Shown here: piece after piece, positions 1 to 64,000 of the stretch
How the letters are laid out: each line of letters starts with the position of its first letter
Numbering within the stretch: the stretch's first letter is position 1
Program-made: the position numbers and the translations under genes
Notes under the pieces: model-generated
Told to the model about the DNA's origin: nothing
Databases searched by the model: none
The model's input: only the letters and a program-made list of their open reading frames with translations
Source: Bilabrum cf. latius
Taxonomy: Eukaryota
Length of the DNA stretch: 64,000 bases
Assembly (NCBI GenBank): GCA_965178125.1
Contig: OZ237749.1
Location: 868,001 to 932,000 of the forward strand
Direction: 5' to 3'

Positions 1-1023
1 CCCCGCGGTGTCCTTCTGGCTCGCACCGTTGTCAGCGTCCCACACGCTCCTCGCTCCCCCCGTGTCCACCTTCACGGGGCGGCTCTTTCTACTCGCACTA
101 CTGCCAGAACCACACTTATCCAAATCACTGCTGGTGTGCTTGAAGACAATTTGCGTGGCGCTGCCGCGATTCTTCAAGCCAGCGCCGCCGGGTGACATCG
201 CGTACGAATCCGCAAAGTCCGAACTGGGCTACTATCCAGCACTACCGCTCGGTTTCGAGCCACCAGCTCCACCCATCTTACATGAATGCGTTCTCTTTCC
301 CTTTGAAGTGGTCTACGGGCTCAATGCAGCATCAGCAGACCGACCTATCCCGGTCGAGACGCTGCCGGCTTGAGTTGCGGTGGTTCCAGACTCCACGAGA
401 CCAGCCCCGTTCGCAGCCGCAGCCCTACATCCAGCTCTGGTGCTCTTGGATGAGCTTTGGCTAGTACGTGACCCTCTACCAGTGTCCATGGCGTCCTCCC
501 CGAGCGTCATTCGAAGAAACTTGAGCTAATTGGCATTGGGAGCCGAGGCACGCCTTATTCGGCCTTCGCTGACAAAGTGCTGGTTTCCTTCATTCGCATC
601 AAGACTATCTGCGGCTAAAGCGGCTGCAGCAGCTGCACCAGCCCTGCCAGCGTCTGCATCCCGTGCAACCGGCTGGTGCAGCGCTGCTCCAGCGTCTCGC
701 ACAGCCTGCTTTATAGCCCTACCATCAGTATGCGAGCGCCTTTTATGAGCTGCAAGCATTCCAAGACCTCTTTCATGGCTGTTGAACTCTATGCTATCAA
801 CTGCAGGTGCCCCAACTGCAGAGGAACGCCTGTTCGAGGTGGCCGCGCTCGTTTGCTTTTGCATTGCGATCAAGCCATCAACACCGCCAATAGCGAGTGC
901 TCGTAAGGCCCCAACAGTTCGTCTGCGATCAATATACGGAACTAGTGAACTACTGTATGGATACATACATAGGTTGGCCCCCTAAACTTGCGTGTCGCCT
1001 CACCTTGCTCGTGGAGTGGACAT
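1..1023 (-). CDS. Hypothetical protein, 5' part (runs off the window start); in-frame TAG read as Gln
   Basis: ORFs 526..966 and 313..510 are in one frame joined by TAG (526, 313, tandem TAG-TAG at 229-234). No TAA/TGA down to base 1. Probable ATG at 1023 with a short GTGAGG..TACAG intron. No domain recognised. Confidence 0.5.
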
Positions 1024-1309
1024 TAATCTTAGTGACCGCCGACTGCTAGATTTTCCATCTCTCCATTCTAATCTTCTTGTTATATGCCTTCCATTCAAGT
1101 GCGGCTGTATTTCCACCGACATTTACGAAGTACTGGTCGATGCATGGCGGTCGCGCCGGCAAGGCTGGGTGGAGGCGCAAGTTGGTCGCACGGCTTCCCA
1201 CCCTGAAATCTTTTGCAGAGAGTGATACTGATATGAGAGGCAGCATTTTCCAGTCGTTTGCTAGTGACAAACTTATCATACAGGTAGAGCTGTCATTCGT
1301 TTCATCGCA

Positions 1310-2638
1310 TCAGTGGAACCGTTGAGGCCGCCTTGGCCTGTCAGCTTCATCGGCGACGCCTACTATGGGAGAGCCTCTGGCGCCTTCACTTCCCGCCCAA
1401 CCGAACGATGCTTGCCCTGCAGACTCAATAGAGGCAGTCATTCCAGTCATTCCAGCTGGAACTGGTCCTTCATTGGTTATGCTGCCGTGCGCTCCTTGGT
1501 GACCGGAACCTTCGGTGAGGTCTCTGAGAGCACTGCCACCACCAGCGGGTGCGCTAGGTCTGCCTTCCCCTTCACCAATCTATCCGCTTGCACTTGCACC
1601 CGCCTGCATTGGAGATCCGGGTGGCATTTGAACACCTGAAGAACCCCTCGCGCTCCCAGGACTGCCGGTAGCCCCTGCTCCTCCGAAAGCACTTGCCCCG
1701 CCGAGCAACGAGGGACCGGCACTCACGGACGGCTTGGCATCGACGTCCATGCTCGCCATGGAATCGGGCGCGTCCAAGTAGGCAGAAGTGGAGGAGGAAG
1801 AGGATGAAGATTTCCCTCTGTCTCCCTGCCTCCACCTGTCGGAGCCGGTTGGGGACTGGTGCCCATTGGCGATTGCTGCTTCGCCGCCGCGAGGACTTGG
1901 GGACCCCGCAGATCGAGCACTGTGTTCTCCGGGTGGCTTGACCTGCATGGTGGAGTGCTCCGCCACCCTACCAGACTCCGGGTCGATCGCCCACAGGGGC
2001 ACGATGCACACGACGGGGACGCTCCTTCCCGCCTCGCCCGAATCTGCCGATGCCCGAGCCGAGTGGCGCCGGACCATCTGGGCAACCGAAGTGGATCTCT
2101 CTAAATCCATCGGTAAAATTGCTGGAGTATCTGCAGAACTCGAGAGAACTGGTAGTTCCGGCCCTGTAGCCTCCTGCGGGTCGCCCGGCCTGCTAGAAGG
2201 GCCGGCTGGTACTTGTCGTGCATACAGGTCCTGGCCAGCCGGAGCTCCGAAGCGGTATCGAGCTCGATCAGTGGGTGGCCTGCTAGATTAGTATGAATAT
2301 TAATAATTACAGCTGGATGACATGGCATCTATCAATCTGGATGCAGCAACGTGATAAAGTGCATACCTCCTGTAGTGATTTTCGACCTCTTGTATCGAGC
2401 TCAATGCCTCTTGAAACCAAGAACGCCTCTTGCGAATTCGTCCAGACCTCTCCGTAGAGATTACATCTCGAAATAAGTCTAGCGGCATTCTAGGGTCCAC
2501 GGCCACAGTCCCCAGCACGCCAGTTGGTCCCCCTGTTGGGTTTCCGACGAGAAATGAGTGGCCTTTGGTGATATCCAGGTTCGGTCGCCACACAGATACA
2601 CCAATGCTAACCGTGCTTTCCTCCAGATTTGGCTCCAT
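1310..2638 (-). CDS. Hypothetical protein, 2 exons
   Basis: ATG at 2638 (MEPNLEES). A GT-AG intron at 2283..2366 joins it to the 1580..2110 frame, which passes TAG at 1580 and ends at TGA 1310-1312. No domain recognised. Confidence 0.45.
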
Positions 2639-3003
2639 TGCACGAAAAGCCTGTACGTAGCACGCAACGGCAACTGCATGGTTCCGCCGGCGCCGGCAAA
2701 GCGATGCGCGGCGCCGAGCAGAATCTCGAGAAAGGCCAGCTATACTCCTACTGCACGTGATTTTGAGCAACTTGATACTACCTGCGCGTATTTGGTTTGA
2801 TATTATATTGAAAGAGGCTTCTGTTCGAAGAAAGTTTCGCTTTATGTCTCTAGTGAGAATTGATTCTTATTCGAAAGAAGTGCTCACTCACGAGCAAGCA
2901 CAAGCAGCTTTAGCGGGTAAATGGCTGCATTATCCACCGTCTTCATATCCTAATCTGTATTAAAATAAACTGTTCTTTTGAAAACCTCTATCTCTACTCG
3001 CAG

Positions 3004-6000
3004 GAAGCCCCAGACTTGACCGACAGTGATCCAGAACTCAGCGACAGCTCATGCACGATCTTTGCCTGTGATGGGTGTGACAAGAGTCTTGAGGGACAGG
3101 TCAGGATCACTTGCCTCATATGCAAATAGTTTGACTTGTGCTGCGAATGCTGCTTCAAGGTGAAGGTGCATGGCGCACGATTCGGCAAGCACACATCATC
3201 CCACCCTGTGCAGCGCTTCGAACCCGAAGCCGATACAGCTGCAGCCATTTCACAGAAATCTCACCGAGTTTAGAGAAGCGTCACAGATACTGGCATGCTT
3301 GACGGCCCTCATGACCCGCTCACGCTGCTGTTGGACAGCTTGGGCTCCGCATCAGGTCACGTGGAGCAGTTGCTCGGCATGCCTGGCCGACACGACGGAA
3401 CGCCTGATGTGAGTACAGTGGGGAGCACTTCCAACCTATTGGAAGGCCTGCAATCAATTTAGTCTATGGTTGATGCTCTTAAGACTGATGTGAGACAAGG
3501 CGATCAGACGACAGGTACTCCTGACGTAGACTAGTTTGATTGGGACTCGAACGGGTTGTGTGGCATTGATGACTTCTATGGCGGACAGAAAGGCAGTCTT
3601 CACTCCAACAGTGTTGATGAAGGGAGCATTTTTGCCGATATATTCGATGGCGGCGAGCTGCAGGGTGCTCAGGAGGCAGACACATCTGAGCTCCTTACTT
3701 CGCCGAGCGAGCACGGGGTGGACCATGAGCAGCCGCAGGAACAGGAGGACACAAGCCATAGCACAGGGGAACTTCACGAAGGCTCAAAGTACGTGGGAGT
3801 GTGCCCGCTTCGAGATGGCCGCTGGCGCGTAAAAGCTTACATCGGAGGGGACCTCAAGTACATCTGCGATGCCGACTCGGAGGACCGCGCGGCTGCCTAC
3901 CACGACGCCGTGACGCGGCACTTCCTGGACTCCCACGGCGGTTCCTCGGTGTAGGACCTTGCTAAGGCGATTGATAATGAGCTAGACGATGTACCGACGG
4001 CAGCCAGCCTGGAGAAGGACCATTTCCCTCAGGACAGTGCCGGCTTCATCTCTAGCATGGAGGACGCGTGCATGCAAGAGGAGAGCAAGACTGGAGGCGA
4101 CGATGCACGCCTGCACAGCAAGCGAGCAGGAAACTCGATCATGTCGCGTAGAACAGCAGATAGCACCCCTGATGCCGCGGACTACACGCTGAATTTCCCT
4201 CAGGGCAACCCAGAGGTGGACCGAATCATGAACTCCAACACGCTGGATACCCTCACTTCGAGGCATGAGCCCAAGGCGGCGTACGACAATGACTTCGACC
4301 TTCGCGAGTTCGAGCGAATTGTTCTCCGCACGCTGGTGGCGGCTAGTCCTGGTGGGATCGACGAGGACATGCCAATGGGAGACTACGACGATCTCGAGGA
4401 GCTGCGCGGAGAAGCCAACAAGGGGGATCTTGAGCAGGCTGGTCTCACCCCCAGGGAAAGACATGCCGACAACGGTCAGTCTCGCTCGTCTCCACGTGCG
4501 CGAAAGCTTGGCGGCCGCACAACCCAGGCGGAGACACTGAGCACGCCGCAGTTCTTTACGGCAGGTACAGCCGATCCGGCGATGCCTTGGCCCGCTCGCG
4601 TTCCGAGGAGAATTCAGGCAGCGTGGGAAGAGAAGCAGCGGCGGAGCAGTCATGCGTCTTACCAGCAACTCAACTAGGGGCCGAAGTGGGGCGATGATAC
4701 GCCTGAGCTGAAATCTATGCTACTTCTGCAGTCCGGGAACAGTGCCAGCATCTATGCGAGAGTCTTGTAGGACTTGGACATGTGTTTCGGGAGCTCGTAT
4801 GCCGGGTCTGTGATCCAAAAAGAGCGAGAGAGAGGAACCGTGCTCGCCGAAACTCTCATAGCAATGTCAGCTGGGGCGGCTACCGAGGAGCGGCACAGCA
4901 TCCAAGAGCTCGTGTCGAGGGCCCTGTCCAGCATGGGCACCTCCAAGCAGGCGTGGGAGCAGATCCTCGGATCTAGCGAGGCTGCGACATCGAGCTCGTC
5001 CAGTGCTGCCTCAGCAGGAGTGCCGAGCGCATTCGCTGGCATTGGGTCACGAAGTTAGAGCCAGCGAGTGAGGTTGCAATCAGCAGCGTCGGGGCCCCAA
5101 ATTTGCTTGAGTTCTCATCTGGTGCAGCACCAGACGTGGCAGCTTGGCGCGCAGCCGGATGCGCGTTTCAAGTCCGTGATCTCGGAAGGCGCCATGCAAA
5201 TGCCGGATGCATCAAGTGGCTGGGTGCAGATTGATGACACTCCTGCATCGCATCTTGACGTGCAAGAGCTGCTGGCATGTCACGGCTACCCTTCGAGCTG
5301 CAGAGAAACACTGCAAGTGCAGGCGTCGGGCACGCCAACGATGACATCGCTCGCAAGTCCAGGCGTCTAGGTGGTGTAGGCGATGTTGAAGCAGCTGCAG
5401 TTCGTGGTACGACGTCGAATCGTTGACTCGGACGGGTCGTGCAAGGATGCCGCCTCCACTGCCTTCCTTCAAGTGAAGCCAGAATCCATCACGGCTGAGC
5501 AGGTCGAGCTGGCGGCAGAGCATATGCAGCTCCACGGAATGCGTCGCATCCTTGGTATGTCAGCCAATGACTCGGGCAGCGCGCTGCAGCCTTGGCAGGT
5601 ACAGTCTGTCGGCGACCTCACACTTGGCGGCAGCTGGCTGGCAAGCGCAGCGTTGGGTCCACTGGCAAGGCGAGTGACGTCTCGGTTCCGCCGCACTACC
5701 TCACAGCTAGCAAAAGGCCTCGGTCTCAAGCACGCAGACCTGACTGCGTGGATTGAAGGGCTGCCTATGAACGTGCACCGGTACAGGCTGGTCTGCAAGG
5801 AAGTGCGTCGGTGGCTATCGGAAGTCCGGCGGTCTGGAGGGCTCTGGTCGCTGTCTGCGAGCCGCAAGCCGCTACCCGACCCAATCGTCTCGCAGAAAAA
5901 GGAAGCTGCCAAGCGAGCTGCTTCGATGAGCTCAAAGAAGGAATCAGGGCTCGATGCAGACCTCAGGGAGCTCCGCGAGCAAGCCACGGTGCAAGTCGCT

Positions 6001-8883
6001 AGAATCATTCAGATTGTGGGTCACTGTTCCGGCATCAGTAAGCGCAGGCGAGCCAAGCTGATCTCAGGTCTCGCTCGCTGGGTCATGGCCGTGGAGACCC
6101 GCGGTCAGGCAGCGTACATTGCAGCTCGCAAGCGCCAGAAAGGGAAGCGCAGCAAGTCCAAGGCCAAGCAGGGCCCGTCTGCTCCCAAGAAGCTTCCTCA
6201 CGAGACCTAGCGCGAGTATCGCAAGCGACTGCTTGACCTGAAGAAGAAGAGCAAGCCAGCTACTCGAGCTCCGCGCAGGCAGCCTGCGAGCAAAAAGTCC
6301 GCTCGATCTGCGAAGCCGAGAGCCACACGACGGCCCAGGCCGAAGGCAGCAGCCAAGGCAAAGAAGCCAAAGTAGCCCGTGCTGGAGCTGCCAAAGTACC
6401 GCTTAACCACTGGACCGAGGCACCAGTACGATGCAAATGCCTGCAACCACCTCATTGACCTGCGCGACAGGCACCCTGCTGACATCGAGGACAAGGTCGT
6501 CTACCCGGAAGAACTGCAAGATTTGGACCACCTGTCCGATTCGGACGGCGACGACGACCACCGATGCACCATCTGTGGGGCTCTGGAGAAACCAGTGCAC
6601 GACCCAATCTTGGTGTGTAGCTGCTGCAACATCAGGTGCCACGCATTCTGCAACGGGGTTGGATTGCATGAACCCAAGCTGTCTTTCAACGATCTCAAGG
6701 AGAAGATAGCGTCTGCCGAGTGGAGAGACACCTGGAAGTGCGACATGTGTGCATTTGAAGCTGTCGCATCCGCTGGGCCAGTCAGTGCCGTCGCAGCTTC
6801 ATCGTCGGCTGCTTCAGCTGCGTCAGGTGGTGCAGCTGCAGAAGCTGATCTCGCACGACCAGCCGGTCCGCTAGCATGGGCCGAGCCGCTGTTCGGTTGC
6901 AGCGAGGCGGATCAACCAGAGCGTGACTCGTGCAAGATCTGCTTTCAGCCCCCGATGGGACTCGCGCGGAAGCCCTGTCAAGGTTTTGGCTGGGTTCACG
7001 TCGTGTGTGCGCACAACACTTCGTCTGTTCGGTGGTAGCATCGCGCAAAGTAGCAGTGGCCAGATGCACACCTGCACCAGATTCGCGAGAACTGCATCCC
7101 TAGCTGGGCCAGGACGCAGGGTGAGTCGTTGTGGTTGGCTAAAGATGGTCGATGCGCAATGCCTGAGCCTCTCAGGGTGATGAAGCCCAACGGATGGCCG
7201 AACGGCCGGCGGCGCTGCACCATCTGTCGCACGTCCATCGGAAGCACCATCCCGTGCAACCAGCACTACAATCATCTGATCAAGTACGACACCTGCTCTT
7301 AGGTTGCTCATCCATCCTGCGCTCTGCGCACGGGGCTGTGTCGGCCCACTTGGCTCCGACATGCACCTCCCGAGACCGGTGAGTGGCCCGGCGACACGGT
7401 GTGCGAGGCCGAGTTTGACCCAGTCTATGGGGACCTGCTTGAAACTGCATCAGCTATCACGAAGGAGGGATACAAGCAAGTGCTAGTCAGGAATGAGTCC
7501 CACATCACCGAAAGCAATGGGGAGTGGGACGCTACCTTCAAGAAGCTCGTTGATGAGAAGAAGATCCCGGCAAAGCAAGGTTTCCTTGATTTCCAGGAGT
7601 TCAGAGGCAAGACTGAGTACGTCGGGTCTGGCGTCACGATGCTCATGTGGTTGACCCAGAAGCTGACAGCGTCCAAGCGGTTCTGGGAGGCATGGGAGCG
7701 AGAATCCGGCAAAGACATCGAGAAGCTGGACTTGCTGTACGACCGCGAGCCGCAACGCAAAGAAGGAGTCCTCAAGATGGCAGCTGCCGAAGGCGCGATG
7801 ATTGCCATGCTCGGTTCTGTCCACCCCCTTACGTGGCAAAAGGTGCAGGACATTCACCAGGACATGGAGATTACTTGCAGAATCCTGAATACGAAAGCAG
7901 CCTAGATGCCTACGAGGGACCTCCCGTATGGCATCCCAGCAGACAACCTGCCCAAGAAGGAGCAAGCCATCATTCGAAGCAGAATGACCTGCTGCCTGCA
8001 CAACGAGATCCCACATGACCCTAACCGCATTGTGGTGGGTAAGGGGGCAGGAACTTGCTTCGGGTACTGCGTACCTAGATGGTGGACGAGCCTGCACTAC
8101 ACTGGCCGGAAAGCCCAGGTGGACCGCGAAAGCATGCGATCCTAGTACATCGTGGGGAAGAAGATCCCCAAGATGCCCACCGGCAAAACGTGGGCAGACG
8201 TCATCAAAGAAAATGGAATGGCCGAATTGTGGAGGAAGCGTTCCAAGCTCCGCGAACTCATGGGCCGGACAGAAGATGGCGACGCTGCTGACTCAGGAGC
8301 CGCAGCTGCTGGTGCCGGTGAGGGAGGCGGCGCAACACTGTCCGAGGGCACACCTAGCTCTGCACCCTCTACAGATCATGTCCCCGTGGTTCCCCATGCT
8401 AGCGCTGCTGAGAGTAGAGGAAGTTGCAAGCGAAAGAGAGAGCAAGGCAATCCTACACCAGCCCCGGTCCCGGTCCCGGTCCCAGCCCAAGCTGTCTCCC
8501 TGCCTGGCGCTGCCATCGAGCCAGCATCGTCAAGCTCTAGCACTGCTGCTGCTGCTGCTGCATCCCACAAGGAGAAATCTAGCTCCAAGGAGAGAGACAG
8601 CAACGCTGACGACGTCCCTGAGCCACCTGCTGCCGGGGAATCTACCCCTGAACCGCCAGCCAAACGAAGGAGGGTACAAGGCGCCAGTGCAGGAGGCGAG
8701 TCTTCCAGTACTCCTGCATAGAGCCTTGCGTGCAAAAAAGGTGCATCACCTGCAGGCCAAGCTGTGAGCGTTGGCAAGCCACAAGCCGTTGCAAGAATTC
8801 CTGCAGACCAGCTGCCCGCCCTTGACGGAGTTTCGGCAGCCTCGCAACGGCGTCTGATGAGGGCACTTCGTCGCGGCCGGTGA
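3004..8883 (+). CDS. Large chromatin/transcription regulator: ZZ zinc finger + AP2/ERF-like domain + PHD and extended PHD (PZP-like); first exon upstream unresolved
   Basis: Nine ORF-track fragments (3556, 4057, 4774, 5068, 5383, 6379, 7399, 7906, 8152) are all in frame +1 and each ends in TAG; the frame closes at TGA 8881-8883. Motifs: CDGC..CLICKxFDLCCEC..H..H (ZZ); SKYVGV..GRWRV..SEDRAAAYHDA (AP2); CTIC..ILVCSCCNIRCHAFC..WKCDMC (PHD); CKIC..WVHVVCA..CTIC..IPC..AHPSCA (ePHD). Confidence 0.8.
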
Positions 8884-8973
8884 CCCCACGACTGGTTAAT
8901 GGTACAGAGTTTTTACTAAGTTGACTACTACAAGCATGACCAACATAGACAATTTAATTTTCAATCAGAAAAT

Positions 8974-11900
8974 TCAAGACAAGGTTCCGTATCGCCCCGG
9001 GCCCGAAGCAGGGGCCTATCGACTGCCACCGCCAGACCAGAATCGAAACCACGCCAGCCCTCCAGCTCTGCCGCCCCTACCGCTGCCATCTGCACCGACG
9101 CTGCCCCCGCCCCTTGCCACTCCGACTCCGTATGAAGAACCGCTTTCGAAGCACTGGCTGGATGAGGCATGGTCTTGACCGATCCCAGGACCGGCCTTCT
9201 TGTCCTGCCAGGGAGCGACGCCGTCATCTACCAATCGCGCAATAGCCTCGTGCGGGCTCCGCACTCGGCCACTAGCTACACGCCCCTCGGCCGCAGATGT
9301 TGTCCCAGTCCGCTTGCCCGTTGACCCCAGGCCCTCTGGGGTAGACTTCTGCTTCGGGCGGTCCTGAGGAGACGCAGCTCCTGCACTGACGCTCCTGTTG
9401 CGCGTGAAGGTCGGCACGGGGTGCTCCCAATACCCTTGCAGGCCGTCCCCACTCCCGATGTGGAAGCTGCTACTGCTGGCTTTGTGCTTCCCAACCCCCT
9501 CGATCCGGCTAGCAAGCAATGATGAAGCAGCAGAGGGCTTCGGTGCTACAGACGGCTGCCTCCCAACCAAGCCGCCGACCCCAGCCCCGACCCCGACCCC
9601 GCCACCTGCACCGCGCACAGCACCAGCGGTGAAGCCAGCCGGGTCACCAATACCTGCAATCCCCTTGGTGCCCCCTTCGGCGGCCATCCGCTGCGCGGCC
9701 ATGGCAGCTGCCAGCGCGATCGAGGCCTCCTCATCAGTGACCCCGCTGGAGCCCATTGCTGCACTAGATGCACCGCCTTCGTTCTGGCTGATACCATGGT
9801 TTCCCGCCCCACTCGGGCCGTCGATATCCTAGCCTGGTTCTGCAAGTCGCACTTCTAGTGGAGACGAGGCACCACTGCCCCTGGCAAAAGGGGCGGGCTT
9901 AGAAGGAACCGTTGAGCTGCAACCCGAGGTGTTGCCGGAATTGCTGCCCTAGTTGCTGCCCGGGCTGCTCTCAACAGCGGCTGCCCCGATGCCTTCAGGC
10001 TGCGGCACGGCGTGCTGCTTTGGTGAGGCCCTGAGCGATGCCTGCATGGGAGAGAAGAAGGTGGCACGGCGGCGCGCCCCAGACTGCACGGCCTTGCGCA
10101 GCTCCCTGCCCCTCAGCTTCTCGGCGCTGGCACCGTCGATGGCCAGGAGCAATGCGCCCTCGCGCACCAGGCCAGTTCTCGCCAAGGTAGACCCGGGGCG
10201 GACAGAGGTCACGACGATGCTCACGCCGTTCCTGACAGGGGTTTGCTGCAGGCCGAGCGTCAGCACGACCTTGCTGCTGACAGAGGCGGAGGCAGAGCCG
10301 GGGCCCTGCAGCGCCACCTCGTCCTCCGGCTCCAGCGACACGTCCACTTCTTCGTAGTGCGGAAAACTAGGAGACCAAGTGCCCTCTGTTTCATGACGCA
10401 GGGCCTGGGCTGCCTCATCACCAGCAGAAGTGCCTCGCACGGCAGTGAGGGGCTGGAGCGGGTGCGTTTCATCGCTGGGTTGCTGCCGGTCCGCGCCTCC
10501 ATCAGAGGCATCTCGTGAAGCAGCAGTTGAATGAGGGCCGCCGCCAGTATCTGGAGCCCCACCCTCGTCATTCTATTCCTCTGCATGGCCTGGGTGATCG
10601 ACACCAGCGACATCCCCTGAGGCAACTGCCGAACTTCCCATCAGCGGCTTGCCACCCAGCTGCCTCGCTTGCTGCATGCGCAACACCAGGTCCACAACCT
10701 GTCCCTTGCCCTCTTCTGCTGCCCGGCCAACGATTTGCGCGGCTGCTGCTGCCCTGCCGCGGTCGAAGCCCCACTCCACCATCTCCTGCGGACTCGTCAT
10801 CTTTCTTGTTGACGCACCGCTGCGGATCCAGTACACCCTCTCTGATTCAACAGTGCTGTTGGCTGCATCATCACCATGGGAACCCTACTGTTCACCCCTT
10901 TTCGTTGCTTGGTCAGTACCGGCAGCTGCTGGATCCCGCCCCGCTTGACGCCGCACGGTTCTCGTGACGAGTTGGTAGTGCAGGTTGGAGGGCGAGTGGG
11001 AGGGATACACAGGCAGCTCAACCACGTACACCCTCGGCAGCTGCCTGTACTTGACCGGCTATCCCTGGGCTGACACCCGGGCTACAACAGGCACGAGCTC
11101 GGGCGAGCTGACGAAGAGCCAAGAGCCCTCTGGCCCAATGCAGTTGTGCTTCACCTTGTCCAGTGAAAGCCTCATCTCGTCTTCCGCCTCCTGGGACAGA
11201 TGCACCCCGCGTACGGCGCCCCTGTCGGATATCCCAAAGAACAGAGTGCCCCCACGGCTGTTCAAGAACCCGACGAGGTACTTGACTGCTACTCGAGAGA
11301 TGGCCCGCGCTGGACCCCCGTGGAGGCCGCCTTTGAACTCGTGGGCCTCGTCCTCAGGCCACGGGGCAGCCGAGTCCAGTTCGTACCACCGCTTCAGCTT
11401 GGGTCCGCCCTATCCAAGCACCTGCTCACCCTCTGTTTGCAGTGAGACGACCGGGCCATCGTTGATGCGCACACGATGCGCTCCGTACCTCACCTCTCTC
11501 TCTTGCTGCTCCTCTTCGGCAGGTCCAGGTCCCGCACCACTGCTGGTAGACTTGGACTCTTCGCTTGGTGCGTCCGCACCTTGGGATTTAGAATGCTCTT
11601 GCCGCCCTGCGGAAGCCATAGCTTCGCCAGCAGCATCAGCATCCTACTACTCACCGCTGGCGATCTTCGCCTGTGTGGCGGGTGCATGGGATGCATGGGA
11701 TGACGTAGCCGGGTGTGAAGATGCGCCCCACAGTCTAGCTGACTCCCGAACAGCTCCCACTGCCCCCAAGTCCTCCACAGCCCACGCTAGGAGTGAAACG
11801 GCGGCCAACTCTTCCAAACTCGACTCAAAGGAATGGCTATTCTTGCCAAATGATCTGCTGCTAGCGCCTCGTGCTGACACATTCGAACCGAGCAGCGCGT

Positions 11901-25000: not shown

Positions 25001-27075
25001 GCCGTAGTACCGGATGATGTTGGGGTGCACCAGCCTCCCGCTCGACAGCACGTCCACCTCCTTCCTCGCGGCGGATTTCTCTTCGTCCGACATGCCGTGC
25101 ATCTTGAGGCACTTGATCACGACGTCCAGCCCGGACCGCTTGTGAGTCGCGAGCTGTGCCACGCCGAAGGATCCCTCGCCGATGATCCTCCTGAGCTTAA
25201 AGTCAGAGGGACGGAATCCCTGCATGCCATACCACGCGAGTGGAGAGTCCTCCTCGCCGGAGTCTTCGGCCCCTTTGGCTGCCGCTGCATGCGCCTCTAG
25301 CGCGTGCGAGGTGCCCTAGGGCAGCTCTCCTTCTGCTTCCGGGTCAAACGACATGTCCGCGGCCGAGCTTGGGTCCTCCGAATAGTGCACCTCCACCATG
25401 TCATCCAATGCATCGTCCTTTGAGTCCGACCTTCCGCCCGCTCTTGGGTCAGAAGCATAGGCAGCCGACTGCAGACCAGAGTACGCTGGCTAGCTAGGCT
25501 GCTCAGCCCCAGTGCCAAATTTGCCGTACAAATGCCCTTGATAGCCTACATGAGGTCCTGGCAGTATTTGTGGCCCTGCTTGCCCAGCTCGTTGCTGTGC
25601 TTGAGCCTGTGCCTGCGCTTGCATCATTGACCTCAGCTGCATCTCGCGCTCTTGCAGCAGCTGCACCACCGCCTGCCTCGTGCTTGGGTCTAGTGAATTG
25701 ATGTCGACGCCCTGCATTGCCATTGCAGCGGCTGGGTCCGGTGGAGGGGTATACACAGGGGTCGAGCCAGGCACAGTGCCCTGTTGCGGCGATCCGCCGG
25801 GCATTCCCATGCGTACTGGGGAGCCGTACGGCGGCGTACCGGCTGCGCTCCCAGTCGGTGGGGTGCTTGCAAGCCCCATGCTGCCATGTGGCGTGCTCGG
25901 GCTCGGGATGGCCACCTGTTGCTGGTGGTAAGGGTGCTGGTGGTAGGCTTGCTAGCCCGGAAGTGCTGGAGGCAGGGCGCGTCTCAGCCTCACGCCATCC
26001 TGGTCTTGGTACCCGCCGCCTGCTTCGAGAGACGACGTCTCTGGCTAGTAGTGCTGGTGCTATGCTGCGGCCTGCTGGTAGTCCCGGTCAGTGCGAGATT
26101 CGGACGAGAAGTGGCCTACGCCTTCCGGATCGGTACGACTCGACTCGTGGCTTCGGCTGCCCGCCGATGCTCCATTGCCACCGCTCCTTCGCTTCCTCGG
26201 GCTATTTCGCAGCCTTTCCATGTGCTTCTTATACGAGTCTGCTAGGTCGGATGATATCTCGGACTAAGCTCCGGCGGAGCTCCCCGGGGTGGAAGAAGGA
26301 CCCCTTCGGCTCCCCCTCGCCCCACTGCGGGGACTGGCACCAGGGTTGCCACCCCCACCCCCACCGCTCTCACTCCCGTTCGACTCGGGCAATGACCGGC
26401 CCCTCCTCATGGGGTTGGGTCTCGCGACTCCACCGCGCATCCTGACCTGTCGCCCCGCGCCTGCGCCACTTCCGCCCCCTCGACTCACGGGCCGGCTGGG
26501 GGACTCTTTGGAGGAGCGCTCGCTCCTGCTCCTACCCCCGCCAGCATCTGGGGTCCCTCTGCTCGCGGACCGACTGCTGTCTCGGCTGCCCTTCATGTGG
26601 CTGCGACTGCTCCCAGGCGGGATGTGCTCAGATCCTTGGCGACCACGCTGGGCCACCCCTGGGCTGCTGTATCTGCCCCCGCGACCCACGCGACCTCCGC
26701 TGCCGCTTCGTATAGCACTGCCGCCGGAGTCCCGCCGAGCCCGCCCGTCGACAGCAGCAGGCGGGGGCGGCGCACCCCCCTCGGATGGCAGGGGCGGAGG
26801 GCTCCCGATCCAAGAACCCCCCCCCGCCCCTCCAGACGCACTGCGCCCCCCGCTCGCCCCGCGGCTTGAATTCCGCCTCCCACGACCCGCGACTCCCTGC
26901 CGGCTGCTCGATACCCCCACCCCCGCTCTGTCCCTGCTTCCGGCCCGCTGCCCCTGCCTCTGCCCCTACCCCTACCAGCTACCCGCCCCGGCTCTCTGGC
27001 GCCCGTATCGCTTCCCATCCCCACCCGCACCTTCTGCCCCGCTGCTCTGAGAACCATGTGACCAAGACCTTCCCC

Positions 27076-27110
<35 letters not shown>

Positions 27111-27739
27111 ATGCCGGCGGGCAGAGCAGGCACATGGTCCCAACCAGGGGCCAGGGACTGGCGGTCTAGGGGCCTCGAAGGCAAGGCTGGGCTGCTGTGG
27201 GCGGATCCAGTCCCTGCATTCCCTGCCATGGCTGGTGTACCCGCCCTGCTAGGCGTTACAGCTCCGGCCAAAGACCTGGATGAGGCTCCGGACGGTGCTC
27301 CCACGCCTCCGCTGCTGCCTGCTGCGGCTGCTACCGAAACACCAGCCGCAGCACCACCGTAGTGCGGGGACTGCATTCCAGCTAGCTGGGCATAGTATGC
27401 GCCTGGAACACCGCTTGCACTCGTCAGGGGCATACCAGCGGGCGTACTATCGTCGGTCAAGCGCCCGGAAGAGTCCTCGCGGCTGTCGGTCACTCCGAGC
27501 GGAGCCCGAATGTGGGTCGGGACCCCCGCCTCCCTCCCGCCGCCGCCATAGTAACGAACCTGTGATCCAAGATTGCGAACGCCTCGGTGAGTCTGGCCAA
27601 CAGAAGATCCGGGACCAGGGACTGCGTGGCCGCCACTTCCGAGTCGTTGCTGCTCCGCCTCTGCTGCTGGTGAGTATTGCACCCCACGTCTGAACTGCCT
27701 GCCCGCGGCAGCAATTCGATCGTTAGCGGTTCTGTCCAT
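16008..27739 (-). CDS. NEK: Giant NIMA-related (NEK) Ser/Thr kinase, ~3,860 aa, with long low-complexity N- and C-terminal regions
   Basis: Kinase motifs IGEGSFG, VVIK, HPNIIRY, MEYADRGDL, ILHRDLKAQNIFL, KLGDFGIAR, IGTPYSLSPE, YNDKSDIWAL. One intron at 24647..24786. All flanking minus-strand fragments from 27739 to 16008 are in frame and separated only by TAG; ends at TGA 16008-16010. Confidence 0.85.
27077..27109 (-). repeat. (CAG)11 microsatellite encoding polyglutamine in the NEK N-terminal region
   Basis: Pure ctg repeat on the + strand, in frame with ORF 26972..27739 (MQQQQQQQQQQQR). Confidence 0.9.
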
Positions 27740-28066
27740 CTGATTGACCTATCTGGATGCGTCGCAAGCAATCCTGACGGGTTTCCAGCAACCGAGGCCT
27801 AGCTGGATGGTAACAACAAAGGACAACGAGCAGCAACGCAGTTTTTCGCTTGTCACGCCAAAAGCAAAGTAAGTAAATTCACTTATGTCACGGCAATTAT
27901 GGATGCGTTAAGAGCTTTCGCTCCCCGGTGGGACCAAGAATCCGTCGAGCAACTGGGCGCCGCGCATTATGATGTTCCGCATTCCTTTGGCGAAGGAGAA
28001 CCACTGAAACTGCCCTGCTATCAAGCAGACGGCGAATTCCTGTGTTTTTTGTTGTTAGATCGTAGT

Positions 28067-29048
28067 ATGTCTGGCTGGGGGGCATAGCGTGGCGGCAAGA
28101 AAGGTGGGAAAGGTGGGAAATCTGGTTGGGGAAAGCGTGGCGCGGCAGCTGGTAGATCATCAGCCAAGGGAGCCGGCGAGGACGCTGGTAGCAGCCGTGC
28201 AGTTGACGAAGAAATCGGCCAGGATACACGATCACTAATGCGTCTCAGCAGAGCGATTGCTGCTACCTCGGAGCAAGTTCGCAGAGGCACTGGATCTGTG
28301 TCGAGATTGTGAGAGCGCTGATGTTACTGTAGATTCACTACGCAACTAGTTCGCACTGAATGCTAGCCTGTCGTCTATGTATCTCAACAGCGGTCGCAGA
28401 CAGGCCCAGGTCAAGAGCGGGAAGGATCTCGTGCGAACCATGGTGCAGAAGCAGAAGACTCTGTTGCCGCAGTGGGTGGATGAAGCAGCATCAGAAGACG
28501 CGAAGGCTGGCCGGCGGCGAGCCATGCAGCGAGTCGCAACTCAAGCGAAGCAGGCGATTGAGGCGTTTGTAAGCGAAGAGGAGAAGGCCCAGCGCGCCGA
28601 GAAGGAGGCGGGCACTCCGGTGGCCAGCGACAGGGGCGCCGCGGCCCCCTTGCTAGGTTCCGCGCAGGACGCATCGGGCGACGCTGAGGCGCAGGCTGCC
28701 CTCGCCGACGCCGAGCAGAGGCTTCGGGTGGCGGAGCTGACCGGTGACTTGGCGGCGGAGAGGGAGGAGCAGATCGACCAGATCTACCAGGACACGGCCG
28801 AGGTGCACGAGATCTTCCAGGATGTGGCCGAGCTCGTGGAGGAGTAGGACGACATGGTGAGGACCATCGAGTTCAACGCAGTGGACGCGAGGGATCGGAC
28901 CGAGAAGGGCGTGGATGACCTGGACAAAGCGGCCGAGTACCAGGGTGCCTTCAGCACCAAGATCATCTGCTTTATCATCATCCTGGTGCTCATCGTGGCG
29001 GGGGTGGGCGGGTACTTGGGCTACAGGTTCACGCACAATAAGAAATGA
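28067..29048 (+). CDS. STX: Syntaxin (Qa-SNARE) with C-terminal transmembrane anchor
   Basis: SNARE motif EREEQIDQIYQDTAEVHEIFQDVAELVEE[TAG]DDMVRTIEFNA, then TM helix IICFIIILVLIVAGVGGYLGY; ends at TGA. Probable ATG 28067 and intron 28309..28366. Confidence 0.9.
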
Positions 29049-29781
29049 GAGAGCCAGAACCGAGGCTGGCGATTAAGGCAAAGGAGGGGCGTTGGTCGGC
29101 GGAAGCGTGGATCTGGTAAGTCGGGACTGGCCTGACCAAGCTTGGCATCACCAGGCTCTCGGGTGGGTGGATGGGTGAAGGACCGCTGGTCCAAGTTTTT
29201 GAGTTCGCGGCAAATTTCAGTATGACGCCAAAGGGGGTGACTGGGATGAGCTGGGGGCAAGGGGTGGGGGACAGAGTGGGTTGTGCATGGGTTTCGTGTG
29301 GAAGAAGGGGCGGGGCTGCTCTTGTGGTGGGTGCGGCCCTGCATGTATCGATAGTAGAGTAGTTGGTCATCGATCGACAGTGGGGTGCTATCCCTCGGTC
29401 GGTTCAAGTTGGCTCAGGTCCTGCTGCCCTGCTCCTGCCCGCGTGAGGCTGAGGCCGTGCTGGTATGGAGAGAGAGAGGTGCGGGCCTGGCGGAGCAACG
29501 GCGGTCCAGACATTGGACGGCCATTTGCTTGGATGCAAGGTGCAGTCCGCGGGGTGGGCATCTATTAGAGCTGGTAATGATCACTGCAATGAAGATTATA
29601 AACTTCTTGTTCCGTGATAGTATGTTGCTCGTCACATTTGCCGAAACACAGGACCGGTGGCGTCGCTTTCTTGAGAGACAATAGCGATACAAAAACAGAA
29701 AACCTGGTCTGACTGAATGATGATTCAAAGCACCGCCCCGCGATTCGCCCACTCGGAGCAACTTGAAAGCTCAGCTCAGAA

Positions 29782-30655
29782 TCACCGAGGACGCCCCGGA
29801 CGACCGGGCCTGCCAGGGCCCCGCCCCGGACGACCAGGACCCCCGCCAGCCGCACCTGGTCTGCCGGGTCTCCCAGGTCGCCCGGGCCCACCCGCTCTCG
29901 CGGGGCCACCACGCCCTGGCCTGCCTCGGCCGGGCCTCCCTCCGGCGGCAGGGGCTGCTGCCGCCGCAGCGCCACCGGCTGCCGCGCCGCCGGCCGCACC
30001 GGCACCTGACGCTGCCTCTACGGCTGCGCCTGCTGCCATCCCTCCTTCAGTCATAAGCTTGACGAAATCATTCTTCTTGCCCGCCACCTTAACCATTTCT
30101 TCGGCCTCCTCGTCCGTGAGGTGCTCGCCAAGCTTTTGCATGCCCTCCTTCAGTGCCTCCGGTGTGAGCGCATCTTCTTCGCCTCCAGCCTTAAGAAGCA
30201 AGTCGTACGCATCCCCGAAGGCTTCAGAATACTTTGGATCGGACATCTTTTTGTGCATTTGGATTGCAAACGTTTCGAAGTCCACTGGGGCGTCCGTGTC
30301 GCGCCCGCTAAACTATCTGAGCATGTACTTGTAGTCGCTGTCGGTATATGTCTAATCTGCGATGGATAACACAAGCGTGCAACATCACGCAGCCACAAAA
30401 ATGCACAGGCGTGCCGCTACGAATGGCGCAACACTCCCGCCGGGGCCCTGCTAGTCCAAGAGTAGTACAGCGCCAAGTAGACCTGATCTTACCAAACTAA
30501 GTTTCTAGCAAATTCTTCAATCCCTCTGCAGTGATTTGCTCATCAGCGCCGGCAAACATGCTGAACGCAGACGCGTACTCTTCAAGCCTATCACGTTTAA
30601 TCCCCTTCTCAGCTAGCCGCGCCCTAGTCGCTGGATCCGTAGGACCCCCTGGCAT
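29782..30655 (-). CDS. Calmodulin/centrin-like EF-hand protein with Ala-rich linker and (GRP)-repeat basic tail
   Basis: EEYASAFSMF..ITAEGLKNLL, VDFETFAIQMHKKM, LKEGMQKLGEHLTDEEAEEMVK resemble calmodulin. Intron 30357..30492; three internal TAG; ends at TGA. Confidence 0.8.
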
Positions 30656-30808
30656 TATTGCACTTGGTCCGAATCGAAAGGTGGTGCAGCGTCGCCAAGT
30701 GGTTATCAGCAACCCAAACGTTTTTTCGTCGGGAATAAATGCACCTTACTGAAATCTGTATTGTCCGAGCTCCAGTTGCACCGGCCTCGATATCTGACCA
30801 CAGTCGGC

Positions 30809-33017
30809 ATGCAAGTCGATTTATTGACTCCATTGGGCGCAGAGCCTTCATCAAATGGTGAGTGACGTCTGCTTTGACCTTGGTCCGCGCTGTGCCCATT
30901 TGTAGTTTGCCCAGCTATTGAATGTACATTCCACGAGATCCGTACCTGCCGTTTTGCTCTCCCACAGGCACTGATGGCCCGAATGCAGAGGAGCAGCACG
31001 AGTTTGCTTCAATTGCTACAATAACAGCAGTGAGTCGAAGGCACGCATGTTTTGGCTCTTCTATCATCGTTTGTTTAGAATTTGCACCTCATTCGACTGA
31101 CCGTTCGTGCGATTCGCAGATGTTCATAGTGGCTGCATCCATCGTGTTCGGGTACTTTGCCAAGAAGTATCATTTTTACTACTTGCCCGAGTCGGCCTTC
31201 ACACTGCTGGTAAGAAAAATGCTGCACCGGCAAGCTTCAGCGCCGCATGCTTTGCTCCGAGCTTTAGGCCAGCGCTGCTGTGTTCCTGTTCGCCAACGTG
31301 CTCGCAGCTCGGCCTCCTCATTGGTGGTCTCGCATGGTTGATTCTAGCGGGCAAGGACGACGAGGAGCTGGAGACCCTCAAGTTCTAGCCGGACACTTTC
31401 TTCTTTCTCCTGCTCCCCCCCATCATCTTTGAGGCGGGGTACTCGCTCCGACGAAAGAGTTTCTTTAGCAACTTTAGCACAATCTTGCTATTTGCGGTCC
31501 TTGGAACCATCATCAGCACGTTCGTGATCGGATTCTCCATGTACGGGTTCGCCAAGGCCGGCCTGGTGCCCACCATGAACACAGAGTCTCCCTTTCAGGC
31601 CCTCATGTTCGGTGCCCTCATCTCTGCCGTGGATCCGGTGGCCACGCTCGCTATCATGGGCTCTCCGCAGCTCAACTGCGACAAGCTGCTGTACTCGCTC
31701 GTGTTCGGCGAATCCGTGCTGAACGACGCAGTGGCCATCGTGCTCTTCCACACCTTCTTGGGCATGACCGAGAGCGGCCTCGACCTGAGCAAGGCGGGGT
31801 CCTACTTCGAGCTGCTTGGCAAGTTCATAGGCATCTCCATCGGGTCCATCATCCTGGGAGTGCTCATCGGGCTGGGGGCATGCGTGGTCTTCAAGTTCAC
31901 CAACCTGCGCAAGTACCCCAGCAAGGAGATCACGCTGCTCATCGTGTTCGCCTACACGTCCTACGCGCTCGGGGAAGCGGCGCAGCTCTCGGGAATCATG
32001 AGCATCTTCTTCACCGGTATCGTGCTGTCTCACTACAACCTTTACAACATGTCGGTGGAGACGAGGGGCGCGGCGCAGTACGTGTTCAAAGCCCTAGCGC
32101 ACACCACTGAGACAGCCGTGTTCGCGTACATGGGCGTGACCATTTTCACGGGGGGATACAAGACGTGGAAGTACGTAGGAGCTTCCGTGCTGGCGCTGCT
32201 GTGCTGCCTGGTGGCGCGGGCCTTCAACACCTTCCCTCTGGCCAACCTGGCCAACCTGGGCAGGAAGAAGAGGATCCCCTGCAACATGCAGTTCCTCATC
32301 TGGTTTGCCGGTCTACGAGGGGCCATCGCATTCGCACTGTCGCTCAACATGCCCTGCAGCGCAGACGCGAACGGCAACTCCAACTGCAACGAGGTCTGGG
32401 ACAACGATATCATCGTAACCATGACCCTGTTCATCGTGGTGTTCACCACGGTGGTGGCGGGCGGATTCACAGAGCCCCTGCTGACCAGGATGAACCTGAG
32501 GACCGGAGATGCCGAGGAGGACGAGACGGAGGAACTCACGGCCACGCTGGTGCGCAAGGCGGCCAGCAACCGGAAGCGGGGCGGGCTGCACGCGTGGTGG
32601 CACAACGTGGACGAGCAGTACATGAAGCCGTGCTTCTCCAGCGAGGCGCGGAGCGGGGGACCCAGCGGTTCGTTGGTTGGGATTTACACCTCCTCGGGAG
32701 GGGGGGGAGGAGGCAGCGGCTCGGGGATGGAGGGCAGCAACGGTGGCAGCGGGTACGGGCAGGGCACCGGGATGCTGCGCGGGTCCACCGGTGGATACGG
32801 GTCCACGACGAGCTCGCAGGACGATGACGGAGACCTCGGTGGGGGCACAGCGCAGGGGGCCGCTCTGATGGGACAGTCCATGACCGGGCTGGGGAGCGTG
32901 GGGGCCAGTCTGCCAGCTTCGGCCGCCGCAGCCGCGGCCATCTCGGGCGACATTGGCACGTACCAGGCACCCGAGGACGGGGACGGCGACCTAGGCGGAG
33001 CGGCGGACGCCCTGTGA
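30809..33017 (+). CDS. NHX: Na+/H+ exchanger (CPA1; NHE8/NHX-like)
   Basis: Motifs FFFLLLPPIIFEAGY, ISAVDPVATL, FGESVLNDAVAIV, WFAGLRGAIAFAL. Introns 30858..30967, 31030..31119, 31210..31307. One TAG at 31386 (LKF*PDTFF); ends at TGA. Confidence 0.93.
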
Positions 33018-33650
33018 CGGGGATGGGGTGGGTCTAGCTGTAGCGCCATCGTAGGGCAACGGGTCGACCCCAAGCGGCCAGGATGCAGTCTCCACCACCA
33101 GCGACATGGCTTCGATGCGGATGGATAGCGAGCGCAGCGGGTGCGATCCGATGGACACCGCACGCGCTTCCAAAAGTCTTGCTGTGTGTGGCTGCCTTGC
33201 TGGGGCAGGTGCTCTGTCGGGCAGGCTTGCAAAAGCTGCGACAGAGCACCTCCTCGTCCGACTCCCTACCTGCGTGTGATTGGATAGTTTAGGTTAAATC
33301 GGTTTATCTGGTATTTGGATTTGTAAGGTGTATAGCGAAGCAAGCAACTTGCGTGCAACGGTAGGTGCATTTCTGCCAAGTTCGACCGCCGTGAGCCAGC
33401 CTGTAACTGTATGGATGTACCAACGGTTGCATGAAAACATGTCTTCTATCTAATGGCGTTTTCCCAGCATGCTTGGGCTGGGGAAGGCATCAGCGCAACG
33501 AAGTGTTGTGTCCCGACGCGATCTTGGTGTGTTTTGAGTCCCTCCGTGCGATGTATGTGTGTGCCAACGGCCAATCTAGCAGCAATCGGTTAAAATACTA
33601 CATTGTACATTTGTTGTCCCTGGGGAACAGCTATATTCTCGCAGGGAAAC

Positions 33651-35161
33651 ATGAAGGCAGGGTACGCCGTCGCAATTGCTGCCGCTGGCGCTGTTCTGGC
33701 GCACGCATCGGTCCCGGACCATCCGGACATCCACACGTGCCACTATCATCCTAACATGTTTCATGAGTACGGCAAGGGACCAGAGAATCCCTTGAGCGAT
33801 TCGCCCGGCATCAGGTTCTACACGAACACGTCGGACCCACTCGCCGTCTCCCTCGATGGGAGCTCTGGAGCGTACTACTTCAGGTCAGGAACTGCTACTA
33901 CCTCCTGGTACATCCATCATCAGGGTGGCGGCTGGTGCGAGTCTTACGACGACTGTATCGGTCGCTCACAGGGCGGCCTCGGCTCCTCCAAGGGCTTCCC
34001 GCCGACTGCTGACCTGGGCGGCGGGTACTTCTCGCAGGACCCAGCTGTCAACCCCATGATGTACAACTGGAACTCCGTTTTTATGAAGTACACTGACGGC
34101 GCCAGCTTCTCCGGTGACAACAGCACCTCTGGCACCGATGGAGCGCACGGCCTCCATTTCCGCGGCCGTCGCATCCTCAACGCCGTGATCAAGCAGCTGC
34201 TCGAGTAGCACGGGCTGAACCAGGCCACCGAGGTGGTGATCAGCGGGTGCAGTGCGGGCGGGCTGGCCACGTACCTGCACGCGGACCACTGGGCCGATGC
34301 CCTGCAGGAGGCCAAGGTCCCCGTGAAGCGCATCGCCGCCCTCCCGGACAGCGGGTTCTTCCTGGACGAGCAGCTGGTGGCACCCGTCCCGGAGCCTCCC
34401 GTGCAGCCTGAGGGGTCCGTGAGGGGCGCGGGCCAGGTGGGCACGACTGTGCCTGGCAATTACCACGCCGGGCTGCGCTGGGTGTACCAGGCGCAGAACT
34501 CCACGGGTGGCTTGAACGCGCTGTGCGAGGCGACCGAGGCCAACCCGGCGGACTGCATCTACGCGCAGGTCAGCTCCAAGTACATCAAGACGCCCACCTT
34601 CCCGCTACAGGCCGAGTACGGTGAGACACGTTCGGAGTGCAGTGCGCATGGCGTGCTCGCCAACCATGAAGTCTAGCGAATGAATAGGATTTATCCCGTG
34701 CTTGTGTATGCATTTTGATTCCTAGCCTTTCCTTTGCATTTCATGCCCCGCAGACGCGTGGCAGACTGGGTTAGACTTTCGTGATAGTTTCTGCGTCACT
34801 GTCCTGCAGCGTGACATGGCTCGGCGGCGTCCATCGCGTTTGAACCACAGTCTCTCCCCCATTTCCTCCACTTTTTGTGCCCCGCAGCCACGTGCTGCCC
34901 CCGAACCCCAGCAACGATCTCATCCAGCAGATGGGCGACAACATCACGGCACTCGTCAAGAGCAACCTTCTGTCTCAGCCCCAGCACGGGGTGTACCTGG
35001 ACAGCTGCCACCACCACTGCGGTAAGTGGGGCGAACTCGAGATCGACGGGGACGTGCAGGCCACCGCGTTCACCAAGTTCTTCTACGGGATGACCAAGCA
35101 AAAGGTGTGGATCCAGGGCCAGAAGTACCCGTGCGATGCATGCTGCTCGGTGCAGCAATGA
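33651..35161 (+). CDS. Secreted pectin acetylesterase / Notum-family carboxylesterase
   Basis: Signal peptide; LDGSSGAYY, QGGGWC, NPMMYNWN, DGASFSG, LHFRGRRIL, catalytic GCSAGG, DSGFFLD, YDAWQ, DSCHHHC. TAG at 34206. Introns 34621..34753 and 34770..34887; ends at TGA. Confidence 0.9.
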
Positions 35162-35410
35162 GATGCAAGCAAAATGATAGCTTCATGCCAAGCCATGTTT
35201 TTGTTTCATTCTACACTGCTTGCTGTCTGCTTAACAACTAGATTTGAGCCTTCAATCGTGAGTCATGATCCAGAGCGACCGTCCAATCTAGGCTGGGCAA
35301 GTGCTCGGCATGGCACGACGAGGTGCCGCAGGGTCGGCCTCATACCACCGCTACAGCTCGCAGATGCGAACTGATGCTGCAGCTCAAGCCGTAGGGCTTG
35401 CATCGATGTT

Positions 35411-38400
35411 TTATTGGTTCGCGCTACCTGGCAATGAAGGTCCCGCATCGATATCCAGCACTTGAGCCTTGCCTCTCATCACTTCGCGTTTGACTGCACC
35501 AGCGACATCCAATGCTTCTCCCGTCGGCAGCATGGTCTATCCTTCTGTCAGTCCTACCTTGCCCATGGGTTTCCCCTCCGCATCCGTGGGCCCCACCACC
35601 GTCTGCACGGCAACCGCGTCACCTCGAGATAGAGGCTTTTCTCCCATCCCTTGCACATCAGTGCTCCGGAAGGCGCTCCCCTCGGGGGCAGGTATCCTCC
35701 CTGAAACGGACTGTCCAGCCAGCTCCCGCACTCGCTTAGCGCTCGCAACTTGCGACAACGCCCCGGCCACGGCATTTGTCACGCTGCCCGGCGCCGCCCC
35801 TGTCTCAATGGCGCCCACGCCGCTCGCGAGCCGTGCCGCCCTCGCCTCCGCCTCCTCCTGCGCGTTGGACGCCGAATGACTGTACGCAAGCGTGGTACCA
35901 GGACTATCATTTTTGCTGGGGAGCAGCTTCAACCCGCCCAGCATCGCGTTTTTCCTCTTGTTGCGCTGCCTCGCCGCTGCTGCCTCGGCCTTGTCCTCTC
36001 CATTGTCCTCGCCATTGTCCTCTTCCCCACCACCACCCTGCCGCACAATATCATGCACGATCTTTTCCTTTGCCTGCCTCAGCTCTTTCCTCTTTCTCTT
36101 CACCAGCTGGATCAGCCGGACCTGCTGCTGAGCAGCGGCCGTCTCGAGGATCTGAGCCACTCCGCGGTGCTCCTTGCTCGCCTTGAGCGAGTAACTCGGA
36201 GCCGATCTCTGCGCGATGAACTCCCACGTCCGCATGCGATCGCCGAACTTCTTGAGCTTGGTCCCGCTCCTGCACATGGAGGTGAACACCTTGACTCGCT
36301 TGTAGGCCAAGGGGTGCCGCTCCGGATGGGGAACGTACCTCCACCCCTCTCTGTGCAGATCAGGGGCCATCACGGGGGCCTTGTCCCCGGACTTTGGCAG
36401 GGGCTCCAGCCTCTGAAAGTCGGCTGTGAGGGGCGGGTTGAGGTTCTCGCGGTACGCGCTGCGCGCGGCGTCGAGGCCGCACAGCCTGCCGCACATGGCA
36501 ACGCGAGCCAGCAGGCCAAGGACCCTACGGGCCACCAGCATCCAGACCAGGTAGGTCACAGACAGGGCGATCGCCACGAGGATCGGCACGGCACCTGTCC
36601 GGCCGAGCCGCAGCCCTATCTGCATCCCGTCCCCAAAATCGAGGTCCTCCGTCCGCTCTCCTAGCGCACCGGCCCCACTCGATAGCAGAGCAGACGAGGC
36701 GCTGTCCCCAGCGGCAGCAGTGCTGTTCCTTGAATCGTTTGCGGGCCCGCTGCTAGCTGTAGCAGAGCACGTGGCAGGGATAGTGGGTGCCGCCGTCATG
36801 GACATGGACGGCATGAAGTAGTCGTCAGAGAAGCTCCACCACGCGAAGGCCAGGTGCAGCAGGAAGAGAGCGGGCATGATCCCTGCCGCGAACTGCGCGG
36901 ATTGTGCCCCAACCCGCTCCGGCTTCTTGTAGACGCGCAGCAAGAGGGCCATATCCACCCAGTAGGTCACTGCGAACGACAAGGCCGCCACGGGAAACAG
37001 GATGGGGTAGCCGGCGCTGAACATGAGGGTCACCGCGAGGTTGACCAGGGCGATGGCGTACCTGTCTTCAAGGTTGAATTCGGAGGGCTACACTGCCTCC
37101 TCCAGCTCTGCCTGAGACGCTGCAGTGCGCTCATTCCAGCAGCGATACACGCCCGCCACCAAGAACTCGTCGATGACAGTCATCAGGTGTGGCATGACAA
37201 TGTTGAACAGCTGGATGGCAACCACGCCGACCCCCACTCTCGCATGCCACCCATCATCCAGCGAGTCATAGTCCCCCTGGAACACACCCAGAAAGGCAGG
37301 CACGTAGTCCGACAGCACGGGCACCCTCGCGTTGATGGCCACCAGCACCACCGCGGAGTTTATGAACTGCGACACGAAGAGCTTTTGCATGAGAGAAGAC
37401 ATCAACAGCGACCTGCTCAGGTGCAGCTCCATGGCGGTCACGCGGTGCAGCACGGCCCGCAGCAACATGTTCATGAGAGTCGTGACGAAGCCAGCCAGGA
37501 TCATCAAACCAGAGGCGCTCATGTATCCTGCCACCAGGGCCTGGCACAACTTGCCGCTGTCACTATCAGACAGCACAGCAGCGGCTCCAGCCACGGGACC
37601 CTTTTCAGTGACTCGCCTGGTTAGCTCCTGCTGACAATAGCAGTCGACGAGAAGCGATGGAGGGTACGTTGTCGCGCGGTCCATGACAATGGCGGCGGCC
37701 GACAGCTCGGGCGACTGGCCAACTTCGTCCAGCTCCTGCAGCCCGAGGGTGGGGCACTCAACCTCATCCTCGTTCTCGTCCTAGCCACCAATGATCTGGC
37801 CTCCAACTGATCCAAATAGCCCGGCATTCCCCGGATCCACGCACGGACCCGCGCACCGGTCCACGAATACCAGCCCACCAACCGATGCAACGACCTGCAT
37901 CAAAGAACGGGGGTCACTGGCTTGCCGCATCCTCTCCGCCTGCACGTTGAGCTCCTGCCCAGCGCCAGCGGGCACCACTTCGTATTGCAGAAAGTATTTA
38001 CCAGTGCCACCAAATTCAAACGGATCCTCGCTTGAACTGGTCTGTGTGGTCCCAATGGACACGTTGGTGGCACCCAGTACAGCCGCCGGAGACCTGTCTG
38101 ATCTGCAGACGGACTGCTCAAGGTTTCGCTTCCGGACAAGAGTGGGCATCCCCGCGCTAGCGTTTCCAAAGCTAGGATCCACGAGTCGTGTACCGGCAGC
38201 CGAGCTTGGAATCTCGTTTGCGCACAGCCATGCGGACTTAAAGCTCGCATCCACGGAGCCAGCGGCCGTCTCAGCTGCTGCAAAGACAAGCAGGCAAAAC
38301 AGCAGAAACAGGGCAAGGATGCCGCAGACGAGGCACCTTCTCAGTCTCAAACTGCACTCTGACACGCCGAGGTTTGCTAGCACGAGATCTTCTGGTGCTG

Positions 38401-40293
38401 GGCTTGGCTCTACCTTGAGGGCAACAGGCTCGGTCCTGTGGCGGCGTTTCTTGGCGGGAGCAGCATCTGATCCTCCACTGCTGCTCTCGTTGATTCCACT
38501 GCCACGAGCGGCATCAGTCCCATCCGTGTTGTTTCCATTGTCCAATGCCCATCCGAGCCGCAGCCTAGCCGGCTGCGTCATCCTACCTGGGGCCCACGTA
38601 GAGTCGCCAAAGTCCTCGACGCACCGCCTCCACGATTCCTCGCAGTTAAAGGTCACGAAGGCCATCGATGCATCCCCGCTGGCAGCCTCGGCCAGGTGTA
38701 TTTTGAGCTCCTTGACGCGGGCCATTCGCTCGTCAGCAACCTGGGTCCATGTCGCGTGGAGGTCTGGGTCTCTCCACGGCGACACTGGCGAGTACTTGCC
38801 CTGCAGCAGAGTGGCTGCCGTCACCTCTTTCATGGCCTGTTCGATGCCGTCGTGCAGGTCCACTGCGCGCGAGAGGTCGCACAGCAGCTGCACGTCGGCA
38901 ACCCACGAGTCCTTGTAGCCGTGCTTGCGGTTGTGCCTCCCACTCCTCGTTGGAATCGATCGGTTGGCGCCACCCCTGGCGTTGACCCGAGGGTACCCGT
39001 TCCCGTCGAATGGGTCAGGCATGAGCTTCGGGCGGCGGGTCCACTTGGTGCAAGAGGTCCAGTCATCGGCGGTGAGATTATACAGGCTAGAAAAGTGATC
39101 TCGCACCTCTTCTTCCGTCGCATCTGGCGGAAGGCACCTCACGAGCACCGTGTACTGCGCGAGCGTCAGCTGGCTGTCGGCGCCGCCGAGGCTCACCTAC
39201 CTGACGAGCGACCGAAAGTACCCTGCCGCCACCAGGAACACCACGGCTGCAGCCACGTCCAGCAGAGCAAGGCCCAGAGTTAGGGTCTGGAACTCGAAGG
39301 GAGCATCTATGCCCAGGATCGTGACGGGTGTCTGGGCTCTCGCAAGAGAGTTGCAGCCGTCGCTGGTCGCATCCAGTGCGGGCTTGTTGGATCCCAGCGA
39401 CCTCGGACCGCTATTCGATAGTGCGGTGCGGGCGATGAGGAGCGCATCAAGCCATTCAGGAGAAGTTCTATCGCCAACAACAGCAAAGAAGAGGGTTGGA
39501 GCGGACACAAGGGACAGGATGGCGAATGTGAAGGCCATGTATTTCTGCGGGAAAGGGTTGGCGTGATTGCGTAGTTGCCTCTGCTGCGGCGGGGTGTGTG
39601 GCTACTCAAGAGGTGCCATATACATTCTCTTGGACTCACCAGAAAAGAAAAGTATAGCTGAACCCCAGGACCTAGTTTTTCGGTCTAGTCAACATTGGAG
39701 CAGCAGATAGGCGCCGTGCCGTGGCTGAACACGCTGGACTGCTGCTTGAGCCGAGCAACGGCCGGATTCGGCGGTAACCAGGGAAGATCAAGCATAGTAG
39801 TGACTTTCTCGCTGGCTATAGAGCTATCTGGCGCGTTCTTAGACTAGTTTGCTGGCTTCCCCACGGGCATCATGCCTCTGGTTCGTCGCTTCTGCACGCC
39901 ACCAGTGCCTGAGCGTTCTGCGGCCTTGGCAAACCGCAAGCCATCAGCATGCATCCTTGCCACATTTCTGCGAATACTTAGTGCATCCGTGCTTTGAGAC
40001 TGCGCTCGCTTCTCTATTTTCTGCTCCAGAGATAGTCCTTCATCATCCGAAACACCCCCGCCAAGCCGTCGGACTTCTTCGAGCGCCCTCTCTCGCATGC
40101 GCTCTTCCATTTCAAGCCCAGCAATTTCCTTCCCTGATAATGAAGTTGTATCCTGCAGCATTTGCGCGATGGTTCCATCTGCCACAGCTTCATCGTATTC
40201 CGAGAGGTGAGGTACCACTCGTTGGTAATGCTAGATATTGTCTTGCGCTGTTCCAACGGTAAGCTTCCGGTTGGTACCCGTTCTTGAACTCAT
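35411..40293 (-). CDS. OSCA/TMEM63 (CSC1-like) mechano-/osmosensitive cation channel
   Basis: LGPGVQLYFSFL|KYMAF, QYTVLVRCLP, AFVTFN, PAPEDL..NL, KLFVSQFINS, FSAGYPILFPVAALSFAVTYWVD. Intron 39545..39639; several internal TAG; first non-TAG stop is TAA 35411-35413. Confidence 0.85.
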
Positions 40294-40508
40294 GATTGGA
40301 TTACTTTATCATTGCTTCGTATGGTCGTATTGCAACATGCCTGTGGTCAGAGCGTATGAGCGAGGCGAGCGCTGCAACGGAACGAGAGAGAGAGAGAGAG
40401 AAAATAGAGTTGGAACGCTCGTGAAGCATCCGGCGCTGGCACTTCCGGCTTGAATCCACGGGGCCCCAGGCGCTTCCCCCCCTTCACTTGCCTTCCCAAC
40501 GACACTTA

Positions 40509-43307
40509 ATGCTTATCATCATACTATTGTTATGTGCACTTGCAGTAGCGTGGGCTGGAAGTGGCCAGGGTAGCCCAAAGTTGCAGTGGTTCCTGGTTCA
40601 AGCCTTGCGGCGCGGCGATCGAGGCGCTGCTCAACAAGCAATTCGAGCCGGTGCAAGAATGGAGCAGACCAACGATTTTGACGGGCGGGCTCCTTTGAGC
40701 TCACTGCTGCTGGGCTGGCAAAGCTAGCTCGAAGACTTTCCTTGCTCCCGCTGTGTTGACAGCTTCACTCGTTTTGAGAAATTGTTGGACAGCGTGACAA
40801 GTGGGGTACCTCAGCAACGTCGCAACAAAAGAAATCGAAGACGTCTGGCCAGAAGACGATCGCCTGGTTCACAGCGTGATCTACCTGAGGCGCTTAAGTC
40901 TCGTGTAGCTGCAGTGGGCTGCCCGGTCCAGGATGCAGCGCAGCTTAGGCTGATAAATGCAACCTCTTTGCTTCTCCGAAGGTCATCAGCTCGATTTATT
41001 CGTGGTTGTGCCGCGGAAATCGATGCGTACGGGCAGAATTTGCTCCATGTGCTTGCTGGCTCGCGCGCACAAGGCTTCAGTCGAATTGCCCTGAAGGTCC
41101 GAGCAAATTTGCGCTCCGACGTTGCGGCAGCCAATGCCCCAAGCCTAGCTTACATGTCAGCACTTATGGGAATCGACTTTGCTAAAACGTTTGCCGGACA
41201 TGCAGATGACATATAGGGCAAGTATGCTGACCTGAACTAGCCTTGGGCCCCCCTGTGGCGGTGGAAATTGGAGCATGCGGTGGAAGAACATGCCATCAAT
41301 GGTGTGATTGCGCCAATAGCACTTGCACTGCGTCGAAAACGCGCCTCGAAAGGTTTGCTGAGTGATACCCCTCCCACGGATTCGCTCTCTTTCTCAGAGA
41401 GCTCAGTGGCCGCTTCTCTGAGTGACGAACTGCTTCTAGCACGGGATGCCCACGGGAGGACACCTATGGGTGTGGCCTGCAGGGAGGGCGGACTGCCGAC
41501 CGCGCGTCTGCTGCTCAAGCGCGGTGGAATGCGGCATGTTGGAGAGCCAGCAGACGAGTCCACTGGGCAGACTTGCCTACATCTCGCCGCTGGGGCAGGC
41601 TGGGCGGATATCGTGGATCACGTGCTCGTACGAGCGAAAACCGTCGAGAGAAATGGTAGTATAGGGCCTCTTCCACGGCTATTAGGAGCGCGAGATATGT
41701 TTGGCCGCACTCCTTGCGATGTTGCGTCCGACGGCTTCTCTGGAAGTGCCATGGAGCAGCGGCTTTGCGGCGGCAGGGCAGGATCAGGAGATGGGCCAGT
41801 CCGTAAATCAGCATCAGCAAGCGTAGAGAGAATGCTGGCTCATATTTCGGGACAACAGACTCAGTCTGCCGTCGGTTTCGCGAAAGTAAGCTTGCACGCT
41901 CGGCTGGGACGGCCTCTAGCCGCAAACGAAGTACTAGCTCTCGATCGCTTGCTATGTAGCAATAAGGCCAACAGTGCTAGCATCGTTGGTGCAACAGAAA
42001 CTGGATGGTCCCTATGCACACAGTACCAGAGCTCTGTACGCCAAGCCGTGGCGCGGGCCATTGCGAAGGCAGACCGTGTCAATGCGGTGCGTTCATCCAA
42101 TGGTAGCCCGCACTTCGTGCCAGCTGCCCCGTTGGTCATCAGCGCCGTTGACACATGCAGCGCCGAGCTGGCCGAGTAGGACGAACACATTGAAAAGTGC
42201 TCTGAGCAACAACGCGCAGCCATCAGCTGGGAGGTGCTGCTGGCAGCCAGCAGTCGAGCCCGGGCGGCCATGCGGCCAGTGCTGGTGTCCATTGAGCCAA
42301 GCACGGCCCAGGAGCAGGTCCTGGAGCACGCACCCAAGCAAGCGAGCACTCGCACACGCGATCTAGCCAATGCGTTGTTGCTGGGCCGGTGCGCCGCACA
42401 GGAGGTCGATTCAGCTGCAGGGCAGGCGTGCAGTGGCTGGGTGTCCTCTGGCGAACGAGAGGCTTGCTTGAGCTGGCGCGAGCTGTGCGAGACGGTGAGG
42501 CCGGGAGGACTGGAAGAACGCTTCGGGAGCGCGACCGTTCAGCCGGGCGCACTCCCACACGGAGACGTGTATGGAGCTGGTGCCTCTGGCGCGGATCCGT
42601 TCCCGCTCGTGACAGAAGGCAGGCTTGCCATGGGACTGGCTGCAGTTGCCAACTGGACCGAGGCGGTTGCCAGCAGTAAACCGTCGCCCAGCTATGTTCC
42701 ACGCGTGCAACCACCGCATAGATAGAGTCTTCGGTCATTCGTTGATAGTTGGGCCCGTGGTCCTGCATCGGGCACAGCAGCAGGGCAGCAAGCGCCGGAA
42801 TCAGGCCAACCGGCTGATGCTGCCAGTGGTGCCGAAGCTGACCCGTTGCAGCCCCCTAAGTACGTGTTCGATGGCCGAAGTCTAGTGGCAGACCCTATTT
42901 TGAAGGGTTTTCCTCACCACGCGATGCATGCGAGCAATGCCACGGTGAAGCAGATAGCGATCGGGCCCACTGGATCCGGCGCCATGCCGCACTACCACGG
43001 GAGGGCGACGAACGCAGTGGCCGTTGGGTGCAAGCTGTGGTTCGTGTGGCCCCCATGCTCGGCATTTTTTGTGGAGGTGGATGCTCTGACCTGGCTGCAG
43101 AGAGGCATGCCCTCAATGCAGACCGCCACTGCATGCGATGCCGATGCCAGCGCATTGGACGCTGGAGAGGAGCATCTCGCCGGATCGGTGCCCGTCTACC
43201 GCTTCATGCAGTGCGCCGGAGAGGTGGCGGTCGTTCCAGAGGGCTTTGGGCATGCAGTGATCAACCTGACGCCGAGCGTGGCGGTGGCATGGGAGGAGCC
43301 AGCGTAA
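40509..43307 (+). CDS. Signal-peptide protein with ankyrin repeats and a C-terminal JmjC/cupin domain (JMJD8-like)
   Basis: N-terminal MLIIILLLCALAVAWA. Ankyrin motifs GRTPMGVAC, GQTCLHLAA, DMFGRTP. JmjC motif IGPTGSGAMPHYH..KLWFVWPP..GEVAVVPEGFGHAVINL. Five fragments in one frame split by TAG; ends at TAA. Confidence 0.8.
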
Positions 43308-43742
43308 GTGCCAAGGCTCCGTGGCAAACGCTGCCGTGCTTTGCGGTAAGGATCCATCATCAAATCTGAATTGTGGAGCTTGGCGTGTGCAGAAAATAAG
43401 TCATTATATTTGTGTTTTTTGTCGTCGCAAGACAACACCCAAGACCACCACACCAGCACGGCCTGACCGGGTCGTTTGCGACCAAGCCACCCATCCTCCA
43501 CCGCACCAATAATGATCTCACAGGATCAAAAGAAGAATTTGTGGCACCGTCCAAGCGGTGCAGCCGCAGCCACGCGTTCTACCCGCTCTTGGATCAAGTA
43601 CCCTTCAAGGTACAGCCCCTAGGACCGAAAATTCAAGCGATACTTCCAGGGCCACAGACCGAGCCAAGCTTTTGCACTGCCATGAGCATTCTGACTTCAT
43701 CGCAGCCTTATAAGCCGGCCCAACGATGCACCCATAGTTCGC

Positions 43743-46206
43743 TTACCTTCGGAAGCCGCCGCCGCCGCGGCCACGGAACCCGCCGCCCCGTCCTCCCCCG
43801 AAGGACCTTCCCCTGCCTCCGCCGCGACCGCCTCCCCCGCGCCACCCGCCGCCGCCACCACGGCCACCGCCGCCACCACGGCCGCCTCCACCGGCATCGG
43901 GCCTAGCCTGAAGCTCAGGAAGCTTCTTGGGGATGGACAGCCTGGTTCGGTTGTCCTCCATGGCCGCCTTGAAGGCGTCCACGTGCTGCGCGGGCACGTC
44001 AAACACCGCGGCTGTCGAGTCCTTGGTGATTGTGATGCCGCGCACCTGGTTGGAGACGTCCATGGGCACCTCGTTGTTGAGCAGAGCAAACACCCCGCCT
44101 GCGCCCCTTAGTTCGTACGGCGCCGAGATCATGAAGGCCAGGAAGCCCTCCTGCGCGGAGAGCAGAGAGCGGGGGGCCTGCTTCTCCGTGAAGCCACCGA
44201 TCACCGCAAGCGCCGAGGCCATGGCCTTGACCGGGTCGTTGGTCTCGAGGTACTCGGCGGCCTGCTCCTCGAACACGCCCAGCATATCTCCGTGAACGCC
44301 CTCGAGTGCCTGCACCGCATGCTTGGCTGCCGACCGCACCATGTCTGCCATCTGGGGCACGCCCACTCGCTGGAACTCGATGCCGACCTTGTGCTCGATG
44401 GCCTTGATCAGGTGCGCCTGCTGCCGCTTGTACAGCGTGATGCACACGCCCTTGCGCCCCGCGCGGCCAGTCCGGCCCGATCGGTGCACGTACGTGTCGG
44501 TGTCCGCGCGCCCGCTGAAGTTGAGCTCCGGGGGCTGCACGTTCACCACTAGGTCCACACCGCGGATGTCCAGGCCGCGGGCGGCCACGTCGGTGGCCAC
44601 CAGGCACCTGACCCTTCCCGACCTGAAGTTCTGGAGGGTGACCTCGCGCTGGGCCTGGGGGATGTCACCGTGCAGCGCCTTGCAGACGGTCTTCATGGAC
44701 TTGTCCTGGATGAGGTCGTTGCAGTCGCGCTTGGTCTGGCAGAAGATGATGGTGCCGCCCTTGGGCCCCGCGTGCACCTTGATGAGGTCACTGCAGGTGC
44801 TGCCGCGGGCCTGGTAGGGGCACTCGAGGCACAGGTGCTTCACGTCCTTGGAGGCCTGCTGCTCGCTGTCGCCCACAAGGTCCACCGAGAGCGGGTCGTC
44901 CATGTACCGCTGGGCCACGCTCATGACCCAGTCGGGCACGGTGGCAGAGAACAAAAGGATCTGCACCTTCTTGCCCACGAACGCAGCGGCGGCGGAAGTG
45001 GAGGAGGACGAGGAGGCCTTCATGGAGGCCGCTGCCTGTTCCCCGAACTTCATGACCTTGGAGGACTGCGGGGGGGGCTTGGCCTCCCTGCCCTTGAGAG
45101 AGGGCATGTGCGCCAGGATGAACTCGATGTCGGGCTAGAAACCCATGTCCAGCATCTGGTCGGCCTCGTCGAGGATGAGGTGCTCGCACATGGTCACGTC
45201 CAGGGACCCCTGTTCCATGAGGTCCTTGACGCGGCCCGTCGTGCCGACGATCACGTCCACGCCCGAGCGGAGCTTGGACTTCTGGGGGCCGATGGCGGTG
45301 CCGCCGTACACGGTGAGGGTCTCGATCCCCGGGGCGCTCGTGTCAAAGTCCACTGCCACCTGCTTGGCGAGCTCGCGGGTGGGCGCCAGGCAGATGACGC
45401 GAGGCTTCCTGCCGTACGCGGGGCGGCGGGCCTTGTCTGCCGCCAGCAGCGTCTCGATCACCGGCAGCGCGAAAGCAAGGGTCTTTCCCATACCAGTCCG
45501 TGCGCGTCCAATCATGTCGCGGCCTTTTCGGATGTCTGTGTAGGTCATGGCCTGGATAGGAAACAAGGTCACGATGCCGCGCTTGGCAAGGGCAGCCTTG
45601 GTGGGCGCGCTGCGAAAATAGATGAGAGGGGAATGAGAATAATTTTAAAAATGGTAACTCTACTCGTTTCGTTCTCATCTGCTGGCCGAAAGTGACTTTC
45701 TAGCTGAAGGAACACCGGCGAGGTACTTCAGCACGACGGTTCACTTCCAATGGCGGAAGGCGACCAGGACCGCCCACTGCACGATTTAAGTGAATTCACG
45801 CTGCGGAGCGATTCTGTACTAACCTAATATCAAACTTGTCGACGGAGACATTGCCTGGCACCACTGGCTTGCCATCGTCCTTCGAGGCACTCGACTTTCC
45901 GTTTTCAGAAACTCGGGCCTTCTTCGCACTTCTTTCGTCTTTGGACGGGCTTCTAACGAATGACGACGATCCATTTTGACTGAATGTTGTGCTAGAAGGG
46001 GCGGACGATCCAGCGCCAGACGCAGCTGCAGAAGCATCGGAACCGGCATCGGAACCGGAGTCCTCCAGTTCGTTGCGCTTGCGCTTCTTGCCAGACGACG
46101 AAGACTTGCTCTCGCGCTTGCTTGACTTGGACTTCTTCTCCTTCTTTTCTTTCTTTTCCTTCTTGAGGGCTCGCTTCAACTCTTTCTCTGCAGCAGTCGA
46201 CGGCAT
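43743..46206 (-). CDS. DDX21: DEAD-box RNA helicase of the DDX21/DDX50 type, with GUCT-like domain and RGG tail
   Basis: LFPIQ, ARTGMGKT, PTRELA, DEAD, SAT, HGDIPQ, ARGLD, HRSGRTGRAG, RSLL...AVFDVP, RGG tail; Lys-rich N-terminus. Intron 45610..45823; TAG at 45135 (LDMGF*PDI). Confidence 0.92.
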
Positions 46207-46412
46207 GGTTACAGAATGTCGAAACCTGTTCCTCCGGCAAGAACACTTGTTAGTATGACGAGTGTGATCCGATCCAAAGAATCCAACTGCAACTCGTGGA
46301 ATAATACGAAGTTTCTAACAATACTATCCATGAAATAACAACACAAATACTAAGAAACAATCAAAAGTGGTATTACGCAATCCTGAGGCAAATTACGCTC
46401 GATGAGCTTGCC

Positions 46413-47283
46413 TCAGGCCGAAGACTCAGTCGTTTCCGGCTCCAGTCCACTGGAGGACCTGCTGTCGTCCTCGTCGCTCGAGGGAACAAGCCGCCGAGCT
46501 GCCGACCGCACCGCGTCTATCTCATTGGACCCCAGTCCCATACCCCTGTACCGCCTCTCCCTTGCGCCCTCATCCTCATCCTCATCCGCACCCTCACTCG
46601 CCCTCCCGCCCTACACGCCGTAGTCACCACTGATGGCATGACTATCATCATGACTATCATCATACTCCCTGTCAACCCCACTGACCGCGTCCGCCCCAGA
46701 CCTTCTCTCCGAAGAAGCCAGCGAGGAACCCGGGGACGGCAAGGCAGAAGTGCCCGCGCTCCGAGGGTGTCTGCTGCCCCCAATGCCGACCCCTCCGTCG
46801 CTGCGAAGGCTCTCCCGGGACGATGGACGGTCAGACCCTGGCCCGCCGCTTCCGTCCCCGACATATCCCGTCTCTTTATCGTCCCCAGTGCGACCCCCTC
46901 CCAGTTCCTGCTGTTCCGTCACAACAGCCTGGCCCCCACCCAGCGCCCTAACCGTTACCGTGAACCGCTCCACACCACCCTCCTCATCCTCCTCCTCCTC
47001 ATCAACACGGCCGCCGCCGGTTCGAGTCGGTGCCCCTGCCGCATCTCTCCCTCCGTCCTCCACCCCGCCCAACCCGCGCAGCTTCAGACGGATCCTCGTC
47101 GTGTCTCTGTCCCCGTCGTTGCCACCTTCCAAGGATGCGCCGCCCCGAGGTGAATCGCCCTCTGCGACCTCATGCAGAGAACCACCATCCACACGATCCA
47201 GTGCCTCGCGAGCGACTCGTGCATCCTGGTACACAGCTGCCGCCCCCGATGCTCCGCCATCCACACCCTGTCTGTCGGCACCA

Positions 47284-47314
<31 letters not shown>

Positions 47315-50237
47315 TGCCACCGCTCGCGTCAGGTGATACTCCGATCGCAAACGCATCGGGCCCCAGAGCACCCTCCGCGGCTGCTGCTCCCAGCAAGCTT
47401 CCCAACGCCGCCCCACCTGACATACTTCCGTACCCACGACCCTCCTCCCCCTCCCCCTCCTCACCCACGCCCTCACCCCACCCCGGCACCTGCCCCGCCT
47501 CGTCCAGCTCGCGCGCCTCCTCGTAAGCCGGATCAGCGCCCTCCACGTCGCCTTCCAACGCGGTCACGATCCGCCCCTGCAGCCAGCCCTGCGCCACCTG
47601 CAGCACCCCCGGCCTCGCCAGCCCCCTTCTCCTGCCCCCACTGTGTTTGGCATATGCGGCTGACCTGCTTCCAAGGCCCCCCGAACTGCCCTTGCCCTTG
47701 CCCCTGCCCCTGCCCTTGCCCTTGCTTCCTGAGGAGTGCATACCCCCAGCCAAGGCCAAGTCCTCGCCAGGCCCGTACCTTCTTGCCCCCCAATACGCAC
47801 CCCCGTGTTCCCTGGCACCCACTTCTTGCTGCGTTGCCCTCCTGCCGGCACCCAGCGACTGCCCCTCACTCGTCTCCTGTCCCAGCGCGCTGCCGATCGC
47901 CTCCCACGGCGCCCCGCTCGAGGGTGCCGTGGCCATGCGCTGCTAGGCAGACACGTCCGCGGTGCACCCTGCGCGCGCGAGGTACTGCGCCAGCGCGCTG
48001 CCCACCGGAAGTCCGTGCGCCGCTCCCGCGGGAATGAGGCGACTGCGCCTCTCCTTGCCTCCTGTCTGCTGGTCGCCTTCGGGTCGCGCCCGCTCGTCTG
48101 CCTGATGGGGCTGCTGGCCGGGGATGCGGCGCTGCTCCCGCTACTGGGCCAACTGTCGGGAAACTGGTCCGGCATGCAGCGGGGCAAGAGGTGGGGGTGG
48201 CAGCGGCACCACCGAGCGAAGGTTCGTTTCGCTGAAACGAGGGTTCTCGAGGGGTCGCGGGGCTCGGTTGGGGTCCCCCGTCATGGGGACGACCCATGCC
48301 ACCGCGGGGGCGTCGGGGGCAGCCTACGCACCTGCAGCCGCCGCCGCTCTCCCGCGGTTGAGATTACGATGCGCTGCAGTCGCCTGGTGTGCACCTGCGG
48401 CGCGCGCCTGCTGCTGCCCCAACGAACTTGCCGCCCCCTGGTCCAGGTCCACGGCCCGCCCCAACGCACTCGCCAGTCGGACTCCAGCGATGGCCCGCCT
48501 CTCCTCCGCCTCCTGCTGCCTCTGTCGCTGCTCCCTCCTGCGCCTGCGCACCTCTGGGCCCACCTTGGACCTGACGTGCTGCAGGTATCTGGGCCCGCGC
48601 CCCTTCAGCACCGCCTTGTCCTCGAAGCTGATGCCCCGGCCTGAACCGTCCTCCTCCTCCAACCCCTCGTCGTCCTCGTCCTCGTCACCGCCTGCTGCTT
48701 TGCGAGACACTGCCTGCCGAGCCGAGGCATCGGCAGCTCGGGCCCTCACCGCCGCATTGGCCCCTCTCCTCTGCACCTCTGTGGCGCGGGCCCTCCTCGC
48801 GTGCACCAGGAGCTCACCGCCCTCCTCCAGCCGGGCCTGCGTGGCCTGCCGCTGCTGCCCCGCCGCCCTCACGTGCCGCTCGAGTGCCTCACCCCAGAGC
48901 TGTGACTCCGGGTCCATGCGGTTCCGCACGCGGCGCCGCGCCCTGCGGACGCCCCTCGACTCGGCATTGTTGTGGGGCTGAGGAGCGGCACCTGTCCCGT
49001 GCACTGACACGAACGAGCCGTCGTGCGTTCCTTTCTCCTCCTATGTCTCCTCCTCCTATTGATCGGCGCTGTCCTCAGGCCGGGAGGCCCCATTTCCCCC
49101 ATCATCATCTACTTTTTTGGCCACGTGCTGGCGAGCACCCTTCCTGGATCCGGTGTGCGCGCACTCGTCACCGGACAGAGTCGCATCAAGTCGAGCAAGC
49201 GCCTGTCTGTCCTCCTCCTCGGTCCACGCCCCCTGCTGACTCCCTTCGTCCCTCACCACCGCACCCCGACTGCCTCCCGCACCGCCCGCACCCGCCTCAG
49301 ATCGCCCTGCTTGTCGCTGGCTCTGGCGCTGGCCATATCCAGAGGAGGGCACCCGCAGGTACCGGGCTGTGACGAGGTCGTCGACCCACGGGCTGTCCAC
49401 TCCATCAGGATCGTGGCGCTGCTGCTGCTGCTGCTGCCCCAGCGCGGATGCCCGTGAGCGCGAGTTTCCTTTCGGCATGCGAGCACTCCTTCGCCCGGGG
49501 AACCGTCTCGTGCGCAGAGCAACCCTGTGTCGCCGAGGATCCAGTCCTTCGGATACTTGCCTGGCTCCTCTCCGGCTCATCTCCTGCTCAGCCTCCGTGT
49601 CGCTTAAGGCGCCGCCTGCTGCACGAGCATGGCGGCGTGTAGAGGACGCCCCGTGCACCTCCACCAGAGCTGTGTCGTCCGCAGAGAAATGAACCATTCG
49701 GGAAGCAAATACTTGCTCCATGGTTCCGTTCTTATCAACGAATGGAAACTGTTCCATGGCGTGCGGTAGTCCCATGTACGGTCGCGGCCTCGGATGGCCA
49801 AGGCGCCGGTGGCTTGCACGTTTTACTCGCGGGGCGACACCGACAGCATTTTGCGTATGAACACCGGTTTCACCGAAATTTTGGTTTTCTAACGGCGGGC
49901 TGGATTTCGTGTTCGCATTGTTGATGACCACGGCATCGGCGGCTTCAACTAGCGTTCGTTTCATGCTAGCGATGCTCTCTTGCAACTATTTGCCGTGTGA
50001 AACAGTAACTCGGCCTTGAGCTGCCTCCTAAGCTAGCTTGTGAACGCTTTCGAGCGAAACAGCAGCAAGTTCAGCTGGCGATTCCTGAGCGTTCAATGCG
50101 ACGAGAATTCCGAGCACGCTGGCCGCCTTCACAGCGGCATTCCAGTCTTCCTCAGGCATTCCATGAAGATATTCTCGAACGTATCTATTTTTGAGTAATG
50201 ATGAATACATAAAGTTAGGAGATGGTCTCTTAGGCAT
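46413..50237 (-). CDS. Hypothetical low-complexity protein, ~1,270 aa
   Basis: Fragments 50028..50237, 49056..49985, 48324..49010, 46611..47936 are in one frame split by TAG; ends at TGA 46413-46415. No domain recognised. Confidence 0.6.
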
Positions 50238-50457
50238 TTTCAGAGGCCCACAAGATGGCTGCTAAATTTGAATCGATGCTTGCTGTTGCTGTTCGAACCG
50301 CTCCGAACGATTCTGGTTTTCCTGGTAGTATGCAAACAACACGTTACATACCTGCAAACGGATACGGGGACAGACAAACAGTTAAAGTTCCAGCCAAAGG
50401 TAGACTTTGCAGGTAATTTTATCGCAATTTTAAGGATTAATAGCTTGTCGATATACC

Positions 50458-51855
50458 ATGGCATCAGCCTCTTCCTTTGAAGACGCGAAAGCATACTTGC
50501 AAACGAAGGACGGCGAGGGGAGCGTGTATGATCACCTTTCCGAAGTTGTTCTCAAGCTGATTGAGGAACGACCAGGGGATGCGCTGAAATAGCTCGAACA
50601 TATTTCGTCTGTTGTCAAAGCGAGCACTGTAAAATCTGATTCCGCCTCCTCCGGCGCCGGGAAGTCTGATGATCCCGACGCGGTTGCGGCTCGCGCCGCT
50701 GCGGTAGCCAGGCTGGACGAGGCGCTTGCTGTGCTTAAGGTACCAGGTGAGGATGATGAGCCGGGGGAGTTGGGCGAGGGCCTGCAGGATTTGACAGATG
50801 CGGCAAACTACTTGGAATGGGCCGGCGTGTCCCTCGGCCGGGAGGAGATGTTTCGGCTGCACCTGAGCCTCAAGTCTCTGTCGGCAACGACGAGTGCGCG
50901 GGACCTCCGATTCTTTGGCAAGCTGCAGGGCATGGATGGCGACTACATCGTGGCGGAGGGCAAGATCGACGCCCCGGACGAGGAGGAAGAGGGCGACAAG
51001 GATGCCCTGGGCAACGTGATCGAGCGCACTGGCGAGGCCGGTGCCAACCTCTGCACCTACTGGGTCTGCCCGCACGTGGGCGGCAAGTGGACCCAGCTCC
51101 CCCGCGTGACTCCGCACCAGATCATCGTCTCGAGGCAGCTGAGGAGGTACCTCAGGGGCGACCTGGAGGCCGAGGTGGGCGGACACCCGCCCTTCCCCGG
51201 CAACGAGGCGGCCTACCTGCGAGCCGTCATCGCGCGGATCGCGGCCGACACGGCGGTGGCTCCCGCGGGCCACTTCCGCCGCGTGGAGGACGACGAGTCC
51301 CGAGACATCGAGGTGGTCCCGGATGACGAGTACGCGGCGGAGGACATTGCCAGTGCCGATGGGTGGGTGCACACCGCCCTGCAGTTCGGTGCCAAGAGCG
51401 GACGGACGGCGCCCAACCCCAAGGAGGACGAGGAAGAGGAGGGCGGTGACGGGGAGGAGGAAGAAGAGGAGCCCGCAGAGCCCCTCAAGGCCATCGCGGA
51501 AGACGCGGGCGAGGGCGAGGAGAACCCGCCCTGGCAGGTGAGGGCTGTGCCCTCCGCCGGCATCCCTGACCCGGAGCCCGGGCTGGTGGTGGTCAAGTCG
51601 ACGAAGTGGCCAGGAGCCGTTGCGGTTGGGTTTGGCAGGCGATTTGCGTGCGCGTACGTCGGATACGGGATCGAGGCAGCCAAGGCGCCCTACCAGCCTG
51701 CGCTCCCGGCTCCCGTGCCGGCCGAGTTCACCGTGGCGGCTTTCAACCCAGCGGCCGAGGAGGCTGTCTTTGCAGAGCAACCAGACGTCCTGGAGGACCC
51801 CAACGCGGGCAAGCCAGCGGAAGGCGAGGAGGGCGAGGAGGAGGACGACGAGTGA
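50458..51855 (+). CDS. RSPH4/6: Flagellar radial spoke head protein RSP4/6 family
   Basis: N-terminal AKAYL..VYDHLSEVVLKLIEERP..[TAG]LEHISSVVK; LRFFGKLQG..DYIVAE; GEAGAN..YWV; WTQLPRVTPHQI..SRQ; PPFPGNEAAYLRAVIARI; VKSTKWPGA; YVGYG. Ends at TGA. Confidence 0.92.
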
Positions 51856-52052
51856 TTGATTGAGTGTTTGATGAAGTGATCGCCGGCGGTGGATTGCCTC
51901 GGCTTGGAGCAAAGCTGCGCGTGCCACTGAGCTGAGATATCGAGTGCGGGAGTTCCAATGCAGCTTATCGTGTAATTCACTACATAAAATTCAATAACAC
52001 AGCCCCCAAACGCGGGTTGCTATACCACGCCCTCATCCCAAGCCTGTCTACG

Positions 52053-52171
52053 GCCATTTGGCGAAACGTCGTCGGCTTGCAGGTGTGCGGCTCAATGCGC
52101 ACGGAGTTTCCAGCCATTTGGGGAAACGTCATCGGCTTGCAGGTGTGCGGCTCAATGCGCACGGGGTTTGC
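52053..52171. repeat. Two-copy 60-bp tandem repeat between the convergent RSP4/6 and sulfatase 3' ends
   Basis: gccatttgg.gaaacgtc.tcggcttgcaggtgtgcggctcaatgcgcacgg.gttt at 52053 and again at 52113, with few mismatches. Confidence 0.9.
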
Positions 52172-52200
52172 AAGGCCTCAGCGTCCATCAGGATCTCAAG

Positions 52201-54264
52201 TCAGTCGTACTCGAGATCCACTTTGGATGCCTCGGACAGCTCCGCGGCCGACATGCTCCCAGGGCGCGGGCAGCTGCCCGTGTAGCAGTGGTCCACGCAA
52301 AGCCGTCCCGAGGGCCAGAAGGAGCTCTCCTCGTGCTGCGAGTCCATGAACTCGCCCATGCTCTTCAGCACGGGCGCATACTGGGGCTGCCCCGCGAGGT
52401 TGGTCTCCTCCCCGAGGTCCGCCGTGGTGTTGTACAGCTCCCAGGACACGTCGCTGTCGGGAGTGGGAGACGTGTAGTTCTTGTTCATGCGGATGCCGTG
52501 CATGCCGTCGGTGGAGAACACAGACTGCGCCCAGCCCGCGCCGTACCCGAAATCGTTGCCCTGATGGCAGAACTCCCAGTAGATCTGGCGGTCGGCCGCC
52601 TCCACCGGCAGCTGCTCGGAGACAGCCGATGGTGACCCGGACCGGAGGGCGTTCGTGCTGCTCGAGTCCTCGTGCTGGTCGCCACTGCCAGGGTACAGTG
52701 CCTGCTTGAAGGACACCCCGTCGTGCTTGGGGAGCGAGGCAGGCTGGATGCCGGCCAGGTCAGCCATGGTGACAAGCAGGTCGGGATAGTATGCCAGCCA
52801 GTTCGTGCGCTGTCCTGCCATCGGCGAACCGGGTGCGCGGACGATGAAGGGGCTGCGGACTCCTCCGAGGTACACGCTGCGCTTGTAGCCTCTGAGCTTG
52901 CACGCGGAGTTGAAAGAAGGCGTGACGGGTGCCTCTGGGCCGTTGTCGCTCGCTGCAGTTGAAAAGGGCGTGGTCAGGAAGGGAAGGGCATAGATCTCGT
53001 GACGTGAGACAACCATTGGGAGAGCAAATGAGCGACGCTGCAACGGTGCGGTATGCAGCATGTAGACAGATGAAGCGTGCATCCGAGCCGTGACGGTCGC
53101 TGCCCGACCAAACAACACTGCCCGGAATCATCTGCATCATCATAGAGCTAGATGCTAGACGCGGTTCCTCCTTCAGGCTTTGCTCACTCATGATGACCAC
53201 CGTGTTGTCGTCCAGCCCGCTGTCCTTGAGCTGCTGCAACACTGCACCCATGGCCGCGTCCATCTGCGTGACCGCGCTGGCATAGTCCACCTCCTCTTCC
53301 TTCCACTTGCCCTCGTACTGCTTGTACTCTGGCGAGACGAAGGGCACGGCGTAGGGCCCCGCCGGGATGGACTTGGTGGGGTGCTTGCAGTTGCCCTCGT
53401 GGGGGGTCACCACGGACAGCCAGGCGAAGAAGGGCTTGCCGTCCGCGGCCCGCTCCTTGATGTACTCCTTGGTCTGATTCACGAAGAGGTCCTGTGAGTA
53501 GGTGCCGCAGGCGTCCTGGTTGCCCTACACGGCAAAGGTCGAGTTTTGCTGGTACAGCGTCGCAGGGTACCAGTCGTGGCACTGGACCTACGTCTCGTAC
53601 TGCATCAACGAAGGAAAGAGGAGCTGGCTCGCGGTTCATACGCCTCAGCAATCATCGAGCCCGAAGGATGTTTGAAGCGTCGTACAACGGTTTGATGAGG
53701 CGTAGCACCGATGGTGTGCTACCAGAGCAGACTGTCTTTGCGATGCCGGCACCACTAAGCATATGTACATGACACAATACTCACGCCATAGAACTTGTCG
53801 AACTTCTTGGCGGTTGGATACCCCGTTGATGTCTGATTACCAAGCCCCCACTTGCCGAACAGCCCGCTGTGGTACCCTGCCAGTACCTCAGGAATTGAAG
53901 GCTCGCCTGCCTTGAGGGGACAGGTCGATCCATCGTTTTGCCGGAGCGAGACGTGGCCCGAATGCAGCCCAGTGATCAGCGTTGAGCGAGAAGGCGCACA
54001 CACAGGAGACGAATGGCCAAGGTCAAAAATTAGGCTCTCCTTCGCGAACGCATCCAAGTGCGGGGTTTGAATATCAGGGCCGTATGAATCTGGGTTTAAA
54101 CCCAGCTACTTTCCGTAAATGTTCGGTAAGTTGCAAATCCCGAGATCGTCGGCAAGCAATAGCACGAAGTTTGGCTTGTTTGGCAGACCGGAGGAGGCTG
54201 CCTGAGACAGAAAAAAGATGCTAGCCGAATACAGATAGCGAATCAATCGCGCATTGCTTAGCAT
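52201..54264 (-). CDS. Secreted formylglycine-dependent (S1) sulfatase
   Basis: Signal peptide; KPNFVLLLADDLG, TPHLD, CAPSRSTLITG (CxPxR), FGKWGLG, SDNGP, LRGYKRSVYLGGVRSPFIV, WELYN...EETNLA. Introns 53600..53784 and 52953..53187; internal TAGs; ends at TGA. Confidence 0.92.
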
Positions 54265-54375
54265 ACTTGATTGTTCAGGTGTTTCTTCACTTGCGTCCCC
54301 AAGCTTGTGTAGTAGTCACACTATCGAGACTTGTGCTGCTGGCTGGGGCGGGAGCCCCGCAGCAGGCCATGCCGA

Positions 54376-55049
54376 TCAGAGTTCCCCTTCGGAGCTCGAC
54401 ACGTAGTACACGCACTCCTGCTCCATAGCCTCCACCACCTTCACCTGGACGCTCTTGCCCGCCTCGAACCCCTCCACGATCTGCCGGTGGTGCTCGGCCA
54501 TGGGCCCCGCCTCGCCGTCCAGCTCAAGGCCCTCCTTCGTCTCTCCCGCCTCGTTGATCAGCGAGCACGTCATCACGCCATCGTCTGCCTCCTCCTCCAC
54601 CATCAGCACGGTCCAGTGCGAAGTGGTCACGACCGGCTGCATGATGCAGTGGGTGGTCTGGCAGGTGCCCATCGCGGTTTCACCCGAGAAGATGCACTTG
54701 CCCTGCAGCACGGCCTTGGCATGGCCGTGCTTGGATGTCACAACACTGGTGACACTCGATATCTGCGATATGCGAAGCGTTTGCAAGATGGAATGGCCGC
54801 ATGTGCTCGGTGGTGGGATGGAGATTCACGATTCACGCTGGTCAGGACTGGGGCCGGGAACGGCTTGGCGGCAGTGGCAACTGCTTCGCGTGGGGCCGTT
54901 CTGGACAGCGCGAGAAGGCCCAAGCATCCCCGACTACGCAGCATTGTATATCTCACCTTGCATGGCTTGTCTTTGAGCATCACATAGTCTCCCTTCTTGA
55001 GAGCCCCGGCTCGGACAGGCACTTGCAACTCGGCAAGACTCGCGCACAT
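54376..55049 (-). CDS. eIF5A: Divergent translation factor eIF5A-like protein
   Basis: PVRAGALKKGDYVMLKDKPCK|ISSV..SKHGHAK..IFSG. Intron 54763..54956; ends at TGA. Confidence 0.85.
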
Positions 55050-55492
55050 GCTTGCGGGAGGGCTCGCCCGCGATCGGTTGATTTTGTATTCTTCGTAGGC
55101 TGCGCCTCTTGTTCGGTTGAGCGTGTGGCTTCGAGCGGCTCTTGTGCTCGATTGCTTGCGTGCTATTACTCGATAGCGAAGGATGAAGTGTGGGGAGCGG
55201 CCACTGCACCGGAGCAGATTGGCTCCGATCCTCCCAAACCGGAACCGCCCTCCCGTTCCGATGGCCGTTCCGAGCAGCTGGATGCGTCCAGACAACTCGC
55301 GATGGGAGCGATACAATCGACCACTAGTGCAATGTTAATAGAAGCAGCATGCAAATCAAGCAACACAAGTCCGATTGAGTCAGCTCCAGACCGATTCCGA
55401 TCAAGAGATGTGGATGCCTCCCCCAACCACCGGCCTGGCCTACCTGCTGCGCGGGGCTGCGCGTGCATGGAGACACCGTGCGGGTCGATCGA

Positions 55493-57979
55493 TCAATCCA
55501 GCGATGTGGGCATTTCCCCGATGCGAAGGTTCGTCTGGCCAAAGGGAACCAGCCTGATGGGAGTCGGAGGCGCGCAGTCACTCGAGAGCTGGCCCCCCTG
55601 GCCGCCCACAGCAGCGAGGGACCCTCCCGCCGTCAGGTTACCAGTCGGCCCCTGCCCGCCGCACACGGGACTCGGCGGGGGTGCGGCCGCCGAGTTGAGC
55701 GCCGTCACCCAGTCGGGCAGCAGCCTGCCTTGCGCCTCGATGTACATGGTGTGGTTGCTGTTGCTGTACGGCAGGGGGCCTGGGTGGGGCGCCGTCCTCA
55801 CGAACCGAAGGGCAGCCCCAGGGTCCGTGTCGTTGGGCAGCACCAAGGCCAGGTTCCAGGGGGTGGTGGGATGCACCGCGTAATCGTAGGACTGCATGTA
55901 GTAGTGGTGCAGCGCCTCGTAGTGCTGCCCGATCGACAGGGCGTACACGATGGGCCCTCGGGTCACTGTGGCCGCCTCTTGGAAGGATCGCTCCACTTTG
56001 ACCACCGGGTTCGTGCGGAGGGTCACGCTCCACGACTGCTCCCCCGAGGGAACAACGACAGGTCCGCGTAGGAGACCCTTTTCACCGTCGTGCGACGAGT
56101 GCTGCGGCCCGCCGCCGCTGGGCTTCCACAGGGGCACGTCAGCCAGCGTGCCTGGTTGCACGGGGGTGCCGCCTCCTCTGGCGCTGCTGCTGCTGGTGCT
56201 GGCGTCAGAGACATCGATCGTGGGACTCTCGGCCCAGCCGGGTACGCGCATGTGGAGGACTAGCGGCACCCCGGCGCCCTGCAGCACCTGCAGCGCACCA
56301 GCGGACGCCGTGACGGTCAGCTGCACGTCGTCGCTGAACGGATAGGAGGAGGTGATGTTCACCGTGACCAGGTTAGCCGCGAGATCCACGCCCGCGAGAC
56401 GGAGGGCGGTGGCAGTAGCGGGCAGCCCCTTGGAGCGCCGGACCATCGCTTGCGCCGGGAAGGTGAAGGCCTGCGGGGAGTACCCTGCGAGCGTGATGCC
56501 GCCGTCCAGAGCCAGGAGGGCCTGGAACAGCATGGCCTTGGGCTGGCCCTGGATCCCGTTGGCCGTGCAGCAGCCATAGTTGGGCGCGAGGCCGTACAGC
56601 TCCGAGTCGGGCCCGTCGGTGACCCAGACGTGCGGATCCGACACGACAGCCTGCATCTCGTTGACTGCTTCCAGGTACGGGTGCGCCCACCTGTCCTCGG
56701 TCCACTCGCCGGGATACGCGTTGTATCCAGCGCGCTCGGTCATGTCGAGGAGGTGCAACGCCTCTGCGCCCTGGATGGAGAAGATCGTGTTGAGGGAGAA
56801 CATGGTCTCCACCACGGTGCACAGCTCCGTCCCCCTCGACGGCATGAGACCAGCGAGGTGCTCGTCGGCGGTGAAGGTGCCAAGCACCGTGCCGTGGTAG
56901 CGCCAGACCCGGTCGATGCTTGCGAGAGAGACGTTGCGAAGGGTCTCGTTGTGGGACTGCCTCCACCACACGCTGGCTTGCTTGAGTGCCTGGGCGTTGT
57001 TCACTCCGTGCGTGAAGAGGTTCGGGTTCTTGTCCACGGATTTCTGGGGGAAGCTCGGGCCCAGGAACCAGTCGCTCCAATCGAAGCCCTGCTGCTGAGC
57101 CAGCTCTCCCGCGTCCCACAGCAGCTGCTCCTGTTCCCCGGGATAGTTCTCCAGCAGCCAGTGCGTGGTCAGCACGAAGTCCATCCAGCGGGCGCCCGAC
57201 CAGCTAGAGCCGAGCGGAGTCTGCAGCATGCGGGTGTGGGCGGCTCGCACGTGCGCGATGCACGCATCTAGCACGCGCGCAGCGGCGCTCTCGTTGTATT
57301 CCGCATACGCTTGGATCGCAAGCATGAGCGGGAATCTTGCCCAGTAGGCATTGCCGCCGAGTATCTCGTCGTCCGGGCCGAGCCATCCTGCAGTCCCGTT
57401 CGCGTGCGACACGATGTACTCGATGTATGTCCGGCTGGCGTTCAGCATGCGGGGGTCCTAGAGCAGTCCAGATCCCGGCACGATTCCGTTGAGCCAGTAG
57501 GGGGTTCTCTCGTGAAGTCCTCCGTCCGCGCCGCCACCAACCCAAACCGAAGTTGCGACGTCAGCCCAAAAGTCCTGCAGATGTCCCTCGAGACCATCCA
57601 CGAACACTTGCATTTCATCCCTAACCCAGCCGTGAGGAGAAGTGAATGCCACAGAGATAGGTTCGTGAGCCAGCGGGGCAATGGAATGCTCTCTCGTCCC
57701 AGAAGTTCTGCATGCATTGAGGGTTTGCGGCATGAGCTCAGCCTTGAGCCAGCAGTCAACGGTACCCTCGTTTAGACCGCATGTATTCACTGCCCATGCC
57801 ACGCATTTTTGCTCTGCTTGGCACTTGCTGTAGCAGTCGGTTGCCGACTCGGCTTGCAACGGCATGCCCGGAAGATCGCCGTACGCCCGGTCTGTCCCTG
57901 GATTTCCTTGATCCCAGGCCCCGAGGGCGGGCACAACAGAGAGTGCCGCGACATGTAACGCGACAGAGACTGTGTGCAT
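55493..57979 (-). CDS. Secreted GH127 (DUF1680, beta-L-arabinofuranosidase-like) glycoside hydrolase with N-terminal PAN/apple-like module
   Basis: Signal peptide; CYSKC..CVAWA..CWLK (PAN); ERTPYWLNG, HGVNNAQALK, GTFTADEHL, TELCTVVE, NYGCCTAN, YPF, RGPIVYAL, LVPFGQTNLRI. Single TAG at 57458; ends at TGA. Confidence 0.85.
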
Positions 57980-58079
57980 GGCTGCAGTGACTCGAAAAGA
58001 TATGACAAGCAAGCAGAACGCTCTGCCGGAGCCAGTCCGGAATAACAAACTTCGACATGATTAAGCAGCAGATCCTAGA

Positions 58080-61000
58080 TCAATCAAAGGCTGCCCAGTC
58101 CTCCTCGTCCTCTCCAGTTGCATCCCCACCGCTCGCAGGGGCCGAGGTTGCCGGCGCGTCATCTGCTTTCCCGCTGTCTTCGTCATCTCCGTTGAACGCA
58201 TCCCAGTCGTCACCATCGCCGCTGTCGCCATCCCCCAGATCCAAGTCGTCGTCGGCCGCGCCACCGGCCGGTGTATCGGCCGGAGCGGTACCTTTTGCAT
58301 CCTCTGCAGCCTTGCTTGGCGCACTGGGGGCTGCATCAGCCTTTTTTGCGTCCGTTCCATCGGCACCGGAGCTCTTGCTCTTGCCCTCGCCCTCGCCCTT
58401 GGCTTCGCCCTTGGCTTCGCCGCTTTTCTCGCCATTCGTGTTGTCCTCTGTAGCCTCCACTTCCGCTGTCGATTGCGGTGCTGCCTCTGGGGTTGCTGCC
58501 GCCGGCTGTGCAGCGGGCGGCTCGGGCGATGAGGAAGCAGCAGCGGCAGTAGGCGACTCGCTGTTGCTGGCGTCAGCCGCACCCCCGTTGCCTTCATCGC
58601 CCTCGTCGAAATCAGCGAAATCTGCGTCAAAGTCATCGTCGCCCCCATCATCTCCAGCGCTAGCTTCCCCCGCCGCGGCATCATTATCCTGCGTCGCAGA
58701 TGGTGTCTGCACCGCGGTGCCAGCCTCTGCGGCGATGACGTCAGCATCCGTGTCTGCACCTGTGTCCTTGCTCATCGCTGCCTAGCTCTCACTTGGCCCT
58801 TCGCTCCCAGCCTCGCTCGTCTTGCCATCATCACCGCCCGCTGGCTTGCTGTCTGCGTCAGCACTGCCGATGCCACCAGCGCTAGCATCATCAAAATCGA
58901 AATCGTCGCTGGGATCGGCCCCTGCATCGCCGCTAGGTTCACCCATGTCGCCAAACGGGTCTGCTTCATCGCCCGCCGCTGGTGCAGGTGCATCGGACTT
59001 CTCTGCCGTCCCGCTCCCAGCGCCATCGATCGCTGCAGAGTCTTCGAACCCTGCGTCAAAATCAACGTCGAAATCGTCGTCATCAGCCGGTGCCGGTGCC
59101 GGGGCTGGGGCCTGTGCGGGCACGGGCGCAGGTACAGGCGCAGGTACAGGAGCTGGTGTCGACGCAGCTGGTGCGGGTGCAGGTTCCTCCGCGGGTTGGA
59201 GCTCATCGAGAGCAGCGAAGCCGCCCATGTCCGAGCCGGCGCCCAAACCGCCCCCCTTACCGCTGGAAGGCCCGCTGCCACCATCATCGTCCCCAGCTCC
59301 GAGCAAACCGGCCGCCTCGGGGCCGGAGCGCTCCATGCCGGGATGCGGCAGGGACCCCCGGCTGCCGCTGCCTATGGCCTGGCTCGCCGCCTCTGCCGCG
59401 GCGGCGGTGACGTCCCTTGTCGCGCTCATCAGCTCTGCCTGCGCCCGCTGGCGCTCGCCCACCGCCCGGGAGTGCTGCTCCTTGGATCTGGACAGCTGAC
59501 TAGAGGCAGTGTCCCAGGCATCGCTGGCCTCACCCGCCACCTTGCGCGCCCCTGACAGCCGGTCCTTCTCGCGCTGTGCCTGCGCCTTGAGCTGCGCTGC
59601 CTTGGCCTTGGCCGCAGTCACCGCCAGTCGCAGCTCCTTGGCCACCTCCTCCTGCGCCGATGCGGCCTCCTGCAACGCCCGTGCCATCCCCGTCACCTCG
59701 CTGGCAGCGGAGGCGAGCTTGTCCGCCCGCCCCTGCTCCGCGTCTGCCGAGGCCCTCTGCTGCTCCCTGTCTGCCTCTGCTGAAGACGCCTCGCCCTGGG
59801 CGTGGCGCAGCTCCACCACAAGCGCCTTGAGCTCGGCTGCAAGCTCTGCGGTCTTGCCCTGCTCCTGCCGGGCGCCGCCCTCGGTCGAGTCTCTCCGCCG
59901 CCGCAACTCGTCGATCTGCGTGCGAACCTTGGTCAGCTCCCCGCGGATCCGGGTCTGCTCGGTCTTTTCCTCCTGTAGCCTCTCCTGCGCCAGCTCGATC
60001 TGCTTGGTCAGCACCTGGCGCTCACTCTCCAGCCGCTTCAGCTCGCCGTCCAGCTCAGAAGTGCGCTCCTGCTCGTCCTGCCCCTGCGCGTTGAGGGACT
60101 TGAGGTGGTCCTGCATCCCGTACTCGAGCTTCTTCGCAGATGAAACCGCGGCGTTTGCGGCGGCGGCGCTCATTGGCTGGGCGGCTGCCTGCGGCTGCGC
60201 CGCGGCAGACCCACCGACCGAGCCAGCAGTCCCTCGGGAGGCGTTCGAGGCGGTGCGGGCTCGGGTCGCACCTTGCACAGACCCCGCGCTCGGCATCCCT
60301 ATTCCGCTGGGCCTGCGCTGGTGCGGGGTTCCAGCCGCTGGGCCAGAGCCTGTAGAGCCCTGGTCGTTGCCGGTAGCACCGCGCTGCGGGGTTGTCTGGC
60401 CCACTGTACCCATGCCCGGCATGTTGCCGAAGCCGCTGCCGCCCGCACCCATTGTGCCCTGTCCTGGCCCTGCCACCCCCGGCAGGGACCTCATGCTGCC
60501 GGACCCACCGCTCGTGGCGTGGCCAGCGATGCCCGAGGCAGGGGACCCATTCGAGGCCACTGGAGCACTGCCAGGCTGCGGGCGCACCTGAGGCTCGGTT
60601 GGTGTCGGCAGCGGAGCTTGTACTGGGGGTGGGGCCTGGTCTGCGGCAGGAGCCGGGGCTGGAACAGGCGCCGGCGCTGGTTCTGGTTCCGGTGCCTCTT
60701 TGGCCAGTAGCGAGTCTGAATACTGGCTGAGTGCATCGGCCAGCGACATGGAGCCCGAATTGCCGGCGGTCGGGGCTGGGGCTGGAGCTGGGGCGGCTTC
60801 CGCAGGTGCAGGTGCAGGTGCTGCTGGTGCGGGCGTTGGTGCCGGTGCAGAGCGCAACATGGCAGCAGCAGCCCCGTCTGAGCCCACAGACGCTGGTGCG
60901 GGGCCCGACCCATCGTCAGTCGCGAGCTGTGCCAGTCCCGGCGAGAGGGAGGCGGGGATGTCCTTACCCCGCTTGCACATGGCGATGAGGTGCATGGCCA

Positions 61001-62022
61001 CGCAGAACTCCCCTCGCTTGAGCAGCCCGTCCTGGTTTACGTCCGATTTGACCCAGATCTGCCTCAGGATTGGCTTTCCCAGACCGCTCTTGGACATAAA
61101 CTCAACCGCGGCGCGACCGCCCAGCCCGCTGGAGTCTCCGCCCGCCATGGAGTACATCTGCTGGTATTTGCGCAGCTGTATGGGCGACGGGTCGTCTGCG
61201 CTGGAGCCCACGCTCCCGCTGCCAGCCCCAGCACTTCCCACGCTGCCAGGGCCAGTTCCAGCGGTCGGGGGCGGGGACGAGACGGAGCCCAGGCCAGGCG
61301 CCTGTGGCGTCTATCCGGCCGCTGGGGGCAGCACTACCCCGCTTATGACAGGCGGGGGCAATCGATCGAACGCAGTGGCAGTCAGAGTTGACTGTGTCAC
61401 GGGCTTCTGGCGCTGCGCCAGAGCGACAAGGCGCAGCGCCACCTTCATCTCGGCGTCGTTCAGCGAACTTGAGCCCTGTCGGGAGTTTGCGACGTTCCAG
61501 ACCTGCTTGAGGACCTGCCTCGGGAGTCCAGATCGCCCCAGAAACTGTACTACTTCCCTACCACCAATTTCGGCGGCCCCACTTGGATTCGCAGCCTGCG
61601 GAACGGTCATGACAATCGCTTCGCTGAGTGATGATACGAGAACAGGCGAAGACTGAGGCATCAAGGACAAATTGGCGACCATCAACGATAAAGACAACTA
61701 GGCAATGCCACTACTCCCGATGGCAGTCTACGGCAAAGGCATGCGATTGCAATGCAGCAAGATTCCACATACTGGGCACGTACCTTCACTAGTGCATCGT
61801 ACTACGGAGCCTCTGCAGGCGACGGTCGCCATACTGCGGGGATACCTTTAGTTAATTGGTGGCATGGCATTCTTTGTGTTTTACAAGCCTTTGGTCACAA
61901 CGTCGTGATGGAGGTGCCACGTCGATTGCTACGAGGCGTCCAATTGCCGCAACTCGATCCTTACAGGGCAAACCAGGACCACCTCGCCCGATAGCAACGG
62001 ACTGGAATTGACGTGAATCCAT
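58080..62022 (-). CDS. EH-domain endocytic adaptor (Eps15/synergin-like): two EH domains, coiled coil, acidic DFxDF/DPF/WxxF tail
   Basis: EH1 IGGREVVQFLGRSGLPRQVLKQVWNVA; EH2 AVEFMSKSGLGKPILRQIWVKSDVNQDGLL..EFCVAMHLI; coiled coil. TAG at 61311 and 58782; ends WAAFD-TGA. The 5' exons (introns ~61596..61783 and ~61834..61964) are inferred. Confidence 0.85.
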
Positions 62023-62188
62023 TAAATCCAGAGACTTGTCGCCAAAGTCCTTATATTTAAAGGGCAACGCGGATCCTGGTTGCGATAGTAACGTGATGTT
62101 ATTGTTCAGGAGCTAGCCGACGCTTGGAGGCCCTCAAGGGAACGCGAACAACTTGTAGCAGCTATCCAACAAATTGACGGCCGTATAA

Positions 62189-64000
62189 ATGCCTCGGACT
62201 CGATCTGGGACGCGGTCATCGAAGGCAGATAGCCCGCATGCCGGCGCCAAGAAGCAGGCTCGTGGAGCACCGATAGATTTGCACAAGCAGCGCCGATTGG
62301 TGGACTATGGCAAGTGTTTCAGAGCATTGAGGCATCCTGAGTCATGGTCATGCACCTAGTCCGGGACTACAGAGGATGTGGTGCTGCTGCTAGGTACTGG
62401 ACAAGTGTCTAGCTACTCAGATGCGAGTGTGCCATCAAACGGTTGCCGCTTGGCACTGCGGCTGGGTGAACGCCCTTTCAATATCATTGACTTGACAGAT
62501 GGACAGCCCATCGATGTCTCCGTCGAACGCACCGGTCTTCTCCAGAAAATGCGAATTCGCTGCGCTGCCCTCCAACGAACGGTGCTCGGGTCCGCGGCAG
62601 GCACCGGGTTGGGCGGCAAAGAGAGCCCTTGGGAGCACCTTAGAAGGTACGTTAGGCTATTTAGCCTGCCATTCTTCAAGGCGGAGAGCCTTCGGAGGCG
62701 CCGGCTCGACGACCTGCGTGCAGCTGCCGAGCTGGAAGAGGGCGAGCAATCCGAGGGATCAACCGCCAGTGGCAGTGGCGGCGAGTCTGAAACTGGGTCC
62801 GCAGCTGCAGGAATGTCACAGGAAGACGAGCAGCTGCAGTCTGTTCTTGAGCAGGAGCAGGCCACGCTGAAGCGCATCCTCAAGAAGTCGACCGAATACC
62901 GCCACGAGGCAGGCAGCAAGCGAGCCTCCTCCTCCTCCTCCTCCACCTCCTCTTCCTCCTCATCCTCGTCGTCGTCATCGGGGAAAGCGCCCAAGCAGGC
63001 AAGAGGCCCCACCCCGCCAGGATTCACGGGCCTCCGTAACCTCGGCAACACGTGCTACATGAACAGCACCCTGCAGTGCCTCTCGTCCTGCGTTCCTCTG
63101 AGGCGGCTGCTCTTCGCCTGGAGGCCGCCAATCGTCACGTCGTACGAGGAATACCTGGGCGGCATGGCGGCCACGGGGCAGCCGTACGGAATGTTTAGAG
63201 CTGCCTCCATCGGAATGCAAGATGGTGTCTCCGAGCCACTCGGCGGCGATGCGGGGCGGGGCTAGAGTGCAGGTGAGGCAGGTGAGGCAGCCGAGAGCCC
63301 CGCGCTGCAGGCGGTAGGGAACGAGGAGTCGGCGTCTCTGCTGACAGCGCCCAAGATGCTGCGGCTACCAAGTGAAGTGGTCAGGGCCTTTGAATTCGGC
63401 GGGGGACTCAGGGGCGGCTCCACGCCGGCTGCTTCTCTTGACGGCGCGGACAGGCCTGCATCATCTGCCCCTGCCCCTGCTTCCTCTTCATCCTCGTCCA
63501 AGGGGGACAGCAAGACCAGACAGGCCTCTACTGGCACCAAGTCGAGCATCGGCACAGACAGGGACTCGCAGAGAGACGTGCAGGGGTCAGACCTCGCGTC
63601 TGTACCCCTGGGCTCTGCAGTGCACGGGTCGCTCAGTCGCCTGTGGATGCCTGCCAGGCTACCCATCTACACGCCGCAGGCCCTCTTGTCGACGGTGTGG
63701 AGGAGCCTTCCGCGATTTGCGGGTTTCAGGCAGCACGACGTGGACGAGTTCCTGCGGGGCGTGCTCGAGCGGCTGGACGAGGAGCTGAGGGCAGCAGCGG
63801 GATTCGGTCAGGCAGGCAAGGGTGGGGCCAAATCTGGCTCATCCTCATCCTCGTCGTCGGCTGCGGCGGCTGCGGGCGGCCAAGGCGAGAGCGAGGCGCC
63901 ATCGACTCCCGTTGCGTCAATGTTTACACACGAGACGGTACGGAGGGTACGGTGTCGAGCGTGCGGGCACGTGTCGGCAACGAGGAGCTCTGCAATCGGG
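62189..64000 (+). CDS. Ubiquitin-specific protease (C19/USP family), 5' part
   Basis: Cys box GLRNLGNTCYMNSTLQCL and FAGFRQHDVDEFL..LERL in one frame across TAG 63263; ATG 62189; runs off the window end. Confidence 0.88.

What the first reader, a model, noticed from the sequence alone, without database searches (positions are those of the whole stretch)
1..64000. Non-standard nuclear genetic code: TAG is a sense codon (most likely Gln) throughout the window
Seen in the sequence: nearly every gene is split by in-frame TAG while the frame, conserved domains and splice sites continue unchanged. Examples: nine consecutive +1-frame fragments over 3004-8883; at least 14 in-frame TAGs in the NEK gene; TAG inside core regions of essential proteins (kinase VHR*RILHRDLK, helicase LDMGF*PDI, NHE F*PDTFF, RSP4/6, SNARE). 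Tandem TAG-TAG also occurs (229-234, 11644-11649). I found no internal TAA/TGA in the inter-fragment gaps I read. Established knowledge: most nuclear reassignments change UAA and UAG together (ciliate-type code), and UAG-only reassignments are known from few lineages (for example the fornicate Iotanema and some ciliates). Inference: this GC-rich flagellate may be an independent, possibly undescribed UAG=Gln lineage.
Basis: partly seen in the sequence, partly recalled or inferred. Interest (0 to 1): 0.97.

Follow-up and report, generated by a model that had tools for sequence, protein, structure and literature searches.

The report
TAG read as a sense codon
In this GC-rich protist DNA the usual stop signal TAG sits inside nearly every gene and is evidently translated as an amino acid, most likely glutamine, which is a rare change of the nuclear genetic code.

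Summary
In 17 coding stretches (16,834 codons) there are 86 in-frame TAG, 0 TAA and 0 TGA. Off-frame, the same DNA has 255/343 TGA, 27/52 TAA and 98/113 TAG. Reading TAG through lengthens the longest frames from 909 aa to 2886, 2008 and 1955 aa; reading TAA through adds nothing. All 13 frame ends use TGA (10) or TAA (3).

Protein fragments of close relatives (89-96% identical) end exactly at our TAG in 5 of 7 cases, so the in-frame stops are shared between species.

Gln is the best-supported meaning but is not proven:
- One TAG is the near-invariant zero-layer Gln of a syntaxin.
- Relatives carry Gln at 2 of 3 TAG sites in conserved context.
- Gln scores best of seven one-step candidates against Pfam, only 1.2 bits over Lys and 2.1 over Glu.

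More distant relatives (45-50% identical DDX21, similar GC) use the standard code. One gene tree puts the organism with a clade holding a labyrinthulomycete. No tRNA, eRF1, RNA or peptide evidence was obtainable.

Verdict: a real UAG-only reassignment, a new member of a known kind.

The parts
2857..8883 (+). Large ZZ/PHD-finger gene ('unk2008'): 20 standard-code fragments joined by 19 in-frame TAG, closed by TGA
   Evidence: ZZ domain matched in PDB
3127..3129 (+). TAG inside the ZZ zinc finger (aligned to E, D, D in solved ZZ domains)
6208..6210 (+). TAG shared with a close relative: fragment P0125 (96% id) ends exactly here
7036..7038 (+). TAG where close relative P0121 has Lys
7051..7053 (+). 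TAG where close relative P0121 has Gln, in a conserved context
7300..7302 (+). TAG shared with a close relative: P0121 (92% id) ends exactly here
7903..7905 (+). TAG where close relative P0122 (96% id) has Gln; 11 residues on either side are identical
8143..8145 (+). TAG shared with a close relative: P0122 ends exactly here
8974..14841 (-). 1955-codon gene with a Schlafen AlbA_2 domain; 15 in-frame TAG, including two tandem pairs (11644-11649, 13207-13212); TGA stop
9016..9018 (-). TAG shared with a close relative: P0126 (89% id) ends exactly here, 13 codons before the TGA
9829..9831 (-). TAG shared with a close relative: P0127 (92% id) ends here
16008..27745 (-). NEK-type protein kinase gene: 3865 spliced codons, 18 TAG, 0 TAA/TGA, TGA stop; GT..AG intron at 24647-24786
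28239..29048 (+). Tail-anchored syntaxin-type (Qa) SNARE with 2 TAG and a TGA stop
28845..28847 (+). TAG at the zero-layer position of the SNARE motif, aligned without gaps to the Gln of 'VESQGEM' in syntaxin-1A
   Evidence: 5 of 5 alignments shown
31101..33017 (+). Na+/H+ exchanger; 1 TAG (31386-31388) aligned to Asp of NHE9/NHE6; TGA stop
33594..34715 (+). Pectinacetylesterase/Notum-like gene (exon part); 1 coding TAG
35411..39688 (-). Anoctamin/RSN1_7TM-like membrane protein; 5 TAG; TAA stop
40425..43307 (+). Ankyrin + JmjC protein; 5 TAG; TAA stop just after the JmjC domain
43743..45644 (-). DDX21-type DEAD-box helicase with GUCT domain; 1 TAG (45135-45137); TAA stop after the RGG tail, as in relative P0001
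46413..50381 (-). 1322-codon frame with no Pfam family; 9 TAG in the raw frame (8 in the trimmed stretch); TGA stop
50434..51855 (+). Radial spoke head protein RSP4/6; 1 TAG (50590-50592); TGA stop
52204..54315 (-). Sulfatase gene in several exons; TAG in the exon parts
55493..58060 (-). PAN + GH127-like protein; 1 TAG; TGA stop
58080..61847 (-). EH-domain protein; 4 TAG in the raw frame; TGA stop
62189..64000 (+). Ubiquitin hydrolase (UCH) gene running off the window; 2 TAG
1..999 (-). Open frame running off the window; 5 TAG including the tandem pair at 229-234

Best explanation
This is nuclear DNA of a GC-rich, intron-poor eukaryote in which UAG is no longer a terminator but an ordinary sense codon. 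UGA (the main one) and UAA still end genes. UAG most probably encodes glutamine, as in NCBI translation table 15.

The mechanism is inferred by analogy with other UAG=Gln lineages and is not shown here. It would need a tRNA-Gln with anticodon CUA, derived from tRNA-Gln(CUG) by one base change. It would also need an eRF1 that has lost efficient recognition of UAG. UAG codons then arise mainly by C-to-T change of CAG.

The change is shared by at least one sister species or strain group. It is absent from the nearest more distant relatives that I could sample.
For: SHOWN, TAG is sense:
- There are 86 in-frame TAG against 0 TAA and 0 TGA in 16,834 codons of 17 coding stretches. In-frame TAG (86) is about as common as off-frame TAG (98, 113), whereas TGA (255, 343) and TAA (27, 52) are excluded in frame.
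- The longest frames are 909 aa under the standard code, and 2886/2008/1955/1425/1322/1255 aa with TAG read through. TAA read-through gives no gain.
- Pfam and PDB homology continues across TAG in kinase, helicase, NHE, RSP4/6, SNARE, PAE, sulfatase, anoctamin-like and AlbA_2 domains.
- The SNARE motif and membrane anchor, and 463 of 633 helicase residues, lie downstream of a TAG.

SHOWN, not an error:
- 5 of 7 internal C-termini of relatives' protein fragments (89-96% identity; P0121, P0122, P0125, P0126, P0127) fall exactly at our TAG.
- A generic C-to-T artefact at the rate seen at CAG would give about 24 in-frame TAA and 27 TGA. None is seen.

SHOWN, UAG-only:
- 13 of 13 frame ends are TGA (10) or TAA (3).
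- There is no in-frame TAA although CAA occurs 160 times.

FOR Gln:
- The TAG at 28845-28847 aligns without gaps to the zero-layer Gln of syntaxin-1A in 5 of 5 alignments shown.
- In conserved context, relatives have Q, Q and K at 3 TAG sites. One relative's stop aligns to our CAG.
- Summed Pfam bits over 8 domains: Q 844.2, K 843.0, E 842.1, S 838.5, Y 836.1, W 832.5, L 832.0.
- TAG/(TAG+CAG) is 0.13, of the order of the T/C synonymous pairs TTG/(TTG+CTG) 0.23 and TTA/(TTA+CTA) 0.16.
- Q stands next to TAG 12 times against 7.5 expected (p=0.07, weak).

CONTROL:
- Four metagenome loci with a 45-50% identical DDX21 and 51-69% GC gain little or nothing from reading TAG through: the longest frame rises by 0, 26, 6 and 0 aa.
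Against: The Gln assignment is thin.

- Of 6 TAG sites where a close relative has a sense codon, only 2 are Gln. The others are K, G, G and S; the last three lie in hypervariable linkers.
- One relative's stop aligns to our GAG (Glu).
- Deep-homologue columns are mostly not Gln: NHE D (5 of 5), ZZ E/E/D/D/D, kinase R (5 of 5), RSP I/L. For DDX21, of 120 rows: A 41, R 20, K 18, V 18, Q 17, S 3, E 1, D 1, gap 1.
- The Pfam margin over Lys and Glu is only 1-2 bits.
- A +-3-residue context classifier that recovered true Gln in 16 of 20 trials did not call TAG Gln-like.
- TAG is rarer among Gln-type codons in conserved-family genes (16/266) than in the rest (70/550; Fisher p=0.003, grouping chosen after the fact). 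So TAG may not be fully equivalent to CAG.
- No tRNA(CUA), eRF1, RNA read or peptide was available. The window has no tRNA gene at all.
- That relatives' fragment ends are TAG, rather than another stop or a contig end, is inferred; I had no DNA for them.
- Use of UAG as a terminator in some genes cannot be excluded.
Confidence: 0.72

Rival explanations
1. UAG is a sense codon as above, but it encodes another single amino acid. Glu or Lys are the likeliest, through a tRNA whose anticodon changed from CUC or CUU to CUA.
For: - Deep-homologue columns at TAG sites lean acidic or basic: NHE D, ZZ E/D, kinase R, and distant homologue P0124 E, E, M.
- One relative has Lys at a TAG site in conserved context.
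- One relative's stop aligns to our GAG.
- Pfam totals for K and E are only 1.2 and 2.1 bits below Q.
Against: - The zero-layer position of a syntaxin-type SNARE is Gln. That this position is near-invariant in Q-SNAREs is recalled, not tested here.
- In conserved context, close relatives show Q twice against K once and E never at our TAG sites.
- Q is the top scorer of seven candidates.
- E next to TAG shows no enrichment (ratio 1.02), although E clusters with itself 1.8-fold.
Confidence: 0.13
2. UAG is read through efficiently but not cleanly. Either near-cognate tRNAs insert a mixture (Gln, Lys, Tyr and others), or the codon has a dual sense/stop meaning that depends on position. In that case TAG would be tolerated mainly where the residue does not matter.
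For: - TAG sites are unusually variable. At 6 sites where 89-96% identical relatives have a sense codon, 4 different residues are seen.
- TAG is depleted in conserved-family genes (6.0% against 12.7% of Gln-type codons).
- One shared TAG lies only 13 codons before the TGA of its gene and could be the real terminator.
Against: - Genes carry up to 18-19 TAG, so each must be read with very high efficiency. That calls for a dedicated tRNA.
- One TAG sits at a position that tolerates only Gln.
- In 5 of 7 fragment ends the in-frame stop sits at the same site as our TAG in a relative, so these codons persist between species.
- Depletion of a rare codon in well-expressed genes is ordinary codon bias.
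Confidence: 0.08
3. The TAGs are not translated as such. They would be sequencing or assembly errors, or sites of U-to-C RNA editing that restores CAG, or the genes are pseudogenes.
Against: - Independent assemblies of relatives break at the same codons (5 of 7 fragment ends).
- Generic C-to-T error or editing would also hit CAA and CGA: about 24 TAA and 27 TGA expected, 0 seen.
- Pseudogenes would also collect TGA, TAA and frameshifts. Frames of 2000-3900 codons have none.
Confidence: 0.02

Closest known systems
UAG=Gln with UAA and UGA kept as stops (NCBI table 15 type): Iotanema spirale (fornicate), Protocruzia tuzeti, Hartmannula sinica and Trochilia petrani (ciliates). Listed in PMC11687900 (passages read). 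PMC5304391 was seen only as a search listing and the start of its abstract.
   Same: Only UAG is changed. UAA and UGA end genes. Gln is the probable meaning. The change looks recent, since near relatives have the standard code.
   Different: A different organism: a GC-rich (55-67%), intron-poor flagellate that one gene tree places with a clade holding a labyrinthulomycete. It is neither a ciliate nor a fornicate. The tRNA and eRF1 are unknown here, and Gln is not proven.
UAG=Leu in an uncultured rhizarian and in phyllopharyngean ciliate MAGs; UAG=Ser in Scotinosphaera; UAG=Glu (with UAA=Lys) in an oligohymenophorean ciliate (PMC11687900, discussion passage read)
   Same: UAG is uncoupled from UAA.
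   Different: A different amino acid. Here Leu scores 12.2 bits and Ser 5.7 bits below Gln over 8 Pfam domains. Glu is not excluded.
UAR=Gln codes (NCBI table 6 type: many ciliates, Ulvophyceae, Hexamita, Streblomastix, Amoeboaphelidium; PMC11687900 passage, PMC2984419 listing)
   Same: A stop codon captured by Gln.
   Different: TAA is not sense here: 0 in-frame TAA in 16,834 codons, and 3 genes end in TAA.
Codes without a dedicated stop (Condylostoma, Parduczia, Blastocrithidia, Amoebophrya; listings)
   Same: In-frame standard stops inside genes.
   Different: TGA and TAA never occur in frame here, so there is no sign of all-codon ambiguity.

Membership tests
UAG-only reassignment to Gln (NCBI table 15 type) | UAG occurs in frame, many times, inside bona fide conserved genes | tested here: met
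   86 in-frame TAG in 16,834 codons. Homology continues across them.
UAG-only reassignment to Gln (NCBI table 15 type) | UAA and UGA remain terminators and are absent in frame | tested here: met
   0 TAA and 0 TGA in frame. 13 of 13 frame ends are TGA (10) or TAA (3).
UAG-only reassignment to Gln (NCBI table 15 type) | UAG aligns to conserved Gln columns | tested here: inconclusive
   One strongly conserved column (SNARE zero layer) is Gln. Relatives give Q, Q, K in conserved context. Pfam ranks Q first by 1.2 bits. The other columns are variable.
UAG-only reassignment to Gln (NCBI table 15 type) | A tRNA with anticodon CUA and Gln identity | not testable with these tools
   No tRNA gene in the window. 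No genome is held.
UAG-only reassignment to Gln (NCBI table 15 type) | eRF1 altered so that UAG is not recognised | not testable with these tools
UAG-only reassignment to Gln (NCBI table 15 type) | UAG is not used as a terminator | tested here: inconclusive
   No gene needs a TAG stop. However, a TAG 13 codons before a TGA (9016-9018) could be a real end.
UAR=Gln (table 6 type) | UAA is also sense | tested here: not met
   0 in-frame TAA against 160 CAA. TAA read-through does not lengthen frames.
UAG=Leu (table 16 type, nuclear in a rhizarian and some ciliates) | UAG aligns to Leu or other hydrophobic columns | tested here: not met
   Leu is the worst of 7 candidates, 12.2 bits below Gln. Only the RSP4/6 site aligns to I/L.
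Ambiguous stop/sense codes (Condylostoma type) | All standard stops occur in frame and termination depends on position | tested here: not met
   Only TAG occurs in frame.

The most novel reading that the evidence does not exclude
This is the first nuclear stop-codon reassignment in the stramenopile (labyrinthulomycete-related) part of the tree, and a young one caught early. It arose in a GC-rich genome where UGA dominates termination. It is shared by a small species group and absent from relatives with a 45-50% identical DDX21. UAG is still concentrated at fast-evolving positions and under-used in conserved genes, so it is not yet equivalent to CAG. That would make the group a natural system for watching a codon being captured. 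It would also be a case against the view that such changes need AT pressure.
Probability: 0.3. Interest if true: 0.85.

Novelty: new member of a known kind. Interest (0 to 1): 0.7.

Why it matters
Nuclear code changes are rare, and cases where UAG and UAA part ways are rarer still; PMC11687900 lists only a handful of lineages. A further, independent case would add a data point on how stop codons are captured. This one sits in a GC-rich, non-ciliate flagellate with several sequenced close relatives and standard-code outgroups.

There is a practical side too. Gene calls made on this genome with the standard code are broken into fragments; the fragments of relatives in the public protein collections show exactly that. 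Annotation, orthology and phylogenomic use of these assemblies all need translation table 15 or its like.

Tried and rejected
- **Whole genome:** none is held for this window. No genome-wide tally, tRNA search or eRF1 search was therefore possible.
- **RNA evidence:** The look-up of sequencing runs listed 24 runs, and no RNA holder is listed.
- **Context classifier:** a classifier on residues +-3 recovered true Gln in 16 of 20 trials. It put TAG contexts in the 'generic' class (Leu or Val best), probably because Gln clustering comes from CAG repeats. Composition within +-5 to +-20 residues was also uninformative.
- **Pfam scoring under seven codes:** this works but has little power, because the roughly 9 sites sit in variable columns.
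- **PDB searches:**
  - The PAN/GH127 N-terminal part gave no hit.
  - The PAE site lies beside a gap.
- **Metagenome scan with a DDX21 alignment:** it found no close relative. It returned five eukaryotic loci at 44-50% identity and bacterial helicases.
- **Earlier notes of this scan:** none on this genome or on look-alike sequence. One unrelated note on UGA in another genome turned up.
- **Antisense frames:** long frames opposite real genes (31179-33293 minus, 55379-57955 plus) have no Pfam family. I take them as by-products of GC-rich coding DNA.
- **Gly as the meaning of TAG:** considered because relatives show G at several TAG sites in the AlbA_2 gene. Rejected for three reasons: these lie in Gly-rich hypervariable linkers, GGN is two base changes from TAG, and Gly is implausible at a SNARE zero layer.


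Full report
**What the window is.** The 64 kb are 55-67% G+C. They carry about 17 eukaryotic genes on both strands with few introns:
- a ZZ/PHD-finger protein
- a giant protein with a Schlafen AlbA_2 domain
- a NEK-type kinase
- a tail-anchored syntaxin
- a Na+/H+ exchanger
- a pectinacetylesterase/Notum-like enzyme
- an anoctamin/RSN1-like membrane protein
- an ankyrin-JmjC protein
- a DDX21-type helicase with a GUCT domain
- radial spoke head protein RSP4/6
- a sulfatase
- a PAN/GH127-like protein
- an EH-domain protein
- a ubiquitin hydrolase

The radial spoke protein fits a flagellate. There is no tRNA gene and no Rfam match. No whole genome is held for this window.

**Is TAG really in frame?** Stop-to-stop frames reach 909 aa under the standard code. 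With TAG read through they reach 2886, 2008, 1955, 1425, 1322 and 1255 aa. Reading TAA through changes nothing. Reading TGA through, the commonest stop triplet, opens many frames, but none longer than 1100 aa.

I trimmed 17 coding stretches to leave out introns and run-on, giving 16,834 codons. In them TAG occurs 86 times in frame, TAA 0 times and TGA 0 times. The other two frames of the same DNA hold TGA 255 and 343, TAA 27 and 52, and TAG 98 and 113. So TAG is as common in frame as out of frame, while the other two stops are strictly excluded.

Further checks:
- The frame 2857-8883 is 20 pieces joined by 19 TAG and closed by TGA.
- The NEK gene, spliced over a canonical GT..AG intron (24647-24786, 140 nt), is one frame of 3865 codons with 18 TAG, and the kinase subdomains are restored across the joint.
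- Three tandem TAG-TAG pairs exist, at 229-234, 11644-11649 and 13207-13212.
- All 13 frame ends that lie in the window use TGA (10) or TAA (3).
- For the helicase, the TAA follows the RGG tail where the relative P0001 also ends.
- The SNARE ends just after its membrane anchor, and the JmjC protein ends at the close of its domain.

**Not an artefact.** Public protein collections hold fragments of close relatives at 87-96% identity: P0001, P0121-P0123 and P0125-P0128. These were evidently called with the standard code. Of the 7 fragments that end inside a gene, 5 end exactly at one of our TAG codons (6208-6210, 7300-7302, 8143-8145, 9829-9831, 9016-9018). One ends next to our CAG and one next to our GAG.

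TAG makes up about 0.9% of codons in these two genes, so such coincidence cannot be chance. Independent assemblies carry an in-frame stop at the same sites while the flanks stay 89-96% identical. I had no DNA for these fragments, so it is inferred that their stop is TAG.

A generic C-to-T error or editing process acting at the rate seen at CAG would also create about 24 in-frame TAA and 27 TGA. None is seen.

As a control, four metagenome loci that encode a 45-50% identical DDX21 and have 51-69% G+C already carry frames of 753-1347 aa under the standard code. Their longest frame grows by 0, 26, 6 and 0 aa when TAG is read through.

**Which amino acid?** This is the weak part. Five lines of evidence bear on it.

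1. *A conserved column.* The TAG at 28845-28847 falls in the SNARE motif of a syntaxin-type protein. It aligns, without gaps over 60 and more residues, to the Gln in 'VESQGEM' of syntaxin-1A in all 5 alignments shown. That this is the zero-layer Gln, and that it is near-invariant in Q-SNAREs, is established knowledge that I recall and did not test.

2. *Close relatives.* Relatives have a sense codon at 6 of our TAG sites. They show Q, Q and K in the well-conserved PHD region. They show G, G and S in Gly/Ser-rich linkers where about half of all residues differ. Conversely, one stop in a relative aligns to our CAG and one to our GAG. Gln is the commonest partner, at 3 of 8. However, CAG is also the transition neighbour of TAG, so part of this could be mutation alone.

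3. *Pfam scores.* I scored 8 domain stretches (about 9 TAG sites) against Pfam with TAG read as each of the seven amino acids one base change away. The summed bits were:

| Reading | Summed bits |
|---|---|
| Q | 844.2 |
| K | 843.0 |
| E | 842.1 |
| S | 838.5 |
| Y | 836.1 |
| W | 832.5 |
| L | 832.0 |

. This rules against Leu, Trp and Tyr and less strongly against Ser. It hardly separates Gln, Lys and Glu.

4. *Deep-homologue columns.* These are variable:
   - DDX21, of 120 rows: A 41, R 20, K 18, V 18, Q 17, S 3, E 1, D 1, gap 1
   - NHE6/9: D in 5 of 5
   - ZZ domains: E, E, D, D, D
   - NEK1/NEK7: R in 5 of 5
   - RSP4/RSPH4A: I or L in 5 of 5

   Polar, exchangeable positions suit Gln, but equally Glu or Lys.

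5. *Codon usage and neighbours.* TAG/(TAG+CAG) is 0.13, of the order of the T/C synonymous pairs in Leu (0.23 and 0.16). Gln stands next to TAG 1.6 times more often than expected (p=0.07).

Together I put Gln at about three in four.

**Signs that TAG is not yet an ordinary Gln codon.** TAG makes up 6.0% of Gln-type codons in conserved-family genes (16 of 266) and 12.7% in the others (70 of 550; Fisher p=0.003, grouping chosen after seeing the data). The TAG sites are also more variable between close relatives than their surroundings. This may be plain codon bias against a rare codon, or a young or less efficient decoding system.

**Who is it?** In a DDX21 tree of 43 rows, 18 are named or identifiable and 25 are unnamed; I chose these rows from the 120 hits. 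The window groups with P0001. It falls inside a 17-row clade (SH-aLRT 97) that holds the labyrinthulomycete Mucochytrium quahogii (P0036, named). That clade stands apart from the oomycete plus brown-alga clade, green plants and opisthokonts. This is one gene and a quick search, so the placement is provisional.

**Comparison with what is known.** PMC11687900 (passages read) lists the nuclear cases in which UAG and UAA differ:
- Iotanema (Gln)
- an uncultured rhizarian (Leu)
- Scotinosphaera (Ser)
- an oligohymenophorean ciliate (UAG Glu, UAA Lys)
- Protocruzia, Hartmannula and Trochilia (Gln)
- phyllopharyngean MAGs (Leu)

The present case works like the Gln group. Six full-text searches found no report of a nuclear UAG reassignment in a stramenopile or labyrinthulomycete. 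Most papers of subscription journals are outside that library, and supplements were not consulted.

**Verdict.** UAG as a sense codon, with UAA and UGA kept as stops, is as good as certain for this organism. Gln is probable. The mechanism (tRNA-Gln(CUA), altered eRF1) is inferred. It is a new member of a known kind, of good but not exceptional interest.

Noticed in passing
window 229-234, 11644-11649, 13207-13212: There are three tandem TAG-TAG pairs, whereas chance adjacency would give about 0.4 pairs (6 neighbour slots observed against 0.88 expected). This suggests slippage-type duplication of the codon, as happens in CAG runs.
   Followed up: partly
window-wide; per-gene table: The TAG share of Gln-type codons varies between genes (chi-square p=0.02 over 17 genes). 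It is 2.5-3.3% in the helicase, GH127-like and EH genes, and 17-33% in the ZZ/PHD gene, the AlbA_2 gene and the frame at 1-999.
   Followed up: partly
L001, L002, L003, L004: Metagenome contigs with 51-69% G+C encode the nearest DDX21 relatives outside the species group (45-50% identity). They have long uninterrupted frames under the standard code, so they are useful outgroups for dating the code change.
   Followed up: partly
window 31179-33293 (-), 55379-57955 (+), 10949-13237 (+): Long open frames lie antisense to real genes. The first two have no Pfam family; the third was not scanned. Such frames are typical of GC-rich coding DNA and are a trap for gene callers, more so once TAG is read through.
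   Followed up: partly
window 2857-3010: The 5' part of the ZZ/PHD frame has no ATG and looks non-coding (AT-richer, Ile/Leu/Cys-rich translation). The true first exon probably lies upstream, with an acceptor near 3000.
   Followed up: no
window 8977-14841 (-): A Schlafen-type AlbA_2 domain is embedded in a 1955-residue, largely low-complexity protein. Full-length homologues of 1403 and 1922 aa (P0130, P0131) occur in unnamed metagenome records.
   Followed up: no
window 52204-54315 (-): The sulfatase gene is split into at least three exon pieces in different frames, which makes it the most intron-rich gene in an otherwise intron-poor window.
   Followed up: no

Follow-up and report, generated by a model that had tools for sequence, protein, structure and literature searches.

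In the window (the whole 64,000-nucleotide stretch of DNA that was analysed), TAG serves as a sense codon, TAA and TGA remain stops, and UAG most likely encodes glutamine in cytoplasmic translation, with UGA and UAA as terminators. The sense reading of TAG follows from its distribution in genes. Ten gene models, comprising 14461 codons counted from the first ATG, contain 73 in-frame TAG codons and neither TAA nor TGA, and all 14 gene ends examined are formed by TGA (11) or TAA (3), none by TAG. The other two frames of the same ten genes contain 86 and 92 TAG, 21 and 45 TAA, and 220 and 287 TGA. The absence of TAA and TGA is partly built in by the choice of frame, but chance does not explain frames of such length. 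Reading TAG through extends the longest open reading frame (ORF) from 909 aa with standard stops to 2886 aa, and also yields frames of 2008, 1955, 1425, 1322 and 1255 aa. TAGs sit inside kinase, SNARE, helicase, Na+/H+ exchanger (NHE) and ZZ domains (Table 1). Within the putative Gln family, TAG accounts for 73 of 718 codons, next to 504 CAG and 141 CAA.

The window comes from the nuclear genome of a GC-rich, intron-poor, flagellated eukaryote. Its G+C content is 62%, and the Pfam matches of its ORFs include a DEAD/GUCT helicase, a Na+/H+ exchanger, EH, ankyrin/JmjC and Schlafen AlbA_2 domains, an anoctamin/OSCA-like channel, a SNARE protein, a pectinacetylesterase, a radial spoke head protein, a sulfatase, eIF-5A and a ubiquitin hydrolase. 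The 2008-aa ORF matched no Pfam family, and its ZZ finger was recognised only when the segment was compared with the PDB; the anoctamin/OSCA-like segment gave no PDB match.

Table 1. Positions in the window of the features discussed in the text. In peptide strings, q marks an in-frame TAG.
Feature	Position	Strand	Basis
TAG in ZZ-type zinc finger (CLICK[q]FDLC)	3127..3129	+	PDB search
NEK-like Ser/Thr kinase gene, ATG 27739, TGA 16010-16008, 3863 codons	16008..27739	-	ORFs, Pfam, spliced contig
Only intron seen, 140 nt, GTGAGT..TTGCAG	24647..24786	-	joint in runs X5 and X6
TAG in kinase catalytic domain (VHR[q]RILHRDLK)	24833..24835	-	ORF frame, homologue columns
Q/H/Y-rich tract with three in-frame TAG (26062, 26047, 25954)	25952..26062	-	within spliced contig
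Gln-Gly/Arg repeat, imperfect hexamer (GGGGYAG)n encoding (Gln-Gly/Arg)n	26945..26980	-	sequence, Tandem Repeats Finder
Second in-frame TAG of the repeat, codon 258	26966..26968	-	ORF frame, relative alignment
First in-frame TAG of the repeat, codon 256 counted from ATG	26972..26974	-	ORF frame, relative alignment
(CAG)11 poly-Gln run, directly upstream of the repeat	27077..27110	-	Tandem Repeats Finder; relative has five Gln there
Syntaxin-like Qa-SNARE ORF, C-terminal membrane anchor, ends TGA	28239..29048	+	Pfam, phmmer
TAG aligned to zero-layer Gln of syntaxin-1A	28845..28847	+	phmmer, TAG masked as X
TAG in Na+/H+ exchanger (LKF[q]PDTFFF)	31386..31388	+	NHE alignment
TAG in DEAD/GUCT helicase, directly past motif II (DEADQMLDMGF[q]PD)	45135..45137	-	homologue columns
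TAG in radial spoke head protein (DALK[q]LEHIS)	50590..50592	+	homologue alignment

A preliminary description of this DNA had drawn attention to a repeat in the kinase gene in which TAG and CAG alternate in one register. Its codons were read correctly: the minus strand from 26980 to 26945 is exactly AGC TGG TAG GGG TAG GGG CAG AGG CAG GGG CAG CGG, which in the frame of the long ORF gives S-W-q-G-q-G-Q-R-Q-G-Q-R (q, TAG) as codons 254-265 of the kinase gene. The further TAGs that it placed nearby, at 26060, 26045 and 25952, are real and lie in the same frame, each number marking the codon's lowest base; they stand in the sequences YQQAAA[q]HQHY[q]PETSS and LPG[q]QAYHQHPYHQQQ. Tandem Repeats Finder locates the array at 26943-26973 with a period of 6, 5.0 copies, 84% matches and a score of 39 when set to a score of 30, and does not report it at a score of 40. 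A search of both strands of the window for runs of at least four (YAG NGG) units returned this repeat and no other. The repeat is a short imperfect hexanucleotide microsatellite of an ordinary kind in a disordered N-terminal arm of the protein, and its interest lies in the genetic code that it reveals. The alternation had been interpreted as TAG replacing CAG in the manner of a synonymous variant. The alternation is real, but Gly and Arg also exchange: the Gly register reads GGG, GGG, AGG, GGG and CGG, and two of these five codons encode Arg. Protein changes are thus tolerated in the repeat, and the exchange of CAG and TAG need not be synonymous.

The preliminary description had also presented glutamine as supported without reliance on homology. 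Glutamine is indeed the most likely meaning, but its support comes from homology, namely from the zero layer of a syntaxin and from the orthologues of a close relative. The syntaxin-like ORF (Pfam SNARE, E 6e-9) is matched by syntaxin-1A, 13, 7, Sso1 and Sso2 in phmmer over residues 175-261, which include the membrane anchor. In the syntaxin-1A alignments, on which the zero-layer comparison rests, evheifqdvaelveeXddmvrtiefn is paired with elhdmfmdmamlvesQgemidrieyn, and the masked TAG faces the zero-layer Gln, which we take to be Q226. The same frame carries on past this TAG through the SNARE motif and into the membrane anchor. The zero-layer Gln is described as conserved and as the residue that defines the Q-SNAREs (PMC7465790). 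This is the one site in the window where a near-invariant residue lies under a TAG, and it fits Gln.

The alternative that survives best is that TAG encodes another amino acid, most plausibly Glu or Lys and less so Leu or Ser, and that the alternation in the repeat reflects only the C-to-T route in a tolerant low-complexity sequence. We consider this improbable. Several homologue comparisons speak for it. At the TAG of the ZZ finger, Ada2 carries E and both BIG and HERC2 carry D; NHE6 and NHE9 carry D at the TAG of the exchanger; and the radial spoke homologues carry I (mouse and human) or L (Chlamydomonas). The exchange of Gly and Arg within the repeat likewise suits a site at which residues may vary. 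The two columns with the most homologues argue against Glu, Leu and Ser. Among 119 helicase homologues, the TAG column contains A 41, R 20, K 18, V 18, Q 17, S 3, E 1 and D 1, with no L. Among 138 kinase homologues, the corresponding column contains R 63, K 30, N 13, Q 10, L 6 and A 5, followed by the rarer H 3, G 2, S 2 and C 2, and E is found in 0. The alignment of the pectinacetylesterase with NOTUM has a gap at the TAG. Summed BLOSUM62 scores over all compared sites place Q at the top, followed by E and then K; for the six distant sites taken alone, the sums are Q 4.26, E 3.96 and D 4.39, without separation.

Close relatives provide a second set of comparisons. Word-index and exhaustive searches recovered orthologue fragments at 78-96% protein identity, all of which end at stops. 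The relative's genes had been called under the standard code, which is why its fragments break off at stops, and six fragment ends coincide exactly with TAGs in the window. Three fragments from one 2540-nt contig are colinear with a single ORF here, which indicates that the relative reads through its own stops. At the sites of TAGs in the window, the relatives carry K, Q and Q, then G, G, G and S, the S being in a gapped low-complexity stretch; the more distant protein P0134 carries K at the TAG of the kinase domain. Opposite the stops of the relatives, the window encodes Q, K and E, and another Q in the repeat. Over these TAG and stop sites, the tally is Q 4, K 3, G 3, E 1 and S 1, and the four Gln become six if the relative's protein P0132 is aligned without gaps, which leaves non-Gln residues at 8 of 12 to 14 sites. 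The three K and the single E favour another amino acid, whereas Gln is the commonest residue and Leu occurs at 0 of the 12-14 sites. By a rough calculation, a Gln share near one half at changed sites is what a synonymous transition would give when set against seven or eight non-synonymous changes. A share of this order is about as expected, because TAGs that have not changed are invisible as aligned residues.

The repeat itself can be followed into the relative, where it reads ..GKRYGRQRAGSASW-Q-R-Q-G-stop, compared with ..GKRYGRQRAGAGSW-q-G-q-G-Q-R-Q-G-Q-R in the window. In the ungapped alignment, both TAGs here face Gln, and the stop of the relative faces CAG. BLAST instead introduces a four-residue gap, by which the relative is without two units, and its stop again faces CAG. 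The poly-Gln run near the repeat also differs in length, with 11 Gln here and 5 in the relative. With either alignment of the repeat, TAG and CAG would exchange between species within the Gln register, the stop of the relative presumably being TAG. A comparison of strains for CAG and TAG had been proposed in the preliminary description; the ORF of the relative in the repeat provides such a comparison between species, and it favours the view taken there.

The residues that flank TAG are less informative. A Gln codon (CAG or CAA) is the neighbour of 12 of the 73 TAGs in the window, of 96 of 504 CAG and of 20 of 141 CAA; the values for other codons are 78 of 596 for GAG, 55 of 458 for CTG, 27 of 362 for AAG and 10 of 134 for TTG. 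TAG therefore resembles a Gln codon in its neighbours, and its difference from AAG argues against Lys, but at n = 73 it does not stand out significantly from GAG and CTG. The enrichment of TAG beside CAG and CAA that had been anticipated is thus present in the window as a slight and marginal excess. A naive-Bayes classifier built on the neighbouring residues at ±1 and ±2 placed Gln eighth for TAG, behind E, V, T, A, L, M and K; the three leaders, E, V and T, had log-odds near 0. Taken at face value, this ranking would favour another amino acid. In the controls, Gln came first for CAG in 20 of 20 draws, and for CAA it led in 10 of 20 and was among the top three in 17 of 20, whereas for AAA the correct residue, Lys, came between 9th and 18th. 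The classifier is unreliable for minor codons such as AAA and was dropped as a decisive test; its outcome counts against the context argument and not against Gln.

UAG is reported as Leu, Ser or Glu in nuclear codes that keep UAA or treat it differently (PMC5304391, PMC11687900), and an amino acid other than Gln would to this extent have precedents. Considering all of this evidence together, which in the window amounts to one near-invariant site, a small comparison with a relative and too few conserved sites to give a firm count, we regard Gln as the meaning of UAG with good confidence. This weighting also takes into account that Gln is the usual fate of a reassigned UAG. Glu and Lys are jointly unlikely, and the small remainder is shared by Leu, Ser or a dual meaning.

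A dual meaning would leave TAG as Gln within genes and yet make it the terminator of some genes, by position or context. Such double use of a codon has been described for other protists in which stops are reassigned. In the 1955-codon gene (8977-14841), the last TAG precedes the TGA by 13 codons, and a fragment of the relative ends there. The gene models read through every TAG by construction, and a terminating TAG in a low-complexity tail would consequently escape notice. The gene ends nevertheless make this reading very unlikely, as all 14 are TGA or TAA. Where an end can be checked by homology, it agrees: the alignment of the radial spoke protein with its mouse counterpart reaches the C-terminal residues of the latter directly before the TGA, and the C-terminal end of the helicase is also the end of the relative's helicase.

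The glutamine reading of the repeat also depends on the repeat being translated, and the structure of its host gene bears this out. A minus-strand ORF at 24629-27907 ends in the first half of a kinase domain, and a second at 16011-24668 on the same strand opens with the second half. The Pfam Pkinase profile is matched at positions 2-132 (E 1e-33) and 130-263 (E 1e-18), one segment per exon, so the domain spans the intron. Removal of the intron joins ..NIFLQ to the next exon in frame, and the spliced product contains a complete catalytic domain with HRDLK and DFG motifs; from the motifs, we tentatively place the kinase in the NEK subfamily. Long low-complexity arms flank the domain on both sides, with the repeat in the N-terminal one. 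The spliced frame has 18 in-frame TAGs, no TAA and no TGA over its 3863 codons; eight of the TAGs lie upstream of the kinase domain and one more lies inside it.

Public contigs were compared over positions 15800-28400 of the window. In run X5, one contig of 10768 letters lies on 15961-24645 and 24786-26868 with no differing letters, TAGs included, and leaves out 140 nt that begin with GT and end with AG on the minus strand. The identical splice joint occurs in run X6, which shares its study with X5, and in run X1 an unspliced 71-kb contig crosses the region. X5 and X6 were taken as RNA because of the spliced joint; the runs are not recorded as RNA, and X5 is labelled 'RNA? (probably DNA)'. Among the X5 matches listed, none lies over 26869-27120, the stretch with the repeat, as the contig ends at 26868 and the next one listed starts at 27121. 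Editing of U to C was considered and is not indicated, because the TAGs are kept in the spliced contig.

Protein P0132 of the relative (253 aa) covers the part of the gene that leads to the repeat. It shares the start Met and aligns in frame at 232 of 263 positions up to the repeat, with in-frame gaps only. The repeat segment is coding, and one open frame runs from the ATG through the spliced kinase domain; the segment is translated, as the preliminary description had assumed, and is neither intronic nor untranslated. That TAG is an ordinary stop in an untranslated segment (an intron, a UTR or a pseudogene) has next to no probability: in DNA this rich in GC, runs of hundreds of codons without a stop are found in other frames as well, and 26869-27120 is without RNA among the matches listed, but such a reading is opposed by the 3863 codons without TAA or TGA, by a kinase domain that follows eight TAGs and contains one, by the TAGs retained in the spliced contig, by the colinear ORFs of the relative with 78-96% identity on either side of the stops, and by a SNARE motif and anchor downstream of a TAG.

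With UAG as glutamine, TAG and CAG would be synonymous, and C-to-T and T-to-C transitions between them would be neutral in the Gln register. Both codons would then mix inside the repeat and between species, since such changes would leave the meaning intact. A tRNA-Gln with anticodon CUA would read UAG, and eRF1 would have lost its recognition of UAG. A tRNA scan found no tRNA genes in the 64-kb window, and no eRF1 gene is among the Pfam matches of its ORFs. No CAG/TAG polymorphism was seen, as runs X1, X5, X6 and X7 have no differing letters.

The assignments are identical to those of NCBI table 15 (UAG as Gln, UAA and UGA as stops). In NCBI table 6 (ciliate, dasycladacean and hexamitid), UAA and UAG both encode Gln. 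The code of the window resembles table 6 in having UAG as Gln, by which the Gln family gains a codon through a transition between C and U. It differs in that TAA is absent from the 14461 in-frame codons and ends 3 of 14 genes, which shows that UAA has not been reassigned.

A code with UAG as Gln and with UAA and UGA as stops is reported as first shown for Iotanema spirale, a member of Fornicata (PMC5304391), and the same code has been reported in Protocruzia tuzeti and in two lineages of phyllopharyngean ciliates (PMC11687900). As in the Iotanema type, UAG alone is reassigned here, UAA and UGA are kept out of frames and end genes, and Gln is the best-supported meaning; in contrast to it, the genome has 62% G+C, and its genes are very long and of low complexity. 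Other reported variants that change UAG and keep UAA as a stop assign UAG to Leu (the rhizarian exLh) or to Ser (Scotinosphaera) (PMC5304391, PMC11687900). These codes share with the present one that the fates of UAG and UAA are decoupled. Unlike them, the window fits Leu and Ser poorly, and its zero-layer site fits Gln.

This kind of code is rare and already known, and the organism of the window is probably a new case of it. A quick, single-gene helicase tree places the query in a clade of ten sequences (SH-aLRT 97). The clade adjoins a group with oomycetes and a brown alga and is distant from plants and opisthokonts, which may weakly and tentatively suggest a position next to the stramenopiles. 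A metagenome search with the helicase brought up no close relative; the best ones (L001, L004 and L006) are 43-48% identical. Their ORFs reach up to 1051 aa without TAG, and reading TAG through adds nothing comparable, which suggests that the code change is confined to a narrower lineage. It is conceivable, though we lean against it, that the window records an undescribed and independent origin of a code with UAG as Gln and UAA and UGA as stops, in a GC-rich flagellate outside ciliates and fornicates, possibly near or within the stramenopiles and comprising at least two species. The literature searched contained no description of a GC-rich, non-ciliate organism in which UAG is Gln, and an earlier description may exist.

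Nuclear codes in which UAG has changed and UAA is still a stop are found in no more than a few lineages, and they bear on how far the recognition of the two codons by eRF1 and tRNA can be separated. A further, GC-rich case would be informative, with TAA rare and TAG making up about a tenth of the Gln codons. Codon-by-codon comparison with the close relative could test the spread of such a code by mutation pressure and by neutral drift between CAG and TAG. There is also a practical consequence: gene callers that apply the standard code cut such genes at each TAG, and all the database proteins of the relative that were found are fragments.

The repeat resembles interrupted poly-Gln/CAG microsatellites in being a slippage-prone array in a low-complexity arm, beside a pure (CAG)11 run. 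Its interruptions, unlike theirs, are TAG codons, and only the changed code permits this. The change of CAG to TAG is, as a mutation, a transition that is to be expected whatever TAG encodes.

The zero-layer codon of the syntaxin-like Qa-SNARE is the most diagnostic single site in the window for the meaning of TAG. Among the proteins of the close relative, P0129, P0130 and P0131 are all encoded on one contig of 2540 nt, and P0125 and P0126 are both encoded on one contig of 1444 nt. The relative's database proteins are parts of single genes, which were split because gene calling under the standard code ended a protein at each in-frame stop. Read-through is common to the relative and the window organism. 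The metagenome contigs L001, L004 and L006, which encode the nearest metagenome relatives of the window's DEAD/GUCT helicase (43–48% identity), are GC-rich. Their long ORFs lack any TAG, and these contigs therefore appear to use the standard code.

The last TAG of the 1955-codon gene is located 13 codons upstream of its TGA, and the relative's fragment P0129 terminates at the same position. Termination of this gene might still occur at this TAG, which would imply a dual reading of the codon.

Features of the window discussed in this section
Feature	Position	Strand	Observation
Syntaxin-like Qa-SNARE	28239–29048	+	zero-layer codon is TAG (28845–28847)
1955-codon gene	8977–14841	-	last TAG at 9016–9018
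Pure (CAG)11 run	27077–27110	-	11 Gln here, 5 in the relative (P0132)
Sulfatase gene	52204–54315	-	split across several ORFs
eIF-5A gene	54379–55334	-	split across several ORFs
Antisense/overlapping ORF (example)	43695–45692	+	no Pfam match
Antisense/overlapping ORF (example)	50467–51990	-	no Pfam match

In the NEK-like kinase gene, the contigs of both public sequencing runs X1 and X5 break at the (CAG)11 run. The X5 depth of this gene is 19.5, compared with 270 and 47 for the neighbouring contigs at 15800–15905 and 28024–28308, respectively, and uncovered gaps (15906–15960 and 27921–28023) flank the gene among the X5 placements listed. These depth differences and gaps form the pattern expected of separate transcripts.

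A ZZ-type zinc finger (2857–3300, +) precedes the first ATG in the 2008-codon ORF; the real start of this gene must be further upstream or in another exon. Because the sulfatase and eIF-5A genes are each fragmented, both probably contain introns, in contrast to most genes in the window. No in-frame TAG was observed in the eIF-5A gene. The long antisense or overlapping ORFs (300–700 aa) opposite real genes lack a Pfam match. They were rejected as genes, being of the kind that chance would yield at 62% G+C. The interval that separates the radial spoke gene from the sulfatase gene contains a 60-bp unit repeated twice (52053–52169; 94% matches, score 213).

Follow-up and report, generated by a model that had tools for sequence, protein, structure and literature searches.

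In a 64-kb stretch of DNA (64,000 nucleotides, hereafter the window), a TAG codon takes the place of the zero-layer glutamine in a gene for a Qa-SNARE. Our analysis makes it highly probable that UAG encodes glutamine in this organism, with UGA (mostly) and UAA as stops; under such a code the zero-layer TAG is therefore an ordinary glutamine codon of a tail-anchored Qa-SNARE, made at its full length of about 296 residues. Spliced, transcript-like contigs carry the codon just as the DNA does, and the reading frame as well as the selection acting on it continue past the TAG. That the protein carries glutamine at the zero layer is suggested by CAG or Q at this site in four relatives and by a tally of TAG codons across the window. 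By analogy with known codes, as described in PMC5304391 and PMC9161772, UAG would be decoded by a tRNA-Gln with the anticodon CUA, and eRF1 would no longer grip the third-position G of UAG while still reading UAA and UGA.

The syntaxin gene and its zero-layer TAG codon

The codon is located at 28845-28847 on the forward strand within the sequence gag ctc gtg gag gag TAG gac gac atg gtg agg acc atc gag. It represents residue 149 of the exon-2 product and approximately residue 230 of the whole protein of about 296 residues. Apart from this TAG, no stop codon interrupts the frame between 28350 and the TGA at 29046-29048. A preliminary description of this DNA had already noted the TAG, and its coordinates are correct in the DNA read; the box drawn around it (28831-28860) contains the TAG at the proper position but has inexact limits, as the first Glu codon begins at 28830 and the quoted peptide ends at 28871, which is immaterial here.

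The gene consists of two exons on the forward strand. Exon 1 (28067-28308) begins with an ATG at 28067-28069 and contributes 80 codons and two bases of a split Leu codon. It is followed by a 91-nt GT..AG intron in phase 2 (28309-28399) and by exon 2 (28400-29048, including the TGA stop at 29046-29048), which is supported by contigs, by the Pfam SNARE match and by an AlphaFold2 model. No earlier ATG occurs between 28023 and 28067, and the N-terminus (MSGWG..) is conserved in a related metagenome locus, L002. A second in-frame TAG forms codon 7 of the gene (28085-28087, +) and is also TAG in L002 (946-948). Read with the standard code, the frame starting at the conserved ATG would thus be only six codons long.

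To establish how this region appears in public data, contigs of four runs were compared with positions 27900-29300 of the window. In X1, which may represent the source DNA, the whole stretch lies in a single contig of 20,633 nt, which retains the intron. One contig each in X5 and X6, both from one study, and in X7, from another study, skips 28309-28399; from 28400 onwards these spliced contigs continue to 29000, 28943 and 28982, respectively, with 0 base differences, and the cover in the three runs extends from 28023/28024 to about 29232 at most. This is the pattern of spliced mRNA, in runs whose type was guessed, X5 being marked 'probably DNA'. Neither a different codon nor a splice that removes the zero-layer TAG occurs in the spliced contigs of the three runs and two studies. 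Both syntaxin TAGs, at codon 7 and at the zero layer, are intact in the contigs, unaffected by any splice or base change.

The SNARE motif spans about 28770-28931 (+), limits that were estimated by taking around 25 residues before and 28 residues after the zero layer; it aligns without gaps to syntaxin-1A and lies within a predicted helix (residues 94-212 of the exon-2 product). Further downstream, a C-terminal membrane anchor of 21 hydrophobic residues (28962-29024, +; residues 188-208 of the exon-2 product) is followed by a short basic tail. The anchor aligns to that of syntaxin-1A in 2m8r and is helical in the AlphaFold2 model. The TAG is positioned 66 codons upstream of the TGA, so that, as the preliminary description stated, termination at the TAG would delete half of the SNARE helix together with the anchor. 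In the model of the exon-2 product (mean pLDDT 84.3; exon 1 lies outside the model), three helices are predicted at residues 2-27, 32-71 and 94-212; the first two precede a linker, and the third is continuous from the SNARE motif to the anchor. For an N-terminal three-helix (Habc) domain, a further helix would have to be supplied by exon 1.

With TAG read as Q, the protein matches the Pfam SNARE family (PF05739) with an E value of 4.5e-9 and 36.6 bits against a cut-off of 26.8. The match covers residues 162-211 of P0001, in which the TAG is residue 160; because it begins two residues past the TAG, the Pfam model cannot read the TAG column itself. A phmmer search against PDB sequences returned 30 distinct sequences at E≤0.01 with syntaxin-1A as the best (2m8r_A, E 1.1e-11). 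All are of the syntaxin, Sso or t-SNARE kind (syntaxin 1A/7/13, S-syntaxin, Sso1/2, syntaxin1, 'SNAP receptor-like protein' and designed t-SNAREs), and there are no SNAP-25, Vti/Bet1 or synaptobrevin chains among these 30. These PDB matches place the protein nearer to the Qa class than to the Qb, Qc or R SNAREs. The proposed identity as a Qa-SNARE is hence well borne out by the Pfam match, the PDB matches and the C-terminal hydrophobic anchor.

The alignment to syntaxin-1A is free of gaps from query residue 132 through the motif and places the TAG under the Q of 'lvesqgemidrie', which we take to be Gln226, the ionic zero layer. A HMMER search of 1.84 billion representatives gave 1770 proteins at E≤0.001, the best 150 of which were re-aligned by phmmer. 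Because the TAG was entered as X, its placement in the column is independent of its meaning. Among these best 150 homologues, 149 reach the TAG column and one does not; the residue is Q in 148 of the 149 and G in one. In a MAFFT alignment of 61 rows, consisting of the window protein, P0002-P0004 and 57 other representatives chosen by length and not randomly, Q149 is invariant, with Q in 60/60 other rows. The TAG therefore stays in the zero-layer column in each of these alignments, and the near-invariance of the zero-layer glutamine that had been asserted beforehand is confirmed among the best 150 of the 1770 homologues. The codon at 28845-28847, identified from the DNA, the syntaxin-1A alignment, the relatives and the homologue column, is the only TAG that we found on a near-invariant column, while the other TAGs in aligned domains (in the NHE and DEAD-box proteins) fall on variable ones. 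This is in line with the earlier view of the site as the single most diagnostic one; the stronger argument for glutamine comes from close relatives that have CAG or Q at TAG positions, and the reverse.

Across the 61 aligned rows, Pfam assigned the SNARE domain to 61, Syntaxin_2 to 46 and Syntaxin to one, which places the nearest homologues with the endosomal syntaxins. With syntaxins of the 7/12/Pep12 kind the window protein shares the SNARE motif, the Q column at the zero layer, the C-terminal anchor and helices before the motif. It differs from them in remaining below the Syntaxin_2 threshold (no Pfam Syntaxin or Syntaxin_2 match at E≤0.001 in exon 2, the part scanned), and its best solved match is syntaxin-1A, so that the subfamily is not settled.

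Close relatives and the residue opposite TAG

A word-indexed search with exon 2 retrieved three related proteins, P0002 (98% identical), P0003 (81%) and P0004 (68%), all of which have Q at the zero layer. In addition, two short contigs, L001 and L002, were recovered in a metagenome scan; in the six-frame comparison of these with the window, only the syntaxin, EF-hand and exchanger frames were used and aligned non-coding frames were ignored. L001 (3550 nt) carries the 3' half of a related syntaxin gene that is 84% identical, has CAG at the zero layer (...gag gag CAG gat gag...) and terminates at a TAA no more than two residues from the window's TGA. Its gene order is that of the window at 28400-33000, with the syntaxin gene, an EF-hand gene on the opposite strand and a Na+/H+ exchanger gene; the two exchangers share 93% identity over 411 residues, and that of L001 has TAG at the same codon as the window (31386-31388, +, within the exchanger domain). 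L002 contains the 5' half of a related syntaxin gene with four in-frame TAGs, one of which is common to the window (codon 7), while two are opposite CAG and one is opposite GCA in the window.

The comparison to L001 also allowed us to examine the codons on either side of the zero-layer TAG. The 65 codons past the TAG show 29 synonymous and 13 non-synonymous differences, and the 32 codons before it show nine and four, respectively. The excess of synonymous differences past the TAG indicates that the region which a stop would remove is still under purifying selection.

Both L001 and L002 have in-frame TAGs themselves. More generally, the relatives from other public runs and the metagenome (68-98% identical) possess in-frame TAGs that are partly at the same positions and partly swapped with CAG. 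Of eight protein fragments recovered for the two giant ORFs, four (P0005, P0006, P0007 and P0011) end exactly at TAGs of the window, the outcome expected when a standard-code gene caller meets in-frame TAGs. Judged from their sequences, the relatives would share the TAG code with the window.

We then considered which amino acid TAG encodes. As informative sites we took those where a TAG on one side, be it the window or a close relative, is matched by a sense codon on the other; none was counted twice, and three TAG/TAG pairs were excluded. Among the resulting 14 sites, the facing residue is Q in seven, G in three, K in two, S in one and A in one; E, L, Y or W is opposite TAG at none of the 14. 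In the syntaxin gene the facing residues are Q (at the zero layer, in four relatives), Q, Q and A. The 2008-codon ORF contributes K (7036-7038) and two Q (7051-7053, + strand, in P0005, and 7903-7905 in P0007), and the 1955-codon ORF three G and one S. The EF-hand gene on the reverse strand gives Q, Q and K, with CAG in the relative opposite the TAG in exon 1 (30497-30499) and the TAG in exon 2 (30313-30315).

In an empirical likelihood that used substitution frequencies from the alignments of the same relatives (3244 aligned pairs), glutamine was the best residue, followed by K (-22.8 log units), E (-26.9), G (-28.1), S (-31.8), L (-45.1) and Y (-61.5). BLOSUM62 sums were 30 for Q, 10 for K and 9 for E. 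The facing residue is Q at 50% of the TAG sites (7/14, a small sample) compared to a retention of ordinary Q residues in 86% of the pairs within the alignments used for the likelihood. Three of the deviating sites are TAGs of the 1955-codon ORF (reverse strand; 14281-14283, 10885-10887 and 10573-10575) that face Gly in relatives 78-87% identical. These three pairs are located in low-complexity segments, and two base changes separate Gly codons from TAG. Other than by weak constraint and an uncertain alignment of segments rich in G, S and A, we cannot explain the TAG/Gly pairs.

Two other lines of evidence were less informative. Distant homologues have D opposite the exchanger TAG (in NHE9/NHE6) and A, E or I opposite the DEAD-box TAG; these are variable columns that tell little about the residue. 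The neighbours of TAG codons (±3 residues) also rank Q first, though by only 0.8-1.1 log units over L, V and E, which is not decisive.

In-frame TAGs and stop codons across the window

The window has a G+C content of 53-68% per 2 kb. If all three stop codons are applied, its longest ORFs have 910, 843 and 745 codons. Reading through TAG (stops TGA and TAA) extends the longest ORFs to 2887, 2009 and 1956 codons, whereas reading through TAA (stops TGA and TAG) brings no change (910, 843 and 745 codons) and reading through TGA (stops TAA and TAG) yields 1101 codons at most. Eleven long ORFs contain 82 in-frame TAGs in 14,360 codons, corresponding to 0.57% of codons. Pfam domains that cross TAGs include those of a NEK-like kinase, Na_H_Exchanger, Schlafen AlbA_2, an anoctamin/OSCA-like protein and a DEAD-box helicase. 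Nine of the 11 ORFs end with TGA and two with TAA; as these ends are defined by TGA or TAA, a TAG terminator could hide among them. The syntaxin and EF-hand genes both stop at TGA, and the related syntaxin gene in L001 at TAA.

The role of TAA was assessed in ORFs running from TGA to TGA, whose limits are independent of TAA. The three largest contain 43 TAG, 0 TAA, 211 CAG and 78 CAA codons; about 16 TAA would be expected in them if the ratio of TAA to TAG equalled that of CAA to CAG (78:211). In the other TGA-bounded frames of real genes, TAAs are present only in the end flanks, in five ORFs at most 86 codons from an end. The frame at 55493-58771 has one TAA, at codon 236, which is the 5' edge of an 855-codon frame. 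An internal TAA at codon 196 of the reverse-strand frame 31170-33884 belongs to what we take as a spurious antisense frame of the exchanger gene. From these counts and from the ORF ends and lengths, neither TAA nor TGA is a sense codon in the window. Neither tRNA genes (ARAGORN) nor Rfam matches at gathering scores were detected in the 64-kb window.

Several neighbouring genes were observed along with the syntaxin gene. The EF-hand gene occupies 29782-30655 on the reverse strand, and its relative lies at about 1250-1660 (reverse strand) in L001. It probably has a 136-nt GT..AG intron at 30357-30492, a junction inferred from the relative and the frame rather than from RNA, and carries in-frame TAGs at 30497-99, 30352-54 and 30313-15; the C-terminus of the protein is a Gly/Arg/Pro repeat. 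On the reverse strand at 16008-27907, a kinase domain is split over two frames, one part lying in 24629-27907 (Pfam positions 2-132) and the other in 16011-24668 (positions 130-263). Joined across a small intron at about 24650-24700, they would form a NEK-like protein of some 3900 residues, largely of low complexity, with about 21 in-frame TAGs. Further genes, most of them with in-frame TAGs, encode a radial spoke head protein (50434-51852, +), a pectin acetylesterase (33594-34715, +), a multi-exon sulfatase (52204-54315, -), a DDX21-like DEAD-box helicase with GUCT (43746-45644, -) and a PAN-domain protein (55496-58060, -). Most genes are overlapped by antisense ORFs of 400-860 codons, for example at 31176-33293 against the exchanger gene and at 55379-57958 against the PAN-domain gene. 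There are no Pfam matches in the long antisense ORFs, which look like a by-product of the high G+C content and of few stop codons.

Alternative explanations and comparison to known codes

The TAG could be a nonsense mutation, an error of assembly or sequencing, or be removed by editing or splicing. In favour of such a reading, the 98% identical relative P0002 carries Q at the site, which means that the difference between TAG and CAG is recent; contigs can also mask rare edited forms, and editing may occur at a low level. The same TAG is, however, found with 0 differences in contigs of four runs from three studies, where the only joint is the upstream intron; moreover, the codons downstream of it are under purifying selection and every long gene of the window carries in-frame TAGs. 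Taken together, an explanation of this sort is hardly credible. UAG might instead be a sense codon for another residue (Lys, Glu, Gly, Ser, Leu or Tyr) that the SNARE tolerates at the zero layer. Half of the 14 informative sites indeed face another residue (three G, two K, one S and one A), one of the 149 homologues reaching the zero-layer column, from the best 150 of 1770, has G there, and UAG is described as Leu, Ser or Glu in other lineages (PMC11687900). On the other hand, Q forms the plurality with seven of 14 sites, E, L and Y appear at none, and all non-Q partners except the two K are in low-complexity segments. With four relatives having Q at the zero-layer site and the next candidate 22.8 log units behind glutamine, we regard a different residue as very unlikely.

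Somewhat less remote, but still improbable, is a dual role in which UAG is read as Gln within genes and as stop at some gene ends, or a reading of UAG by a near-cognate tRNA-Gln without a dedicated suppressor. The definition of gene ends by TGA and TAA leaves room for hidden TAG terminators. In the 8974-14841 ORF, one TAG lies 14 codons short of the end, at the point where fragment P0011 of a relative stops, and could be either a sense codon common to both or a genuine terminator. A dual role fits poorly with the spread of the 82 in-frame TAGs along the genes (0.57% of codons), which extends to codon 7 of the syntaxin gene, and with the ends of the syntaxin, EF-hand and related syntaxin genes at TGA, TGA and TAA. 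In Iotanema, 0 UAG terminators were reported in 730 transcripts (PMC5304391). We therefore favour UAG as a glutamine codon, with UGA and UAA as stops.

The nuclear code closest to this one is that of the fornicate Iotanema spirale, for which UAG = Gln with UAA and UGA as stops was described (Panek et al. 2017, PMC5304391), along with a T32G change in eRF1 (PMC5304391). According to that account, Iotanema resembles the window in that UAG alone is reassigned, and to Gln, that UAA and UGA are stops, and that in-frame UAGs are scattered through ordinary genes. It differs in ending 104 of 119 genes with UAA (PMC5304391), compared to TGA at the ends of 9/11 ORFs in the window with its 53-68% G+C. 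We also considered Iotanema as the source organism and rejected this as unsupported, since stop-codon usage differs and nothing ties the window to fornicates.

Among ciliates, Protocruzia tuzeti and two phyllopharyngean lineages are reported to use UAG = Gln with UAA as a stop (McGowan et al. 2024, PMC11687900). The window differs from these UAG-only ciliates in being a GC-rich piece of 64 kb in which genes reach 2886 codons and introns measure 91 nt. Ciliate genomes are not known to resemble such DNA. Codes with UAR = Gln are documented for hexamitin diplomonads, ulvophyte green algae, many ciliates and the aphelid Amoeboaphelidium protococcarum (PMC5304391, PMC6299283). As described there, they likewise turn stops into Gln codons, but include UAA, as opposed to 0 TAA against 43 TAG in the window. 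Amoeboaphelidium, an algal parasite, was found alongside algae, as the window's organism may be too; as a candidate for the organism it is a lead only, having been reported with TAA = Gln as well (PMC6299283). Two further UAG-only codes, in the rhizarian exLh (Leu) and in Scotinosphaera (Ser), are cited in PMC11687900. By that source, UAG is decoupled from UAA in both, as in the window, yet is assigned to another residue; the 14 sites of the window include 0 L and one S. Finally, crAss-like phages and other large phages use code 15 (TAG = Gln; PMC9523058), which has the same codon table; their genomes bring along a suppressor tRNA, however, and are those of phages, in contrast to eukaryotic nuclear DNA with spliceosomal introns. 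In the open-access papers and preprints covered, we found no report of a GC-rich eukaryote with a UAG-only Gln code.

Nuclear codes that split UAG from UAA are rare; the sources cited above name a single fornicate, a single rhizarian, a single green alga and a few ciliates. Such codes matter because eRF1 normally reads both codons, and the organisms that use them show how the two are distinguished. The window would be a further UAG-only case with a different base composition, a different stop preference and close relatives for comparison. Tentatively, and with more doubt than confidence, we suggest that it stems from a lineage new to variant codes, a GC-rich, intron-poor, flagellum-bearing protist with an independent split of UAG from UAA and UAG = Gln, common to a small clade. 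If true, this lineage would add to the very few non-ciliate UAG-only reassignments as the first with UGA as its main stop, and its sister taxa would be near enough to follow the turnover between CAG and TAG. In practical terms, standard-code gene models of the window's genome would be fragmented, and the retrieved public protein fragments do start and stop at TAGs. The zero-layer site, in turn, serves well as a single-codon diagnostic of a UAG-to-Gln code across the window and its relatives, and offers a one-peptide test of the codon's meaning.

With respect to the organism, the products encoded in the window include sulfatases, a pectin acetylesterase and a radial-spoke-head protein; on account of the last of these, the organism builds motile cilia or flagella. 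Sequence identical to 27900-29300 is present in runs under three organism labels (A, B and C) from three studies, and the owner of this DNA may have been in cultures or samples labelled as something else.

Follow-up and report, generated by a model that had tools for sequence, protein, structure and literature searches.

A nuclear code in relatives of Cafeteria that probably reads UAG as glutamine and keeps UAA and UGA as stops

Nuclear codes in which UAG alone is reassigned to glutamine are of a rare kind, found in a few protists. Iotanema spirale (Fornicata) reads UAG as glutamine, stops at UAA and UGA and has no gene ending at UAG (PMC5304391). The ciliates Hartmannula sinica and Trochilia petrani use the same table (PMC11687900), as does the ciliate Protocruzia tuzeti as cited in that paper. 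UAG alone has also been reassigned to leucine, with UAA kept as a stop, in the rhizarian exLh and in TARA phyllopharyngean MAGs that carry tRNA-Leu-CUA. In the coupled codes of Tetrahymena, hexamitins, ulvophytes, Amoeboaphelidium and Streblomastix, UAG is likewise glutamine and UGA a stop, but UAA is glutamine as well. In context-dependent codes (Condylostoma, Blastocrithidia) one codon is used both internally and at gene ends.

Here we describe what is very probably the codon table of Iotanema in an unrelated lineage. The 64,000-nucleotide stretch of DNA analyzed (the window, ~61% GC) is, judged from its sequence, nuclear DNA of a bicosoecid stramenopile related to Cafeteria. The organism is a marine-type flagellate. 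In an RSP4/6 tree the window grouped with locus L002 and protein P0280 (support 100/100), and this group was sister to a Cafeteria-containing clade (support 96/94, with further support of 100/99), a placement made from a single gene, one named member (KAA0147853) and taxonomy. DDX21 gave a loose placement only. The RSP4/6 identity of Cafeteria roenbergensis is 60%; like the window organism this species is GC-rich and has few introns, and in the available part of its genome report a non-standard code comes up for the mitochondrion alone (PMC6972860). Two complete reading frames of a Cafeteria-like contig (L004) were free of TAG, too small a sample to establish a standard code. The split from Cafeteria most likely preceded the code change, and a clade of Cafeteria-related bicosoecids very probably uses a nuclear code in which UAG encodes glutamine and UAA and UGA are stops.

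In-frame codons and gene ends

Codons were counted in 23 coding stretches of the window (17,751 codons). TAG was present 90 times, in 22 of the 23 stretches, together with 600 CAG and 163 CAA codons, whereas in-frame TAA and TGA were both absent; this agrees with the original observation that internal TAA is missing despite routine use of CAA. The A-ending share of CAR, AAR and GAR codons is 0.20–0.26, from which 22–33 TAA codons are predicted if both UAR codons encode glutamine, and the probability of finding none is 3e-9 to 1e-12. Note that three of the stretches are by definition cut at their own TAA, but when those TAAs were counted as glutamine P was still at most 4e-6. TAA was plentiful out of frame in the same DNA (31 in frame +1 and 57 in frame +2), indicating that the shortage is confined to the reading frame.

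Eighteen complete 3' ends were modelled by hand from the DNA sequence. In this small sample 15 genes end at TGA, three at TAA and none at TAG, in keeping with the original claim that all genes other than the TAA-ending three stop at TGA and that none needs TAG as terminator. Within this limited sample TAA and TGA are confined to gene ends and TAG to internal positions, and no codon showed the dual use that marks context-dependent codes.

The three TAA stops were recovered at their stated positions. The OSCA/TMEM63-like gene (35411..40161, minus strand; Pfam Anoctamin/RSN1_7TM) consists of two exons separated by an intron at 39545-39639, with an uncertain start codon and six in-frame TAGs in the modelled exons. 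Its TAA (35411..35413, minus strand) overlaps an AATAAA word and has no donor context; the PAE stop is at 35159-35161. The ankyrin-JmjC gene (40509..43307, plus strand) contains five in-frame TAGs and ends at a TAA (43305..43307, plus strand) in the context GC followed by GTAAGT. The last exon of DDX21 (43743..45609, minus strand; DEAD, Helicase_C and GUCT) has one TAG (45135-45137), and its TAA (43743..43745, minus strand) follows ...GGFRR in the context AG followed by GTAAGC. For each of the three TAAs, an orthologue of 87–92% identity stops at the matching column (P0410 for OSCA, P0128 for JmjC and P0001 for DDX21). The JmjC and DDX21 TAAs therefore do lie at natural C-termini, as had been proposed, and the OSCA end is homologue-supported as well, P0410 being identical at 155 of 177 residues with the same last residue. 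The JmjC tail after the motif His is 18 residues long, as is the family median; at least 60 residues follow this His in only four of 117 scored homologues (33 of 150 matches lacked the motif and were dropped), and read-through would give ~71. The usual C-termini of DDX21 homologues are RR, RRY, RRF or RW, and one homologue has the GGFRR end of the window gene.

Glutamine at TAG and the sister species

When TAG sites were compared with conserved glutamines, TAG fell at glutamine in syntaxin, RSP4/6 and OSCA, whereas poorly conserved sites and a neighbour-context score gave no support. The TAG of the syntaxin SNARE motif (28845..28847, plus strand) aligns with the Gln of the syntaxin-1A sequence LVESQ, the zero-layer glutamine. 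The last OSCA TAG (35537..35539, minus strand) precedes the stop by 42 codons; the orthologue has Gln at this site, and the tail beyond it is conserved. In RSP4/6, TAG faces CAG at all three sites, one of which is the invariant Q221; the TAG at residue 45 (50590..50592, plus strand) is CAG in the sister species described below and Gln in six of the eight nearest full-length relatives. Moreover, Gln or TAG accounted for 30 of 360 neighbours of TAG (background 0.048, p = 0.003). The neighbour-context score placed V, L and E above Gln (10th of 20), although it identified true Gln samples correctly in 69 of 100 trials. The concentration of TAG in low-GC3 genes may confound this score. In a fast-evolving gene (46413-50381) none of 10 TAG sites faced Gln, compared with six of 36 ordinary Gln codons. 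Distant homologues of DDX21 (10/120), RSP4/6 (9/70), NHE (Asp) and NEK (Arg) do not have Gln in the TAG column, and alignments to solved structures of NHE, NEK and the sulfatase gave nothing informative on TAG.

Three loci (L001-L003) are syntenic with the window, and their RSP4/6 is 83% identical. As they are 98–100% identical to each other, they were treated as one species, the sister species. Its ~1,420 codons contain nine TAGs and no TAA (P ~0.02). Both comparable gene ends, a small sample, have TAA where the window has TGA, and neither has TAG. The window RSP4/6 stop (51853..51855, plus strand) reads GAG TGA TTGA and that of the sister species GAG TAA TTGA. The window sulfatase stops at TGA (52201..52203, minus strand) and its sister-species orthologue at TAA (GAC TAA GCA, no GT donor), with a TAG 12 codons before this TAA and conserved residues beyond the TAG. 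The core of the original prediction, that UAA (stop) and UAG (sense) are decoupled, is supported by the orthologue termini together with these TGA/TAA swaps in a species with the same reading of UAG as glutamine. At the level of DNA, the comparisons show UAG to be read through and to face glutamine at conserved sites, and at the 18 window ends and two sister-species ends it was not needed as a terminator. UAA is absent in frame, and UAA and UGA replace each other at the ends of orthologous genes.

Further relatives were sought with the C-terminal part of JmjC, and a metagenome scan found none among 136 candidate stretches. A search of sequencing runs gave 22 matches in 15 studies, with no RNA data set among the matches listed. 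Two close orthologues appear only as pieces that start downstream of window TAG sites; the clade is under-represented in protein databases because standard-code gene calling breaks most of its genes.

Other readings of TAA and TAG

If UGA were the sole working stop, TAA would be unused and the TAA ends would be GTAAG intron donors or chance. We consider this highly improbable. Two of the three TAA ends lie in GTAAG compared with 37 of the 328 TAAs of the window, which is mildly unusual (binomial estimate ~0.03) and made the original caveat that the JmjC and DDX21 TAAs could be intron starts worth testing; in the NHE gene, moreover, GTAAG does serve as a donor. The donor-like context was confirmed, but the intron starts mostly were not. 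All 11 modelled introns (the NEK intron was left out of this count) have GCAG at the 3' end and are 87–235 nt long. The sole nearby GCAG acceptor of JmjC gives an 89-nt GT..GCAG intron that leads to Lys and then, one codon later, to TAA again, and as a GCAG lies 87–240 nt downstream at 78% of random places, its presence does not argue for an intron. DDX21 has no GCAG acceptor 87–235 nt downstream of its TAA, and an alternative 70-nt intron would add 49 unrelated residues. Moreover, ten GTAAG words lie within modelled open coding stretches, the OSCA end is free of a GT donor with its orthologue conserved to the last residue, and both sister-species TAA ends stand outside GTAAG. It is also unlikely that UAA and UGA are plain stops while some genes terminate at UAG. 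Eighteen gene ends leave room for this, an AlbA_2 gene has a TAG in its low-complexity tail 14 codons before TGA, and the last 50 codons of genes contain two TAGs where 4.6 are expected. However, this shortfall is not significant (P = 0.17), and conserved residues follow the late TAGs of both OSCA and the sister-species sulfatase.

A coupled code, with UAA and UAG both glutamine and TAA merely rare at high GC, is scarcely credible. Although no other variant code is as frequent among eukaryotes (PMC11687900) and the window has fewer TAAs than TAGs or TGAs, the predicted in-frame TAAs are missing, every candidate TAA coincides exactly with a conserved protein terminus, and in the sister species TAA swaps with TGA rather than CAR. 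We also give very little credence to UAG encoding another residue (Glu or Leu), or to the TAGs being errors of sequencing or codons turned into CAG by U-to-C editing. The context score favours V, L and E, and two TAG sites, one of them in the sulfatase, face Glu in orthologues, but Gln stands opposite TAG at the best-conserved sites. Errors or editing should have left traces at CAA/TAA and CGA/TGA too, yet neither TAA nor TGA occurs in frame, and an independently assembled species has the same pattern at different positions. Sequencing error and pseudogenes were rejected, as was recoding of the selenocysteine or pyrrolysine type, for which the TAGs are too many and the orthologues carry Gln.

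Decoding model and comparison with known codes

A code with UAG as glutamine and UAA and UGA as stops could be read by a tRNA-Gln whose anticodon is CUA, a single change away from tRNA-Gln-CUG; this tRNA would decode UAG and would be unable to read UAA. Glutaminyl-tRNA synthetase would charge the new tRNA, and eRF1 would have lost most of its affinity for UAG and would still read UAA and UGA. The CUA-anticodon argument agrees with PMC5304391 and PMC11687900, and the UAG-to-leucine codes follow the same logic with a different amino acid. No tRNA was found in the window or in 13 loci, and the modelled window genes do not include eRF1. H. sinica and T. petrani likewise yielded no suppressor tRNA (PMC11687900). 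In Iotanema the GTS motif of eRF1 carries a T32G change, and the eRF1 of the rhizarian with UAG as leucine has conserved motifs without obvious deviation (PMC5304391). Given the rhizarian case, the original statement that eRF1 must reject UAG seems too strong if a visible motif change was meant.

The code itself is already known from Iotanema and some ciliates, and the new part is the lineage: our literature search found no stramenopile case, and such a code has apparently not been reported from this group before. The code also occurs here in a GC-rich genome with UGA rather than UAA as the main stop. We lean towards regarding this as the first nuclear code change recorded in stramenopiles, one in which UAG alone became glutamine in a GC-rich, UGA-dominant, multi-species clade sister to Cafeteria. 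A free-living bicosoecid case would extend such codes to a major eukaryote group and, if true, would provide a close pair of recoded and standard relatives within a group that serves as host to giant viruses and virophages. As Cafeteria is well sequenced (four genomes), changes in eRF1, tRNA and GlnRS are directly comparable.

The published cases have UAA as the dominant stop. Iotanema has 104 UAA to 15 UGA ends (PMC5304391), compared with 3 to 15 in the window. The class to which H. sinica and T. petrani belong has 27–54% GC and UAA at 86.9–98.3% of gene ends, and heavy use of UAA has been argued to fix it as a stop in these ciliates (PMC11687900). In contrast, the window has ~61% GC and UAA at 3 of 18 ends, which tests the need for heavy UAA use in keeping the two codons apart. 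If the reading of UAG as glutamine with UAA retained is true, UAA need not be locked in by heavy use to persist as a stop, and the asymmetry of the CUA anticodon is indicated as the reason.

Stop and sense codons of the window

UAG and UAA are very probably decoupled in this organism, with UAG a sense codon and UAA a stop, as the original prediction claimed: internal TAA is absent, homologues back the TAA gene ends, and TAA and TGA are exchanged in a sister species. The 64-kb window has a GC content of ~61% and, when TAG is read as sense, TGA-bounded frames reach 2,886 codons. The 23 coding stretches (17,751 codons) contained 90 in-frame TAGs and 0 TAAs. If UAA and UAG both encoded Gln, 22-33 TAAs would be expected (P of zero = 3e-9 to 1e-12), and P is <= 4e-6 even when the three terminal TAAs are taken as Gln. 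The A-ending shares of CAR, AAR, and GAR in window coding stretches were 0.21, 0.20, and 0.26. The caveat that TAA is rare at high GC fails to explain the in-frame gap, as off-frame TAA in the same stretches was ordinary (31 and 57). The 18 hand-modelled gene ends were also as foreseen: 15 used TGA, three TAA, and none TAG. Note that a Schlafen AlbA_2-domain frame (Pfam; 8974-14841, minus strand, 1,955 codons) contains a TAG 14 codons upstream of the terminal TGA, the best candidate terminal UAG, if one exists.

TAA ends and the GTAAG context

The three TAAs lie where they had been placed, at the ends of the OSCA/TMEM63-like (35411-35413, minus strand), ankyrin-JmjC (43305-43307, plus strand), and DDX21 (43743-43745, minus strand) genes, and orthologues stop at the same residue or column. 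The OSCA TAA lacks a GT donor, and the homologue P0410 is identical at 155/177 residues, up to the final residue, with the same stop column. This TAA overlaps an AATAAA word (CAA TAA AAC; 35408-35416, minus strand) that could double as a polyadenylation signal. P0128, 92% identical to JmjC, stops at the same residue. The 117 of 150 JmjC homologues having the terminal motif have a median tail of 18 residues, the same as the window gene; four of them have tails of at least 60, and the window tail would be ~71 residues long if translation ran on to the next TGA. P0001, 87% identical to DDX21, stops at the same column, and the 40 DDX21 homologue C-termini inspected were mostly RR, RRY, RRF, or RW, with GGFRR once.

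As the orthologue contigs may be DNA or RNA, their ends alone cannot exclude a conserved intron, and the JmjC and DDX21 TAAs had been flagged as possible intron starts. The worry is fair, because the donor-like GTAAG context is found at 2/3 candidate stops versus 37/328 of all window TAAs. Eleven window introns, modelled from frame and homology, range from 87 to 235 nt, and each has GCAG at its 3' end (for example 34621-34753, 39545-39639, and 52953-53187). This acceptor is narrower than the usual YAG; the donors are GTGAG, GTTAG, GTAAG, or GTATG. At JmjC the single GCAG within the 87-235 nt range (89 nt) would add one Lys and then give another TAA. DDX21 has no GCAG acceptor within that range; a 70-nt intron would append 49 residues of unrelated sequence, and splicing to a non-GCAG acceptor at 128 nt would append seven residues followed by TGA. 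GTAAG words also occur 10 times inside modelled open coding stretches. These comparisons suggest that both TAAs are stops rather than intron starts. The caveat largely loses its force, and DDX21 is the weakest of the three cases.

A sister species and the meaning of UAG

Scanning metagenomes with an RSP4/6 alignment gave 13 loci. Three of these (L001-L003, mutually 98-100% identical) represent a sister species having the same gene order and an RSP4/6 that is 73% (DNA) and 83% (protein) identical to that of the window. The sister RSP4/6 has TAG in place of the window's CAG at positions 109 and 220, and CAG at the window TAG site (3/3 TAG sites facing CAG); position 220 is the invariant Gln of VTPHQ. 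The sister RSP4/6 ends in GAG TAA TTGA versus GAG TGA TTGA in the window, and the sister sulfatase in TAA versus TGA, such that TAA replaces TGA at 2/2 comparable ends, neither in a GTAAG context. Hence, TAA exchanges with TGA, and TAG with CAG. The sister species, which is somewhat less GC-rich (55-58%) and has TAA at both ends seen, gave nine TAGs and no TAA in ~1,420 codons (P ~0.02). Another locus, L004 (1-6162), is a Cafeteria-like contig of 72% GC with no TAG in two complete frames. It shares an assembly prefix with L002, and thus Cafeteria-like flagellates may occur together with members of the recoded clade.

All of the best-conserved sites point to Gln as the meaning of UAG. The syntaxin TAG is opposite the Gln of syntaxin-1A LVESQ in 5/5 alignments listed (all to that single protein), the OSCA TAG faces Gln in the orthologue, and RSP4/6 site 45 is Gln in 6/8 and His in 2/8 of the nearest full-length relatives. 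Gln/TAG neighbours of TAG are enriched (30/360, p = 0.003). Other results are contrary or neutral. The full context score ranks Gln 10th of 20 residues, and the sulfatase TAG is opposite Glu in the sister-species orthologue. Distant homologues have Gln at the TAG column in 10/120 (DDX21) and 9/70 (RSP4/6) cases, and the residue there is Asp for NHE9 and Arg for NEK1/7; in a 48%-identical gene TAG faced Gln at 0/10 sites and ordinary Gln codons did so at 6/36. TAG makes up 90/853 Gln codons and its use declines with higher GC3 (rho -0.58, p = 0.007, 20 stretches), as expected of a non-preferred codon.

Placement, decoding, and known codes

Eukaryotic Pfam families in the window include NEK-type kinase, SNARE, Na/H exchanger, pectinacetylesterase, OSCA/anoctamin-like, ankyrin-JmjC, DEAD/GUCT, radial spokehead, sulfatase, GH127, and EH. 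The NEK-type kinase (16008-27750, minus strand, ~3,900 residues) has its kinase domain behind a low-complexity N-terminus of ~850 residues. Also on the minus strand are a small protein (29782-30384), calmodulin-like by eye with an Ala/Gly-rich tail containing GRPG repeats; an upstream OSCA exon (39640-40161) beyond the long open frame, ending GVQLYFSFL; and a stretch of ~45 bases in the 3' flank of the sulfatase gene (~52070-52165) that recurs almost unchanged at a distance of 60 bases. In the RSP4/6 tree the window, L002, and the database protein P0280 form one clade (support 100/100), sister (96/94) to a clade containing P0400, KAA0147853 of the bicosoecid stramenopile Cafeteria roenbergensis. 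DDX21 is placed more loosely, among mostly unnamed rows away from oomycetes and ochrophytes, and the bicosoecid placement near Cafeteria is based mainly on RSP4/6. The RSP4/6 rows nearest the bicosoecids include P0296, labelled Symbiodinium sp. KB8, possibly a contaminant in that assembly.

Codon usage and placement are the observed part of the case; changes in tRNA and eRF1 would lie behind the decoupling. An anticodon UUA reads UAA and UAG, whereas CUA reads UAG alone (PMC5304391 and PMC11687900), and we therefore infer a tRNA-Gln(CUA), probably derived from tRNA-Gln(CUG), that would decode UAG. No tRNA gene was found in the 64-kb window or the 13 metagenome loci. Recognition of UAG by eRF1 would also be weakened. 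PMC5304391 links such weakening in Iotanema to an eRF1 T32G change and describes no obvious motif change in the eRF1 of the UAG=Leu rhizarian, and thus the eRF1 here need not show a visible motif change.

The literature searched, with thin coverage of subscription papers and supplements, turned up no stramenopile in which a nuclear stop codon has been reassigned, and an earlier report is possible. The lists of known code changes in the accessible parts of PMC11687900 and PMC5304391 name no stramenopile, and term searches of the accessible parts of PMC11412368, PMC12153298, PMC10120064, and PMC6972860 gave none. This is apparently a new major lineage for the UAG=Gln code, common to at least two species. 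The code itself is of a known kind, the codon table being that of Iotanema spirale, Hartmannula sinica, and Trochilia petrani. In contrast to the 3/18 gene ends of the window, UAA ends 104/119 genes in Iotanema and is found at 86.9-98.3% of gene ends in the ciliates concerned (PMC11687900).
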